From NCBI GenBank assembly GCA_016180645.1, contig JACPAV010000027.1:1-57046 (forward strand): a DNA stretch of 57,046 nucleotides, in the 5' to 3' direction. The notes under the pieces were generated by a model. It ran no database searches, had not been told where the DNA came from, and saw only the letters and a list, made by a program, of their open reading frames with translations. Below are positions 1 through 57,046 of this stretch, one piece after another; position 1 is the stretch's first letter, and the number at the start of each line of letters is the position of its first letter. Made by a program: the position numbers and the translations under genes. The DNA comes from Nitrospirota bacterium. GTDB taxonomy: Bacteria; JACPQY01.

Positions 1-12
1 TGGTGAGTGAGC

Positions 13-190
13 GGACGCGGGCGTAAAGCCCGCGCCTACCAAGATCAAGAAGCGCCGGCCTCGGGTAGCCGCACCCTTTATGGGTGCGTCTTCGGACGCA
101 GGCATAAAGCCCCATGCCACGGAGGGCATGGGACCATGAGATGTCGCCGCGCCCAGGATGGCGCGGCATGTAACATGGCCCGCGCCTACC
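13..190. repeat. Cluster of GTAG-family REP-like palindromes (one REP doublet interrupted by a second hairpin element)
   Basis: GGTAGCCGCACCCTTTATGGGTGCGTCTTCGGACGCAGGCATAAAGCCC at 63-111 is completed by GCGCCTACC at 182-190 after an insert. A right half GCGGGCGTAAAGCCCGCGCCTACC lies at 17-40. A near-identical inverted copy is at 18078-18135. Confidence 0.8.
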
Positions 191-358
191 AAGATTTATT
201 GGCGAGGACAGATCAGTTCTCCGGGGTTCTCCGGGGTTCTCAGATGCTCCCCCATGCCGTACCCTCCGTGCATCACTCCACATGCGTTGACGCATGAGAG
301 TCCTTTAGCCCATTTTACCGCTCGTTGTCAAGTGGTTGTTAATTCCCGTCGCGGCAAT

Positions 359-509
359 CGCGGCGTGAGTCTTCGGCCTTGGACCCTCCTCCTATGGAGA
401 CTGGACCTCGATAGCGGCTATCGAGGACTAACCTCGGGACCTGAGCCGGTCTGCCCGGAACCTTGCCGCAGAACATTCAGTAATCCAGGTTGGACGAAGT
501 ACCCGCGCG
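359..509. ncRNA. Candidate structured non-coding RNA (6S-like or cis-regulatory; family unassigned)
   Basis: Ends pair (CGCGG/CCGCG, CTTCG/CGAAG, TGGA/TCCA). Internal 10-bp inverted repeat CCTCGATAGC/GCTATCGAGG and an AGACTGG/CCGGTCT stem. No convincing ORF. Confidence 0.3.
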
Positions 510-555
510 TGGGGCCGAGACCGGCAGGCTTGGGGGAGATCCGAGAGAAGCGGCG

Positions 556-1254
556 TCAGCCGCTCTTCTTCTTACGGAGGATCCAGATTTCGACGCGGCG
601 GTTGCGAGGATCGTCGGGCGTCAGATCCTGGAGTGGATCGTAGTGGGCGCGACCCGACACGGCCATTCTAAAAGGGTCCACGCCCTTGAATTCCATGTAG
701 CGCGCCACCGATGCCGCGCGCGCGGAGGAGAGTTCCCAGTTGGAAGGATAGATCGGGCTGGAGACAGGCTCCGGATCGGTGTGGCCCTCCACGCGAACAT
801 CGTTGGTCAACCCACGGAGGAGTTCCGAAATCTTGTTGAGCACCGGCAGCGACTCCGCGCGCAGCCGCGCGCTCGCTGGATCGAAAAACAGAGACTCGTT
901 CAGGATTTGCAGGACAAGGGCCTCCTCGCGGGTTTCGATCTTGACCTCTCCGCGCTTGAGTTCCTGGCTCAGTCGCTCGTAGAAAGCCTCTTCAATCTTC
1001 TTGAGCTGATTTATTTCCGGAATGGGATTCGGACGCGAGTGAACCGGCTCTTTCCCGATGATCGTGAACGCCTCCCGCCACTGCTGAAGAAAACTGACCA
1101 TCCTTGATTCACTCACCTCCGAAACCGAGTACAAGAAAATGAAGAGTGCAAGAAGGAGCGTGATCATGTCCGCGTAGGTGAGGAGCCATCGGAGCCCCCC
1201 GCCCGCGTCGTGGCCTCCCCCTCCCCCTTCGCCGTGACCGCCTTTCTTTCTCAT
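556..1254 (-). CDS. motB: Flagellar-type stator protein MotB (TM + OmpA-like domain)
   Basis: WLLTYADMITLLLALF with the conserved Asp; VEGHTD, NWELSSARA and RNRRVEI motifs. Confidence 0.93.
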   Translation of the reverse strand: MRKKGGHGEGGGGGHDAGGGLRWLLTYADMITLLLALFIFLYSVSEVSESRMVSFLQQWREAFTIIGKEPVHSRPNPIPEINQLKKIEEAFYERLSQELKRGEVKIETREEALVLQILNESLFFDPASARLRAESLPVLNKISELLRGLTNDVRVEGHTDPEPVSSPIYPSNWELSSARAASVARYMEFKGVDPFRMAVSGRAHYDPLQDLTPDDPRNRRVEIWILRKKKSG

Positions 1255-1265
1255 GTTCGTATGAG

Positions 1266-1292
1266 GGTAGCGGAGCCTGAAGGCCCCGCTGC
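1266..1292. repeat. GTAG-family REP-like hairpin between motA and motB
   Basis: GGTAGCGGAGCC-TGAA-GGCCCCGCTGC. Confidence 0.55.
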
Positions 1293-1335
1293 GAGATGAA
1301 TGGCCCGCAGATTCAGCGTCAAACCGCCGGCAACT

Positions 1336-2184
1336 CTAGGCCGCTTTCCGCTCTTCACCGGCCGCGGCCGCCGCGCGGCCCTCCTCCTCCCGTTTGAAGG
1401 CGAAGAAGGAGTTCACCCGGTCCTGGATGTAGGTGGGGTGCTCGCCCTGCTGAAGCGAGAGGAGCCCTTCCATGGCCACTTCGAGCATGAACCGTTCGTT
1501 TTCCGAGCGGGCTTTCAGTTTCCGCTGGATTGGGAGAAAAAGAATGTTTGCGCTGAGAATCCCATAGAACGTGGCGATGAAAGCCGTGGCAATCGCGCCG
1601 ACGACCTTCGATGCTCCTTCCCCTCCAGCGGCGCCCGCTTCGCTCAACGCAGCGATCAGGCCTACGACGGTGCCGATGATACCCATCGTCGGCGCGTATC
1701 CTCCCATGGACCCCCACACCTCCGAGCCGATGTTGTGGCGCTGCTCCATCCGCGAAACATTGTTCTCCAAGACCTCACGGACGAGCTTGGGATCGACGCC
1801 GTCAATGATCATACGAAGTCCTTTGTAGATGAAGGCGTTGTCCAATGCGGCGAGGTCCGATTCCAGTTGAAGGATGCCGCCGCGACGCGCGCGTTGAGCC
1901 CAGTTGACCAGCGTGTTCGTCAGGTCGTCCTTGTCGATGGAAATCTGCGAGAAAGCCATGAAGAAAAGGCGGGGCACTTGGAGCATGTCCTTCACGGGAA
2001 ACGAAAGCATCGTCGCCCCGTAGGTGCCGCCGAAAATGATCATGATCGGCGAGATCTTCAGGAAGGCCGATCCAAAGTCAGGATTCATGTGATTGAACTC
2101 AATGACAATGGCGCCGACGATCGAGATCATCCCGATGGCCAAGCCGAGCGGAGTGGAAGGTTGGAGTCCCTTGTTGATCCTCAT
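1336..2184 (-). CDS. motA: Stator protein MotA
   Basis: ARRGGILQLE, GGYAPTMGIIGTVVGLI and AFIATFYG motifs; adjacent to motB. Confidence 0.93.
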   Translation of the reverse strand: MRINKGLQPSTPLGLAIGMISIVGAIVIEFNHMNPDFGSAFLKISPIMIIFGGTYGATMLSFPVKDMLQVPRLFFMAFSQISIDKDDLTNTLVNWAQRARRGGILQLESDLAALDNAFIYKGLRMIIDGVDPKLVREVLENNVSRMEQRHNIGSEVWGSMGGYAPTMGIIGTVVGLIAALSEAGAAGGEGASKVVGAIATAFIATFYGILSANILFLPIQRKLKARSENERFMLEVAMEGLLSLQQGEHPTYIQDRVNSFFAFKREEEGRAAAAAGEERKAA

Positions 2185-2226
2185 GTACTACATTCCTATT
2201 TCGGAAAAAATTGGAAAAACTCTGCT

Positions 2227-2255
2227 ATTTTATCGCGATAGATATCTGAAGTCAA
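2227..2255 (-). promoter_or_regulatory. Sigma70-type promoter for motAB
   Basis: TTGACT-17 nt-TAAAAT on the minus strand. Confidence 0.6.
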
Positions 2256-2431
2256 CTCGACTCACTCGTGAGTGTGGTGGCTCAGTGAAAAGGTCCTGCC
2301 ATGACTGCCGCGCACGATTGGAAAAAATCTTCGGAAGGATTTGCTCCTGCCCGATCGGATCCTCGCGTTGAAGAAACCGCCCCCCCCCGTTCCTGGAGCG
2401 GAATCAAAGACTCAGCCGGGAAGCAACACCC

Positions 2432-5413
2432 CTATGCGGCGCAGAGGTGGCGGAGGACGGCTTGGAGGATGCCGCCGTGGCGGTAGTATTCGACTTCGAC
2501 GCGGGTGTTGAGTCGCGCGATGGCCCGGAACTCAGTGGTCTTCCCCTCCCCCGTTTTCACCCGGACGGTCAACATTTTTCGCGGCTCGATCCCTTCGGAG
2601 ACGCGGACGATGTCGAAGGTTTCCCGCCCCGTCAGGCCGAGTGATTCCCTCGACTGCCCGCTCTCGAACTGAAGCGGGAGCACGCCCATCCCAACCAGAT
2701 TGCTCCGGTGGATTCGCTCGTAGCTCTCGGCGATCACGGCGCGCACGCCGAGCAGGCTCGGCCCCTTGGCCGCCCAATCGCGCGAGCTCCCCGATCCGTA
2801 TTCCTTGCCTGCGAGGATGATCGAGGGCACGCCCTCCTTCCGATACTGCATGGCGGCATCGAAAATGGACATCTGCGCGCCATCCGGCATGTGGACCGTC
2901 ACGCTTCCTTCGACTCCCGGCAGCAGAAGATTCTTCAGTCGGACGTTCGCAAAAGTGCCGCGCATCATTACGTCGTGGCTGCCGCGGCGGGCGCCATACT
3001 GATTGAAATCCTTCGGCGATACTCCGCGCTGGATCAGGTAGCGGCCCGCCGGGCTGTCCTTCCCGATCGAGCCGGCCGGCGAAATATGGTCCGTGGTCAC
3101 GGAATCGCCCAGCACGGCGAGGACACGCGCCCCCGCGATGTCGGCCAACGCCGGCGGCGTAAGCGTCATGCCCTCGAAAAACGGCGGTGACTGAATGTAG
3201 GTCGAACTGGAATCCCACGCGTAGAGATCACTGGCCTCAACCTTGAGCGCGTTCCAACGTCCATCGCCTTCGAAGACCGAGGCGTATCGTGAAGAAAACA
3301 TCCTTGAGTTGAGCGCGCGGCCCATGACAGCCCGCACGTCGTTGAGTACCGGCCAGATCTCACGGAGGAAGACCGGCTTGCCGTCCAAACCCGTCCCCAA
3401 CGGCTCTGATTCAAAATCGATGTCCACCCGGCCCGCGAGAGCAAAGGCGACAACGAGCGGAGGCGACGCCAGATAGTTCGCACGGACGTTCGCGTGGATC
3501 CGTCCCTCAAAATTCCGATTGCCGCTGAGAACGGCCGCCGCGACGAGGTTCCCTTCTTGAATGCCCCGAACGATCGGTTCGGGCAACGGCCCGCTGTTCC
3601 CGATGCAGGTGGTGCAACCGAAGCCCACGAGATGAAAATTGAGCCGTTCGAGTGGTTCGAGGAGTCCCGCCGATTTCAGATAGTCCACCACCACGCGGGA
3701 ACCGGGAGCAAGGCTTGTCTTGACGTGCTTCGGAACGCGGAGTCCCCTCTCCGACGCCCGTTTCGCAAGCAGGCCCGCGCCCACAAGAACGGCCGGGTTG
3801 GACGTATTGGTACAACTCGTGATTGCGGCGATGACGATCGAGCCGTGCCGGAGAGCGGCGGATTGGCCATCGAGTTCGACGTTGACGCATTTCTCCACCA
3901 CCGCGGGGGCGAGTTCGAATCCGCGCTCTTTCACCGGGGCCGTGAGCACCTCACGGAAGGCTTTCTTGGATTCGCGGAGCGGCACTCGGTCGTGCGGCCG
4001 CTTCGGTCCGGCGATGGACGGTTCCACCGCGGCAAGATCCAGCTCCAAGAGATCGGAAAACTCCGGCTCGGGAGCGGACGCCGTCCGAAAAAGCCCCTGC
4101 TCCTTGCAGTAGGCTTCCACGCGATTCACCATGTCCTTCGGGCGGCCCGTTAGCGTCAAATACTCAAGTGTTTCTTGATCGACAGGGAAGAAGCCGACGG
4201 TGGCGCCGTATTCCGGACACATGTTCGAGATCGTCGCGCGGTCCGCGAGGCTCAGGGAATCGAGGCCGGAGCCGCAAAACTCGACGAACTTCTCCACCAC
4301 GCCGCGTTTCCGGAGCATTTGGGTGACGGTGAGGACGAGGTCCGTTGCCGTTGCCCCCGGAGAAAGGCGCCCCGTGAGTCTGAACCCGACTACGGGCGGA
4401 ACGGGCATATTGAACGGCTGACCCAGCATGGCGGCCTCCGCCTCGATTCCGCCGACGCCCCAGCCGACCACGCCGAGTCCGTTGATCATCGTCGTGTGCG
4501 AGTCGGTTCCCACGAGCGTGTCGGGAAAAGCCATGCTTACGCCGTTCACCTCCCGCGCGGTCACGACCGAGGCAAGGTGCTCCAGATTGACCTGGTGGAC
4601 GATGCCGGTTTCAGGCGGCACCACGCGGAAGTTCTTGAACGCCTTCTGCCCCCACTTGAGAAAAGTGTAGCGTTCGCGGTTCCGTTCGTATTCGAGGTCT
4701 GCGTTTCGCGCAAATGAATCGGGGGAGCCGAAGGCATCGACTTGCACGGAGTGGTCGATCACAAGGTCCACCGGAAACAGCGGGTTGATCTTTTTCGGAT
4801 CGGATCCGAGCCGCTTCGCCGTGTCCCGCATGGCGGCCAGATCCACCACCACGGGCACGCCGGTGAAATCCTGGAGAATCACGCGGGCCGGCAGGAATGG
4901 GATGTCTCCCTCGGGAACCGATCGGGGGTTCCATTTCAGCAGCGTCTCAATATGGGATTTTTCCACGACCCGCCCGTCTTCATTTCGCAATAGATTCTCC
5001 AGCAGAATCCGGATCGAATACGGCAAACGGGAGATGGAGACGCCGCTTCGCTTCTCCAAGTCAACCAAGCGGAAGATCGTGAAGGCTTCTCCGCCGACTT
5101 TCAGAGCGCCACGGACGCCGAATCCGTCCTTGGGCAGGGGCTCACCCCCACCCGCCACGGAACCCGCCTTGGACTCGGCGGGCAGGTCGGCGGGTAGGCC
5201 CGCACCCTCCCCCGTCGAGGGGGAGGGAAAAGAAGGCTGGCGCTGCTTCCCTTTTGTCCCTTCCCCCCTTGAGGGGGAAGGTGAGGATGGGGGGTGCTGG
5301 ACGGACACCCTCTTCCTATGAGCCGCGGCCCGGCGGGTTTTCCCACGAGATTGGGGGGAACGACGTGACCGGGACTTTGAAGTGGAACGACTCGAAGCTT
5401 TCTTGCGTTTCAT
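2432..5413 (-). CDS. acnA: Aconitate hydratase A with basic, repeat-derived N-terminal extension
   Basis: QDFTGVP, DLVIDHSVQVD, GTDSHT, AITSCTNTSNP, GCTTCIGNSG, TTDHISPAG and GSSRDWAAKG motifs. Confidence 0.97.
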   Translation of the reverse strand: MKRKKASSRSTSKSRSRRSPQSRGKTRRAAAHRKRVSVQHPPSSPSPSRGEGTKGKQRQPSFPSPSTGEGAGLPADLPAESKAGSVAGGGEPLPKDGFGVRGALKVGGEAFTIFRLVDLEKRSGVSISRLPYSIRILLENLLRNEDGRVVEKSHIETLLKWNPRSVPEGDIPFLPARVILQDFTGVPVVVDLAAMRDTAKRLGSDPKKINPLFPVDLVIDHSVQVDAFGSPDSFARNADLEYERNRERYTFLKWGQKAFKNFRVVPPETGIVHQVNLEHLASVVTAREVNGVSMAFPDTLVGTDSHTTMINGLGVVGWGVGGIEAEAAMLGQPFNMPVPPVVGFRLTGRLSPGATATDLVLTVTQMLRKRGVVEKFVEFCGSGLDSLSLADRATISNMCPEYGATVGFFPVDQETLEYLTLTGRPKDMVNRVEAYCKEQGLFRTASAPEPEFSDLLELDLAAVEPSIAGPKRPHDRVPLRESKKAFREVLTAPVKERGFELAPAVVEKCVNVELDGQSAALRHGSIVIAAITSCTNTSNPAVLVGAGLLAKRASERGLRVPKHVKTSLAPGSRVVVDYLKSAGLLEPLERLNFHLVGFGCTTCIGNSGPLPEPIVRGIQEGNLVAAAVLSGNRNFEGRIHANVRANYLASPPLVVAFALAGRVDIDFESEPLGTGLDGKPVFLREIWPVLNDVRAVMGRALNSRMFSSRYASVFEGDGRWNALKVEASDLYAWDSSSTYIQSPPFFEGMTLTPPALADIAGARVLAVLGDSVTTDHISPAGSIGKDSPAGRYLIQRGVSPKDFNQYGARRGSHDVMMRGTFANVRLKNLLLPGVEGSVTVHMPDGAQMSIFDAAMQYRKEGVPSIILAGKEYGSGSSRDWAAKGPSLLGVRAVIAESYERIHRSNLVGMGVLPLQFESGQSRESLGLTGRETFDIVRVSEGIEPRKMLTVRVKTGEGKTTEFRAIARLNTRVEVEYYRHGGILQAVLRHLCAA
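5142..5296. repeat. Bipartite palindromic element (CACCCCCACCC..CCTCCCCC/GGGGGAGGG) with nested CCCGCC/GGCGGG inserts, in frame in acnA
   Basis: Inverted ends CACCCCCA...TGGGGGGTG; two CCCCC/GGGGG hairpins; shares sequence with 18016-18077. Confidence 0.8.
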
Positions 5414-5473
5414 TGTGCGGATTGTGAGGACACTGTCGCCACCGTTACAACGGCGACGGTCAAACTTTTCCGA

Positions 5474-6571
5474 CTATCTTCGCTTGCCCTTCTTCGCTGC
5501 CCGCCGCCCGGCCTTCTTCGACCTGCGAACCGGTTTTCGGGCTTTCCGAGCCGGCTTCCTCGACGCTTTCTTTCGCGCCTTGACCTTGGGCCTGGGCTTC
5601 GCCGATTTCTTCTTCGGCTTCGCCTTCGGTTTGGCCTTCGGTCGGGATCTTGGCTTCGCAGCAGATGTCTCCCGAGCCGCCGGTTTGGGGGCGGCTGCGG
5701 CCTTGGAGGATGCAAGGAGGACGGCGCAGGACACCTCTCCGGAGGTTACCGCCAGAGGGCAGTACCAAGCCGTCTCCCCCTGCTCGGCCGTGATTCCATC
5801 TCCACGCGACTCGCTGAGAACCTCGGGGGGCTCGATGTCCACTTCCTTCCCCATCTGGGCCATTCGGGCGGCGACGTTTCCGCACACCACATTCATGAAC
5901 TCTTTCACCGCATCCAGCGTCAACTCCGGCGACAGCTCGCTCGCCGGTTTTTCCAGCATGGCCGAGGCAATCTCCTGAATCTTGTCATCCGAAAGCGAAA
6001 GGACAAAGGTTCCGCCGAGGCCGCCGTTGAACTTGACGCCGAAGGTGGCGAGTCCGTGGCCGATTCTTCCCTCCGTTCTGGCGACGGTCTCCGCCTTCAC
6101 GAGCACATTCGCCACGCGGCGCAGCAGCTTCGCCACGAGATCGATGTACACGTCGTACTGCCGGTGGTAGGGCACGTCCGATGGGAAGAACTCGCGGTCG
6201 GCCACATACTCCCTCTGGGATTCGTCGAATTCTCTGAGCTCCCGATCCAAAACGTCTCTCGTGAGCGCGCCCTGTTCAATCAAGAGTTCCCCGAGGAACC
6301 GGTGGTCGTTTCTCTGGACGGTGAGAAGCTCATCCACCTGGGCGCGCGAGAGATAACCCAGTTCGACGGCAATTTCGCCGAAAAGCTTGTCCTTCCGTTT
6401 CTGCTCCTCGTGGATGAAATGGGCCTGCTCTTTGGTCAAGTAGCCCTTGCGAACCGAGTAGTCGCCGATGCGGAGGTTATATCGCTGCTGCTCGGAGACG
6501 GCCTTCACGAGACCTTCGCGGGTGACGAGATTCCTGTGCAGAAGATGCTGACCGAAAAACTTCACTCCCAA
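5474..6571 (-). CDS. MshEN-like repeats + CheX/CheC-type phosphatase domain + Lys/Arg/Ala-rich tail
   Basis: Four degenerate xxG..G.L....L...Q repeats; EFMNVVCGN (ExxN) motif; C-terminal KPKAKPKKKSAKP low complexity. Confidence 0.7.
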   Translation of the reverse strand: MGVKFFGQHLLHRNLVTREGLVKAVSEQQRYNLRIGDYSVRKGYLTKEQAHFIHEEQKRKDKLFGEIAVELGYLSRAQVDELLTVQRNDHRFLGELLIEQGALTRDVLDRELREFDESQREYVADREFFPSDVPYHRQYDVYIDLVAKLLRRVANVLVKAETVARTEGRIGHGLATFGVKFNGGLGGTFVLSLSDDKIQEIASAMLEKPASELSPELTLDAVKEFMNVVCGNVAARMAQMGKEVDIEPPEVLSESRGDGITAEQGETAWYCPLAVTSGEVSCAVLLASSKAAAAPKPAARETSAAKPRSRPKAKPKAKPKKKSAKPRPKVKARKKASRKPARKARKPVRRSKKAGRRAAKKGKRR

Positions 6572-6585
6572 GTTGCCTTTCGTAG

Positions 6586-6972
6586 CTATAGCTCCTTGAC
6601 GGTCTTGAGGATCTCCTCGCCGCGGAAGGGTTTCGAGATCACGCCTTTCGCGCCGAGCTGGAGGGCCTGGAGGGCTTTGTTGCCCACGGCCCCCACCGAT
6701 GAAATCATGACGACGCGGGCGTTTTTGTCCGCATCGAGAATCATCTTGAGCGCCTTGAGACCATCGAGAACCGGCATGACGATGTCCAAGAGTACCGCGT
6801 CCGGTTGGTGCGCCTTGTACATCTTGAGCCCCTCCGCCCCATTCGGGGCATGACCGACCACGTCGAATGTACCGTCGTCATCGAAGATTTTCTTGAGTTG
6901 GGTGAAAACGGACACACTGTCGTCAATGATGAGAACGCGCTTCTTTGCGGCTGCGGCTGGGGCTTCTTCCAT
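6586..6972 (-). CDS. Single-domain response regulator (CheY-like)
   Basis: IIDDS, LLDIVMP, ISS and KPF receiver motifs. Confidence 0.9.
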   Translation of the reverse strand: MEEAPAAAAKKRVLIIDDSVSVFTQLKKIFDDDGTFDVVGHAPNGAEGLKMYKAHQPDAVLLDIVMPVLDGLKALKMILDADKNARVVMISSVGAVGNKALQALQLGAKGVISKPFRGEEILKTVKEL

Positions 6973-7062
6973 TATTGATGCCGTAACTTATACCACAGGT
7001 GCCGATTGTCAAGTCAATTGCGGCTCAAGCAACGTCAGCAATTTGATTTCAAGGTTTGCCCC

Positions 7063-7091
7063 TTTACACGGCCACCGGTTTCCACTATCCT
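7063..7091 (+). promoter_or_regulatory. Putative sigma70 promoter facing rplU-rpmA
   Basis: TTTACA-17 nt-TATCCT. Confidence 0.45.
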
Positions 7092-7319
7092 ACCGCGCCA
7101 TGACCCCACCACCCGCAACCGGCTCGCCTGGAGAGCCGAAGAGCTCTAAGCTCGACTTTTGCCATTTTTCCATGCTGTGTGAACATCACTTCACGGGGGA
7201 AGGCCATTTCCACGCCGTGAATTTTGAGACAGGAGCCGTTCTCCGGTCTCGTTTCAAAATTCATCGCTCAGAATCTCGCTCGGACGGGAAGGTATCTTCA
7301 GCCACCGCTCAAGCGATTC

Positions 7320-7412
7320 GTAGGGGAGCATCTTCAGATGCTCCCTCTTGTCGGGAGGGTCTGAAGACCCTCCCCTACTTGCTCCCTCTTGTCGGGAGGG
7401 TCTGAAGACCCT
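7320..7412. repeat. GTAG-family REP doublet plus a 33-bp direct duplication
   Basis: GTAGGGGAGCATCTTCAGATGCTCCC...GGGAGGGTCTGAAGACCCTCCCCTAC at 7320-7378; 7339-7371 repeated exactly at 7380-7412. Confidence 0.85.
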
Positions 7413-7590
7413 GGAAGGAAATCAGGCGCAGCTCGGCGGGTCCGCCAAGGTGGTCGCTGAGATCGTCGCGCAGGGCAAATCGAAGAAGGTTGTCGTTTTC
7501 AAGAAACGTCGCCGCAAGCGCTATCGCCGGTTCCGCGGTCACCGGCAACCGTTCACCACGCTCCTCATCAAGGACATTCAAGTCCAGTAG
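7411..7590 (+). pseudogene. rplU: 50S ribosomal protein L21, C-terminal half only (5' truncated at the repeat)
   Basis: [38 protein letters not shown]; directly upstream of rpmA; no N-terminal GGKQY motif seen upstream. Confidence 0.8.
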
Positions 7591-7599
7591 TCCTAGGCT

Positions 7600-7869
7600 A
7601 TGGGAAGAAAGAAAGCGGGCAGCACAGGCGGTCATAACCGGAACAGTCCCGGTCGCCGCTTGGGAGTCAAGCGATTTGACGGTCAGGTCGTTCGGGCGGG
7701 AAACATCCTCGTCCGCCAGCGGGGCACTCGAATTCATCCTGGCTTGAATGTGGGACTCGGCCGCGATCACACGATTTTCGCCCTGATTGATGGCGTGGTG
7801 AAGTTCTCCCTGACCACCGCCGGACGACAGAAAGTCAGCGTCCTCCCGGCCGCCCAGCCCGCAGCCTGA
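7600..7869 (+). CDS. rpmA: 50S ribosomal protein L27
   Basis: [25 protein letters not shown]...[12 protein letters not shown]. Confidence 0.97.
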
Positions 7870-7881
7870 TCGGCCCTGGTC

Positions 7882-8937
7882 CTACGCGTGCCCCGCGCGT
7901 CGGACGTAGATCGGCAGATCCGTCAACTCCGACCGCCTTCGATATTGCAGATGTCCTTTGAAGTACGACTCGACCGCCACCCCTCTCTCTTTCAGGAGAT
8001 CCAAGTGCCCCACCAGCCAGGAAAAGGTACTGAAATCGAGAGGGCCGTGTGATAGCCCATTCAGACCCGCGTGGACTTCGTGAGGGGACACGGCCATATG
8101 GGTCAATCGCGCCGCGATCGCGTTGGATTCCCGTTCCAGTTCACTGAGGACCGTTTCCACGCGCTCCTTGGATTTCTCCACCACTTTCCCATGACCGGGA
8201 AGGATCAGGGAGGGCGAAAGGTAGTAAACCTTCTTGAGTGACCGCCAGTATTGGGGGAAGGACCGATATCGGTGCCCATCCGGATCGAACATGACGGCGG
8301 CCACCGGGCGGGCTGCCCCCTGCAAGTGGTCTCCGGAGAACATGACATCCGCTTCATAACTGAAGAAGCAGGAGTGCCCGGGGGTGTGCCCCGGAGTCCG
8401 CACGACTTCCAGCGAGAAATCTTCGAATTCGATCATGTCGCCGTCGTCGAAACCGATGTCCACCACAAAGGGCGATGCCTGCCGGGCCTTCCTCGCCAGT
8501 CCCCGCAAGATGCGCTTCCGAGGCTCCGAGGGAAACCGACATTGCCGCATCAGGCGCGCGAGGCGAACAAGGCCCCGTTTCAAGGGAGCGGGATGGGTCT
8601 TGTATAATTCCATGTCGCCCCGATAGGCGCAAACCTGCGCGTCGGATAGATCCTTGATCCGCCGGGCCAGTCCGAAATGGTTGATGTGCGCATGCGTTAG
8701 GAGAACGCGCCGGACATCCTGGAGGGTGTACCCCAAGTTCTTGACTCCCCGGTCCAGCACCTCAAATGCTTCGTCCTGATCCGGGCCGGTATCCACCAAG
8801 GTAAGTTGCTCGTCCTCGATCAGGTAGACGTTCATGGAAAACCTTCGGTCCTTCCTCTGCGGATAGAGGGGCAGACGGATCAAATGAATCCGAGCGAGAA
8901 TTCCTTCCCGAGTCCCACGGCCGGTTCCGAGTGTCAT
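7882..8937 (-). CDS. MBL-fold metallo-hydrolase
   Basis: LVDTG, THAHINHFG (usual HxHxDH Asp is Asn), PGHTPG, SGDH, PGHG; start chosen just after a TGnTACAAT -10 box. Confidence 0.85.
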   Translation of the reverse strand: MTLGTGRGTREGILARIHLIRLPLYPQRKDRRFSMNVYLIEDEQLTLVDTGPDQDEAFEVLDRGVKNLGYTLQDVRRVLLTHAHINHFGLARRIKDLSDAQVCAYRGDMELYKTHPAPLKRGLVRLARLMRQCRFPSEPRKRILRGLARKARQASPFVVDIGFDDGDMIEFEDFSLEVVRTPGHTPGHSCFFSYEADVMFSGDHLQGAARPVAAVMFDPDGHRYRSFPQYWRSLKKVYYLSPSLILPGHGKVVEKSKERVETVLSELERESNAIAARLTHMAVSPHEVHAGLNGLSHGPLDFSTFSWLVGHLDLLKERGVAVESYFKGHLQYRRRSELTDLPIYVRRAGHA

Positions 8938-8990
8938 AGGCTCAAATTGTAGCAGAGGGCCTGCGCGGCGACCATTGGATCTGGCGCGCA

Positions 8991-9019
8991 TTGACATCAA
9001 ATATCGATTTCCCTATCGT
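8991..9019 (+). promoter_or_regulatory. Sigma70 promoter of the lipase-ArsA operon
   Basis: TTGACA-17 nt-TATCGT; ATG follows after 6 nt. Confidence 0.7.
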
Positions 9020-9025
9020 AACCGG

Positions 9026-9967
9026 ATGTTGCATTTTCTCTACAACCTCCTGATCTTCATTTTCGTCCTGAGTTTTATCTTTGTGTTCCTGACGTATTTC
9101 ATTTTCCTCTACGAATGGGGCAATGCCACCCCCGAGGAGCGCAAGGAGGTAGAGCCCCTGGCCATCGGTCTGGCCTTTATCAAGGAGGTCTTTTACACCT
9201 ACGTGCAGGCCCTGGGCCTTCCCCTCGGATATCTCCATTGGGAGAATCTTCTCAGCGTGAGCGCGCCCCGCAACTCTGTACCCTTTGTATTCGTCCACGG
9301 CTACATGCAAACCCCCTCCGTGTTCCTCTACATGCGATATCGGATGAAAAAGCGGGGTTGGGGGAAGACGTTCGTGGTCCACCTGAGACCCCGCACCGCA
9401 CCCGTCGAGATTCTTGCCGAAGTCATCATGCGCAAGGTCGAGGAGGTCAAACGCATCACCGGCCAACCCCGCGTGGTTCTCGTCGCACACAGTCTCGGAG
9501 GATTGGCGGCGATGTACTACATTGAAAAACTGGGAGGCAGAGGCTCGGTGCACCGGGCCGTCCTCATCGGTACTCCGTTCCAAGGAACGAAGCTCTCGAT
9601 CCTGGGGCTCGGGGCGAATGCGCGACAGATGCGATACAAGAATGCGTTTCTTTCCTCCCTTTTCGAGCCCAACATGCAGACCGGCGTTCCGGTGCTGGCG
9701 TGCCAGATCATCCCGGACAATCTGATCATTCCCAACCATTCGGCGTTACCCCCGTTCATGGCCAAGACCACGGTTGTTCGAGCCATGGGCCATCTGGGGT
9801 GCCTTTTTTCGGAGGAGCTCCTGGATGAGATCCTCAAGTTCTCCGACCCCCAGGATGGGGGAAGTGCCGCGAGTAGACAGGAGTCTGGAGCGGCCGAGGC
9901 GGAAACCTCACCGGCCCCTTCCATCGGAGCAAGCGCCGAACCCAAAGGACAGGAGTCCGCGGCGTAG
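9026..9967 (+). CDS. Membrane-anchored alpha/beta hydrolase (lipase-like)
   Basis: N-terminal TM segment; VHGY, AHSLGG nucleophile elbow, GTPFQG, GH. Confidence 0.85.
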   Translation: MLHFLYNLLIFIFVLSFIFVFLTYFIFLYEWGNATPEERKEVEPLAIGLAFIKEVFYTYVQALGLPLGYLHWENLLSVSAPRNSVPFVFVHGYMQTPSVFLYMRYRMKKRGWGKTFVVHLRPRTAPVEILAEVIMRKVEEVKRITGQPRVVLVAHSLGGLAAMYYIEKLGGRGSVHRAVLIGTPFQGTKLSILGLGANARQMRYKNAFLSSLFEPNMQTGVPVLACQIIPDNLIIPNHSALPPFMAKTTVVRAMGHLGCLFSEELLDEILKFSDPQDGGSAASRQESGAAEAETSPAPSIGASAEPKGQESAA

Positions 9968-10005
9968 CCGCCTCGTTCTCACCCGGGGCCCCGACAGATA
10001 TCCCC

Positions 10006-10941
10006 ATGACCCGCCTGTTCCACAAGAAACTGGTCATCGTTACCGGCAAGGGCGGCGTAGGCAAGAGCACCACCTCCGCAGCGTTGGCCGTACTGGCTCG
10101 GCGGAAGAAGAAACGACCCCTCGTCCTCGAGCTGACCGAGTTTGAAGCCATGCCCACCCTTTTCGGTTCCAAGAGAGGGCGAGCGAACGGCGATCTCGTC
10201 GCCGACGGGATCCGTTCGATGAGAATCATACTCGAAGAGGCGATCCCCGAGTATCTCACTTTGAAGCTCAAGATCCGCGCCGTCAGCGACATGCTCTACA
10301 AGAATCCGGTGGTCAAGTATTTCACGAAGACCGCGCCGGGATTTCAGGAACTCGTGGTCACAGGAAAGATCTGGTACATGGCGCAGGAGATGGCCAAGAA
10401 CGGAAAGCGCCATCCCTACGACTTCATCATCTTCGACGCCCCTTCGACGGGCCACTGTCTTCAGATGTTGAAGGTTCCCCGGGTCGTTTCCCAAATGGTC
10501 CGCGTCGGGCCGATCGTCGAGGAAACGGAAGCGATGCACGATTTCTACCATGATCCTGACCGTTCAGGCATTCTTTTGGTTACACTCCTCCAGGAAATGC
10601 CGATCAATGAGGCCACGCAGATGGCGGCCTCGTTGAGGGACGATCAGGATTTGGGCATCGAATCGCTCGTCATCAACGAAGTATTCCAGGTCGACAAGGA
10701 CGTGCTCGACGAGAAGGCCCGCGCGGCGTGCCCGGAGGGCGCCTCGGAAGAAGCTTGGGCTGCACTTGAAAAGGCCCGCCAGGATCTCGAAATGCTCCAC
10801 GACGCTCAGGAGATTTATCGCGAGCGGCTGAAGGAGGAGGTCAAGGCACCCCAGGTCGAACTGCCGCTGCTCCTCAAGTCGCCGTTGGCCACCGAAGACA
10901 TCGAAATCATGGCCGATGCCCTGGAGGAGAAATTCGAGTGA
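10006..10941 (+). CDS. ArsA/Get3-like ATPase, first of pair
   Basis: GKGGVGKST; DAPSTGH; EMPINE. Confidence 0.88.
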   Translation: MTRLFHKKLVIVTGKGGVGKSTTSAALAVLARRKKKRPLVLELTEFEAMPTLFGSKRGRANGDLVADGIRSMRIILEEAIPEYLTLKLKIRAVSDMLYKNPVVKYFTKTAPGFQELVVTGKIWYMAQEMAKNGKRHPYDFIIFDAPSTGHCLQMLKVPRVVSQMVRVGPIVEETEAMHDFYHDPDRSGILLVTLLQEMPINEATQMAASLRDDQDLGIESLVINEVFQVDKDVLDEKARAACPEGASEEAWAALEKARQDLEMLHDAQEIYRERLKEEVKAPQVELPLLLKSPLATEDIEIMADALEEKFE

Positions 10942-12095
10942 CCTTCCTCGACAAACTCATCCGGCAGAAAGAGGTCATCATTTTCGGGGGTGGCGGCGGC
11001 GTGGGCAAAACGACCCTGGCCGCGGCCGTGGCGCTTCACGCCGCCGTGGAAGGACGGAAAACGCTGGTCATGACGATTGACCCGGCGAAGCGCCTGGCCG
11101 ATTCCCTCGGCGTTCGCTCGCTCGGAAACGAAGAACGCGAAGTATCCCTCGATGAACTTTCCAAGAACGGCACGAAGCCCAAAGGCCAACTCTTCGCCCT
11201 CATGCTCGACCCCAAGAAGACGTTCGACGACATGGTCCGCAAGTTCGCTCCACGCCAGGAGGTGGTCGACCGGATTTTTGGAAACCGTTTATACCAGCAG
11301 ATTACCACCACACTCGCGGGTATGTATGAGTATACGGCCATCGAAAAGCTCTACGAATTGCATCAGGCCCGAGAGTACGACCTCATCGTGGTGGACACGC
11401 CGCCCACCAAGCATGCGCTCGAATTCCTCGAAGCGCCCAACCGGCTCGTCGAATTCTTCCAGAGCGGCGTCGTTCGATGGTTTCTCCGCCCCTACGTCAG
11501 CATCGGCAAACTCGGATTCAAGCTCGTGGAGCGGGGCGCCGACCTGCTCTTCAAGATCTTCGAAGGCATCACGGGATTCAGCATCGTACGCGACGTTTCG
11601 GAATTCTTCATGGCCCTCGAAGACATTTGGGAGGGCCTCGCCTTCCGGGCCAAGGAATCCCGGGAGCAGTTGGAGCAGGATTCTACCGCGTTCGTCCTGG
11701 TGTCCTCCCCCCATCAGCAGAACGTGAAGGAGGTCCTTTTCTATCACGAGAAACTCCGCGAGGCCCGAATCCCGTTCGGCGGCTTCGTGGTGAATCGATT
11801 CCACTTCCCGTATCTCCCGAAAAAGGACAGGAGAAGTCTTTTGGACGATACGGAGAGGGCCATCGAAGAGCATTTGAGCAAGTCCTCCCAGCCCAAATAC
11901 CGAAGGCTACTGGAAAACCTCCGGGCGATTGAAGACCTGTCAGACTACGATCAGCGCGGCGTGGACCTGATTCGCGAGGAAGTCGCCAAATCCCCCATCG
12001 TCTGTGTCCCGGCGCTTCCCACGGACGTCTACTCCCTCCCCACCCTCCACCGCCTCGCCACTCACCTCTTCGGCAACAACGGCAAGGACGCCTGA
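10938..12095 (+). CDS. ArsA/Get3-like ATPase, second of pair
   Basis: GGGGVGKTT; TIDPAKRLA; DTPPT; GTGA overlap with the upstream gene. Confidence 0.9.
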   Translation: MTFLDKLIRQKEVIIFGGGGGVGKTTLAAAVALHAAVEGRKTLVMTIDPAKRLADSLGVRSLGNEEREVSLDELSKNGTKPKGQLFALMLDPKKTFDDMVRKFAPRQEVVDRIFGNRLYQQITTTLAGMYEYTAIEKLYELHQAREYDLIVVDTPPTKHALEFLEAPNRLVEFFQSGVVRWFLRPYVSIGKLGFKLVERGADLLFKIFEGITGFSIVRDVSEFFMALEDIWEGLAFRAKESREQLEQDSTAFVLVSSPHQQNVKEVLFYHEKLREARIPFGGFVVNRFHFPYLPKKDRRSLLDDTERAIEEHLSKSSQPKYRRLLENLRAIEDLSDYDQRGVDLIREEVAKSPIVCVPALPTDVYSLPTLHRLATHLFGNNGKDA

Positions 12096-12107
12096 CGGCG
12101 TCGGGGA

Positions 12108-12842
12108 CTATTCAAGGGGAAGGGCAATGCTGAAGCCGGAGCCGCCGGCACCGGGCTTCTGACCACACAGCTTGGTCTTGCTGATCGGCTCGATCGAGCC
12201 CTTCGGATCGCCATGGCAGGTGAGGCACACCGGTAGGAAGTATTCGGGCTGAATGAGCCTGAGCGACCTCTTTCCGCGAAATGTTGTGATCTCGGAGTAC
12301 GGCTCCCCTTTCGGGAGTTCCTCCTTCCTGAACCGCATGAGGATCTTCTCTTCCCAATCATCGGGATCGTTCACCGGGTTGTGGATGATTTCCCGGATGG
12401 ACGTCAGCTTGGCGTACGCCCCCGGCATCTTGGCCGTGAATTTCGCCGAGGTTTGGCGCGCAAAGACCACGGGCAGGAAACCCTTGTAGGACTTCCCCTT
12501 TTCGTTGATGAGATGTTGCGCCTCACGGACCACCTCGTTCATGGACTCCCACAACAGTTTCACCACAGGCGGCATGGCCGCATCGCTCGGATCGATACTA
12601 AACAGCCTTTTCGAGCGCTCGATCGTTTTTTGCGCAAACACATCGGCCGTGAATCCCTTGTCGCCCAGATTCGGTTCATTGATGAGTCCCTGGTTTTCCG
12701 CAAGAACCTGTCGGGCGGCCGTCATGACCTGAGCCAGGAGGGTCGCCTCGTATTTCTCCTTGGCCGCCCGCTCCGCCGCCCCGGAAGGGCCCGAAGCCAG
12801 GATGAACAGACCGACCATAGCTGCGCTGACGAGTTTCTTCAC
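12108..12842 (-). CDS. Periplasmic c-type heme protein, DUF3365/Tll0287-like
   Basis: Signal peptide; HNPVNDPDDWE; CLTCH heme-binding motif. Confidence 0.8.
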   Translation of the reverse strand: MKKLVSAAMVGLFILASGPSGAAERAAKEKYEATLLAQVMTAARQVLAENQGLINEPNLGDKGFTADVFAQKTIERSKRLFSIDPSDAAMPPVVKLLWESMNEVVREAQHLINEKGKSYKGFLPVVFARQTSAKFTAKMPGAYAKLTSIREIIHNPVNDPDDWEEKILMRFRKEELPKGEPYSEITTFRGKRSLRLIQPEYFLPVCLTCHGDPKGSIEPISKTKLCGQKPGAGGSGFSIALPLE

Positions 12843-14527
12843 GTTAGCCTCCTTGATTTTGTCGGACCCACCTGCGGTGGCCCTGCCTTTGAAGGATCGG
12901 GCAGCTCCTGCCTCGGTGCCTGTCCGGAACCGGCCGTGCCCTCGGAAGACGGCCTGCCCGAAGACCGAGCTGCCGTGCCGACGGTCGGTCCCCCCGCGAT
13001 CGGTCCATCGCGGCGTGCAAAGGGTGGCGCATGGATCAGGCTCGCGGGCGGCTTCGGCGGAGGATATTTGAACCGTGAGGGGGCACTCCCCGCGCCGGGA
13101 TTCGATGCCGCGGTTGCGGCCACGGCAGAAGGGCCCACCACGGGTCGGGAGGGCTGGGGCATCGCGGCCTGGGCGGTCACGGGCGCACCCGCAAGCACGA
13201 AATCGGGATACGCCTTCGCTCCATGTTCATGCACGTCGAGGCCGTCGATCTCTTCCGCCTCGCTGACTCGAAGACCGAAGAGCGCCTTGATCGCCGCAAA
13301 AAGCGCGAAGCCCCCGGCCACGCACACCAGGAAAACGGAAATTGATCCCAGCAACTGCACGCCCATGAACCGCCATGCAGCGACGTCTTGAAAATGGTAC
13401 GCGACGCCCTGCTTCACGTGGAACACCCCCGTCAACACCGTGCCGAGAACCCCGCACACGGCGTGTACGGAGACGGCCCCCACCGGGTCGTCGATGCGAA
13501 GTGAATCGAGCGCCACGACGGCGTGCACCACCACGATTCCCGCGGTGAGCCCGATGCAGATACTCCCGGCCGGGCTGACGAAATAGCAGCCGGCCGTGAT
13601 GGCCACGAGACCGCCCAGCGTTCCGTTAAGTGCCATGCCGATGTCCGGCTTTCCGAACTTGAGCCAGGAGGTGATCAAGGCCGCCACGGCGCCCATCGCC
13701 GCCGCCAGGTTGGTCGTCACCGCCGTGTTGGAGATCCCGTCCCAGTCCAGCCCCATCGTGCTGCCGGGGTTGAAACCGAACCAGCCAAGCCAGAGAATGA
13801 ACGTCCCCAAGGATGCCAGCGGCATGGAGTGGCCCGGGATCGGATGGACTTTTCCGTCGCGCCCGTATTTGCCAATCCTCGGCCCGAGCATGATGGCTCC
13901 GCAGAGGCCGAACCACCCGCCCACCGAGTGGACCACGGTCGATCCTGCAAAGTCGACCATGCCGAGTTTCGCCAGCCATCCTCCTCCCCAGATCCAGTGG
14001 CCGATGACCGGATAGACCACACCGCTGATGATGAGGCTGTAGATCAAGTAGGCCCTAAAGGTGATGCGCTCCGCCACCGCCCCCGAGACGATGGTGGCCG
14101 CCGTCCCCGCAAAAACGAGCTGGAAAAACCATGCGCACAGTGTCGGGACGCTCGTCCAAGCCAGGGCCGGGTAGAGATCCCCCGTATCGGCTTTCGCGAA
14201 AAATCCGGTCCATCCCAGGAAGTCGTTTCCCGCGCCGAACATGAAGGCGAAGCCGACGGCCCAGAACGCCAGCGAGCTGATGCAGAAATCGAGGAGGTTC
14301 TTCATCATGAGGTTCACCGAGTTCTTCGCCCGGCAATAACCGCTCTCCACCATGGCGAAACCCGCCTGCATCCAGAACACGAGCATGGCCGTGATCATGG
14401 TCCACGCCGTATCCGCCATCAGCTTGTGTTCGCTGACCGATTCACCGTTGATCTTGCCGTCGAGGGCCCACGCGATGCCGGGCATAAGGATCATGAGCAC
14501 GAGAACCGGGAAGGATCGAAATCTCAC
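12839..14527 (-). CDS. amtB: Ammonium transporter Amt with Pro/Ala-rich C-terminal tail
   Basis: MQAGFAMVESG, IVSGAVAER, DFAGSTVVH, GWFGFN, DDPVGAVSVH; GTG start 1 nt after the cheB stop, with AAGGAG RBS. Confidence 0.95.
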   Translation of the reverse strand: MRFRSFPVLVLMILMPGIAWALDGKINGESVSEHKLMADTAWTMITAMLVFWMQAGFAMVESGYCRAKNSVNLMMKNLLDFCISSLAFWAVGFAFMFGAGNDFLGWTGFFAKADTGDLYPALAWTSVPTLCAWFFQLVFAGTAATIVSGAVAERITFRAYLIYSLIISGVVYPVIGHWIWGGGWLAKLGMVDFAGSTVVHSVGGWFGLCGAIMLGPRIGKYGRDGKVHPIPGHSMPLASLGTFILWLGWFGFNPGSTMGLDWDGISNTAVTTNLAAAMGAVAALITSWLKFGKPDIGMALNGTLGGLVAITAGCYFVSPAGSICIGLTAGIVVVHAVVALDSLRIDDPVGAVSVHAVCGVLGTVLTGVFHVKQGVAYHFQDVAAWRFMGVQLLGSISVFLVCVAGGFALFAAIKALFGLRVSEAEEIDGLDVHEHGAKAYPDFVLAGAPVTAQAAMPQPSRPVVGPSAVAATAASNPGAGSAPSRFKYPPPKPPASLIHAPPFARRDGPIAGGPTVGTAARSSGRPSSEGTAGSGQAPRQELPDPSKAGPPQVGPTKSRRLT

Positions 14528-14528
14528 T

Positions 14529-15596
14529 TCACTCTCCTTTCGCCGCGCCGATTCCCGTATGGAACCAGGCGATGAGGGCCGACGCCAGGTCGTCCACCGG
14601 CACAATCCGGTCGACGCAACCCAGCAACACGGCCGATTGGGGCATGCTGTAAATGACAGACGTCTTTTCATCCTGGACCATCGTGCGACCCCCTCGACCC
14701 TTGATCGCCCGAAGGCCTTCCGCCCCGTCGTGTCCCATCCCCGTGAGGAGAACGCCCGCCGCGTGAGAGCCGAAAGCTTCGGAGACCGATTTCAGCGTCA
14801 CATCGATGCAGGGTCGATAAGGATACAGGTCAACGTTTCCGTTGAGCCGAACCCGGCCGTCCGGTGCTACGGTGAGATTGGAGTTCCCTGGAACCAGCAG
14901 GGCGGCCGCGGCCTCCAGGTTGTCCCCATCTTGGGCCTCCCGAACACGGATGCGCGAGATTCGGTCCAAGCGCTGCGACAGAGGCCCGGTGAATTCCGGA
15001 GGCATGTGCTGGACGATGATCGTCGCCGCCGGAAAATGTTCGGGCAGACGGGGGATCAGCGCCTCCAAGGCCGAGGGCCCCCCCGTTGAGGCGCCGATCA
15101 CCACGACGCACAGACCTTTCCCATTCAGACGAGCGGGGCCCGCAAGGGCGGCGGATGGCCGCCCGCCGATCGGCCCGGGCCGCGGCGTGGTCCCCCGCAC
15201 GGCCCGGACCTTGTCCACCAATTCCTTCACCGTGCGGGTGAGATCGACGGATACCTCGCCGGACGGCTTCGACACAAAATCGACCGCTCCGGCCGCCAGT
15301 GCCTCAAGCGTTTCGGAGGCCCCTTCCCGCGTGTAGGCGCTCAACATGATGACCGGCGTCGGCCGGCGGTCCATGATCCTTCGCACCGCGGCGATACCGT
15401 CCATCACCGGCATCCGCACATCCATGACCACAACGTCCGGGCGGATTTGAAGAACCTTCTCGACGGCATCCTCGCCGTTCCGGGCCGCGTCCACGACCTC
15501 GATATCACCGTACTGGGCGATCTCTCGCTGGAGGGCGAGCCGCATGAAGTGGGAATCGTCCACGAGCAGGGTTCGAATTCTATCGGATGCCGTCAC
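14529..15596 (-). CDS. cheB: Chemotaxis methylesterase CheB (REC + esterase)
   Basis: REC domain; GASTGG, QHMP and GMGHDG catalytic motifs. Confidence 0.95.
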   Translation of the reverse strand: MTASDRIRTLLVDDSHFMRLALQREIAQYGDIEVVDAARNGEDAVEKVLQIRPDVVVMDVRMPVMDGIAAVRRIMDRRPTPVIMLSAYTREGASETLEALAAGAVDFVSKPSGEVSVDLTRTVKELVDKVRAVRGTTPRPGPIGGRPSAALAGPARLNGKGLCVVVIGASTGGPSALEALIPRLPEHFPAATIIVQHMPPEFTGPLSQRLDRISRIRVREAQDGDNLEAAAALLVPGNSNLTVAPDGRVRLNGNVDLYPYRPCIDVTLKSVSEAFGSHAAGVLLTGMGHDGAEGLRAIKGRGGRTMVQDEKTSVIYSMPQSAVLLGCVDRIVPVDDLASALIAWFHTGIGAAKGE

Positions 15597-16096
15597 GAGG
15601 ACTCCTCCTTTCCGTTGGCAGGCAGTAGGCTGGCGGCGCGGAGGATCATGATCAGGCGACCGTCCATCCGTGCCACCGCCTCCAGGAAGCTCCGGTGGAC
15701 GCCGATCAGCTCGGCAGGAACTTCCGAGAGGGACGGCTTGGGGACTCGGATGACGCGGCTTAATGCATCCACGATGCAGCCGACCGTTCGTTTCCCACCG
15801 CCCCCTGCCGACGGAGATTCCACAAAAATAATGCGGGACTTCGGACCTGGCGAATCGGCACCCATCCCGAAAAGTGCGCGGAGGCTGACCACCGGAATCA
15901 CTTCGCCCCGCACATCCACCATGCCGACCACCGCCTCGGGCGCGTGGGGGACCTGGGTGACGGCCTGCATCTTGTCCACCTCCCGAACGTCCTGAATCGG
16001 GAAAGCAAAGTCTTCATCCCGGACCCGAAATCCGACGAGCTGAATCATTTCCAAACCCGGCTGTGCCTGCGCTTTTTCCCGGTTTCGTCGCCTCAT
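15593..16096 (-). CDS. cheW: CheW
   Basis: VREV..VTQVPHAP..GMVDVRGEVIPVV. Confidence 0.9.
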   Translation of the reverse strand: MRRRNREKAQAQPGLEMIQLVGFRVRDEDFAFPIQDVREVDKMQAVTQVPHAPEAVVGMVDVRGEVIPVVSLRALFGMGADSPGPKSRIIFVESPSAGGGGKRTVGCIVDALSRVIRVPKPSLSEVPAELIGVHRSFLEAVARMDGRLIMILRAASLLPANGKEESS

Positions 16097-16100
16097 GAAT

Positions 16101-18989
16101 TCACGCCTGGAGATAACGGCGCACGGTGGAGAGAAGCCGGTTGCCCTCCAACGGCTTGAAGATGTACTCATTCACCCCGGCCTCGAACCCCGCGGCGACA
16201 TCCTGGTCCTGCTTGCGCGAACTCACCACGAGGATGGGCACCTCGCGGTAGCCGGGCAGCGAACGAACGTGCCGGGCGAACTCGATGCCGTCCATCCGCG
16301 GCATCATGATGTCCGTCACGATGAGGTCGAACCGCTCGGACTGCACCTTCTCCCACCCGTCAAGCCCGTCCTCCGCCATGAACAGTTGGACCTGCGCGCG
16401 TTCGAACAACTTTTCATACATCTTCCGGAGGACCGCCGAGTCGTCCACGACCAGGACCCGCGCCCGGCCCGCAGTCACGGCAGGGGTCGGAGGCGCTCCG
16501 GTCCGTTCGATCCCCGGCCCGCCGATCGCCGCTCCCTGGCTTGCCGCGTCGATAATCGATTGGATATTGAGAATCGGGACCACCCGCCCATCGCCCAGAA
16601 TGGTTCCCCCGCTCAGGTGCTTCACCTTGAGGAGCACGTCGCCCAACGACTTGATGACGATCTCCTGCTTGCCCCGAATCCGATCCACGATCAATCCGAT
16701 CCGGCTTTCCGCGGAGCCGGCCACGATCACGGGACGCTGGCGCCCATTGGACGGGGCCGGCCCGGAGGGGAGGGCGAGGACCGATTCCAGGCGGACCACA
16801 GGCAGCACGCGGTCGCGCAGGTGGATGACCTCCCTTTTCCCCACCCCTTTCACATTCTGCTCGGTGATCCCGATCGCCTCCTCCACGGAACTCAAGGGCA
16901 ATGCGTAGGTCTGTTCGGCCACGCCCACGAGGAGGGCGTTGATGATGGCCATCGTAAGCGGCAATTTGAGCGTGAAACAGGTTCCCTCACCCGGCTCCGT
17001 ATCGATATCGATCGTCCCGTTGAGCTTCGCAATGTTGAACTTGACGACGTCCATCCCCACGCCTCTCCCTGAAACGGCCGTCACCTCCTCTTTGCTCGAG
17101 AATCCGGGAAGGAAGATCAGGTTGAGGGCGGCGAATCGGTCCAAATGATCCGCCTGCTCCCGGGTGAGAAGCCCCTTGCGCACGGCGACTTCCCCCAACT
17201 TCGTGGGCTCCAATCCCCGCCCGTCATCCTCCACCTCAATGATGATGTGGTCTCCCTCATGAAACGCATTGAGGCGAATCGTTCCGATGGCGGGCTTACC
17301 CGATCTTTCCCGTTCCGCGGCGGACTCGATCCCGTGGTCGATGGCGTTGCGGACAAGGTGGAGGAGCGGATCGCTGATTTCTTCCACAATATTCTTGTCC
17401 AGCTCCGTTTCCTCACCACGAATTTCGATCACCACCTCCTTTTGCATGCTCCTTGAGAGATCGCGGACGAGGCGGGGAAACTTCCCGAATACCGTTTGGA
17501 TGGGAACCATCCGAAGACCCATCAAACCCTCTTGCAGTTCGCCGATGACGCGCCCGAGGACTTCATTGGTGCGGCCGATGTCGTCCCGCAATTCGCCCGG
17601 CGCCAATTCTCCTGGATCGTCGCTCTCAAGAAGCCTTCTCAGCTCGGCCATCAGGCGGCGCGCCTGCGCCTGTGATCGTGAGCCCAAGGCCCCGTGGTGT
17701 ACGCCCTCCCGGTCTGGTCCATTCACCACCGGCGCGGCTTGGCCGTTCGACTCGGGCAGGCGCGGCAAAACGTCCGACGCCATTCGCTCCCTGTCCATGG
17801 ACACGGACGAGGCAATCTTCTCCACCACGGCGTTCGCCCACCCCATGCGCTCCAACAGCCGCAAGGCCACCGACACCTGCCGATCCAGCCGGCTCTTGTT
17901 GATGACGATCTCGCCCATGAGGTTCATGACTCGGTCCAACTTCTGAACGTCCACGCGGAGGCTCCTCATGCCTGCCGCAGCGGGCGCCGGCGTCCCATGC
18001 GCATCCCGCAAGCGTTCACCCCCACCCGCCACCGAATCGGCGGGCAGGCCCTGACCCTCCCCTTTCGAGGGGGAGGGGGTAGGCGCAGGCTTTACGCCTG
18101 CGTCTGAAGACGCACCCATAAAGGGTGCGGCTACCATCCCTTCCCCCATTGCCCGCCGCGGCGAACCGGCGGTCACGCCTTCGAGACGGAGGGCCAAATG
18201 GGAAAGATCCCTCTCCACGTGCCGCCCCTGGGCAAGGTTCGCAAGGTTCATTCGGAGTCCGTCCAGACAGGCCAGCATTCCGTCGGTTACCCTGGGCGTG
18301 ACCGCAAGCTTTCCCGATCGCGCTCGCTCGAAAACGTTCTCCATTTTGTGGGCCAATTCGCCGGTCTTCCGCATTCCCACGGTGAACGAATTGCCCTTCA
18401 TCGAATGTGCAATCCGGAAGATGCCGTTGATCAGCTCGTGATCCTCCGGCTGTTGCTCCAAGGTCATGAGCTGTAGCTCCAACTGCCCCAGGAGCTCCTG
18501 ACTTTCCTCCACGTAGGCGTCCACGAGATTGGCATCCAATCGAACGGGGATCTCCTCGGTCGAAGGCGCTTCGGCGCCGGGCGGCGTTCCCTCGGCGGGA
18601 GACGGCATGCCCTCCACGGCGGGCGGCGTCGCGGCGGGAGGCGCGGTGGCTGCCGCGCGGTACTGCGAGACGAATGAGTCGACTCGCTCGTCGGCGGGGC
18701 TGGGAATCGCCTCACTCATCTTTTCCAGAAGTTCCAGAACGAGATCCACGGATTTCTTCACGCGGTCCAAGGTCGGCGGGCTGACCGGAACGCCGCGCGC
18801 CGCCACCTCTTCAACCAACTCCTGAACCTTCCTGCCCAGCTTGCGCGCCCCCTCGTTCCGAATCATGCCGGCGTTCACTTGGATCACGCGGCTCGACTCG
18901 ACCAACTTGGACACGGTATCGGGCAGGCGACCTTCCACTGCCACTCCAAGCATTTCCAGGTTCTCGAGAATCGACTTTGCCGAGGCCAT
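16101..18989 (-). CDS. cheA: Hybrid CheA (pseudo-Hpt, Hpt, dimerisation, HATPase, CheW, REC)
   Basis: FRIAHSMKG, HLVRNAIDHG, DDGRG, SGRGVGMDVV, C-terminal REC (TDIMMP); start taken at MASAKS. Confidence 0.93.
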   Translation of the reverse strand: MASAKSILENLEMLGVAVEGRLPDTVSKLVESSRVIQVNAGMIRNEGARKLGRKVQELVEEVAARGVPVSPPTLDRVKKSVDLVLELLEKMSEAIPSPADERVDSFVSQYRAAATAPPAATPPAVEGMPSPAEGTPPGAEAPSTEEIPVRLDANLVDAYVEESQELLGQLELQLMTLEQQPEDHELINGIFRIAHSMKGNSFTVGMRKTGELAHKMENVFERARSGKLAVTPRVTDGMLACLDGLRMNLANLAQGRHVERDLSHLALRLEGVTAGSPRRAMGEGMVAAPFMGASSDAGVKPAPTPSPSKGEGQGLPADSVAGGGERLRDAHGTPAPAAAGMRSLRVDVQKLDRVMNLMGEIVINKSRLDRQVSVALRLLERMGWANAVVEKIASSVSMDRERMASDVLPRLPESNGQAAPVVNGPDREGVHHGALGSRSQAQARRLMAELRRLLESDDPGELAPGELRDDIGRTNEVLGRVIGELQEGLMGLRMVPIQTVFGKFPRLVRDLSRSMQKEVVIEIRGEETELDKNIVEEISDPLLHLVRNAIDHGIESAAERERSGKPAIGTIRLNAFHEGDHIIIEVEDDGRGLEPTKLGEVAVRKGLLTREQADHLDRFAALNLIFLPGFSSKEEVTAVSGRGVGMDVVKFNIAKLNGTIDIDTEPGEGTCFTLKLPLTMAIINALLVGVAEQTYALPLSSVEEAIGITEQNVKGVGKREVIHLRDRVLPVVRLESVLALPSGPAPSNGRQRPVIVAGSAESRIGLIVDRIRGKQEIVIKSLGDVLLKVKHLSGGTILGDGRVVPILNIQSIIDAASQGAAIGGPGIERTGAPPTPAVTAGRARVLVVDDSAVLRKMYEKLFERAQVQLFMAEDGLDGWEKVQSERFDLIVTDIMMPRMDGIEFARHVRSLPGYREVPILVVSSRKQDQDVAAGFEAGVNEYIFKPLEGNRLLSTVRRYLQA
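18016..18135. repeat. Two adjacent palindromic elements in frame in the cheA linker
   Basis: 18016-18077 matches the acnA element; 18078-18135 is an inverted copy of the REP doublet at 63-190. Confidence 0.85.
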
Positions 18990-19033
18990 CGCTTCGTCTC
19001 TGAAAACGCAGGTCGTCGCCCAGTCCATGCGGC

Positions 19034-19879
19034 TCAGGAAGCTCGGCGCTCCCGGCGGAAGACCCGGATCCCATGGACCTCGCTTCGTTCGAGCCCGCAC
19101 CCGAGATCCACCGTTTCGGCGTCCGACACCATGAGGGCGCCTCCCGGCGGAAGCACCTCGGCCAGCCGCCGCCAAAGCTGTTTCCGCGCCGATTCCGTCA
19201 TGTAAAGGGATACGTGCCTGCAGAAGATGATTTCCCGGTCCCGGGGAAACGGATCGCACGCCAGGTTCAGCCGGCGGAATTGAACGTGGGTCCGAAGCCC
19301 GTCGCGCACTCGCCAATCCCCAACCCCTGCCGCCGGAATGAAATAACGGTCACGGATCTCCCTGGGGCAGTCCCTGAAATGATCCGCGCCGTAGATTCCC
19401 TTTCGACCGACCTCCAGTGCGGCCTCACAAATGTCGGTGCCGAGAACATCGATCCGGCTGTTCACACGATTTCCAAGCGCCTCCGCCGCCGCCATGGCCA
19501 TCGAATAGGCTTCATCTCCCGTGGAACAGCCTGCACTCCAGAGCCGAATAGGGTCGGTGTCCGTCCGCGTCCCCGCTTGTTGAAGGATCCCACCGAGCGC
19601 CCTGAAGTGGTGCTCCGAGCGAAAGAATCCGGTTTCACCGATGGTAATCGCCTCGATCAGCCGGTGGTACTCCTCCTGTGTGGCGGACAACCGCCCGATT
19701 TGCCCGGACCATCGAGGGCCCGATTCCGCCATCCACCGGCCGAGCCGCCGTTCCAGGCGGCGGCGAACATTCGGCCAATCCTTCAAGGTGATCATGAGAC
19801 CGAATCGCTCCTCGGCGAAGGCACGGATGAACATCTCGGCCGCGGGCTGGACGCGCCCTTCCACGTGGGGATCCGGCAT
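19034..19879 (-). CDS. cheR: Chemotaxis methyltransferase CheR
   Basis: TIGETGFFR, WSAGCSTGDEAYS, IFCRHV. Confidence 0.92.
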   Translation of the reverse strand: MPDPHVEGRVQPAAEMFIRAFAEERFGLMITLKDWPNVRRRLERRLGRWMAESGPRWSGQIGRLSATQEEYHRLIEAITIGETGFFRSEHHFRALGGILQQAGTRTDTDPIRLWSAGCSTGDEAYSMAMAAAEALGNRVNSRIDVLGTDICEAALEVGRKGIYGADHFRDCPREIRDRYFIPAAGVGDWRVRDGLRTHVQFRRLNLACDPFPRDREIIFCRHVSLYMTESARKQLWRRLAEVLPPGGALMVSDAETVDLGCGLERSEVHGIRVFRRERRAS

Positions 19880-19888
19880 CGGGGGCGC

Positions 19889-20329
19889 CTATGCCTCCTG
19901 GAGCGCCTTCATCTGCGGAGATTCCAGAATGCGGGCAAGGTCGAGGTAGACGAGCGGATGATCCCCCATCTGTTTCACGCCCTTCATGAACTCGGCCTCC
20001 GCGCGCCCGAGCATGGCCGGGGGAGATTCGAGCTCGGACAATTCCAGAGCACGCACCTGCGAGATGTGATCTGCGAGCGCGCCGAGCGCCTTGTTGCGAA
20101 GGGAAAGAATCATGATTTTTCCCCCGTTGACAACCGCCGTTTCGGGAAGATCGAAGAACCTCCTCAGATCGATGACGGCGATGATCTGCCCTCGGAGATT
20201 GATGACCCCCAGAACAAAAGCCGGGGTATGCGGGATGTGAGTAATGGGGACCAGATCGAGAACTTCCCGAACCTGCGTCACGTCGGTCGCATACTCCTGA
20301 CCGCCCAGGTGAAAACAGAGAACTTTCAC
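19889..20329 (-). CDS. cheW: CheW
   Basis: VREV..IPHTP..GVINLRGQII. Confidence 0.92.
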   Translation of the reverse strand: MKVLCFHLGGQEYATDVTQVREVLDLVPITHIPHTPAFVLGVINLRGQIIAVIDLRRFFDLPETAVVNGGKIMILSLRNKALGALADHISQVRALELSELESPPAMLGRAEAEFMKGVKQMGDHPLVYLDLARILESPQMKALQEA

Positions 20330-20375
20330 GCCGGCTGCGTCCGATGATCGACAGGAGGTTGCAAGAAGGCCCGAC

Positions 20376-22418
20376 TCATACCATCACGTCCGTCCATTGT
20401 GGGACTGCCTCCTTGGCCCCCGCCCCAAGCGCCTCTGGACCACCGCCATTGGACGGAGCCGGCGCGAGCGCCCGCGGCCCCTGGCCGTCCACCTGGAAAT
20501 GGCTGATGGCCGTTTCCAATTTCAGCATGTCGTCTTGGAGCGATTTCGTCTGATTGAGGGTCGACTGGCTGACCTTGACCGTTTCCTCAGCGGCGGATAC
20601 GATGTTGTCCATCCTCTTCGCAACCTGGTTGGCAGAGCTGGTTTGGAGGGTCGTCGCCTTGGATATGTCCTCAATCGCGGAATTGATCGACGTGACGCCC
20701 CCCACAATCTCCTCAAGAATGCCCACAGCCGAGCGGACCACCTGCGTCCCCTTCTCCACCTCCTGGCTCCCCAGCCGCATGGCCCTGACGCTCTCATCCG
20801 TGTCGACCTGAACCTGCTCAATCAGGTTCGATATTTCCTCGGTGGATTTCGCGGCGCGCTCGGCGAGATTGCTGACTTGGTCCGCCACCACGGCGAATCC
20901 CTTCCCTTGCTCGCCCGCGCGGGCCGCCTCGATGGCGGCATTGAGGGACAGCAGGTTCGTCTGCTCCGCGATCCCCGAAATGACTTCCACGATCTTCCCT
21001 ATTTCTTTTCCCCGCCGGCCGAGCTCTTCGATGCGCGAAGCCGTATCCTCCACGGCCCGTTTGATTTGAAGCATCGCTTCCTCCATCTGATGCATGGATT
21101 TCCCTCCGAGGCTGGCCTTCTCATGGGTATCCCTCGTGATCTTTACGGCTCCCTCGACCGTGCGGTTGATGAGCTGGATGGACGAAGATAATTCCGCCAC
21201 CGCCTGGGCCACCTCCCCCGCCTGAGAGTTCTGGCCGCTCGCCGCCATGCTGACCTGCTCCGAGGCCGAGACGATATCCTTGATGACCGTGCCGACCAGC
21301 GCTGCCGTCTTGGAAACCCGGCCGATCAGCGCGCTGAGGTTGGTCAGGAGATCGTTGATGCCCCGACTGAGTTGACCCATTTCGTCCTCGGATTCAATTT
21401 GAACCCGCTGCGTCAGGTCACCCTCCCCCACGGCCTGCACGCGCTCCAATACGTGATTCACCGCCGCCTGAAGGTATTCGCTCCGCTCCCGCTCCCGCTC
21501 CAGGTTCAGGCCGATCTGCTCGACCATGTCGTTCAGGCTTCGGGCCAGGATGGAGAACTCATCCGATCCCCGTGCCTCTACCCGCTTGGCCAGGTCACCC
21601 TGCCGGATGGAAAAAGCGGCATCCGTAAGGTCCTGCACGGGCCGCACGATCATCTTCCTCAGGAGGGAAACGCAGACGACGGCCAGGACGAGTGTCGCGA
21701 GCAGCAGCACCAGCACGATGATGCCGATCGAAGACATCGTTCCCACGCGGTCCCGATCGTTGGCCTGGATGGTTTCCTGCAGGGTGTCGGTCAGTTCCTT
21801 CCTAAACGCGGCCAGGATCTCGGTCGATTTGGAATCGAACACGGCGAAGTCCCGCTCGATCTTGCCTGAGAGTTCGGACGCCTCCTGTTGGGAGCTTTGC
21901 AGTCGGGCGGTCTTCTCCGCGCCAAGCCGGCCCTTGAACGCCTGCTCGGCGGAAAGGGCTGCGATCTCCTCTTGGGCCGTTCCAAGCCGGCTGATCTGTG
22001 CCAGGAGTTCGTCGCTCAGGTCGTGGGCCTCCCGGACAATCTCCGCCGCCCGCGAAGCGTAACGGGCGGGCAGACCTTTCGGAACGAGACCCTCGGTTTC
22101 AGAAAGGGCCGAGGCCGTGGCATCTCGGAGTTCTTGGAGGTGACCCATCAGGTGCCCCGCGGGGTTCAGCCTCTGGGCCTCCACCATCGTTTTTTCCAGT
22201 TTCAGGGCCGCTTCCACCCGACCCAGCGCGTCCACGGCGGGCCGTTGGACCGAGACGACGTTGGTGAGGTCCGATTTCAGCTTGAGGATTCCCATGTAGG
22301 TCGTAATGCCCATCACCAGCGCGAGCATCCCCAGGGCCCCGAAGGCGAGGACCAGCTTCTTCCCCACCGTAAATCCGCTGATTTGCCACTCGCCTATGTC
22401 TGTTTGAGTCACCGGCAT
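20376..22418 (-). CDS. Methyl-accepting chemotaxis protein (2 TM, 2 HAMP)
   Basis: [30 protein letters not shown] hairpin tip. Confidence 0.95.
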
Positions 22419-22444
22419 GGATACCTCCCTTTGGTCCGCATTCG

Positions 22445-24220
22445 CTATTTCACGCTTCTCACCACGTAGGCCTGGACCTTCTCCGATTTTCCCTTCAAGG
22501 TAAGCGGAGGCACCTCGTCCACCTCCACTTCCGAACGGACCTCGTCAAGCGTGGCTTGGCTGATGAGCACGCCGCCGTGGGGGGCGGCCGATTCGAGCCG
22601 CTGCGCGAGGTTCACATTGTCGCCGATCACGGTGAAATCCCGTCTCAAGAAACGGCTGCCGATATCGCCCTGAATGACCACGCCTGTGTTGATCCCCACG
22701 CGCATGTTGAACGGCGTGGCCCGGCCCTTGTTGAAGTCCTGGAGCGCCGCCTGCATGGTGAATCCGCTCCGAACCGCCCGAAGCGCTCCGGACGCTTCCG
22801 AACTCTCCTCAAAAACAGCCATGATCGCGTCGCCGATAAATTTGTCCACGATGGCATCGTGCTCCCGCAAGATTTTCGTCAGGAGATCGAAATAGTCGTT
22901 GAGGAGGTCGACGACTTCCCGGGGCTTGAGCCTCTCGCAGGTGGGAGTGAACCCGCAGATGTCGCTGAAGAGGATCGTCAACTTTTTCTCATCGGCCCGC
23001 AGGGCCATCGGAGAGGATTTCTGCGCGGCCACCTCTTCGGCCTGCTTTAGGGCCGCCTCCGAAAGGTAATGCTTCATCGCCTCCTTCTCGCGCTGAAGCC
23101 GACGTTCGGCGAGGAGCCGCTCCACGATCACGAGAAGTTTGTCCACCTGGAAAGGTTTGGTGATGAAGCCGGCCAGACCCGCCCGCGTGGCGCGGCTGAG
23201 TTCGGCCTTGCTGTCGCGCGCCGTCATCATGACTACCGAGATGGCCTTCGTCTCCTCTTTCTCCTTGAGACGGGCCGCGAGTTCGAGTCCGTCCATCCCC
23301 GGCATGTTGAAATCCGTGACCAACACGTCCGGCTTGAAGGAGAGACACTTCTCGTACCCTTCGCGGCCGTCGCGCGCGATATCCACGGTGAAGCCCTGTT
23401 GCGCGAGGCCAATCCGCACCATCCCGCGAATCAGATCGGCATCGTCGACGACCAGAATCCGTTCCCGACCCCGGAGCTTCATGGATTCGAAGTATCGCCG
23501 GACGAGGTCGAGGAGTTCCGCCTTGTCGAGCGGCTTGGTGAGATAGTCGTTCGCGCCGGCCTCGAAGCCCTTCTCCACGTCGATGCCGCCCGAGAGGGAC
23601 GAACAAATGATGACCGGCATGAACTCCAGGGTCGTTTCCGTCTTGATCTTCTGGCACAGTTGATAGCCTGTCATCTTGGGCATCTCGATGTCCGTGATGA
23701 CGAGGTCCGGCCTGAACTGCCGGACCATCCGGACGCCCTCCTCGCCGTCGTATCCGTGGAGGACGTGATACCCGGCGGAGGACAGAACATCTCCCAGATC
23801 CTTGTGGATGACGCGACTGTCGTCCACGAGGAGGATGGAGCGCCCGTGAGCGAAGATGGTCTCAACGAGAAGCGAAAGCTGTTCGGCCTCGAAGGGAATT
23901 CGGATGAGATACCGGATTCCGGCCTCGCTGCACCGCTCCCCCAAATCTTCGCCCGCGACCATCACCACGGGCAGTTCTTGGAATCCGTTCATCTTCCGGA
24001 TCGAATGGAAGAGCTTGAAGCCGTCTTTCGTATGAAACTGGTCCTGGAGCATCACGAGGTCCGGGCGATATTCGGAAATACGGAGGAGCATTTCGTCGCC
24101 ATCCTCCGGGACGGCGATCTGATAGCCCTTTGGCTTGAGCGCATTCTCGATAAGGGCAGCCATGGCCCGACTGCCCATACCCAGCATGACTCTCCGCCCT
24201 GCCTCCGCCCCTGCATTCAT
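22445..24220 (-). CDS. Class III adenylate cyclase with three REC domains
   Basis: [35 protein letters not shown]; first REC has Gln at the phospho-Asp position. Confidence 0.92.
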
Positions 24221-24236
24221 GACTTGCGTGGTCCAG

Positions 24237-24265
24237 ATTATAGGAAGTGGAAAAACCGCTGTCAA
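24237..24265 (-). promoter_or_regulatory. Consensus sigma70 promoter of the chemosensory operon
   Basis: Exact TTGACA-17 nt-TATAAT. Confidence 0.85.
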
Positions 24266-24324
24266 CACGCAAGGTTGCGCTAGACCCAGGATCGCGAAAG
24301 TCCAGGGCCGGGGTGTTTTTCGGG

Positions 24325-25260
24325 TTAGGGTGTCAGAAGAAAATCACGCATCGCGGGATTGACTTGGTCGGGGTCCTCTTCGTGAGGCGAATGGCCGGCG
24401 TTGTCCACTACCAACATTCGTGAATTGGGGAGGAGGACGTTGAGCTTCTCGCCCAAGGCAAGCGGCACGGCCCGATCCTGCCTCCCCCACACGATCAGAA
24501 CCGGTTTCCGATGGCCGGCCAGCGTGTTCACCGTTTCGGTCAGCCCGCCGAAATCCATCTTTCGAAGGATGCCCAGAATCGATTCGCTCGACCCCTTGAT
24601 GCTCATCGGAGCGATCACGGCATCGACGTAGTCGTCCGTCACTTTGTTTTGATCGTAGAACCAGAAATCCTGGATGTTTCGACGGAACAAGGCCCGGCCC
24701 GGGAGCGCAACCAGGAACTCTCCCAGTTTCGGCGCCCCGAACGCCTTGGCGGTCAGCGGCAACGGGTTGGGCAGTCCCGCTGCATCGACCAGCACAAGCT
24801 TGTTCACCCGCTCGGGCCACTGAGCCGCCACCATCATGGCGGTGCCGCCTCCCATCGATTGCCCGATGAGATGTGCGGACGGGATACCCATGGCGTCCAT
24901 GAAATCCAAAACCTGTTGCGCGTAGATACCGTAGGAATACGGCGCGCCAGGGATACGCGTGCTGTAGCCCCACCCATAAAGGTCAACCGCCAGCGTGCGA
25001 AACGACGTGGCCAGCGCTTCCTGCGTCCCCCGCCACATGACGGTATGAAAGAGAAATCCATGGATCAGGATGATGGGCTCCCCCTGCCCCTTCTCGATGA
25101 AATGCGTGCGGAACTCTCCCGATTGGACGAACGATCCCGGCGCCAGAGATTGCACACGATCCCACGGCACGGTGTCGCGCGGCCGGAATTTCGGAAGCGC
25201 AAACACGGCGCCCGCGATGACAATGACGACCAAGAAGAACCCGATCCAGCCCAGTTTCAT
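24325..25260 (-). CDS. Alpha/beta hydrolase with N-terminal membrane anchor
   Basis: IHGF, GQSMGG, WGRQD, GHSPHEE; GGAGG RBS. Confidence 0.88.
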   Translation of the reverse strand: MKLGWIGFFLVVIVIAGAVFALPKFRPRDTVPWDRVQSLAPGSFVQSGEFRTHFIEKGQGEPIILIHGFLFHTVMWRGTQEALATSFRTLAVDLYGWGYSTRIPGAPYSYGIYAQQVLDFMDAMGIPSAHLIGQSMGGGTAMMVAAQWPERVNKLVLVDAAGLPNPLPLTAKAFGAPKLGEFLVALPGRALFRRNIQDFWFYDQNKVTDDYVDAVIAPMSIKGSSESILGILRKMDFGGLTETVNTLAGHRKPVLIVWGRQDRAVPLALGEKLNVLLPNSRMLVVDNAGHSPHEEDPDQVNPAMRDFLLTP

Positions 25261-25285
25261 GCACACCTCCCCGGAAGTCGCGCCG

Positions 25286-26170
25286 TCAGCCTCCACTCGA
25301 TGAAAGACCATTCAATTCGTCGACCACCGCGAAAAGATCGCCGATCGAATAGAAGTCGACCGTCACAAAATTCGGCCGCCGACCACTTTCGCCCCAGCAC
25401 TGTTTCGCGCGATCGATCAACAACGGATTGAAGTTGACCTGCTCGGCCAGGGACGGATGGGCGATGGGACTCGTCAGAAAATGGTTCATTATGAAGAGCG
25501 AGTTTTCCGGCCTTCCCCGGTTGATCTTGCAGGTGAACTCCCCCGCTGACTCGAAGTGATAGTGGGTTTCCCACGCGTACTCCCACACGTCGTGGTACCA
25601 CGGAAGTGCGCCTCCGTCAAAATCCGTGAAGACGACGAGGCGATCCCCACTGCGGATCATTGCCTCCAAGGTGGGCCACGGGGCGCCGGGAGTCTGTGCG
25701 TGCACATAGCCGAGCAGCCCGCTCTCGACGAACGACGCTTCGATCTCGGCCGCTCCGACATTCGATTCGAAAATGATCGAAAGGATTTCGCTCGGATGGC
25801 GGTCCATGAACGCCCGGATCTCCGCCAGTCCCTCCGCGAGCGACTTTCGGCCGAATTCGCACCGCGCATGACAAAGGTAGGGCTCACCGCGGTACTCGTG
25901 AACGTCCAGCATCATGCCGCGAATCCCGTCCTCGAGCTGGCGGGAGATCCCGTGCTCCTGGTTCGGCCCGATCCAACCGTCATCGGCATTCGACATCGCG
26001 TTGTGGGCGGTAGCATACGAGACCTCATCAAACCGGCGAAAACATAGATCCTTCGACCCGTTGCACGCCGCGGGGTGCTCCTCGCGTGTGCAGCCGCCCA
26101 CCCTCATCGCCGCAAGCACCAGGGCCAGGGCCCAATGAATCCGGCGCAGCGAATACGCGTGGAGGATCAA
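25286..26170 (-). CDS. PI-PLC/PLC-like phosphodiesterase-fold lipoprotein
   Basis: TAHNA, QLEDGIRGMMLD, LCH, MNHF, PNFVTVDFY; lipobox-like GGC; start uncertain. Confidence 0.8.
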   Translation of the reverse strand: MILHAYSLRRIHWALALVLAAMRVGGCTREEHPAACNGSKDLCFRRFDEVSYATAHNAMSNADDGWIGPNQEHGISRQLEDGIRGMMLDVHEYRGEPYLCHARCEFGRKSLAEGLAEIRAFMDRHPSEILSIIFESNVGAAEIEASFVESGLLGYVHAQTPGAPWPTLEAMIRSGDRLVVFTDFDGGALPWYHDVWEYAWETHYHFESAGEFTCKINRGRPENSLFIMNHFLTSPIAHPSLAEQVNFNPLLIDRAKQCWGESGRRPNFVTVDFYSIGDLFAVVDELNGLSSSGG

Positions 26171-26253
26171 GGGGTTGTGGGGTAGCCGATTCGCAGGGAC
26201 AACACGTTCATGTTCCTCTGGGAGCGTACCGATTCTAGAAAGTAGAGGACATC

Positions 26254-26439
26254 GTGACGAACCATGGACTCTCCTTCGCTTGGCAAATCAAAAGATTTCT
26301 CCGCAGACAGGTCGCGCGCCTCGAAGAGATCCGCAACCAAGCCGAAGCCGACCGGATCGAACGCGAGATCAACGCTCACAATCGCCTCGCTTTCTCCGAA
26401 CGCCCCGCGACTTTGCGCTGGGCACGCGCCGGCGCGTAG
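26254..26439 (+). CDS. Small hypothetical helical protein (61 aa)
   Basis: AGAGGA RBS before GTG; charged helical sequence. Confidence 0.4.
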   Translation: MTNHGLSFAWQIKRFLRRQVARLEEIRNQAEADRIEREINAHNRLAFSERPATLRWARAGA

Positions 26440-26843
26440 CTTGCATGACGTTTCCACTCGCCGCCCCGCGAGCGTAGCTCCAAGGGTAGGGCCTGCCCCC
26501 CGGGCACCATCCTCCCCGGGCGTCGCCGACGCTTCGGCGGCCCCTGCTTGACCAACTTTTCTTTTCGCGGTCGTGGCATGGCTTTGATGGCCGCCTCCCG
26601 CACCAGCGCTTGGGACCGCGTCATGCCCTTCTCGACGTAGACCGGCGCCACCGGTCTTCTCGACCTCGCATAGGCCGAGCCCTGACCCCGGTTGTGCTGC
26701 TCGATTCTCGCCTCCACATTCTTTGCAATCCCCGTGTAAAGAGAGTCATCCGCGCACCGCGCGATGTAGACAGACCACTCACGCCGCCCCTGCCTCGATC
26801 GGGCGATCATCACGCGAATCATCCGCAGGTAGTTCCGTTCCAT
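26376..26843 (-). CDS. GIY-YIG nuclease family protein (UPF0213-like)
   Basis: VYIARCADDSLYTG...RIEQHN.G.GS...ALVREAAIK; start uncertain. Confidence 0.85.
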   Translation of the reverse strand: MERNYLRMIRVMIARSRQGRREWSVYIARCADDSLYTGIAKNVEARIEQHNRGQGSAYARSRRPVAPVYVEKGMTRSQALVREAAIKAMPRPRKEKLVKQGPPKRRRRPGRMVPGGQALPLELRSRGGEWKRHASYAPARAQRKVAGRSEKARRL

Positions 26844-26887
26844 ACCGTATCTCGGTTCCAAGGAGTATTGTATCCTTTCGAGGCGTC

Positions 26888-27790
26888 ATGAGAATCGGTA
26901 TTGATCTCGGTGGGACGAAGATCGAAGCCATCGCGCTCGGGGGAGGAGGCGAGACTTTGGACCGCCGCCGCATCCCCACACCTCGAAATGACTACGCAGG
27001 CACCGTTCGCGCGGTTGTTGAACTCGTCCAAGGGATCGAATCGCAAGTGGGAGCAACCGGAACGGTGGGCGTTGGGATTCCCGGAATCGTGTCGCCGGCG
27101 ACGGGTCTCGTGAAGAATGCCAACTCCACGTGGCTGATCGGCCACCCGTTGGACCGGGATCTGTCCGACAGGCTCGATCGCCCCGTCCGACTGGAAAACG
27201 ACGCGAACTGCTTCGCCTTGTCCGAGGCGACCGACGGCGCGGGGGCGGGAGCGGCGGTGGTATTCGGTGTCATCTTGGGAACCGGGGTGGGCGGGGGAAT
27301 TGTGGTCGACGGCCGTGTGATTTCCGGTGCGAACGCGATCGCCGGGGAATGGGGCCATAATCCCCTGCCCGCACCCCGGGACGACGAGCGGCCCGGCCCG
27401 CCCTGCTACTGCGGCCGCAATGGCTGCATTGAGACGTTTCTCAGCGGTCCAGCCCTGGAGAATCAATATGCGGAGCGGTCCGGCGCTCACCTCAAGGCGG
27501 ACGAAATAGCCGCACTGGCGATGTCCGGGAACTCCGGCGCGGTTCCGGTCCTCTCCCGATATGCCGAACGCCTGAGCCGCGCCCTTGCCGGCGTGATCAA
27601 CATCGTCGACCCCCACGTCATCGTCCTGGGCGGCGGCGTTTCCAACATCGAGTCGCTTTGCGACGGCGTTCCCCGTCTTTGGGCTTCCCATGTGTTCTCC
27701 GATCACGTCAATACGAAGCTCCGGCGCGCCGTCCACGGCGACTCCAGCGGCGTGCGCGGCGCCGCCTGGCTCTGGCCCGCCTCCCGCTGA
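26888..27790 (+). CDS. ROK family sugar kinase (Mak/fructokinase-like)
   Basis: GIDLGGTK, ENDANC, GTGVGGG, GEWGH, CYCGRNGCIE. Confidence 0.92.
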   Translation: MRIGIDLGGTKIEAIALGGGGETLDRRRIPTPRNDYAGTVRAVVELVQGIESQVGATGTVGVGIPGIVSPATGLVKNANSTWLIGHPLDRDLSDRLDRPVRLENDANCFALSEATDGAGAGAAVVFGVILGTGVGGGIVVDGRVISGANAIAGEWGHNPLPAPRDDERPGPPCYCGRNGCIETFLSGPALENQYAERSGAHLKADEIAALAMSGNSGAVPVLSRYAERLSRALAGVINIVDPHVIVLGGGVSNIESLCDGVPRLWASHVFSDHVNTKLRRAVHGDSSGVRGAAWLWPASR

Positions 27791-27825
27791 CATCCGGGCT
27801 GCCACCGGGGGATCGCCCGAGTCGC

Positions 27826-27878
27826 TTGACACGCGCGAATTCGAACCTTAGGATTAAACGGAATATGTATTCCGTTTA
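27826..27878 (+). promoter_or_regulatory. Sigma70 promoter and palindromic TetR operator
   Basis: TTGACA-17 nt-TAGGAT followed by TAAACGGAATA-TG-TATTCCGTTTA (27855-27878). Confidence 0.8.
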
Positions 27879-27895
27879 TATCGCCGGGCGCCCTC

Positions 27896-28594
27896 ATGGG
27901 TCGTAGAACCGCCAAGCAGTTGGCCGACAGCCGGCGGAACATCGTGGCCGCCGCCGAACGCCTGTTTGCCGGAAAGGGATTTGCCCGCACACAAGTCGCT
28001 GAGATCGCGCGGGCCGCCGGCGTCGGGATCGGGGCGTTTTACCGTCAGTTCTCCGGCAAGGAAGAACTGCTGAGCCTGATCCTCAGCGGACTCTTCACCG
28101 ACATTCGCGCAAGGGTGAAGGCCATGCGGGCCGACATCGTTCAGCAAACGCCGCTCGAACAATGGAGGGTAATCCAACAAACCTTCGAAATCGTTTTCGA
28201 CGTCTTCGCCTCCCACCCCAAGGTCACCCTCACGATGCTTCGCTCAGGCTACGGGATGTCCACCAAGGTCGAACAGATGGTTTGGAAATCCCTCAACCAA
28301 CTGGCGGACGACGTGGCCGCGGATGTCGTGAAAGCGCGAGGCGCGGGTCTGCTGGAGATTTCAACGCCCAGATATGTCGGCGATGTCATCGTCGGCATGG
28401 TCCTTCATCTCTCGCACCGGATGCTGGTGGACCGGGCCTTCACGGCCGCCGAGGCTGCCCGATTCTGTACCCGCTTCACGGTGGGCGGACTCCTCGGCTT
28501 TGCCCCACCCGCCGCTTTCCAGCGAATCGCGCCCATCGTGCTCGAATTGAATGCCTGCGAGAGGCAAAGGAGGCAGAGATCTTGGCAGCCATAA
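27896..28594 (+). CDS. TetR/AcrR family regulator
   Basis: AAERLFAGKGF..VAEIARAAGVGIGAFYRQFSGKEEL HTH. Confidence 0.92.
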   Translation: MGRRTAKQLADSRRNIVAAAERLFAGKGFARTQVAEIARAAGVGIGAFYRQFSGKEELLSLILSGLFTDIRARVKAMRADIVQQTPLEQWRVIQQTFEIVFDVFASHPKVTLTMLRSGYGMSTKVEQMVWKSLNQLADDVAADVVKARGAGLLEISTPRYVGDVIVGMVLHLSHRMLVDRAFTAAEAARFCTRFTVGGLLGFAPPAAFQRIAPIVLELNACERQRRQRSWQP

Positions 28595-29074
28595 CGTTCG
28601 ACTCCGTTTCCGATGGAGACCCGCTCCCAACCGTCCAGTACACCGTCAGTCAGGAGACCTTCTGGAAGTTTGCCGTCGCCTCCTTCGACTATAATCCGGT
28701 TCACTGCGACCCGCAGTGGGTCAAAACCGCCCGGCCCTTCACACTCGACACGACGGTGGGACACGGAATGATGACCGCAGCCTTTATGTCGTCCGTCCTT
28801 ACGCGCTGGATGCTCCCGAAGGTCCTCAAGATCCGAGTCGGCCTGGCCGAGTACGAAGTCGTCTTTCCCGATTGAAGTCGGTGAGACGATCCATATCAGG
28901 ATGAAACCGCACGATCGATTCATCAAGCGGGGCAAATACCACCTCCAATACAAGGTGGATTTGTACAACCAGGACAACGTCCTAAAGGTGGAAACGGTTA
29001 CCACCCTCATCCTTCCCAGGGACAGGGAGAGCATCCGGAAATTCCTCAAGGGTGAACGAGGTCTCGATGACTGA
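28582..29074 (+). pseudogene. MaoC-like hot-dog dehydratase, frameshifted near 28867
   Basis: AAGGAGG RBS + TTG; DYNPVH and GHGM motifs; frame stops at 28875 but +1 frame continues PIEVGETI...YNQDN to TGA 29074. Confidence 0.75.
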
Positions 29075-30194
29075 TCGCTCCACCCGGCTATCGGCTGCCA
29101 ATGGAGCCCCCAGGTCGGTTCACCCCAGACCCGCGAAGGGAAATTGGCTGATTTACGGCGCCAACGGCTTCACCGGGGGAATGATCGCCCGTCGCGCCGC
29201 GAAGGAGGGACTTGCCCCCACCCTCGCAGGACGGAATTCCGTGGCGCTACAGACCCTGGCTTCCGAACTGGGCCTCGAATGGCGCGCGTTCGATCTTTCC
29301 GATTCTCAAACGATCCGGCGGGCTCTTGCGGATTGCCGTCTCGTCCTGCACTGCGCAGGGCCCTTCAACCAGACCTGCAAGCCGGTGTGCGATGCGGCGA
29401 TTCAGAGCCGATGCCACTACCTCGATATTACCGGCGAAATGTCCGTCTTTGAGTATCTGCGTACTCAATCGGACGCCGCGGCTCGCGCCGGCGTCATGCT
29501 TCTGCCGGGCGTCGGGTTCGATGTCGTCCCCACCGATTGCCTGGCCGGCCGCCTGAAGCGGGAAATGCCCGATGCGGTCCGTCTTGAATTGGCTTTTGTG
29601 GGTCCGAACAAAGCGGCCTCGGGATCCGTCAAAACGGCATTGCACCAACTACCGTACGGCTCGCAAGTCCGGGAGAATGGGCAAGTCAAGACGATCCCCC
29701 ATTTCAGCCGGAAGCGCACGATCCACGTTGCAGGCGTCGATTACATCGTCTACTCCATCCCCTGGGGGGACATCGTCACCGCGTTTCATTCAACGGCAAT
29801 CCCCAACATCATGGTCTACACCGGATTCCCGAAAGCTCAGGAACTTGCACTGAAATGGTCTCTGCCCCTTGCCAGGGTGCTCAGAAACAAGACCGCGATG
29901 AAAGTCGCGGAGTCCGTCGTGAAGTTGATCGTTCCCGCTCCGAGCGCCGACTATTTCGCGCATGCGCGCTGCCAAATCTGGGGTGAAGTGCGAAATGCGA
30001 CGGGACGCGACATCAGCGCATCGATCGAAACGCCGGACACGTATTCCCTGACGGTCTCCACCGCCGTCCTTTGCGCCAAGAGGGTTCTGGAGGGTTCAAT
30101 CAAGCCGGGATTTCAGACTCCATCCCTTGTGTTCGGCCCGGAATTCATTTTCGAAGTGGGCGGCACCGTCAAGGTGGACTACTTCGGGGAATAG
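29067..30194 (+). CDS. Saccharopine dehydrogenase-like oxidoreductase
   Basis: IYGANGFTG, HCAGPF, YLDITGE, GFDVVPTD, GFQTPS. Confidence 0.88.
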   Translation: MTDRSTRLSAANGAPRSVHPRPAKGNWLIYGANGFTGGMIARRAAKEGLAPTLAGRNSVALQTLASELGLEWRAFDLSDSQTIRRALADCRLVLHCAGPFNQTCKPVCDAAIQSRCHYLDITGEMSVFEYLRTQSDAAARAGVMLLPGVGFDVVPTDCLAGRLKREMPDAVRLELAFVGPNKAASGSVKTALHQLPYGSQVRENGQVKTIPHFSRKRTIHVAGVDYIVYSIPWGDIVTAFHSTAIPNIMVYTGFPKAQELALKWSLPLARVLRNKTAMKVAESVVKLIVPAPSADYFAHARCQIWGEVRNATGRDISASIETPDTYSLTVSTAVLCAKRVLEGSIKPGFQTPSLVFGPEFIFEVGGTVKVDYFGE

Positions 30195-30198
30195 ATCG

Positions 30199-30990
30199 GT
30201 GGCCCGGCACAGTTTCAACGGCTACTTCGACGGGAAGGTGGTTCTCATCACGGGAGCCACCGGAGGTCTCGGATCGGAAGTGGTCCGGCAGCTCGTCCAA
30301 ACCCAGGCGAGAATGATTCTGTCGGACAAGGGACCTGATCCACAGTACCGGAACGCGCGAGTCCTGGCCTATTTCCCCGCCAACCTGGCCTCACGCGAGG
30401 GCTGCGAGGCGTTGGTTCAAAGCTGCCGCTCCGTCTCACCCGTCATCGACATTCTCTTCAACAACGCCGGCCTGGCATCGGTGGGATTTTTCGTAGACGT
30501 CCCCGACGATAGGTGGGAGGAACAGATCAAGGTGAATCTCATCGCACCGATGATGCTCACGAAGTTGATGCTTCCGGACATGATCGCAAGGAGATCCGGC
30601 CATGTTGTGAATATCTCGTCCGTCGGCGGGCACGTGGGGTTGCCCAAGACGGCCACCTACGCCGCGACCAAGTTCGGCTTGAGAGGATTCGGAACGGCCC
30701 TCCACGGGGAAGTCGACCCACACAACATTGTCGTCAGCAATGTTTACCCGACTTTTACCCGGACACCGATCTTGAATTCCGATCGGTTCGGCTACACCCA
30801 GTCAAAGGACATGCCTGCGTACTTGATTGACGACCCCGAAAAAGTCGTTCGTGCCATTCTCAACGGTATTTCGAGGAAAAAGGTTCACATCTTTCCGAGC
30901 GGCCGCGCCAAAGCTATTGGCCTGCTGGCCCGGATCTCTCCGAACTTCACCGCCTTTCTCACGCGGCGACTGGCCAAGCAGGTAGACTGA
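30199..30990 (+). CDS. SDR family oxidoreductase
   Basis: TGATGGLG, NNAG, YAATK. Confidence 0.92.
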   Translation: MARHSFNGYFDGKVVLITGATGGLGSEVVRQLVQTQARMILSDKGPDPQYRNARVLAYFPANLASREGCEALVQSCRSVSPVIDILFNNAGLASVGFFVDVPDDRWEEQIKVNLIAPMMLTKLMLPDMIARRSGHVVNISSVGGHVGLPKTATYAATKFGLRGFGTALHGEVDPHNIVVSNVYPTFTRTPILNSDRFGYTQSKDMPAYLIDDPEKVVRAILNGISRKKVHIFPSGRAKAIGLLARISPNFTAFLTRRLAKQVD

Positions 30991-31038
30991 CACCGAAAGC
31001 TGCCACCCGCGAAGGGATCGCCGCAAAAGCGGGGATTT

Positions 31039-31077
31039 GGTAGCCGCAGGCTTCAGCCTGCGTCCGAAGACGCACCC
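31039..31077. repeat. GTAG-family REP-like palindrome between convergent genes
   Basis: GGTAGCCGCAGGC-TTCA-GCCTGCGTCCGAAGACGCACCC. Confidence 0.75.
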
Positions 31078-31089
31078 GTTTGCCCAGGC

Positions 31090-32748
31090 TCACCCCGGAG
31101 CAGGGTACGCCGGCAGGGTGGAGAGCCTCGTGTCTTCCACCGCACCTCCCACGGTGAAGTGATAAAGCGTTTGGAACCGGCACCCCTCGACCCCGATCAA
31201 CTCGTGCAGCGAATCGTCGAAAAAGCATCCAATCCCGGTGGCCTGTACCCCCGCCGCCTCGGCCTCGAGATAGAGGACCTGACCGATCGCGCCGGCCTCC
31301 CAGTGGAGCCGCCGATAGAACCAAGCCCCCCTCTCCCGCAATGGTTTTTCAAACTCCGCCAACATGGCGACCGCGAATGCGCCATCCGACGCGATGTCCT
31401 GTCCACAGCTCACCGCGGCCGCGTCACTCCGAACGTCTCCCTCTTCTAGAAGGTAGAGCGGCATTTCCACCGGAGAGCCTGCGGCCTTCGTCCATCGGAA
31501 TCCATCGGACATGGATTCCTTCAGCACCTTGAGACGAGCGGGATCGCGGACCAGACAATAGAGGCCGGACGGCAGACCCTCCACGCGGTGCACGAAGAGA
31601 ACCAGATCGATGGCGGGTGGCCAAGGCATCATATCCCACGGCGCCCGATCCCCCATCGGGAGCACACGGTGGAGGACCAGAAAGAACTCTTCCGCCGTGA
31701 GTCTCGTGGAACCATCCATCGCAACGGCACTCCGGCGACGGCGAATCACCTCCGCCGCACTGAGATTCCGGTTCGGAGACAGGCCGGGAAGCGGGCGGCG
31801 CACCCCGGGTTTCGGTCGGCCCGCCGGATGTCGGACGGCGCATGCCGCGGTCACGCCGTCGATGACGGGCCACGGATGGTGCTCCGTGCTCAGTCGGTTT
31901 GCGCGCCCGAACCATTGAGCGGCACCGTCGTGCCGAAGAACTTCCAAGGCCGTCCCCTTCGCAACCGTCGCCGACGGCTCAGAGGTCGATATCCGCGCCA
32001 ACACGGCTGGTTCTTCTCTCTCGGCGGGATCGAACTCATCTGAACGGTCCAGTCCCAGAAGTCTGGAAAGCACCGCATCGTCGATCGAATCGTCCAGCAC
32101 CATCGACCAACCTTGCAGGGCAGCCGAGATTCGAACGGCCGCGATCGCATGACCCATGTCGTGCTGGCAGTATCGGTAGGCCCTTTCGCCGTACTTCCAC
32201 GCCTCCCTCCAATGAATCGAGGTGAGGCCGACCCAGATACTGTCTACACCCGGTCCGTTGGAAGGCAGCGGGAATTCGATCGGCCATTCGCACCGAAGCT
32301 CCAACGCGTGGACCTCCGGGGCGTAGTGATATAAGGCCGTCCGCCCGGTGGGTCCGTCAACCCGACTGGAGAGGATGTAAGCCTCTGTCGGATGAAGATT
32401 GCCGCTGGAAGGATTGACGCGGAGTGCCCAGGTGGATCCTTTGAACGATTTCCACGCCGAGAGCGCCAGGGAGAAGTAGAACAACTCGGAGATCGTTTCG
32501 AGGGTCAGTCTCTTCGGCGAAAACCGTTTTCCAGAAAAGAGGTCATCATACGCAGGCGAGCGGTTCGCGTCCGGTATGGGCAACCTGATGAGCGAACTCC
32601 CCTCATACCTCCGGAACGGGTTTGGCTGTGTGTCCCAATCCAAGTAACCCAGCGAGGCCGCGTGGCGATGGGGAAAATGCTTCGTCCGCTCGTGATAGGC
32701 GAACACCTCATCGAGCGCATCCGGGTTCGGCCTCACCGAGGTCTCCAT
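31090..32748 (-). CDS. SagB/ThcOx-like nitroreductase family protein (two domains)
   Basis: YHERTKH, LRVNPSSGNLHPTE, WREAWKYGERAYRY, RRRRSA, GIGCFFDD. Confidence 0.88.
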   Translation of the reverse strand: METSVRPNPDALDEVFAYHERTKHFPHRHAASLGYLDWDTQPNPFRRYEGSSLIRLPIPDANRSPAYDDLFSGKRFSPKRLTLETISELFYFSLALSAWKSFKGSTWALRVNPSSGNLHPTEAYILSSRVDGPTGRTALYHYAPEVHALELRCEWPIEFPLPSNGPGVDSIWVGLTSIHWREAWKYGERAYRYCQHDMGHAIAAVRISAALQGWSMVLDDSIDDAVLSRLLGLDRSDEFDPAEREEPAVLARISTSEPSATVAKGTALEVLRHDGAAQWFGRANRLSTEHHPWPVIDGVTAACAVRHPAGRPKPGVRRPLPGLSPNRNLSAAEVIRRRRSAVAMDGSTRLTAEEFFLVLHRVLPMGDRAPWDMMPWPPAIDLVLFVHRVEGLPSGLYCLVRDPARLKVLKESMSDGFRWTKAAGSPVEMPLYLLEEGDVRSDAAAVSCGQDIASDGAFAVAMLAEFEKPLRERGAWFYRRLHWEAGAIGQVLYLEAEAAGVQATGIGCFFDDSLHELIGVEGCRFQTLYHFTVGGAVEDTRLSTLPAYPAPG

Positions 32749-32765
32749 CCGCCGGAGAAGGACTT

Positions 32766-33677
32766 CTACTCCACCTCGGAGCAGAATGGTTCTGAATCGC
32801 GGGGACGGGTGGGAAAGGAGACGCTTTCCAGTTCTTCCACCCAGATCAGTCGGCCCTCTTCGTAGCCCGCGCTCCGAATCCGCCCAGCCCCTCTCGCAAA
32901 CACCTCTTCGAATTCCGCTTCCTGGCTCGACCATCCATAGGGCTTCGACCGGCGCACAAGCGCTCCGGAAAACTCCCCTGCCCGGACTTTCACCGGCGCA
33001 GAGGCTGGCAGCACCTGGTAGCGCCACGCCACCTGCGAACCTGGCAGAAACAAGTCGGCCAGCACCGACCGATAGGCATGGGGGTAGACGCCCCCGCTGA
33101 CGGAATCCGTGAGCCAGCATCCGCTGCCGGTCCACGAGGTCGCTTCAATAGCAGACCCAGGTAGGTACGGTTCCAGACTCTGACACGTCACGGCGCGATT
33201 TCCGATCTCCATCGAATCAAAGAAGGTGAAACCCGAACGGCCGTCCACAAGATAGCTTGCGAGCGCGTCCATTCCCTCCCCACTCCGCGTTATCCAAGTT
33301 CGCACGGCCGGTCCCTCTTCCACTCTGAGTTTGGCCACCCACTCCACCGCCTGCGTGTCGGCCCTCCCGCTGAAATAGCGTCGGCGATATCGGCGTATCG
33401 TGCCGGCGGGGGCCAAGGTAAAGTCTCCGCCGAACTTTGATCGAGGGCAGTAGACACGCTGATACACCCACCTTTGGAATGCCATCTCGCAATGATCGGT
33501 AGGATCGCCTCCACGGACGTTTTCAAAACATCGCCGGACCCCCGCGAGAACTCGGTAGGCTGAGTGGCCCTCTGAGGTCGTCCCCGCGGCCCACCCGGCT
33601 CCGGCCGCAAGCAACCCGAGAATGCCCAACCCTCCGGAAAATAATCGTCCGATCACAGTTCTCCCAATGATGCCCAT
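32766..33677 (-). CDS. Hypothetical secreted protein
   Basis: Signal peptide; V.V.AGEF and FARGAG.I beta-rich C-terminus. Confidence 0.6.
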   Translation of the reverse strand: MGIIGRTVIGRLFSGGLGILGLLAAGAGWAAGTTSEGHSAYRVLAGVRRCFENVRGGDPTDHCEMAFQRWVYQRVYCPRSKFGGDFTLAPAGTIRRYRRRYFSGRADTQAVEWVAKLRVEEGPAVRTWITRSGEGMDALASYLVDGRSGFTFFDSMEIGNRAVTCQSLEPYLPGSAIEATSWTGSGCWLTDSVSGGVYPHAYRSVLADLFLPGSQVAWRYQVLPASAPVKVRAGEFSGALVRRSKPYGWSSQEAEFEEVFARGAGRIRSAGYEEGRLIWVEELESVSFPTRPRDSEPFCSEVE

Positions 33678-33759
33678 CGCCGCCTCTAAGAGGCATTCTA
33701 CCGCACGGTGCCGACAATCGCACCACGCCCCGGCGAACTCTCCATGGTAGACTCCCGCG

Positions 33760-34659
33760 ATGGATCAGCCCGTATTCGACATAGCCGCATGGGGCAGGAG
33801 AGGCAAGCGCCTTCACACTCCTTGGGGGGGCGTTTTCGGGCTGGACGAAGGCCGCCGGGATCTTCCAATCCTCGCCATCCTCCACGGGTTCCCTACGTCT
33901 TCGTACGACTTCCACCGTGTGTTGCTGTCCCTGGCCGAGCGGTTTCGCGTGGTGATTCACGATCACCTTGGTTTCGGACTTTCCGACAAACCCGCCGATT
34001 TCGGCTACTCGCTCATGGAACAGGCGGACGTCGCCCTCTGTGTCTGGAGGAGTCTGGGCCTCAAGCGGGTCCATCTCCTAGCGCACGACTACGGCACGAG
34101 CGTGGCCACGGAGCTTCTCGCCAGGCGTGAAGCCGGTCTACTGCCCATCGAGATCGATTCCGTAACTCTCTGCAACGGAAGCGTGCATATCGAACTGGCC
34201 CATCTCACCTGGGCACAGAAAGCGCTCCGGAGTCCCCGCATCGGGCCGCTGTTTGCACGGCTCGGCAGCACACGGGTGTTCAGATCCCAGATGCGGCGGA
34301 TTTGGGGCGACCCCTCCAAAGTGGAAAAGGGGGACATCGATGCCATGTGGTCGCTTGTTTCGCTCAACCAGGGACGAAGACGCCTCCCCCAGATTTCACG
34401 CTATATCGATGAGCGATTCCGATTCCATCGCCGATGGATCGGCGCCTTGGAGCGGCTCAATCTCCCTGCGCACATCTTGTGGGGAAGGCGAGATCCGATC
34501 GCGGTTCCGGCCATCGCGGAAAAACTGGCTGGGGAGATCCGCGGGGCGCGCCTCACATGGCTGGAGGCGCTTGGGCACTACCCGATGCTGGAATCGCCCC
34601 CCGAGTGGTCCGCGGCAGCGCTTGAGTTCCTGCTCAGCGTGCCTGGCCGGCGAGGATGA
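33760..34659 (+). CDS. Alpha/beta hydrolase (epoxide hydrolase/MEST-like)
   Basis: HGFPTSS, GFGLSDKP, AHDYG (Asp nucleophile), GHYP. Confidence 0.9.
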   Translation: MDQPVFDIAAWGRRGKRLHTPWGGVFGLDEGRRDLPILAILHGFPTSSYDFHRVLLSLAERFRVVIHDHLGFGLSDKPADFGYSLMEQADVALCVWRSLGLKRVHLLAHDYGTSVATELLARREAGLLPIEIDSVTLCNGSVHIELAHLTWAQKALRSPRIGPLFARLGSTRVFRSQMRRIWGDPSKVEKGDIDAMWSLVSLNQGRRRLPQISRYIDERFRFHRRWIGALERLNLPAHILWGRRDPIAVPAIAEKLAGEIRGARLTWLEALGHYPMLESPPEWSAAALEFLLSVPGRRG

Positions 34660-35359
34660 GGCCGGGCGTGCCGTCGATTCGACGCGCCTCCGTCTTCACC
34701 AAGGGCAACTCGGATAGTAGCTTCCGCGCGTCGTCCAGATCCAGTCCCAACCCGGCAACGTAGGTCCGGAAAAACGACAGCGCCGGTGTTTTCAGGATCG
34801 ATGGGATCCGCCAGGCGTTCACAAATCGGCGGGCGTCGTCGAGTCGGCACCCCCGATCCGCTTCCATCACCAACAAGTATCCCCCCGGTTTCAACACCCG
34901 CACACACTCTTTCAACCCCTTCAACGGGTCCGGCCAGTGCTTGATCGATGCCGAACTGAATACGCCATCGAAAGTCCTCCGCGGGAACGGCAACTCGAGC
35001 GCCGAGGCCCTCAGTCCCCGGAAACGCGGGTTCAGCCGCTTTGTTCGCTCCCGCGCTCTTCTGACCTGCGAAAAAGCCAGGTCCAAGCCGGTCACTCGAA
35101 GCGACGGAAATCGCTTCAGAACGTCCGAAGCCATCTGGCCGCCCCCACAACCCACTTCGAGCACATGGCCCGAGCCGGGAATACGATCCTCGAAAAGGCG
35201 GATCATCTCCCGCATAAGATCCAGAACAGCCGGGGCGACGAGGTGATCGTATCCCCAAGCCTCAACGGCGCTGTAAGGAGCGGTGATGTCGAATCGTCTG
35301 CCTTCAAGCACGGCAGGAGTATTGCACCCACGGCAGGACCCCACAAGGCCCAGCGACAT
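34634..35359 (-). CDS. Class I SAM-dependent methyltransferase
   Basis: VLEVGCGGG, LPF..FD, RVLKPGG. Confidence 0.88.
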   Translation of the reverse strand: MSLGLVGSCRGCNTPAVLEGRRFDITAPYSAVEAWGYDHLVAPAVLDLMREMIRLFEDRIPGSGHVLEVGCGGGQMASDVLKRFPSLRVTGLDLAFSQVRRARERTKRLNPRFRGLRASALELPFPRRTFDGVFSSASIKHWPDPLKGLKECVRVLKPGGYLLVMEADRGCRLDDARRFVNAWRIPSILKTPALSFFRTYVAGLGLDLDDARKLLSELPLVKTEARRIDGTPGLILAGQAR

Positions 35360-35375
35360 TCCCAACTGGAGTCCT

Positions 35376-35400
35376 GGTAGCCGCGGACTTCAGTCCGCGT
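35376..35400. repeat. GTAG-family REP-like hairpin
   Basis: GGTAGCCGCGGAC-TTCA-GTCCGCG. Confidence 0.65.
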
Positions 35401-35416
35401 CATCTTCCCAAAGGTT

Positions 35417-36325
35417 CTACTCCGTAATCCTCCCGAATCGGCCGCTGCGGTAGTCGTCGATCGCCTCCCGAATCTCCCTTTCGGTATTCATGACAAATGG
35501 ACCGTACCGCGCCACGGGTTCCTTCAGCGGCACGCCGCCGATGAGCAGACACTCCAAGGGTGATCCCGCATCCGGCGCGCACGCCAGGGACACCTCATCC
35601 CCGTTCGCCCCGAAGATCACCATTTGCCCGTCCTCCGCCGCGCGAGCCGGCTCGCCGAGACGTCCTTCCCCGCGGAAGACCAGGCCGAAGGCGTTGTAAT
35701 TCTCAGGCACGGGTTGCGAGATCTTCGCTCCCGGCAACAAAGTGAAATGCAGATAGAGGATCGGCGTCCGCGTCTCAATCACCGCGCGCGCGCCGAGCGA
35801 CTCGCCGGCAATCACTCGCACGGTGGTCCGCCCATCTCCGCTCTTGGCGATGGGTATTTCAGGGGCCGGAATGTCCTGATACCGCGGTTTCATCATCTTG
35901 TCCTTCGCGGGAAGATTCACCCACAATTGGAACCCGTGCATGCGACCCCCCGTTTTCTGGAACGCGGCCGACGGCATTTCGGAGTGGATGACCCCCGATC
36001 CGGCCGTCATCCATTGAACATCACCCGCGGCGAGCTTCCCGGCGTTCCCGGCTGAATCCCGGTGTTCCATTTCTCCGGAAAGGACATACGTCACCGTCTC
36101 GAAACCGCGGTGGGGATGATCGGGCGCCCCCTTCGCTTCACCCGGCCCGAGGTCCGATGGCCCCATCTCATCGAGCAACAGGAATGGATCAAAATGATCC
36201 AGCGTCCTCGTCGGGAACGGCCTCCGGACATCGAATCCCGCGCCTTCCAAGGTGCGAATCCCATCAACGATTCTGGTAATCGACCGGATACCTGTCCTTT
36301 CTTCCACCAAAGACTTGAAACTCAT
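35417..36325 (-). CDS. Pirin family protein
   Basis: DPFLLLD, HPHRGFETVT, WMTAGSGVIHSE, YGPFVMN. Confidence 0.95.
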   Translation of the reverse strand: MSFKSLVEERTGIRSITRIVDGIRTLEGAGFDVRRPFPTRTLDHFDPFLLLDEMGPSDLGPGEAKGAPDHPHRGFETVTYVLSGEMEHRDSAGNAGKLAAGDVQWMTAGSGVIHSEMPSAAFQKTGGRMHGFQLWVNLPAKDKMMKPRYQDIPAPEIPIAKSGDGRTTVRVIAGESLGARAVIETRTPILYLHFTLLPGAKISQPVPENYNAFGLVFRGEGRLGEPARAAEDGQMVIFGANGDEVSLACAPDAGSPLECLLIGGVPLKEPVARYGPFVMNTEREIREAIDDYRSGRFGRITE

Positions 36326-36361
36326 CGAGCTATTGTACACTCGCCCAGTCCACATTCCTCG

Positions 36362-36836
36362 TAGAAGCCTGTCGGATTAGCGGCTCCACTAATTTATTTG
36401 CGATGCCGCCGAAGCGCGCCCGAGCAGTGGCTTTGACGATTCATCCGATTTCCACGTTGTCCAAAGACTTCTACCCCCCCCCGGTTCATGCAGGTGCGGG
36501 CTCCCACCCCCGCAGGTAGAGCTTGAGCAGATTGTGGGTGAGGCGGATCAACCTCCACTCCTGACGAACCTTGCCCAGCCGGCGCAATAGAAATCTCCGG
36601 AACCCACGCTCACCTTCTACGGCGCCACCCCCGTGTTCTCCCTAATCGCCTCCACCATCGACCTCACCTGCTACTTGTCGTTGGCCCCCTGCGTCACCTC
36701 GCAGGCTACCACGGCCTGACTCTCCGAGTCCACCGCCGCCTGCGTGTTGTACGCCTGCTCAAAACTCTTCGTCGCACCGTCCTTCATGATCCGACTCTCG
36801 GGATCGGTAAAATTGTCCTGGTCCTTGTCCTCCGGG
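36362..36836 (-). mobile_element. Degraded IS1182-family transposase fragment with probable right IS end
   Basis: Manual translation: NFTDPESRIMK..QAYNTQAAVD..ND, two in-frame TAG (36671-36673, 36617-36619), an internal deletion, then GFRRFLLR..EW.L..LTHNLLKL to TGA at 36486; CCGACAGGCTTCTA end. Confidence 0.8.
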
Positions 36837-36844
36837 AGAGCCAC

Positions 36845-36898
36845 TTGACAAGAAAACAGGGTTTGGTACTATGGTCCGGTGGTTGAACCAGTGAACCA
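36845..36898 (+). promoter_or_regulatory. Sigma70 promoter with FadR/GntR-type operator
   Basis: TTGACA-16 nt-TACTAT; TGGT-N4-TGGTTGAACCA-N4-ACCA at 36872-36898. Confidence 0.75.
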
Positions 36899-36932
36899 AA
36901 TGCAACGCCCAGCCGACCGATCGGAGGTTTCC

Positions 36933-37502
36933 ATGGCTCCATCCCCAGCTCACACGCCGGCAGCCGCCGTCTCGCTCCTGCCAACACCAGCAAACCAGGC
37001 GGTTCGCGCCCTCGAAAAGGACCTCGCCGACTTCGAGGCGACCCGCGGCGAATGGATGCGGCGGATTGCCCTCAACATCGGAAAACTTCAGCAACGATTC
37101 GGCAACAATGCTGTGGGACGCTTCGTGCTCAAACACTTCACCACCCGAATCATCGCAGGGATGATCGTCCGCCTCCGGGTGCTCGGCGTAGGTACAACGG
37201 CTCCCCAATCTGCGCGCGACCTCGTTTACGACTGGCTCAAGCTCGCCAAGTTTTTTCACGCCCCGGTGGAGGTGCAATCGATGACCCCCCATCAGGTCGT
37301 CGTGTGTCACCACGAATGCACGATGGGATTCAGGCCCGGCCAAGGCAAGCTCTGCCGCGCCAGTATGAATATGGATGTCCAGATTATCCGACGCTTGGGC
37401 GGCAAGATGACCATCGAACACACGCTGGCTGAAGGCGCGGACCACTGCCGGCACGTGATCGAGTTCCCCGCTCCTAGAGCTGAAGTAGGGGCGACTCGGT
37501 GA
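36933..37502 (+). CDS. Hypothetical protein, ATC-hydrolase/V4R-like Cys-containing fold
   Basis: GGAGG RBS; HEC..LC...D..TLAEGADHC pattern. Confidence 0.6.
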   Translation: MAPSPAHTPAAAVSLLPTPANQAVRALEKDLADFEATRGEWMRRIALNIGKLQQRFGNNAVGRFVLKHFTTRIIAGMIVRLRVLGVGTTAPQSARDLVYDWLKLAKFFHAPVEVQSMTPHQVVVCHHECTMGFRPGQGKLCRASMNMDVQIIRRLGGKMTIEHTLAEGADHCRHVIEFPAPRAEVGATR

Positions 37503-38290
37503 CTCAACCCCAAACGGGCGCAAAAGCGCCTCGCACCGAGTCGATTCCGAACGGGGAGGCGCTTCAGGCCGCCTTCCACCCCATCGAGAAGCGCAAAGCG
37601 ATCTATGAGGAGGTCATTCGACAGGTCCAGAAACTCATCGAAGACGGCCGTTTCCGCCCGGGGGATCGGCTCCCCGCCGAGCGTGCGCTGGCGGACCAAT
37701 TCGGCGTGAACCGCGCCTCAGTGCGCCAGGCGCTCCATTCCCTCTACCTGCTCCGCGTCGTCGACATCCGTCCGGGCGAAGGCGCCTTCGTTCGTGATCC
37801 CCGGAAGGAAGGCAGCATCGAGGCGTTTCTCCTCGCCGTCATGTCCGAAGAAGGGCTGGATGCCCGCCTGATGGCCGAGGCCCTCGAAGCACGCCGGCTT
37901 TTGGAGGTTCCGCTCGCCGGCTGGGCCGCCGAGGGCGCGACCCCGGAAGACCTGGCGCGCCTCCGCGAGATTTACACCCGAATGGAAAAGGCCTTCGGCG
38001 CGGGCGACCCCTCCTACATCGAACTGGACTGGGAGTTCCACTTGGCCATCGACCATATGAGCGGGCGCCGCCTTCTGCCGCGCCTCCTCACCACCTTCTA
38101 TTCCATGTTCCGCGGCAAGTTCTATTCCCTCTTCGTCGAGATGGGCAAATACCACTTCTCGCTCGATGAGCATCGCAAAATCATCTCCGCTATCGAGAGA
38201 AAAGATGCCGCCGCAGCCCGACGGGCCGTTGCCGCACACCTCTCCGGCGTGGAGGGCTTCCTCGAAAGCGATTCAACCCATGCGGATTGA
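37499..38290 (+). CDS. FadR/GntR family regulator
   Basis: PGDRLPAERALADQFGVNRASVRQAL; FCD domain D.EFH...EH..I. Confidence 0.93.
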   Translation: MTQPQTGAKAPRTESIPNGEALQAAFHPIEKRKAIYEEVIRQVQKLIEDGRFRPGDRLPAERALADQFGVNRASVRQALHSLYLLRVVDIRPGEGAFVRDPRKEGSIEAFLLAVMSEEGLDARLMAEALEARRLLEVPLAGWAAEGATPEDLARLREIYTRMEKAFGAGDPSYIELDWEFHLAIDHMSGRRLLPRLLTTFYSMFRGKFYSLFVEMGKYHFSLDEHRKIISAIERKDAAAARRAVAAHLSGVEGFLESDSTHAD

Positions 38291-39605
38291 AGTCCCCTGG
38301 GGCGACGCGTCACTGGCCCTCGACCTGCCCGACGATTGGGAGATCGTTCGCGCCGCCAACCCCTCCCGGCTCAAGGCCGTGGAGTCCGTTGAGCTTGAAT
38401 TGGAACGCGCGCTGTCCAATCCCATCGGCTGTGCTCCGCTGAGCAACATCCTTCGCCCCGAACATCGAGTCGCCTGTGTGGTGGACGACATCGGCCGCCC
38501 CACTCCGGCGTTCCGCCTGCTTCCTTTGATCCTCAAACGGGTTGCCTCCGCGGGTATCCCCCGCGAAAACCAGACTCTCGTGTTCGCCACGGGTCTGCAC
38601 CGCGGACTGACCGAAGAGGAAATGGTGAAGAAAGTGGGCCGGGAAGTTTTCCAGTCCGTTCGATGTATCAATCACAACGCGAAGGATGCGAACAATCTCC
38701 TCCGGCTCGGGACGACCTCCCGGGGGACACCCGCCATCTTCAACAAGGGGGTCGCCGAGGCGGACGTTCGAATTCTCGTGGGGACGATCGAGCCCCACGT
38801 CCAGGCCGGATTCGGCGGCGGCTGCAAGAACCTGCTCCCGGGAGTGGCGGCAGCCGAGAGCATCGGGGCGAATCACTTTCTGGGCGCCGACCCGGAGCAC
38901 TTCAGCATGATCGGATTCGCGCCGGACCGGAATCCCATGCGGCAGGACCTCGAAGAGGCGGCCCTGATGCTGGGGGGCGCCACGTTCATCGTCAACACCC
39001 TGCTGACTCCGAAGCTCCAAGTGGCGCGTATCCTTGCAGGGCACCCGATCCAAGCCCACCGGGAAGGGCTTTCCGCCGTAAGTCATTCCTACGCCGTGCC
39101 GCTGGAGCAGCCGGCCGACCTCGTGATTACGAATTCCTATCCGCTTGATGTGAATCTGAGACAGGACGTGAAATCCGTGGCCAATGTCCTCTTCGCGGCG
39201 AAACCCAACGGGACGATTCTCGCCTTGTTGCGATCGAGACTCGGTCTGGATGATGTCCGCATCCCATCGTCCCGGTTAGGCCTGCCCCTTGAATGGATTC
39301 GGACCCTCCTCCGCGCCGCGCCCGCTCGCGCGATCCGCGCCCTTTCCACCAGTCCTCGAACGGGGATCGCCGTGGAAGAGCGGTTCTTCCTCTATTTCGC
39401 CCTCCAGGCGCTCAAACGTAATCGCATCTTTGTGTTTTCGCCCACGCTCGCGAGCCAGGTCAACGGCAAGCTCAGAGGCATCCCTCTCAGCGGTGATCTG
39501 GATGTCGCCATCCGAGAGGTGAAACGCCGACTCCCTTCACGTCCGCGTGTGGTCGTATTTCCCGAGGGCGGAGTGACCTACCCCTTGATGGAGGGTCACG
39601 CATGA
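38280..39605 (+). CDS. LarA-family nickel-pincer 2-hydroxy acid racemase/epimerase
   Basis: DDIGRP, ATGLHR, NHNA, EPHVQAGFGGGCK, NH, NPMRQD. Confidence 0.9.
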   Translation: MRIEVPWGDASLALDLPDDWEIVRAANPSRLKAVESVELELERALSNPIGCAPLSNILRPEHRVACVVDDIGRPTPAFRLLPLILKRVASAGIPRENQTLVFATGLHRGLTEEEMVKKVGREVFQSVRCINHNAKDANNLLRLGTTSRGTPAIFNKGVAEADVRILVGTIEPHVQAGFGGGCKNLLPGVAAAESIGANHFLGADPEHFSMIGFAPDRNPMRQDLEEAALMLGGATFIVNTLLTPKLQVARILAGHPIQAHREGLSAVSHSYAVPLEQPADLVITNSYPLDVNLRQDVKSVANVLFAAKPNGTILALLRSRLGLDDVRIPSSRLGLPLEWIRTLLRAAPARAIRALSTSPRTGIAVEERFFLYFALQALKRNRIFVFSPTLASQVNGKLRGIPLSGDLDVAIREVKRRLPSRPRVVVFPEGGVTYPLMEGHA

Positions 39606-40570
39606 TCCTCGTAGCCGGGGGAAACGGCTACCTGGGTCGCCATCTCGTGCGAGCGCTCTCTGAACGTGGCGAATCGGTGCGGGTATTCGACCGCGTCCGC
39701 CCCACAGCCCTTCCGGAACGCTGCGTTGTGCTGCGGGGCGACGTCAGGGACGCCGACAAATGCCGCCAAGCCGTGGAGGGCTGTTCCGTCGTCTTCCACC
39801 TCGTCGGAATCATGCCGCAGGCGAAGGCATCCGAAACGCTCATGCACCAAGTTAACGTCGGAGGAACGGCCAACCTTCTCAAGGCGAGTGTCGAAGCGGG
39901 AGTGAAACGATTCGTTTTTCTTTCCAGCATGGAAGTGTACGGGGCATCCGGAAAAGTCCCTCTTGAAGAAGGCGATCAGCCGCAACCGATCGGGGAATAC
40001 GGACGCAACAAGCAGGAAGCGGAGGCGCTCTGCCTCGACACCATGAAGAAATCCGGACTTGAAGTAGTCATCCTCCGTCCTTCCACCATCGTGGGACGGC
40101 AGGTCATCGACCACCAGCTCCGCTCACTTCTCAACTGGGTCGCGCGCAAATGGCCGCTCGTCTCGATCGGCAACGGCCACAGCCGATTCCAGATGTCCTC
40201 ACTCCAGGATTGCGTCTCGGCATGCCTCCTCGCCGTCGAAAGACAGGAAGCATCCGGCCAGGTCTTCAATATCGGGGCCGACGATCCCCCGTCCATCCGG
40301 GAGTTCATGAAGTCGGTGCGCAAGTTGAGTCACAATCCGTTCCCGGTCCTCGCGGTCCCGGCGAAACCGATCAAATGGGTTCTGGCGGCGCTGGACGGGA
40401 TGGGCATCTCCGCCGTGCCCCCCGATCACTTCAAGCTCCTCGATGCCACGTTCGTGATGGACTGCAACAAGGCCAAGAGGATTCTTGGCTGGCGCCCCAC
40501 GCAGTCCAACCTTGATATGTTCCAGGAGGCCTACCAATCGTTTGTAACCGACCGAGGGAGGGAATCATGA
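39602..40570 (+). CDS. NAD-dependent epimerase/dehydrogenase (extended SDR)
   Basis: GGNGYLG, SS, YGRNK. Confidence 0.9.
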   Translation: MILVAGGNGYLGRHLVRALSERGESVRVFDRVRPTALPERCVVLRGDVRDADKCRQAVEGCSVVFHLVGIMPQAKASETLMHQVNVGGTANLLKASVEAGVKRFVFLSSMEVYGASGKVPLEEGDQPQPIGEYGRNKQEAEALCLDTMKKSGLEVVILRPSTIVGRQVIDHQLRSLLNWVARKWPLVSIGNGHSRFQMSSLQDCVSACLLAVERQEASGQVFNIGADDPPSIREFMKSVRKLSHNPFPVLAVPAKPIKWVLAALDGMGISAVPPDHFKLLDATFVMDCNKAKRILGWRPTQSNLDMFQEAYQSFVTDRGRES

Positions 40571-42696
40571 AAGAAAGTCCAACGCCCGAATTCACTATCG
40601 AGTATTTCCGCCGCATTCAGGCCACTCTTGAAAACGACGAGGCCTTCAAGAACTCCCTCCGGGGCGTGGAGGCCGAGTTCGGCATCGGCTATCCGGGGAA
40701 ACAGATGATTCTCTCGCTCAAGGAGGGCCGCCTCGACATTCGGGAGGGAACCCCCGAGCAAGCCGACGCGGGCGTGTTCGTCAGCGAGGAGGGCTGGAAG
40801 AAGCTCATGGCCGGCACCAATCCCGCCCGACTCCTCATTACGCGCAAACTGAAACTCCAAGGCAACTACATGCGCTACGCCAAGTTCATGGGACCCGTCC
40901 TCCAGGTTCTGGAAATCCTCCAAGGCAAGCGGCCGCTCGTCGAGGTGCCGTCGACCGTCACCCGTGAACCGTCACCCGCCCCGATGACCTCCCGCAAGAA
41001 CTCTTCCCCAGCCCCTGAAGCACAGCCTCTGACCCCTGATTCCGATCCGTACGTATTCAAGAAGAAAAGCAAGACGCTGATCGAAAGTGAGGACGGCATT
41101 CCCACCGGAGTCGTCCGGCTGGCCATCATGCGGGGCGCCGGAATTCCGGTGGATTCCATTCAGAAAAAACCGGTGATCGCCATCGCCAACACCTGGGCCG
41201 AAACCACCGCGGGACACGTCCATCTGCGCGAGCTCGCGCGCCACGTCCGGGATGGAATCCTGGAAGCCGGAGGAGTCCCGCTGGAGTTCAACGTGCTCGG
41301 ACCGTGCGACGCCTACGGCAACGGCAACTCCGGCATGCGCTATATCCTCGCCCAGCGCGAGATCATTGCGGATTCGATCGAGACGTTCGCCCGCTCCCAC
41401 TGGTTCGACGGACTCGTCACGATGTCGTCATGCGACAAGAGCAACCCCGGCGTGCTTATGGCCATCGCCCGCCTGGATCTGCCGGCCATCTGCGTTACCG
41501 GCGGCTCGAACATGATGAACGCCCGTTTCCAGAAGGGTTATCGAGGCCTCAATCATCAAAACTACGAGGACATGGCGATGAAACTCGAAACCACCACCTG
41601 CGCCACGTGCGGCTCGTGCGAACTCATGACCACCGCCAACACGATGCAGGCGGCCATGGAGGCCATGGGCATGGCGCTGCCGGGTTCGGCAACGATCCCC
41701 GGTTTCATGGTGGACAAACAATTCGCGGCGCGCGCGGCCGGCCGACGAATCGTGGGATTGATCAAGGAAGACCTCCGGCCCTCGAAGATCATGACGTACG
41801 AGGCTTTTGAGAACGCCATCATGGTCGACATGGCCATCGGCGGCTCCACCAATGCCACTCTTCATCTCCCGGCGATCGCCCACGAATGCGGATTCAAGCT
41901 TGACCTTGAACTCTTCAACAAGTACGCCGCGCGCATCCCTACTCTCGCCGGCATCGCGCCGTCCGGTCCTTTCGGCATGTTCGACCTTCACCAAGCCGGA
42001 GGAATCTTTGCCCTGATGAAGAGAATCGAGGATGATCTGCATCTGGACGCACTCACGGTAACGGGACGCACCCTCCGCGAAGAACTCCGCAGCGCGCGGG
42101 TCCTGGACGACAAGGTCATCACATCACGCGAGAAACCATTCTATCCCGAGGGGGGAACGGTCATATTGCGCGGCAACTTGGCCCCGCGCGGCTCAGTCAT
42201 CAAGCAGTCCGCTGTCGCCCGCGAATTCCACCGCTTCCGCGGACCCGCCCGTGTCTTCAACAGCGAAGCCGATACGCTGCGCGCTCTCCAAAACGATCAG
42301 ATTCAGCACGGCGACGCCGTGGTCATCCGGTACGAAGGCCCCAAGGGCGCGCCCGGGATGCCCGAAATGCTGACTGTGACGATGATGCTTGAAGCGATGG
42401 GGCTGAGAGACGTGGCCCTCGTGACCGATGGGCGATTCTCGGGCGCGAGCCACGGGCCGTGCGTCGGCCATGTCACCCCCGAGGCCTACGCCGGCGGCCC
42501 GATCGCAGCCGTCCGTGACGGAGACGCCGTGCGAATCGATATTCCGGAGCGCGGGATCGAGGTTGAGCTTTCGGAATCCGAGATTCGCAGTCGGCTGGCG
42601 GACTTCACCCCGGTCTCGCGACCCATCGAACGAGGGTATCTTCAGCGCTATCGAAGGCTCGTCGGTTCCGCCGCCGAAGGGGCCGTGCTGAGTTGA
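40567..42696 (+). CDS. SCP2 sterol-carrier domain fused to IlvD/Edd-family dehydratase
   Basis: N-terminal ~118 aa SCP2-like (W.KLMAG.NP...ITRKLKLQGN); Pro/Ser linker; PCD, CDK..PG, CGSC..M.TANTM, GGSTN, GPKG.PGMPEM, TDGRFSG, GHVTPEA. Confidence 0.88.
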   Translation: MKESPTPEFTIEYFRRIQATLENDEAFKNSLRGVEAEFGIGYPGKQMILSLKEGRLDIREGTPEQADAGVFVSEEGWKKLMAGTNPARLLITRKLKLQGNYMRYAKFMGPVLQVLEILQGKRPLVEVPSTVTREPSPAPMTSRKNSSPAPEAQPLTPDSDPYVFKKKSKTLIESEDGIPTGVVRLAIMRGAGIPVDSIQKKPVIAIANTWAETTAGHVHLRELARHVRDGILEAGGVPLEFNVLGPCDAYGNGNSGMRYILAQREIIADSIETFARSHWFDGLVTMSSCDKSNPGVLMAIARLDLPAICVTGGSNMMNARFQKGYRGLNHQNYEDMAMKLETTTCATCGSCELMTTANTMQAAMEAMGMALPGSATIPGFMVDKQFAARAAGRRIVGLIKEDLRPSKIMTYEAFENAIMVDMAIGGSTNATLHLPAIAHECGFKLDLELFNKYAARIPTLAGIAPSGPFGMFDLHQAGGIFALMKRIEDDLHLDALTVTGRTLREELRSARVLDDKVITSREKPFYPEGGTVILRGNLAPRGSVIKQSAVAREFHRFRGPARVFNSEADTLRALQNDQIQHGDAVVIRYEGPKGAPGMPEMLTVTMMLEAMGLRDVALVTDGRFSGASHGPCVGHVTPEAYAGGPIAAVRDGDAVRIDIPERGIEVELSESEIRSRLADFTPVSRPIERGYLQRYRRLVGSAAEGAVLS

Positions 42697-43385
42697 AAAT
42701 CACTTTCATTGGCCAGTCCTCATTCAAGATCGAGCTCGACTCGGGGGCGGTGGTGCTGACCGATCCCTGGTTCGGCGGCTATCCCCTTCTCCGAGCGCGC
42801 CGCCCCGCTCTTGGGCCAAACGAAATCGGGGATGTGAAATTGATCCTGGTTTCGCATAACCACATCGACCACATCGATCGGCGCGCTCTTCGGCTGGCCC
42901 TGGAGAAATCCTCCATCGTCGCCGGCCCCCCGTCCGTGGCCCATCGAGCGAAGGTCCGCGGCATCGAAGCCGTGAGCCTCGCTCTCCGGAAGGACTACGA
43001 TTTCGGAGGGCTCAATGTCCACACCGTGCCCGCCGACCATCCCTTGTGCTCCAGTCCATTCGGCTACCTAATTCAGGGTGACGGGAAGACGTTATACTTC
43101 AGCGGTGACACCCGGAATTTCCCGGCTCTGCGTTCCGCCCTTAAAGGCCGCTCCATCGACGTCGCCTTGCTCCAAATCGCCTGCGCCCGGTACTTTGGAA
43201 AGCCGGACGGAATGGACGTTCACTCGGCGGCCGATTTGGCACGCGAGATACATCCGAAGTGCGTCGTCCCGATGCACTATCACGCCCGTTTCAAAGAGGC
43301 CGATCCCCGGCAATTCAAGGAGACACTGACGGAATCGGGAATCCACGTCCAAATCCTGGAGCCGGGAGTTGAGGCGGTTCTGTGA
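42693..43385 (+). CDS. MBL-fold hydrolase (UlaG-like, possible lactonase)
   Basis: LTDPW, SHNHIDH, H, FSGDT, PMHY. Confidence 0.88.
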   Translation: MKITFIGQSSFKIELDSGAVVLTDPWFGGYPLLRARRPALGPNEIGDVKLILVSHNHIDHIDRRALRLALEKSSIVAGPPSVAHRAKVRGIEAVSLALRKDYDFGGLNVHTVPADHPLCSSPFGYLIQGDGKTLYFSGDTRNFPALRSALKGRSIDVALLQIACARYFGKPDGMDVHSAADLAREIHPKCVVPMHYHARFKEADPRQFKETLTESGIHVQILEPGVEAVL

Positions 43386-44365
43386 CCCTTCAAGCTTTCG
43401 AAGGTGTCTATCCCGTGGTTCCCACGCCACTCAAAGAAGACTACAGCGTGGACGAATCCGCCCTTGCCGCGGTGATCGAGTTCCTGATCCGGCGCCGTGT
43501 CCACGGGATCACCGTCCTCGGTTCGAACGGGGAATTCACCTATTTCACCTTTGAGGAGAAAGGCCGCATCCTTCGCGCCGCCGTGCGGGCCGCCAAGGGG
43601 CGCGTCAGGATTCTCGCGGGGACGGGAGCCATGGGAACCGAAGAAACCCTCGCTCTGACTCGCATGGCGAAGGATGTGGGCGCCGATGGCGCCCTCGTCG
43701 CCCTCCCCACCTACTACCCTGCCGCTTTCCCCCAGGTGAAAGCCCACTACCAGGCCGTCGCCCGTCTCGGCCTCCCGATTCTCTTTTATCACTTCCCTGA
43801 TTGCACCCACCTCGTCCTCACGCCCCGCCAGGTGGCGGAGATTTGCATGCTGGAGGGCATCGCGGGGATGAAGGCAAGTATCGTCGATCTGCGGGCCTTC
43901 AAGAGCTACCTCCGAAGAATCTCGAAACCGGCCTTCCATGCTTTCACAGGCGTGACGTACTTGTTCAGACCCGCGCTCGAAAGCGGCGCGAGCGGATTGA
44001 TCTGCCCGATCTCCGCCATTTTTCCCGAGGCCGCCGTCGGTTTCTACGAGGCGTGGAAGAAAGGCGATGCCGCAGCCGCACGGGCCCACGAGACATCGCT
44101 TTGGAAAACGCTCCCCCTCATGAGCGGCTCGGAGGCTCCGTGGCAGGCCTTGTCACTGGGATTTCAGATCGTGAGCAAAACAGGCATCCCCGTGCCCGCC
44201 CGCGGCGGCGACTCTCCGGCCGTCTTCAAGGAGGTCCTGCGGCTCCGCGGACTGCCGATCCGACCGCTCGTCCGCCGCCCCCTGCGACAACTGAATTCGG
44301 CCGAGGCCGCAAGAGCCAAGCGAACCTGGCAGGAGATCCAGAAGAACGGAGTCATGGACACATGA
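43382..44365 (+). CDS. DapA/NAL-family aldolase or dehydratase
   Basis: GSNGEF, YHFP, GMKAS Schiff-base Lys. Confidence 0.9.
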   Translation: MTLQAFEGVYPVVPTPLKEDYSVDESALAAVIEFLIRRRVHGITVLGSNGEFTYFTFEEKGRILRAAVRAAKGRVRILAGTGAMGTEETLALTRMAKDVGADGALVALPTYYPAAFPQVKAHYQAVARLGLPILFYHFPDCTHLVLTPRQVAEICMLEGIAGMKASIVDLRAFKSYLRRISKPAFHAFTGVTYLFRPALESGASGLICPISAIFPEAAVGFYEAWKKGDAAAARAHETSLWKTLPLMSGSEAPWQALSLGFQIVSKTGIPVPARGGDSPAVFKEVLRLRGLPIRPLVRRPLRQLNSAEAARAKRTWQEIQKNGVMDT

Positions 44366-45699
44366 AATACCTGTTGATGCTGTCGCTGATCCTGCTCCCC
44401 GCGCCATGGGTCCATGCCCGCGAGCCCAAAGGCATATACCCCGAAATCCGCGGAACTTTTGATCCGGTGGCGTTGGCGCCGGTCCTCGAAAAGGGCACGA
44501 TCGTCATCATTCATGAAGAGCCTGGAAAACCGACCTTCTTGACGGGCATCCTGCTGATTCATGCCTCCTTCGAGAAGGTCTGGAGCGTGGTGACGGACTA
44601 CGAGAAATATCACGAGTTCGTTCCAAACGTCATCCGCAATACCGTGCTCCAGCGGCATCCGGAAACCCATACCCAGGACACCGAGTACAAGACCGGGTTC
44701 AAGGCAGGACCGATCGAACTGGGCATCGTTTGGACCCTGGAACAACATCTGGAGAAGGACGAACACACCATTTGGGCCGGTCCCTCGAAGATCGGTGAGC
44801 AGGCCTTTAGCGCCGTCAACTACCGCGAAATCTATTTTCCCGTGGACGAACATCGAACGATCATGACCTACACGAACTACGCAGACTTGGCTTCCTTCGG
44901 CGCCCTCGCCAAGCTGGTATTCAAGACCTTTCCCGAGTTGGAGACGCCGACCCTCGTCTCCGTTGGCACGCTCTTCCCCGAGTCCATCAAGGAGCGCGTG
45001 GAGGGCACGCGGGTGATCGTCGAGCCCAAGGAGTTCGATCGCGACCGCGTGAAAATTCCCCCTCCCATCGAGAACAGCGGTGTTCTCGACGGACTGATCC
45101 GCCGCTTTCGGAAGATCGTCCTCTCGTGGTATCCCGATTCGAATGGCATCCGCTTCTTTTCCGCCCTGGCGTTGGTCGACGCCCCATCCGAACAATGCAA
45201 AGCCGTCGTTTCGGATTTCGCTTCCTACCCGCGGATTTTCAAGACCGTCGAGAGCACGCGCAAAGTAAAAGGCACCCCCGATCGATTCACGATGGAGTAT
45301 CGCATGAAGTACAAGGTGGCCCTCCCGCTGACCTTCGAATACTCCCTGGACTACACTTGGGATCCCGAAGGCCGGCGGCTCTCATTTGCCCTCAATCGCA
45401 TTCGCGATCACACCATCGAAGGGGAGTGGGGGGCCTGGGATTTCTATCCCTCGGACGAAAAGACCTTGGTCGGCTACACCAGCTTCACCGATCTTCGGTC
45501 CGGCGGGTTATTTCTTCGCCTTCTCATGGACAATATCGCGGGCTTCGGCACGGGCTTCCGCGTCGGCCTCAACTCGATGGTCATGCAGGCCCTCTCTTCG
45601 GCCATGGCCAAACCGACCCCCAGGACGGGGGAAGTGCCGCGGGAAGACAGGAGTCTGGAGCGGCCGCACGTCTCAAACGGCTCGGAGGTAGGATTCTGA
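44362..45699 (+). CDS. Secreted tandem SRPBCC/START-fold protein
   Basis: Signal peptide; two repeats (EKVWSVVTDYEKYHEFVP / EQCKAVVSDFASYPRIFK). Confidence 0.75.
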   Translation: MKYLLMLSLILLPAPWVHAREPKGIYPEIRGTFDPVALAPVLEKGTIVIIHEEPGKPTFLTGILLIHASFEKVWSVVTDYEKYHEFVPNVIRNTVLQRHPETHTQDTEYKTGFKAGPIELGIVWTLEQHLEKDEHTIWAGPSKIGEQAFSAVNYREIYFPVDEHRTIMTYTNYADLASFGALAKLVFKTFPELETPTLVSVGTLFPESIKERVEGTRVIVEPKEFDRDRVKIPPPIENSGVLDGLIRRFRKIVLSWYPDSNGIRFFSALALVDAPSEQCKAVVSDFASYPRIFKTVESTRKVKGTPDRFTMEYRMKYKVALPLTFEYSLDYTWDPEGRRLSFALNRIRDHTIEGEWGAWDFYPSDEKTLVGYTSFTDLRSGGLFLRLLMDNIAGFGTGFRVGLNSMVMQALSSAMAKPTPRTGEVPREDRSLERPHVSNGSEVGF

Positions 45700-46988
45700 T
45701 GAAAGTGAAACGTCTCGAACTCTATCGCGTCACGATTCCGCTCCCGAAACCCTTCTACCCATCGTGGATTCCCGGGTATCCCCAGACGGAAAACCGCTTC
45801 ACGCTCCTGCGGGTCTTGACCGACGACGGCATCGAGGGCTTCAGCGCGGGCGTGGAAATGGAGGAGGAACGCCAGGGACTCGGCACGCTCCTGGGCCCCT
45901 ATCTCATCGATATGGACCCCCTGGACATCGAGTCCATCCAGCAACGGCTCCGCGAAGCCTCCTACCTCGGCTGGCGCAATAGTTGGATCGAGGCCGCCTT
46001 CTGGGACATCAAAGGCAAAGCCGCCGGCAAGCCGGTGTACGAATTGCTCGGCGGGAAGGGCGGGCGCATTCCCGTCTACTGCTCAACGGGCGAGATCCAC
46101 GATCCCGCCCGGCGCGCGGAGGAGGCGAAGGTCATCAAAAAAGCGGGATACCGGGGCATTAAGCTCCGCGTCCACTCCTTCGATCCGAAGGATGACGTGG
46201 CCGTCCTCGAATCGGTGAGGAAGGCCGTGGGAGACGACATGGACATCATGGTCGATGCGAATCAAGGCTGGCGCGTCACCGTCATCGAGGATGCTCCGCT
46301 GTGGAATCTGGAACGCGCGATCCACTTCGCCCGCGAGTGCGAACGTCTCCGCATCCGCTGGATCGAGGAACCGTTGGATATGTACGGCTACGACGATCTC
46401 GCGACGCTGTGCAAGGAAAGTTCCGTGGCCATCGCCGGCGGCGAGCTCAACGCCGGTTGGCACGAATTCAAGATCATGCTGGAAAAAGGCTCGTACGACA
46501 TTTACCAACCGGACGCCACATTCGCGGGTGGAATCGCCACCTGCAAGAGGCTCATGGATGCCGCTCTCGCCGAGGGACTCAACTACACGCCCCACACTTG
46601 GACCAACGGCATCGGCTTCATGATCAACCTCCAGATCGCTGCTACTCATCCGAATCCGCTGCCCCTCGAATATCCTTACGAGCCACCGGGCTGGATCCCC
46701 GAGGTCCGCGATGCCCTCTTCAAAGAACCGCTCCGGCCGGACAGCGAGGGCAATCTGCTCATCCCGAACAGGCCGGGCCTCGGCTTCGATATCGACCCCT
46801 GGAGGCTGGCACGCTATGGCCGGAAGTTTTTCACCGTCACTCCGCTCAGGCTGGGCCTGCACGTCCTTCGCCGCAAGGGCATCCGAACCACGCTGGAACT
46901 GGGCCGGAGAAAGATGGGGAAGAAGAAGGGGTCAGCGGTCATTCCGCCTCAGGCGGATCAGCCATCAGCAAAGAAACCAGTTTCATGA
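45699..46988 (+). CDS. Mandelate racemase/muconate lactonising (enolase superfamily) enzyme
   Basis: WDIKGK..GKPVYELLGG, KLR, DANQG, EEP, GGE, QPD, PHTW. Confidence 0.9.
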   Translation: MKVKRLELYRVTIPLPKPFYPSWIPGYPQTENRFTLLRVLTDDGIEGFSAGVEMEEERQGLGTLLGPYLIDMDPLDIESIQQRLREASYLGWRNSWIEAAFWDIKGKAAGKPVYELLGGKGGRIPVYCSTGEIHDPARRAEEAKVIKKAGYRGIKLRVHSFDPKDDVAVLESVRKAVGDDMDIMVDANQGWRVTVIEDAPLWNLERAIHFARECERLRIRWIEEPLDMYGYDDLATLCKESSVAIAGGELNAGWHEFKIMLEKGSYDIYQPDATFAGGIATCKRLMDAALAEGLNYTPHTWTNGIGFMINLQIAATHPNPLPLEYPYEPPGWIPEVRDALFKEPLRPDSEGNLLIPNRPGLGFDIDPWRLARYGRKFFTVTPLRLGLHVLRRKGIRTTLELGRRKMGKKKGSAVIPPQADQPSAKKPVS

Positions 46989-48433
46989 GGCACGTCCAGG
47001 CCCTCGCGGTCTTCCTCGCGTTCCTGAACATGATCCCGAGGGTCTGCCCGGCCAACACGTTCGACATCCTGGGGTTCAGCCCGCGGTCCATCGCCATGGG
47101 AGGCGCCTACACGGCCGTGGGCGGAGATGAGGGCAGTCTGTACCACAATCCCGCCGGGCTCGGGCAACTCCATTCCAGCTCCTTCCTCCTCTCGCCGCTC
47201 TGGGATTTTCCGCGATTCTCGGCCCGCCCTGCCTCCCGTCAGGGCGGCGCGCTCCCAGCTCTCACCTTGGATTTCCCGACCGCCGAAAGAAACAGCCGGC
47301 TCATCTCGGCCGCTTCAGGTCCGGATACGGTGTCTGGCACAACGATCGGCCTCGCCCTCAAGGCCGGCCATCATTTCGGTTTCGGCCTCGCGATGTACCT
47401 CCCCGGACGCCCCAACGGCCGCCATTTCCTCGACTTCAATGTCATCAAGTATCGCTTCTTTGACTCCTACACTCCCTACGACCTCCAACAGAACCGAATG
47501 GACCGCCTGATTATCCTGCCCGCCGCAGGTTTGCGAATCCTGGACGGGCTCTCGGTCGGCGCCGGCACTTCGGTCTTGGGCAATGCCACTTCCGAATTCG
47601 TCACCACCATTCCGCTCAGTCCGGATAAGGACGTCCGCATCGTGAGCGATCTGGACATTCCGCCCATCGCCTCCCCCTTCGCGGGAATCTTGTATAGTCC
47701 CATCGAACGGCTCTCCCTGGGCTTGACCTACCGCGATGAGATCAAGCTTCGAGTCAAGGCCGCCGCGAAAACGGAGGTCAGCATCGGAATCGGCTCCCTT
47801 CAATTTCCCGTCTGGATCCCGCTCCAAATCGACGCCGTCACGCACTACACGCCGAGGCAAGTCGTCTTGGGCACGGCCGCACATCTTCTCCCGGAGGTGC
47901 TCGTAACAGGCGAACTGACCTGGGCGCAATGGTCCAAATACGTTCCTCCCTTCCCGAAAATTACGGGGATCGATGAGGAAGCGTTTCAGAAAATCCCCGA
48001 GATGCTCCGGCCGCAACTGCCCTTTGTCCCACCCGTTGAACCGGCTCATTTCAAGAATACGCTCGTCCCCCGGCTCGGCACAGAATGGTCGCCGTCGAAA
48101 GATCTGTCGTTCCGCGCGGGATCGGCGTATGAACCGTCACCCGTCCCCGATCAGAAGGCCACAAGCAACATTCTCGACAGCGACCGCCTGCACCTGACGG
48201 GAGGTGCCGCGTACCACATCGAACCGAATCGCGTGCTTCGTTACCCTATGCGCCTGGACGCGTTTATCCTGTATACTCGTCTTCAACCTCGAACCTTTGA
48301 GAAGAACCTTGATAACCTTCGAGATGAAGACGCTGAAAAAGAAGGGATTCAAACCACCAATCCCGGTTATCCGGGGATCACCTACTCCGGAAACGCCCTT
48401 GCCCTCGGCATTTCGGCAGCGTTCGAATTCTAG
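46985..48433 (+). CDS. FadL/OmpP1 outer-membrane hydrophobic compound channel
   Basis: Signal peptide; SIAMGGAYTA...HNPAGL; C-terminal FEF. Confidence 0.85.
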   Translation: MRHVQALAVFLAFLNMIPRVCPANTFDILGFSPRSIAMGGAYTAVGGDEGSLYHNPAGLGQLHSSSFLLSPLWDFPRFSARPASRQGGALPALTLDFPTAERNSRLISAASGPDTVSGTTIGLALKAGHHFGFGLAMYLPGRPNGRHFLDFNVIKYRFFDSYTPYDLQQNRMDRLIILPAAGLRILDGLSVGAGTSVLGNATSEFVTTIPLSPDKDVRIVSDLDIPPIASPFAGILYSPIERLSLGLTYRDEIKLRVKAAAKTEVSIGIGSLQFPVWIPLQIDAVTHYTPRQVVLGTAAHLLPEVLVTGELTWAQWSKYVPPFPKITGIDEEAFQKIPEMLRPQLPFVPPVEPAHFKNTLVPRLGTEWSPSKDLSFRAGSAYEPSPVPDQKATSNILDSDRLHLTGGAAYHIEPNRVLRYPMRLDAFILYTRLQPRTFEKNLDNLRDEDAEKEGIQTTNPGYPGITYSGNALALGISAAFEF

Positions 48434-49457
48434 ACGCCACACCGTTCTGGGGCTGTTCATCACCCTGATTCTTTGCACGGTCCTGGGCTTCGCGCCGATC
48501 CCCGCCTCCGCCGACCCCATCAAGCTGCGCGGCTCCATTCTCACCCCGGAGGGATCGAGGTGGACTGAGGAAGTGAAGAGCGCCATTCACAAGATCAAGT
48601 CGGCCACCGGAGGCCGCGTGGACGAGACCCTCTACACGGCCGGGGTGCAGGGCGAGGAATCCGAAGTGGTAGAAAAGCTCAAGAAGGGTGATCTCGATAT
48701 CGCCGCGCTGAGCGATCTGGGTCTCGCCTACATCGTGCCGGACATGCAGATCCTGAACCTTCCGTTCTTCATCAAGAATGAGAAAGAGTCGGCCTTCCTG
48801 GAGGGCAAGCTGCACGATCGGTTTGTGCGGGAATTCCGGGAACGTGGTTTCGAACTTCTCTTCTGGAGCCCGGTGGGGCCCGGGTACCTCCACTTCGACC
48901 GACCCATCCGAAACGTCGAGGACATGAAGGGCGTCAGAACGTGGCAATGGAAAGACGATCCCGTGGGCAAGGTGATGATCAAGGAACTTCCCGGACTGAT
49001 CGCGGTACCGCTTCCCCTCGCAGAGGTGCGGTCGGCACTGGAGGAGGACAGGGTGGACGCCGTATATAATGTGCCCCTGGCAACGGTTGCCTTCCAGTGG
49101 CATCCGTTCCTCAAGTACGTCCTTGACGTGCCTGCCGTCGTCGCGGGAGGGGGGACGGTTATCGCCCACCACGCGTGGAACAAGATCAGCCCGGGCGATC
49201 GGGCGATCATGGCGGAGATCAGCCGGAATCAAATTGTCTCCTTCCGGGCGGGCATCGCCGCCGACAGCACCGCCGCCATCCGCGGGTTGAAGAAGTACGG
49301 TGTAATCTTCGAACCGCCGAGTCCGGAGGCCCTGGCGATCCTGGAAAACGCCTCTGACCGAATCCGAAAGCAGCTCGCGGGCACGCTGTTTTCCAAAGAA
49401 ATCCTTGCCGAAGCCGAGCGTCTCCTCGCCGAGTACCGAAAAGGACTGAAACAATAA
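48399..49457 (+). CDS. dctP: TRAP substrate-binding protein DctP (TatP-like); start uncertain
   Basis: Signal-like segment; LTPEGSRW, G.QGEE, LNLPF, DMKG..W.W..DP, FQW. Confidence 0.8.
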   Translation: MPSAFRQRSNSRRHTVLGLFITLILCTVLGFAPIPASADPIKLRGSILTPEGSRWTEEVKSAIHKIKSATGGRVDETLYTAGVQGEESEVVEKLKKGDLDIAALSDLGLAYIVPDMQILNLPFFIKNEKESAFLEGKLHDRFVREFRERGFELLFWSPVGPGYLHFDRPIRNVEDMKGVRTWQWKDDPVGKVMIKELPGLIAVPLPLAEVRSALEEDRVDAVYNVPLATVAFQWHPFLKYVLDVPAVVAGGGTVIAHHAWNKISPGDRAIMAEISRNQIVSFRAGIAADSTAAIRGLKKYGVIFEPPSPEALAILENASDRIRKQLAGTLFSKEILAEAERLLAEYRKGLKQ

Positions 49458-49474
49458 GCGCCTTTCGCTTCCGG

Positions 49475-52225
49475 ATGCGGCCCCGGATTACCCTCGCCAT
49501 TTCACTGATCTTTGCCTGCGCCCCCCGTGCCTCGGCGCAAGAAGAGGAAAACCTGACCCGAAAGTGGACTCTCTACGTCGTTCCCTACAGCCACCTAGAC
49601 GTCGGCTTCACCCAATCCCAAGCCAAAGTTCTGGCCAAGCAGAAAAACAACCTGCGAATCGCCCTGGATTTGATCGACCAGACGAATGACTGGCCGGAAG
49701 GTTCCAAGTTCAAGTACCTCATCGAAACGTCGTGGCCCGCGATCGAATTCATGAAGGACCCCGCCGTCGCGCAGTCGGACAAAGACCGGCTCGTCAATGC
49801 CCTCCTCGCCGGTCGAATGGAAATGGGCGCTTTCTACATCAACCACCAGAACCGATTTCTCGACGGGGAAGCGCTCCTCCGATCCGTCAGTCTCACCAAA
49901 GACGCTTTTAAGGAACCCTTCGGAGTCCCCATCGACACGGCGATCATCGATGACGTCTGCGACGGAAGCGGGGTGTTGAACATCCTTACCCAGCACCGAG
50001 TGAAATACTTCATGCTGGGTTGCAACGTGTCGCATTGGGCGCTTCCGCCGCTGTTTTACATGGAGGCGCCAGGCGTCTTCCGCGACAAGCTGTTGGTCTA
50101 CCTGCCGCCGTTCATCGGCGGATACAACGGCGCATTCGACCTCTCGCTGGTGACACCCCTTCCCTTCGATCCCAACGCGGCCATCCCCAAATACGAGCCG
50201 AAAATCTACGAATTCCTCGAAGCGATGGAGCAGCGCGGCGTTGCCCCGCTGGCTGAACGGGCCTTCGACTATCGTGGACAGACCATCGACTATCCCTACG
50301 ATGCCTTGCTCGTTCCCTATCCCTCGCCGCACGGCCCCGACAACGGCGAGCAAGATCTCACGATCAGCGAGATCGCACGGGACTGGAACGCACGGCATGG
50401 CAATCCAAGGATCGTCGTCTCCACCCCGCGCGAATTCTTCGAGCACATCGAGAACGGTTTCCGAAAAGAGATCCCCGTGCTGGAGGGCGAACTCGGCGGT
50501 TGGTGGGGCGAACAGATCTTCTGGGACTTGCTCCAGACCGACCCGAGGAAGGAATCGATGAGCCGGGATGTTTTCCGAATGGCCGATTCCATCGGCCCTC
50601 TTCTCGCAATGGTCGATCCCTCGACATCAGACACGGCTCGCGAAACACTCCGCGAAGCCTATTCCAAAATCTTGCTCAACACGGATCATAATCCCGCACC
50701 GGTCCCGTTCGGAAATACGCCTTACACGGAGGACGACGTGCGGATTTGGAAAGAGACGCGTCGGAATGGGATGGAGGAGGCATGGCAATCGGTTCGCGAT
50801 CTCTCAGCGAAACTCTCATCGACACCACCATCCGCCGACACCGCCGCAATCTCCCTCCCGTCCGCACAGGGGGGTGATAAGGACACCTGCGAAATCTCCC
50901 TTGGCGATGGCGATGCGACGGTCGCCGATGGGGAACTCCTCGTCCATTTCTCCGTCCACCCATTCGGTGTTACACGCATTGAGCATCGCGCCACCGGCGA
51001 AACGCTGCTGGAGAGCGCCGAGGGAACGCCCTTGTTTCAGTACGGCACGCTGACGCGCCCCGAGGCAGGCCCAATGGCCGGCGGACCCTTGAACGGGATC
51101 GGGGGACCTCCCACGTATCACCGGTCCACATCCAATGAATCCCTCGAAGCGCTGAAGGCTCCGCCCGAATGCGGCTTACGCTCGACCTTGGCGGCCGAAG
51201 GTGGATTCGCCCTTCAGCGAACTATTCGGGTCGTTCCATCTGTCACGCGAATCGAACTCACCGCGGAATTCACCGCTCCCTCGCCTCAGTCTGCAGAGCA
51301 TGTCTTTTCCTTCCGTCTCCCCATCGGCTCCCCTTCTGATCTGACCGTGGATGGGCCCTACCGCGTGTACCACTACGGCGCCTCGGATCCCCTTGGCTGG
51401 TATCCGGTTCCCCTGCGCGGTGATCTCTTCGCTACTCTGGATTTCATCCATCCGGCGCCGACCATCAATGCAACGAACGATATCTTCCAATGGATCAGGG
51501 GAATCCCCCGCAGCCTCGTCGCCCGGAGTTTCGTGGAAGTAGTTGCGGGAAGCAATCGCATCACGTACTCACCATTTGATTCAGGCGTCATCATCCCCTA
51601 CCCCTATCGCGTTGACCCTGTCGGGCCGGAGTCGGTATCCGGTTTCGATCATGTCTGTCTCGGCTCGACCACCTGGGGCAATCTGGGACTTGGGGCCGAC
51701 CTCGGCGGACTCCATCTTTGCAGGGCGACTCTGCAAATCAACACCGCTGCGCTTCCTAACGGCCCCGCCCTATTCGTTACAGATCCAGAGTCGCCGCCAC
51801 TGTCTCTCGATGCACGACACACAATTGTACGCCTGATCCCGGAAACCGATTCGGATCGTCCGGTGGTACGGCTCTTCCAAGCCGGCCCTTTGGAACAAGT
51901 GAGCGTGAAAATGGCCTCCAGATTCGCGGCGCGTTCGGCAGCTCGCGCGACACCCAGCGGTGTACCGCGGTGCCGGCTCCCGTTCAATGTGGCCGGCGGC
52001 GAATTGCGACTGGACCTCGCAGAGAACGAATTGGCGACCCTCGTTTTCACGCAAGAGGATTTCGCCGGTCTGCCCGCTTGCCCGGGCCGCACGGAAGGAT
52101 CCTGCGAATGCGAAACGGTGGGCGCTCCGGTGACCTCCGCCTGGGGAATCCTCGTGTCCTGCCTTCCGCTCGCGGCCTTCTGGTTCGCGAGGCGAAGACG
52201 CTACTGGGGCAGGGCGGGGGACTGA
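49475..52225 (+). CDS. Secreted GH38-like glycoside hydrolase with MYXO-CTERM-like tail
   Basis: Signal peptide; SHLDVGF, E.L.RS, IDDV, GPDN, WN..PRI.VST..EFF; ends GSCEC...TM helix-RRRR. Confidence 0.72.
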   Translation: MRPRITLAISLIFACAPRASAQEEENLTRKWTLYVVPYSHLDVGFTQSQAKVLAKQKNNLRIALDLIDQTNDWPEGSKFKYLIETSWPAIEFMKDPAVAQSDKDRLVNALLAGRMEMGAFYINHQNRFLDGEALLRSVSLTKDAFKEPFGVPIDTAIIDDVCDGSGVLNILTQHRVKYFMLGCNVSHWALPPLFYMEAPGVFRDKLLVYLPPFIGGYNGAFDLSLVTPLPFDPNAAIPKYEPKIYEFLEAMEQRGVAPLAERAFDYRGQTIDYPYDALLVPYPSPHGPDNGEQDLTISEIARDWNARHGNPRIVVSTPREFFEHIENGFRKEIPVLEGELGGWWGEQIFWDLLQTDPRKESMSRDVFRMADSIGPLLAMVDPSTSDTARETLREAYSKILLNTDHNPAPVPFGNTPYTEDDVRIWKETRRNGMEEAWQSVRDLSAKLSSTPPSADTAAISLPSAQGGDKDTCEISLGDGDATVADGELLVHFSVHPFGVTRIEHRATGETLLESAEGTPLFQYGTLTRPEAGPMAGGPLNGIGGPPTYHRSTSNESLEALKAPPECGLRSTLAAEGGFALQRTIRVVPSVTRIELTAEFTAPSPQSAEHVFSFRLPIGSPSDLTVDGPYRVYHYGASDPLGWYPVPLRGDLFATLDFIHPAPTINATNDIFQWIRGIPRSLVARSFVEVVAGSNRITYSPFDSGVIIPYPYRVDPVGPESVSGFDHVCLGSTTWGNLGLGADLGGLHLCRATLQINTAALPNGPALFVTDPESPPLSLDARHTIVRLIPETDSDRPVVRLFQAGPLEQVSVKMASRFAARSAARATPSGVPRCRLPFNVAGGELRLDLAENELATLVFTQEDFAGLPACPGRTEGSCECETVGAPVTSAWGILVSCLPLAAFWFARRRRYWGRAGD

Positions 52226-53082
52226 GAAGACCCGTGCAGCTTGAATCGCGAAACCAGCCGATCCCATTCGTCGGCGGGCATTTCCCCTTGGAGTTCGCCT
52301 AGCCGCTTGGCGCGATCTTCGGGGGCAAGAGCCGATTCCGCCTCGATGGATTCGAGTCCCTTCCACACGGCTTCTTCCCGGACCTCCCGAGTCTTCTGCT
52401 CCAGCTCCACTTTCTTCAATCGGTCCGCCGCTTCCTTTCCAAAAAGGCCTTCCCGAAGCGAATCGAGTGTCTTCTCCCTCTCCGTCGGCGTCAGTTCAAG
52501 ATTCTGCGCCATTTCTCTCGCCGTCTTCTCGTAGTATTGAAACCAGTCCGTGGGGAAGGCATCCTCCGAATTATCCCCGAAGATCTCCTTCTTCAGCCGC
52601 TCCTCCCGCACCTTCTTGTCTTCAGCCGATAGATTCGTATCTTTGAGTATCTCCCCCCGACGGACGACGAACTCGGCCATGCGCTCGTCTTCTCCAAACA
52701 GCGATTTGGCCAACGCCTCGCCAAATACCTCGCGACGGAGTTTCTTGAGTGCCTGTAGCCGCTGCGCCAAAGGGAGCGCGGCAAACGCCTTCGCCCGATC
52801 GCGGTACTCGGCGTAGAGATGGAGCAGGTCCTGCATGGGGTGCGACGGATGGGTTGTGGATCCGGCTCGCAGTTCCTTCGCCACCGCGCCGATGGGGTCC
52901 TGGACTCCCGATTCCTGCGCGGCCCAGATCTTTCCCCTCAGTTCCAGAAGTTCTTTCCGTGTCGGCGGATCTTCGTTGTGGTGGGTTTTGGAAGGGATGT
53001 ACCAGAAGACGAACGCCAGCAGAAGCCCCGTCAAGACGCTCCAGCCAACCACCTCGACCCTGAAATTCCGCGCCGAAGCCAC
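52201..53082 (-). CDS. Lipase-chaperone (foldase)-like membrane-anchored protein
   Basis: N-terminal TM; LRREVFGEALAKSLFGED and LFGKEAADRL repeats. Confidence 0.65.
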   Translation of the reverse strand: MASARNFRVEVVGWSVLTGLLLAFVFWYIPSKTHHNEDPPTRKELLELRGKIWAAQESGVQDPIGAVAKELRAGSTTHPSHPMQDLLHLYAEYRDRAKAFAALPLAQRLQALKKLRREVFGEALAKSLFGEDERMAEFVVRRGEILKDTNLSAEDKKVREERLKKEIFGDNSEDAFPTDWFQYYEKTAREMAQNLELTPTEREKTLDSLREGLFGKEAADRLKKVELEQKTREVREEAVWKGLESIEAESALAPEDRAKRLGELQGEMPADEWDRLVSRFKLHGSSQSPALPQ

Positions 53083-53126
53083 GGACGAATCTTAGCAGAA
53101 CCCAGGAAGGTGTAAACGCGCCGGTG

Positions 53127-53285
53127 TTATCGGCTGAGAATGTGGGTCATTGCGGCGCCGAAACCCATCAAGACGAGTGACGACAGGATAATCTTGAATG
53201 TTTCGACGAGCAGGCCGTTCCTGGCCCCCTCCGCTCCGCTCCGGGGACGATGATCGGAGGGTCGATTGGATCTTTGCATCGCCAT
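53127..53285 (-). CDS. Small membrane protein, 52 aa (absent from ORF track)
   Basis: AAGGAGG RBS; MAMQRSNRPSDHRPRSGAEGARNGLLVETFKIILSSLVLMGFGAAMTHILSR. Confidence 0.65.
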   Translation of the reverse strand: MAMQRSNRPSDHRPRSGAEGARNGLLVETFKIILSSLVLMGFGAAMTHILSR

Positions 53286-53312
53286 AAGTTGTCCTCCTTG
53301 ACGCATTGCGGC

Positions 53313-53341
53313 ATGATACTACATGCCAAACACTTTGTCAA
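53313..53341 (-). promoter_or_regulatory. Sigma70 promoter for the small ORF
   Basis: TTGACA-17 nt-TATCAT. Confidence 0.7.
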
Positions 53342-54345
53342 GGTGCGGCTTTGACCGCCCGGAACTTCTCCAGCTCGGCGAGGACGAGATCCAGCAGCTC
53401 TTTGGGATACAACTTACCGGCGAATAGCTCCCAGACCGGCTTCTGCAGTTCCCTAAACTTCTCCCGCTCCTCCTGGCTCGGCTCGGTCACTTTCATTCCG
53501 CGCTTCACCAGCGCATCGAACGCGCGCTTCTCATCGGCGCGGGTTTTCCGCAGAATCTCCGGCTCCCGCTCGCGCACCCCATCCTCGATCAACTTTCGGA
53601 CCGTGTCCGGAAGACTCTTCCACGTCTCATTCTTCAGGATGAGGAAGGCCGGCTCATAGCGGGCGTTGACCTTGGTGATGTATTTGAGGTCGGAATACCA
53701 CTGGAGCGCCAGGATCGTAAGCCCGGTGCCGCCGACGGTCTGGACCAACCCGGTCTTCAGCGCGCCGAAGACCTGGGGAATTTCCAGCGGCACACCCTCC
53801 ACGCCCACCGCCTTGTAGGCTTCCACGCTCACGGGGTCGCCTTGCCACAGCCAGATTTTCGTCTTCTTGAAATCCTCCAGAGTCGAGATGGGAACTGTTG
53901 AAAAAATATTCGCCAATGCGCCCACATCGGTCCACGACAGCATCTTGAAGCCATTCTCTTCCAAGACTCTTGTGAAACGGGCTCGCGTTTTGGAGCGGAT
54001 GTGGTCCACTTCCTCGAGGCTGTCGAAAAGATACGGCAGTTTCAGGACGCTGATCTCCGGCGCGATGGTGCCCACTCCCATCGAGGCGAAGGCGCCGCCC
54101 TCCAGCGCGCCGAGCCGGATTTTGCGCACCATGTCCGCCTCATCCCCCAGGACCCCCCCCCCATAGATCACGAATCGCACCTCGCCCTTGCTCTCGGCTT
54201 CGATCCGGTCGAAACCCTCCCGAAGGTCCGACTCCCACGAGGAACCCCGCGGCGCAAGCGTTCCGATCTTGACCGTCATCTTGGCCTCCGCGGGTAGCAG
54301 GAGCGCAGCCCACAGGAAGACCACGGCAACCCAATTTCTTGTCAT
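53338..54345 (-). CDS. dctP: TRAP substrate-binding protein DctP (TatP-like)
   Basis: GGAGG RBS; signal peptide; GTLAPRGSSW, GGVLGDE, KIWLWQGDP, LQW. Confidence 0.87.
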   Translation of the reverse strand: MTRNWVAVVFLWAALLLPAEAKMTVKIGTLAPRGSSWESDLREGFDRIEAESKGEVRFVIYGGGVLGDEADMVRKIRLGALEGGAFASMGVGTIAPEISVLKLPYLFDSLEEVDHIRSKTRARFTRVLEENGFKMLSWTDVGALANIFSTVPISTLEDFKKTKIWLWQGDPVSVEAYKAVGVEGVPLEIPQVFGALKTGLVQTVGGTGLTILALQWYSDLKYITKVNARYEPAFLILKNETWKSLPDTVRKLIEDGVREREPEILRKTRADEKRAFDALVKRGMKVTEPSQEEREKFRELQKPVWELFAGKLYPKELLDLVLAELEKFRAVKAAP

Positions 54346-54358
54346 TATCTTTCCTCCA

Positions 54359-54940
54359 TCAAAATCCCAGCCGGAGGGCAGCCGAGAGGCCGAAGACGAA
54401 GGGCGACTGTTCCTCGACAAACAGCCATCCCAGGGTCGCGCCGAAATCGAAGACCGCCTGCCGTGAGGCCAGATACCTCATTCCCACGATGGCATCCCCG
54501 CTTTCCCAATTGTCTCCGTCCCGAAATACCTCGCCAAGCTGCGCACCGAGGAGGTAGGACCCTTCGAACGCATTCACCACGTACGTCGCGCGGCCCCGCA
54601 GCTCAAAGGCCACAAAATCATCGATCGACGAATCCGCGCGATACATCGTGGGAATGAGAGCCAACTCCAATTCAGGGGCCGGAAGGACACCGATGGGAAA
54701 CCCCAATCTCCACGATTGCGATCGTTCCGGCTTGGTTCCAATCCAACTGACCTCGGGCTGGACACCGATCAGGACGCGATGGATGAACTCCCGTTTCTCG
54801 CTCCCCGGTTTCTTGACCCACTCCGTTTCAGGCTCTTTTTGCTTCCCCTCTTTCGTTTCTTCGGCGTTAACCGCCCCGCACGCGATCAACGCACCGGCCA
54901 ATCCCCCGATCACGACACTACCGACCCTCCGGGATTTCAC
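54359..54940 (-). CDS. Hypothetical outer-membrane beta-barrel protein
   Basis: Signal peptide; alternating hydrophobic strands; C-terminal LRLGF. Confidence 0.6.
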   Translation of the reverse strand: MKSRRVGSVVIGGLAGALIACGAVNAEETKEGKQKEPETEWVKKPGSEKREFIHRVLIGVQPEVSWIGTKPERSQSWRLGFPIGVLPAPELELALIPTMYRADSSIDDFVAFELRGRATYVVNAFEGSYLLGAQLGEVFRDGDNWESGDAIVGMRYLASRQAVFDFGATLGWLFVEEQSPFVFGLSAALRLGF

Positions 54941-54950
54941 GTTGCGTCCC

Positions 54951-56888
54951 TCACTGTGACCGGCCCATCTCGTGCACCATGTCAACGAGTGCCCTCACGT
55001 TATCCACCGGAGTCTGGGGCAGCACTCCGTGTCCGAGGTTGAAAATGTGCCCCGGCCGTCCTCCCGCCTGGCGCATGACTTCCTTCGTCTTCTTCCGGAT
55101 GGTCTCACGGTCCGCCAAGAGAACGAGCGGGTCCAGGTTTCCCTGTACGCCGATCGGGCCCACCCTCTTCCATCCATCGTCCAGCCGGACACGCCAGTCG
55201 AGCCCGATCACTTGTCCACCCGCATCGCGCATGAGTTCGAGGAGCGCCGCCGTGCCTGTGCCAAAATGGATGACGGGGGCAGCGGTGATGCGGGCCATGA
55301 GTCGCTTCATGTGCGGAAGAATATACTCTCGATAATCATCCGGTGACAAGCAGCCCACCCAGCTGTCGAAGATCTGCACCACCTGGGCGCCGGCCTCAAT
55401 CTGGGCGTTCACATAGGCCCCGGTCGCTTCCGTCACTTTCCCCATCAGGGCATTCCACGCGCCCGGGTCGCGATACATGAGCGACTTGGTATGAAGGTAG
55501 TCGCGCGAGGCCTTTCCCTCGATGAGGTACGAGACCACGGTAAACGGCGCCCCCGCAAATCCGATGAGAGGGATGTGGGGATGGAGTCCCGACCGGGCTT
55601 TCTTCACCGCTTCGCACACAAACACCATTTCCTTCGCGGGACTGAATTCCCGTATGGCATCCACATCCTCGGACGTCCGCACGGGGCGATGAATGACCGG
55701 TCCCTCGCCGCGGGCGAATTCCAGTCCGACGCCCATCGGCTCGACGATGAGAAGAATGTCCGAAAAAATGATGGCCGCGTCCACGCCCAACTTCTCCACG
55801 GCTTGAATCGTCACCTCGGCGGCCAGGTCGGGCGTCTTGCACAACTCCAAAAACTTCACCCGGCGGCGCATCTCCCGGTACTCCTTCATGTACCGGCCGG
55901 CCTGGCGCATGATCCAGATCGGCGTCGTTGGAGCGGCCTCGCACCGGCACGCCTTCATGAAAGGGCTGTCCTTCCACAACGCTGCATCCTGCACGAGCGG
56001 CCTTCGAACCGGTCGCGACTCCAGCCACTGATCCCTCTCGGCGGCCCCGCGGCGTTTCGCTTCCACAAGTGGGACGCATTTCTGAGCCACCTCGCGCACG
56101 AAGAGGCCGATCTTGCCCCGCTCCGCCTGGAGATCGATCGACAGCCCTCGCTCGCGAAGCGCGTCGGAAGTCACGGGGCCTATCGAAGCGATCACCACGC
56201 TCTCCAGCGATTCTCGCAGCGATTCTTCGAGCCCGTCCTCCGCTGCCACTTGCAGGAGATGCTCGACTTGCGCCGCATTCGTAAACAGCGCCACGTCCAT
56301 TTCATTCTCACAGATTTTCGAGACCACTTCGCGAAGCGCTGAACAATCCTCCGGAAGGGCCCAGCGGTACACCGGCACCCTCATGACGTGCGCCCCCCGT
56401 TTCTTGAGCTCGTCGAGCAGGTCCGAATTCGGAAGACCGTATTCCTGGACGGCCACCTTCTTCCCGTTCAGGTTTGTTCCGCGATCCACCTCGGCCAAAA
56501 TCTCCCGCCAAGTGTTCGGCTCGGGAGCCGCGATCGCCGGGGTCAGCCCCAATTCGCGCAACGCGGCAATGGGTTTGGGACCCCGGGCGATGAGAGTCGC
56601 TTTGGAAAGCGCTCCCACCATCTTGTCACGAGGGATTCGCTTCTCCAGAACCTGGACGAGCGTCCGCGTGCCCACGCCGGTCAGGAGGACTACGACGTCG
56701 ATCTTCCCCGCAAGGAGTCGATCGGCGAATTCAAACGCCGAGGAGTTGGCTTCGAGGGGGACTTCGCGCATTGAGGGAGCGACGAATGGGGCACCGCCGA
56801 AATTCCTGATGAGTTGCGTCATTTCGAACGCCATCCGGCTCTCGAATGCCGCGACTCTCTGGCCGGAGAACATCTCGGAATCTTTCAC
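54951..56888 (-). CDS. hemE: Uroporphyrinogen-III synthase / uroporphyrinogen decarboxylase fusion (HemD-HemE)
   Basis: N-half TGVG, ARGPKP, VYRW, SIGPVTS; C-half PIWIMRQAGRYMKEY, FSDIL, GAPFT, NLGHG. Confidence 0.92.
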   Translation of the reverse strand: MKDSEMFSGQRVAAFESRMAFEMTQLIRNFGGAPFVAPSMREVPLEANSSAFEFADRLLAGKIDVVVLLTGVGTRTLVQVLEKRIPRDKMVGALSKATLIARGPKPIAALRELGLTPAIAAPEPNTWREILAEVDRGTNLNGKKVAVQEYGLPNSDLLDELKKRGAHVMRVPVYRWALPEDCSALREVVSKICENEMDVALFTNAAQVEHLLQVAAEDGLEESLRESLESVVIASIGPVTSDALRERGLSIDLQAERGKIGLFVREVAQKCVPLVEAKRRGAAERDQWLESRPVRRPLVQDAALWKDSPFMKACRCEAAPTTPIWIMRQAGRYMKEYREMRRRVKFLELCKTPDLAAEVTIQAVEKLGVDAAIIFSDILLIVEPMGVGLEFARGEGPVIHRPVRTSEDVDAIREFSPAKEMVFVCEAVKKARSGLHPHIPLIGFAGAPFTVVSYLIEGKASRDYLHTKSLMYRDPGAWNALMGKVTEATGAYVNAQIEAGAQVVQIFDSWVGCLSPDDYREYILPHMKRLMARITAAPVIHFGTGTAALLELMRDAGGQVIGLDWRVRLDDGWKRVGPIGVQGNLDPLVLLADRETIRKKTKEVMRQAGGRPGHIFNLGHGVLPQTPVDNVRALVDMVHEMGRSQ

Positions 56889-56971
56889 CGGAAGCATCGT
56901 ACACTGCGCCAAGCTTGATTCGTAGCGACGGACTGGAGTGGCGAACTGGGTCTGGGGTCAGACATCGCTAT

Positions 56972-57046
56972 CTATGCTTTCTCAAGCTTCTCGATCTCCC
57001 GATGCTCCATCTTCCCCTCCGATAGCCCAGCCTCAAACCGATAGAG
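56972..57046 (-). CDS. 3' end of a CDS entering from beyond the window
   Basis: Open frame LYRFEAGLSEGKMEHREIEKLEKA then TAG. Confidence 0.4.
   Translation of the reverse strand, partial: LYRFEAGLSEGKMEHREIEKLEKA

Follow-up and report, generated by a model that had tools for sequence, protein, structure and literature searches.

Both the Dahms-type pathway for pentoses and the UxuA-KdgK-Eda branch of hexuronate breakdown are textbook pathways. An oxidative mannose route was proposed for Thermoplasma acidophilum, utilizing an AldT dehydrogenase, the mannonate dehydratase ManD and an aldolase acting on 2-keto-3-deoxygluconate (KDG), as outlined in PMC6901390. LarA-family D-mannonate/D-gluconate 2-epimerases are known (GntE, LarAH19/20) and one LarA group has been linked to uronate metabolism, both as summarized in PMC7583248. 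Among GH38 alpha-mannosidases, structures are available for Bl_Man38A (7ufu) and the Streptococcus pyogenes enzyme (2wyh), and PDB titles for Golgi mannosidase II give D204 as the nucleophile and D341 as the acid-base residue.

The locus described here occupies positions 36845..52225 of the window, the whole stretch of 57,046 nucleotides from a Nitrospirota bacterium that was analyzed. A dehydrogenase, a lactonase, an IlvD-type dehydratase and a YagE-type aldolase, as proposed for this operon, are shared with the Dahms-type pathway, and related (sister) loci use UxuA, a PfkB kinase and KDPG aldolase, as in the UxuA-KdgK-Eda branch. The operon differs from both in a proposed C2 epimerase step, in its link to a GH38 enzyme and, in this lineage, in having no kinase. 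The proposed route follows the same logic as the one outlined for Thermoplasma, from mannose through mannonolactone, mannonate and KDG to pyruvate and glyceraldehyde with no phosphorylated intermediates. In contrast to that outline, the operon would use an extended SDR as its dehydrogenase and includes a dedicated MBL-fold hydrolase; mannonate would be epimerised (LarA-type) and then dehydrated (IlvD-type) instead of being dehydrated directly, and a secreted GH38 enzyme belongs to the operon unit.

Operon structure, promoter and regulator

Twelve forward-strand open reading frames were located downstream of one strong promoter-like site. The features of the locus were as follows.

36486..36868, reverse strand: relic of an IS transposase in two fragments (36671-36868 and 36486-36641) with transposase-like stop-to-stop translations; abuts and overlaps the promoter
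36845..36872, forward strand: sigma-70-type promoter-like site TTGACA-16-TACTAT, 10/12 matches, TG-extended
36880..36890, forward strand: palindrome TGGTTGAACCA, candidate GntR-family operator, part of an imperfect inverted repeat that is longer (36862-36900)
36933..37502, forward strand: gene 1, small protein weakly resembling the ATC_hydrolase family (PF14196, E 0.009, under the cut-off)
37499..38290, forward strand: gene 2, GntR/FCD transcription regulator (Pfam FCD 99 bits, GntR 68 bits)
38280..39605, forward strand: gene 3, LarA-family nickel-pincer-dependent 2-hydroxyacid epimerase (Pfam Lar_N, residues), proposed to convert D-mannonate to D-gluconate
39602..40570, forward strand: gene 4, NAD-dependent extended SDR (Pfam), putative aldose (mannose) 1-dehydrogenase
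40567..42696, forward strand: gene 5, SCP2 domain (∼residues 1-125), flexible linker and IlvD/Edd dehydratase (Pfam), proposed to convert gluconate to KDG
42693..43385, forward strand: gene 6, MBL-fold hydrolase of UPF0173 type (Pfam Lactamase_B_2), proposed aldonolactonase
43382..44365, forward strand: gene 7, DapA/NAL-family class I aldolase (Pfam DHDPS), proposed to cleave KDG to pyruvate and glyceraldehyde
44362..45699, forward strand: gene 8, secreted protein with tandem SRPBCC (START/helix-grip) domains (Pfam, signal peptide), candidate periplasmic hydrophobic-ligand carrier
45699..46988, forward strand: gene 9, enolase-superfamily acid-sugar dehydratase (Pfam MR_MLE), the second dehydratase
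46985..48433, forward strand: gene 10, FadL/TodX-family outer-membrane channel (Pfam 64 bits, cut-off 30; AupA and FadL models; signal peptide)
48324..49457, forward strand: gene 11, DctP-type TRAP solute-binding protein (Pfam), start ATG 48324 or TTG 48399, no DctQM adjoining
49475..52225, forward strand: gene 12, extracytoplasmic glycosidase of the GH38 family, resembling alpha-mannosidases, with signal peptide, C-terminal CECE, membrane helix and RRRR tail

The initial annotation described a single promoter and operator followed by 12 same-strand genes with overlapping joins. The reading frames and nine junctions were verified, the operator being a candidate by position only. Junctions 37499 and 43382 are GTGA overlaps, 39602, 40567, 44362 and 46985 are ATGA overlaps, 42693 is a TTGA overlap, 45699 is a TGATG overlap and 38280 is an overlap of 11 nt. 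The end of the FadL gene (stop 48433) is overlapped by the DctP gene from either of its two possible starts, and the GH38 gene starts 17 nt after the DctP gene. The named families were confirmed by Pfam matches, all above curated cut-offs: GntR+FCD, Lar_N, Epimerase-type SDR, SCP2+ILVD_EDD_N/C, Lactamase_B_2, DHDPS, two Polyketide_cyc/SRPBCC domains, MR_MLE, Toluene_X (FadL), DctP and Glyco_hydro_38N. As first reported, the operon encodes neither a kinase nor a sugar permease of the ABC or MFS type.

The promoter-like site at 36845-36872 was the best of 4 found in a scan of 36300-53300 (17 kb); shuffled sequence averaged 3.1 such sites, which makes their number as such unremarkable. Upstream, the translations of 36486..36868 contain motifs that we take to be typical of IS transposases. 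The palindrome TGGTTGAACCA presumably fits the GntR operator consensus. It occurs once in the whole window and at least one match also occurred in 54 of 100 shuffles; its uniqueness is not beyond chance, and its position alone favours it as a candidate operator. The gene 1 frame is open from 36879, and ATG 36933, which lies behind a GGAGG, is a more likely start than GTG 36879, which falls inside the palindrome. Relatives of gene 1 were absent from the 160 related loci described below.

The nearest models for gene 2 were NanR (131 bits) and LldR (115 bits). FadR, earlier named as the regulator type, scored just 30 bits. GntR/FCD regulators also head two UxuA-type loci (L111 and L113). The operon would serve catabolism, with a GntR/FCD protein as its repressor.

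Core enzymes and related loci

An AF2 model of gene 12 (pLDDT 80, pTM 0.86) matched GH38 alpha-mannosidases from end to end (7ufu, E 2e-32), with ranks 1-38 all GH38; a plain sequence search of the PDB with gene 12 gave no match. The full-length fold of Bl_Man38A and the S. pyogenes enzyme is shared and five metal-binding or catalytic residues are kept (H40, D42, D160, D289 and H405, invariant in 37 sequences), but identity to these enzymes is just 10-15%. In a profile alignment the HxD, D-x-x-G and H motifs of gene 12 lined up with those of Ams1. Unlike the characterised mannosidases, gene 12 is predicted to be secreted and anchored by a Cys-rich C-terminal tail, a membrane helix and an Arg cluster; its signal peptide places it outside the cytoplasm, in agreement with the surface enzyme first suggested. 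The GH38 relatives of sister loci are secreted as well, bearing either signal or lipoprotein peptides, so that sugar release outside the cell followed by uptake would be the common scheme. Membership of the GH38 family points to mannosides as substrates.

Gene 3 keeps the LarA residues to which PMC11770544 assigns catalysis and cofactor binding, with R73, H107, H173, K183 and H199 invariant in 35 sequences, and larB, larC and larE are present in the genome. It belongs to the same superfamily as GntE (LarAH19/20), with the same proposed reaction, and has kept the two catalytic His residues and the Arg, Lys and His that bind the cofactor, but falls in a different, uncharacterised subgroup with at least 394 members. 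It scored under every NCBIfam LarA-homolog cut-off (279 bits vs 500) and lacks the GntE signature residues, having V and Q at positions where GntE enzymes have E and V.

Gene 4 is of the extended, epimerase/3-beta-HSD-like SDR class. Its best named models (HpnA, LegB, GalE, OleD and SdmB) scored far under their cut-offs, the top NCBIfam row being HpnA at 115 bits against 368, and its PDB relatives included no aldose 1-dehydrogenase. Gene 5 scored closest to true dihydroxy-acid dehydratase (616 bits, cut-off 618), and its catalytic part is 52-55% identical to SCP2-less enzymes of related loci. No lactonase was found among the PDB matches of gene 6, whose type was the commonest partner of the GH38-like gene (14/80 loci). 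The best PDB relative of gene 7 was YagE, a 2-keto-3-deoxy-sugar-acid aldolase; models of 5-dehydro-4-deoxyglucarate dehydratase were also matched (95 bits). Gene 9 gave L-talarate/galactarate dehydratase as its best models (141 bits; PDB 2pp0) and had no relatives in the 160 related loci. Taken by family, the enzymes fit the non-phosphorylative Entner-Doudoroff/Dahms-type chemistry with a C2 epimerase put forward initially.

The comparison set consisted of 80 LarA-subfamily loci and 80 GH38-like metagenome loci (160 in all). The core of GH38, SDR, MBL, LarA, IlvD and aldolase recurred in 35 of these, across several phyla and metagenomes; the loci form a few groups of kin, so that the counts are not independent, and many are cut by contig ends. 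SDR was present in 17 of the LarA-subfamily loci, MBL in 13, IlvD in 11, DapA-like in 3 and GH38 in 2, with the gene order IlvD-SDR-MBL-LarA kept; a Pfam search added GH38 in L024 and L029. The GH38-like loci contained MBL (14), SDR (13), GntR (8), IlvD (5) and LarA (3), and L100, L101 and L103 had just IlvD, MBL and GH38. Related loci paired the core enzymes with MFS, Nramp-like or ABC transporters, and the enzyme set was found with hydrophilic transporters in Chloroflexota, an actinobacterium and a haloarchaeon.

Genes for PfkB (KDG kinase) and KDPG aldolase were found in L017, L026, L108 and L109, and an RraA-like aldolase in 18 loci; these partner genes point to KDG. UxuA (321-324 bits) was present in 5 loci, all without LarA and IlvD, where its partners were GH38, SDR, GntR, MBL and PfkB (MBL and PfkB unseen in L121). 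LarA and IlvD occurred together in 13 loci, none with UxuA, and UxuA had no match in the genome carrying the window. Because of this mutual replacement, the core most likely runs from mannose through mannonolactone, mannonate, gluconate and KDG to pyruvate and glyceraldehyde.

In the operon, the membrane-anchored extracytoplasmic GH38 enzyme (gene 12) would free mannose from alpha-mannosides and the NAD-dependent SDR (gene 4) would oxidise it to mannonolactone, which the MBL hydrolase (gene 6) would open to mannonate. The LarA-type nickel-pincer enzyme (gene 3) would then invert C2 to give gluconate, the IlvD-type dehydratase (gene 5) would convert gluconate to KDG and the DapA-type aldolase (gene 7) would cleave KDG to pyruvate and glyceraldehyde. 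The substrate proposed for every step derives mainly from the GH38 family and the UxuA swap in sister loci. We judge the chances to be about even that the operon encodes the oxidative breakdown of D-mannose, or of a hexose very near to it, from alpha-mannosides by a non-phosphorylative route, with a mannolipid as a possible substrate.

Hydrophobic-ligand proteins

The transport and binding genes had been assigned to hydrophobic-ligand types, and the family matches agree: gene 10 belongs with the FadL/TodX/AupA uptake systems, gene 8 with START carriers and the N-terminal domain of gene 5 with SCP2 carriers. Three separate modules of this kind are translationally coupled to enzyme genes. A literature search on this combination turned up no case of FadL/SCP2/START-type parts embedded in a sugar-acid operon. 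Free mannose requires no FadL, SRPBCC or SCP2. The fold relatives of gene 8 were di-domain ARO/CYC and START folds, and a 72% paralog was found at C8, in an unrelated setting. The N-terminal part of gene 5 is common to just two other proteins among 5.8 billion, giving three fusions of SCP2 to an IlvD-type dehydratase, with SCP2 regions 61-65% identical across them; the genome has 6 SCP2 domains.

Gene 11 has W-Q-W in place of the Arg of KIRV in 4xfe. The genome encodes ∼12 DctP genes and a single DctM, at C25. In the TPR-associated TRAP transporter TatP(T)/TatT of Treponema pallidum, TatP(T) presumably accepts hydrophobic ligands and, like gene 11, is a DctP-type binding protein. No particular closeness of gene 11 to TatP was seen, TatP(T) ranking 12th of its 19 PDB matches; neither a TPR partner nor DctQM was found in the window.

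Genes were placed on the same metagenomic contig by the identical nucleotide size of the contigs of the hits, not by inspection of their DNA. On this basis, SCP2-IlvD and tandem SRPBCC appear to travel with LarA or GH38 on two related contigs, one of 13,684 nt (SCP2-IlvD, LarA at 66% and SRPBCC at 74%) and one of 14,782 nt (SCP2-IlvD, SRPBCC at 69% and GH38 at 53%). The contigs of the 70% and 52% LarA relatives (25,012 and 18,758 nt) were not among the SRPBCC matches. In the one genome of the same family (G001, 84% complete), the GH38 protein found no match and LarA no close one, and SRPBCC was only of the C8-paralog type. Relatives of FadL, SRPBCC and DctP were absent from all 80 LarA-type and 80 GH38-type loci, in which SCP2 never accompanied the core. 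Of the anticipated co-conservation of LarA, SCP2-IlvD, FadL and SRPBCC, that of SCP2-IlvD and SRPBCC with LarA or GH38 was apparent on the two contigs. Outside this lineage the lipid-handling genes were not co-conserved with the enzymes in the 160 loci, an outcome that the initial annotation had named as refuting its model. By this comparison, the hydrophobic-ligand parts are lineage-specific.

Alternative substrates and the proposed mannose route

It is rather unlikely that the operon serves plain mannan or oligomannosides, with FadL, SRPBCC, DctP and SCP2 as passengers or in a side task and uninformative on the substrate. The core is common to loci without such parts, the SRPBCC paralog stands in an unrelated setting and is the sole type in G001, and the 6 SCP2 domains and ∼12 orphan DctP genes indicate that these are common parts in this organism. 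Against this stand the nine overlapping junctions, the placement of the SRPBCC gene between the aldolase and dehydratase genes, the conservation of the SCP2 fusion in three proteins and the SRPBCC seemingly kept on both related contigs. Side tasks of this kind would be membrane tethering or import of the aglycone as a nutrient in its own right.

The initial annotation had a polyol trimmed while still bound to lipid. This was not borne out: none of the 160 loci has a relative of FadL, SRPBCC or DctP, the same enzymes are found there beside MFS, Nramp-like or ABC transporters, PfkB and KDPG aldolase, and UxuA stands in for LarA and IlvD in five loci, so the chemistry would most simply act on released mannose. 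In a more general form, in which the enzymes act on an intermediate still bearing a hydrophobic group, the model is improbable. It is consistent with the linker-fused SCP2 in 3/3 proteins of the lineage, the interleaving and translational coupling of hydrophobic-ligand and enzyme genes, the apparent co-conservation of SRPBCC, the operon being without a sugar permease and, weakly, the lipid-acting HpnA, OleD and SdmB among the nearest named SDR models. However, 35 other loci have the enzyme set without the lipid module, beside hydrophilic transporters and KDG kinase, their SCP2-less dehydratases are close to the catalytic part of gene 5, and the operon has no lipid-aldehyde-handling gene. Examples of such an intermediate would be a 6-O-acyl or alkyl mannose set free as the glycone, or a terpenoid linked to a ribosyl-type sugar. 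The molecule would be passed by FadL, SRPBCC and SCP2 from the outer membrane to the dehydratase, and the aldolase would yield pyruvate and a lipid aldehyde.

An oxidative uronate or aldarate route is very unlikely. In such a route uronate oxidation would fall to the SDR, lactone opening to the MBL enzyme, aldarate dehydration to the enolase-type enzyme, a KdgD-type dehydration to the DapA-like enzyme and aldarate epimerisation to LarA. Known uronate dehydrogenases are PF01370-type SDRs. The best models of gene 9 and the additional matches of gene 7 are in keeping with these roles, as is the LarA group tied to uronate metabolism in PMC7583248. Against them, GH38 and the sister-locus UxuA point to mannose and mannonate, the enolase gene lies outside the conserved set and the best PDB relative of gene 7 is an aldolase. 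Degradation of a bacteriohopanepolyol side chain to pyruvate and a C32 hopanoid aldehyde, the initial speculative candidate, is chemically plausible and would use the hydrophobic-ligand modules, with HpnA as the top SDR row, but is extremely improbable given that the GH38 family and the UxuA swap both indicate a mannoside, that the enzyme set occurs with hydrophilic transporters in Chloroflexota, an actinobacterium and a haloarchaeon, that the genome has no squalene-hopene cyclase match and that no enzymes for hopanepolyol degradation are mentioned in the titles or abstract openings of the literature matches listed (10 of 17).

For the preferred mannose route, the additions in this lineage would be FadL, tandem SRPBCC, the orphan DctP without the usual Arg, the dehydratase-tethered SCP2 and the enolase-type dehydratase. 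A mannolipid scheme leaves the SCP2 on a cytoplasmic dehydratase and the role of the enolase-type dehydratase unaccounted for. Since the SCP2 fusion and SRPBCC appear to travel with the enzymes on two contigs, an amphipathic mannoside would nevertheless be a plausible substrate, and such a mannolipid may cross the outer membrane via FadL and be held by SRPBCC for the glycosidase.

Layout and control region of the operon

The host genome is 4.72 Mb in size and 97% complete, and the window is the whole of its contig C33. The host lineage is very isolated: of 40 relatives compared, 1 belongs to the same family and the other 39 share the domain only. The features of the operon region were as follows.

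36486-36868, - strand: two IS-type transposase fragments
36845-36872: TTGACA-16-TACTAT, promoter-like site
36880-36890: palindrome TGGTTGAACCA, 3' of the promoter-like site
36879-52225, + strand: extent of the 12 operon reading frames
48543-49373: first DctP match (gene 11)
52201-53082, - strand: lipase-chaperone (Lif-like) gene
53338-54420, - strand: second DctP gene, preceding the Lif-like gene (DctP match at 53422-54264)
54359-54985, - strand: 208-aa ORF with no family, also preceding the Lif-like gene
54951-56912, - strand: 653-aa ORF with a uroporphyrinogen-III synthase (HemD) domain and a uroporphyrinogen decarboxylase (HemE) domain

The 12-gene operon described in the initial annotation is real: all 12 reading frames were found on one strand, and at nine junctions the genes truly overlap, by 1 to 11 nt. 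The start of the DctP gene (gene 11) overlaps the end of the FadL gene (gene 10), and the GH38 gene (gene 12) starts 17 nt further on. The families named in that annotation were likewise recovered, each by a Pfam match above its curated cut-off: GntR+FCD (gene 2), Lar_N (gene 3), extended SDR (gene 4), SCP2 fused to IlvD/Edd (gene 5), MBL fold (gene 6), DHDPS/DapA (gene 7), two SRPBCC domains (gene 8), enolase superfamily (gene 9), FadL/TodX (gene 10), DctP (gene 11) and GH38N (gene 12). For gene 1, which probably starts at ATG 36933, no family was found except a sub-threshold match to ATC_hydrolase. The regulator encoded by gene 2 had been taken for a FadR type, but the NanR and LldR models are closer.

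A promoter and an operator had been proposed upstream. The promoter-like site was the best within 17 kb scanned; the palindrome occurs once in the window, but this is not beyond chance. The fragments with motifs that we take to be those of IS-type transposases lie directly upstream of and under the operon promoter, which hints at a past move or disruption of the operon or of its promoter region. At the other end, the Lif-like gene is convergent with the GH38 gene, sharing the last 25 nt of the latter, and its neighbourhood showed no lipase gene.

Enzymes of the operon core and related loci

Gene 12 passed the cut-off of the Glyco_hydro_38N model (25 bits) with 33.0 bits, the match spanning just a portion of that model. 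A plain sequence search of the PDB returned nothing usable, and fold and profile searches were required. A structure model was built on 37 relatives (pLDDT 80, pTM 0.86). Foldseek ranks 1-38 for this model were all GH38 (best E 2e-32, TM 0.63, ∼910 columns), and it fits GH38 alpha-mannosidases along its whole length. Residues H40, D42, D160, D289 and H405 were invariant among 37 sequences, and the motifs aligned by profile with those of Ams1, a solved GH38 enzyme. The expected GH38 set is present (metal ligands His, Asp, Asp and His, an Asp nucleophile and an Asp acid-base), the roles being those that we take these residues to have from PDB titles and recall. Gene 12 is thus predicted to encode an alpha-mannosidase-like GH38 enzyme.

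A signal peptide is present in the gene 12 protein, which ends in a Cys-rich tail with a membrane helix and RRRR, as do its two closest relatives; signal or lipoprotein peptides likewise occur on the GH38 proteins of sister loci. Within the last 60 residues of the gene 12 protein, as in the proteins P0125 and P0126, a Cys-rich motif (CECE or CAC) is combined with a membrane helix and a basic cluster. The MYXO-CTERM model TIGR03901 scored 8 bits on the gene 12 tail against a cut-off of 20 (E 3.7), and this assignment was rejected, as the likeness is one of layout only (Cys motif, membrane helix, Arg cluster). This arrangement, seen in gene 12 and its two nearest GH38-like relatives, may be a sorting signal that has yet to be named.

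In PMC11770544 the catalytic residues are given, in LarA1 numbering, as His108 and His174, and those that bind the cofactor as Arg75, Lys184 and His200. All five are kept in gene 3, where R73, H107, H173, K183 and H199 were invariant (alignment of 35 sequences) and also aligned to Mar2. For NPN cofactor synthesis the genome encodes LarC (436 bits), LarE (315 bits) and LarB (293 bits), all above cut-offs. Gene 3 is one of at least 394 proteins (E ≤ 1e-30) that make up a large, uncharacterised subgroup, and it falls under every NCBIfam LarA-homolog cut-off, the best being LarAH6 at 279 bits against 500. It lies outside GntE: NPN_18_hexonate reached 18.9 bits where 500 are required, and the GntE signature (E,V,A,H at four specificity positions) is absent, with V,Q after the second catalytic His. 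The epimerase function proposed for it is drawn from gene context only.

Both IlvD/Edd Pfam domains of gene 5 were above cut-off (370 and 247 bits), and TIGR00110, the ilvD equivalog, was just missed (615.6 bits against 618.15). Gene 5 is closest to dihydroxy-acid dehydratases, yet the genome has another IlvD, the housekeeping copy on contig C18 (44% identical), which makes gene 5 a second one. The best solved relative of gene 7 is YagE, a 2-keto-3-deoxy-sugar-acid aldolase, and gene 9 resembles galactonate, talarate and arabinonate dehydratases. Gene 6 is an MBL hydrolase of UPF0173 type and gene 4 a generic extended SDR. Candidate families for a dehydrogenase, a lactonase, an aldonate dehydratase and a 2-keto-3-deoxy-acid aldolase are all present in the operon.

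Related loci were collected from two sides. The LarA-subgroup alignment was scanned against one genome per species. This gave 80 loci, in which tblastn (E ≤ 1e-8) located relatives of the operon genes. For the other side, the ten closest GH38-like proteins were aligned and scanned against metagenome contigs, giving a further 80.

Loci with a relative of each operon gene (of 80 on each side)
Gene; LarA side; GH38 side
SDR; 17; 13
MBL; 13; 14
IlvD; 11; 5
LarA; query; 3
GH38; 2; query
DapA-like; 3; 0
GntR; 1; 8
Gene 1, SRPBCC, enolase, FadL, DctP; 0 each; 0 each

At least two of the five core genes were found in 35 of the 160 loci; since the loci fall into a few kin groups and many are cut by contig ends, these counts are descriptive and not statistical. 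UxuA was present in five of the 35 core loci, none of which had LarA or IlvD, and LarA and IlvD occurred together in 13, none with UxuA. The genome of the window gave no match to UxuA.

The order IlvD-SDR-MBL-LarA is common to the loci whose LarA proteins are closest (42-50% identical), and the hosts of these loci include Chloroflexota, an actinobacterium and a haloarchaeon. By Pfam, the Chloroflexota loci add to the core an MFS permease, a Zn-dependent alcohol dehydrogenase, an RraA-like aldolase, a KDPG aldolase and a PfkB kinase; their IlvD, of 542 aa, is without the SCP2 domain. In the actinobacterium and the haloarchaeon the set is adjoined by a GH38 enzyme and a DapA-like aldolase. Two further loci illustrate the two forms.

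Gene order in two related loci
L108: RpiR, RraA-like, LarA, IlvD, SDR, MBL, Nramp-like, GH38, KDPG aldolase, PfkB
L113: UxuA, GntR/FCD, GH38, RraA-like, SDR, MBL, Nramp-like, PfkB, two ABC permease genes

The most recurrent transporter in GH38/SDR/MBL loci is an Nramp-family protein, 51-100% identical to that of L108 (L018, L019, L026, L108, L109, L111, L113, L114, L117, L120 and L123), which may carry sugar rather than metal. The RraA-like aldolase occurs in 18 loci (e.g., L015, L017, L108 and L111) beside SDR/MBL/LarA/IlvD or UxuA genes, with 70-80% identity in 16 of the other 17; the window operon differs in having a DapA-like aldolase in its place.

UxuA converts D-mannonate to KDG, which is used by a PfkB kinase with KDPG aldolase, and GH38 enzymes are mannosidases. 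As UxuA, PfkB and KDPG aldolase point to KDG and GH38 to mannosides, and as some LarA-family enzymes are known to interconvert D-mannonate and D-gluconate (PMC7583248), we read this most simply as LarA and IlvD jointly doing the job of UxuA; we infer all of the substrate assignments. The SDR would be a mannose dehydrogenase and the MBL hydrolase a lactonase; the LarA-type enzyme would convert mannonate to gluconate, and the IlvD-type enzyme gluconate to KDG. The route is weakest at four points: gene 4 is of the extended-SDR class, UPF0173 is a putative lactonase, gene 3 does not carry the GntE signature, and gene 5 is close to true dihydroxy-acid dehydratase. Among the literature matches to this topic an oxidative mannose route was found only as a proposal for Thermoplasma acidophilum (PMC6901390), which, as outlined there, is of the same type with other enzymes. 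The set of secreted GH38, extended SDR, UPF0173 MBL and either LarA plus IlvD or UxuA looks like a widespread, uncharacterised oxidative mannose route, and the operon core is best read as a variant of this undescribed mannoside pathway.

Hydrophobic-ligand modules and binding proteins

The SCP2 domain of gene 5 scored 37.5 bits against a Pfam cut-off of 21.3, and its nearest Atlas clusters are SCP2 proteins. Among 5.8 billion proteins this part was found in only two others, both SCP2-IlvD fusions. The genome holds six SCP2 domains in all; one is a stand-alone gene (C40:187297-187572, - strand) back to back with larC (C40:187816-188997).

The product of gene 8 is secreted and has two helix-grip domains in its fold, like di-domain cyclases and START lipid carriers. 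A 72% identical paralog lies in an unrelated setting on contig C8, next to succinyl-CoA ligase and 2-oxoacid oxidoreductase genes. In the one same-family genome, SRPBCC is of this paralog type only and lies beside an acyltransferase and a MacB-type exporter; that genome gave no match to the GH38 protein and no close LarA. These neighbours were uninformative, and assignment of function from them was dropped. A distant tandem SRPBCC gene that adjoins an IlvD gene in another genome (G002) was also set aside, since the IlvD there shows 44% identity, no more than the housekeeping copy of the window genome does.

Gene 10 is a FadL/TodX protein (Toluene_X 64.4 bits against 29.7) with a signal peptide, seen as an N-terminal hydrophobic leader, and a visible NPA motif, which we take to be significant. 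Matches on contigs of equal size suggest that one contig of 13,684 nt carries SCP2-IlvD, LarA (66%) and SRPBCC (74%), and that one of 14,782 nt carries SCP2-IlvD, SRPBCC (69%) and GH38 (53%). Because of these apparent shared contigs, SCP2-IlvD and SRPBCC seem to stay with the enzymes within the lineage; two contigs of 25,012 and 18,758 nt, which carry other close LarA proteins, were not among the SRPBCC matches. The hydrophobic-ligand parts are specific to the lineage of the window.

No DctQ or DctM was found in the window, and the genome has one DctM above cut-off (C25:116512-117735) for about 12 DctP genes. In DctP proteins a conserved Arg clamps the substrate carboxylate. Gene 11 has W-Q-W aligned to KIRV of 4xfe, and W-x-W stands at the place of the KIRV arginine in all 11 aligned DctP paralogs; gene 11 therefore lacks both the DctQ/DctM neighbour and the conserved Arg of a DctPQM system. 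It had been called TatP-like, but it is not specifically so. Given one DctM, about 12 DctP and W-x-W in place of Arg, the DctP proteins of this genome may be a family of orphan, arginine-less TRAP binding proteins with one common membrane unit, and their sequences suggest that they may bind ligands other than carboxylates.

Nature of the substrate

The initial annotation had placed the sugar-acid chemistry on a lipid-bound polyol and expected the lipid genes to be co-conserved with the enzymes. Outside the lineage this does not hold: FadL, SRPBCC and DctP were found in 0 of the 160 related loci. Even so, the hydrophobic-ligand modules that it recognised are translationally coupled to the enzymes, and SCP2 is tethered to the dehydratase. 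The three modules and the SCP2 tethering are unexplained by free mannose. We regard it as an even matter whether the operon is an oxidative mannose pathway fed from an amphipathic mannoside.

That the lipid parts are unrelated to the pathway substrate, as their absence from the related loci would allow, is unlikely in view of that same coupling. Sugar-acid chemistry on a lipid-substituted sugar would account for the coupled modules and the tethered SCP2 domain; it is superfluous for the core and meets the failure of co-conservation outside the lineage, and we consider it distinctly unlikely. The boldest reading, likewise distinctly unlikely, is that the oxidative mannose pathway was rebuilt in this deep-branching lineage as a glycolipid utilisation system. 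A mannolipid would be taken up by way of the FadL channel and a periplasmic tandem START-type carrier and be cleaved by the anchored GH38 enzyme. The sugar-acid reactions would then proceed, in part at least, on a lipid-substituted sugar such as an acylated or alkylated mannose, kept in place by the SCP2 domain that is joined to the Fe-S dehydratase, and would yield pyruvate and an aldehyde bearing the lipid. If true, Entner-Doudoroff-type chemistry on a lipid-bound substrate would be met here for the first time. Degradation of hopanepolyol side chains, the candidate first put forward, is highly improbable: GH38 points to mannosides, the genome gave no squalene-hopene cyclase match, and the literature matches listed do not concern such enzymes. 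The hopanoid idea, with its bearing on a long-standing geochemical question, thus finds no support here, a negative result.

For the oxidative mannose pathway fed from an amphipathic mannoside, if the modules share its substrate, lipid uptake would be joined to sugar-acid catabolism, a combination for which nothing relevant was found among the literature matches listed on that topic. If confirmed, the oxidative mannoside pathway would provide a large LarA subgroup, the UPF0173 hydrolases and a divergent GH38 clade with a physiological role and a substrate that can be tested.
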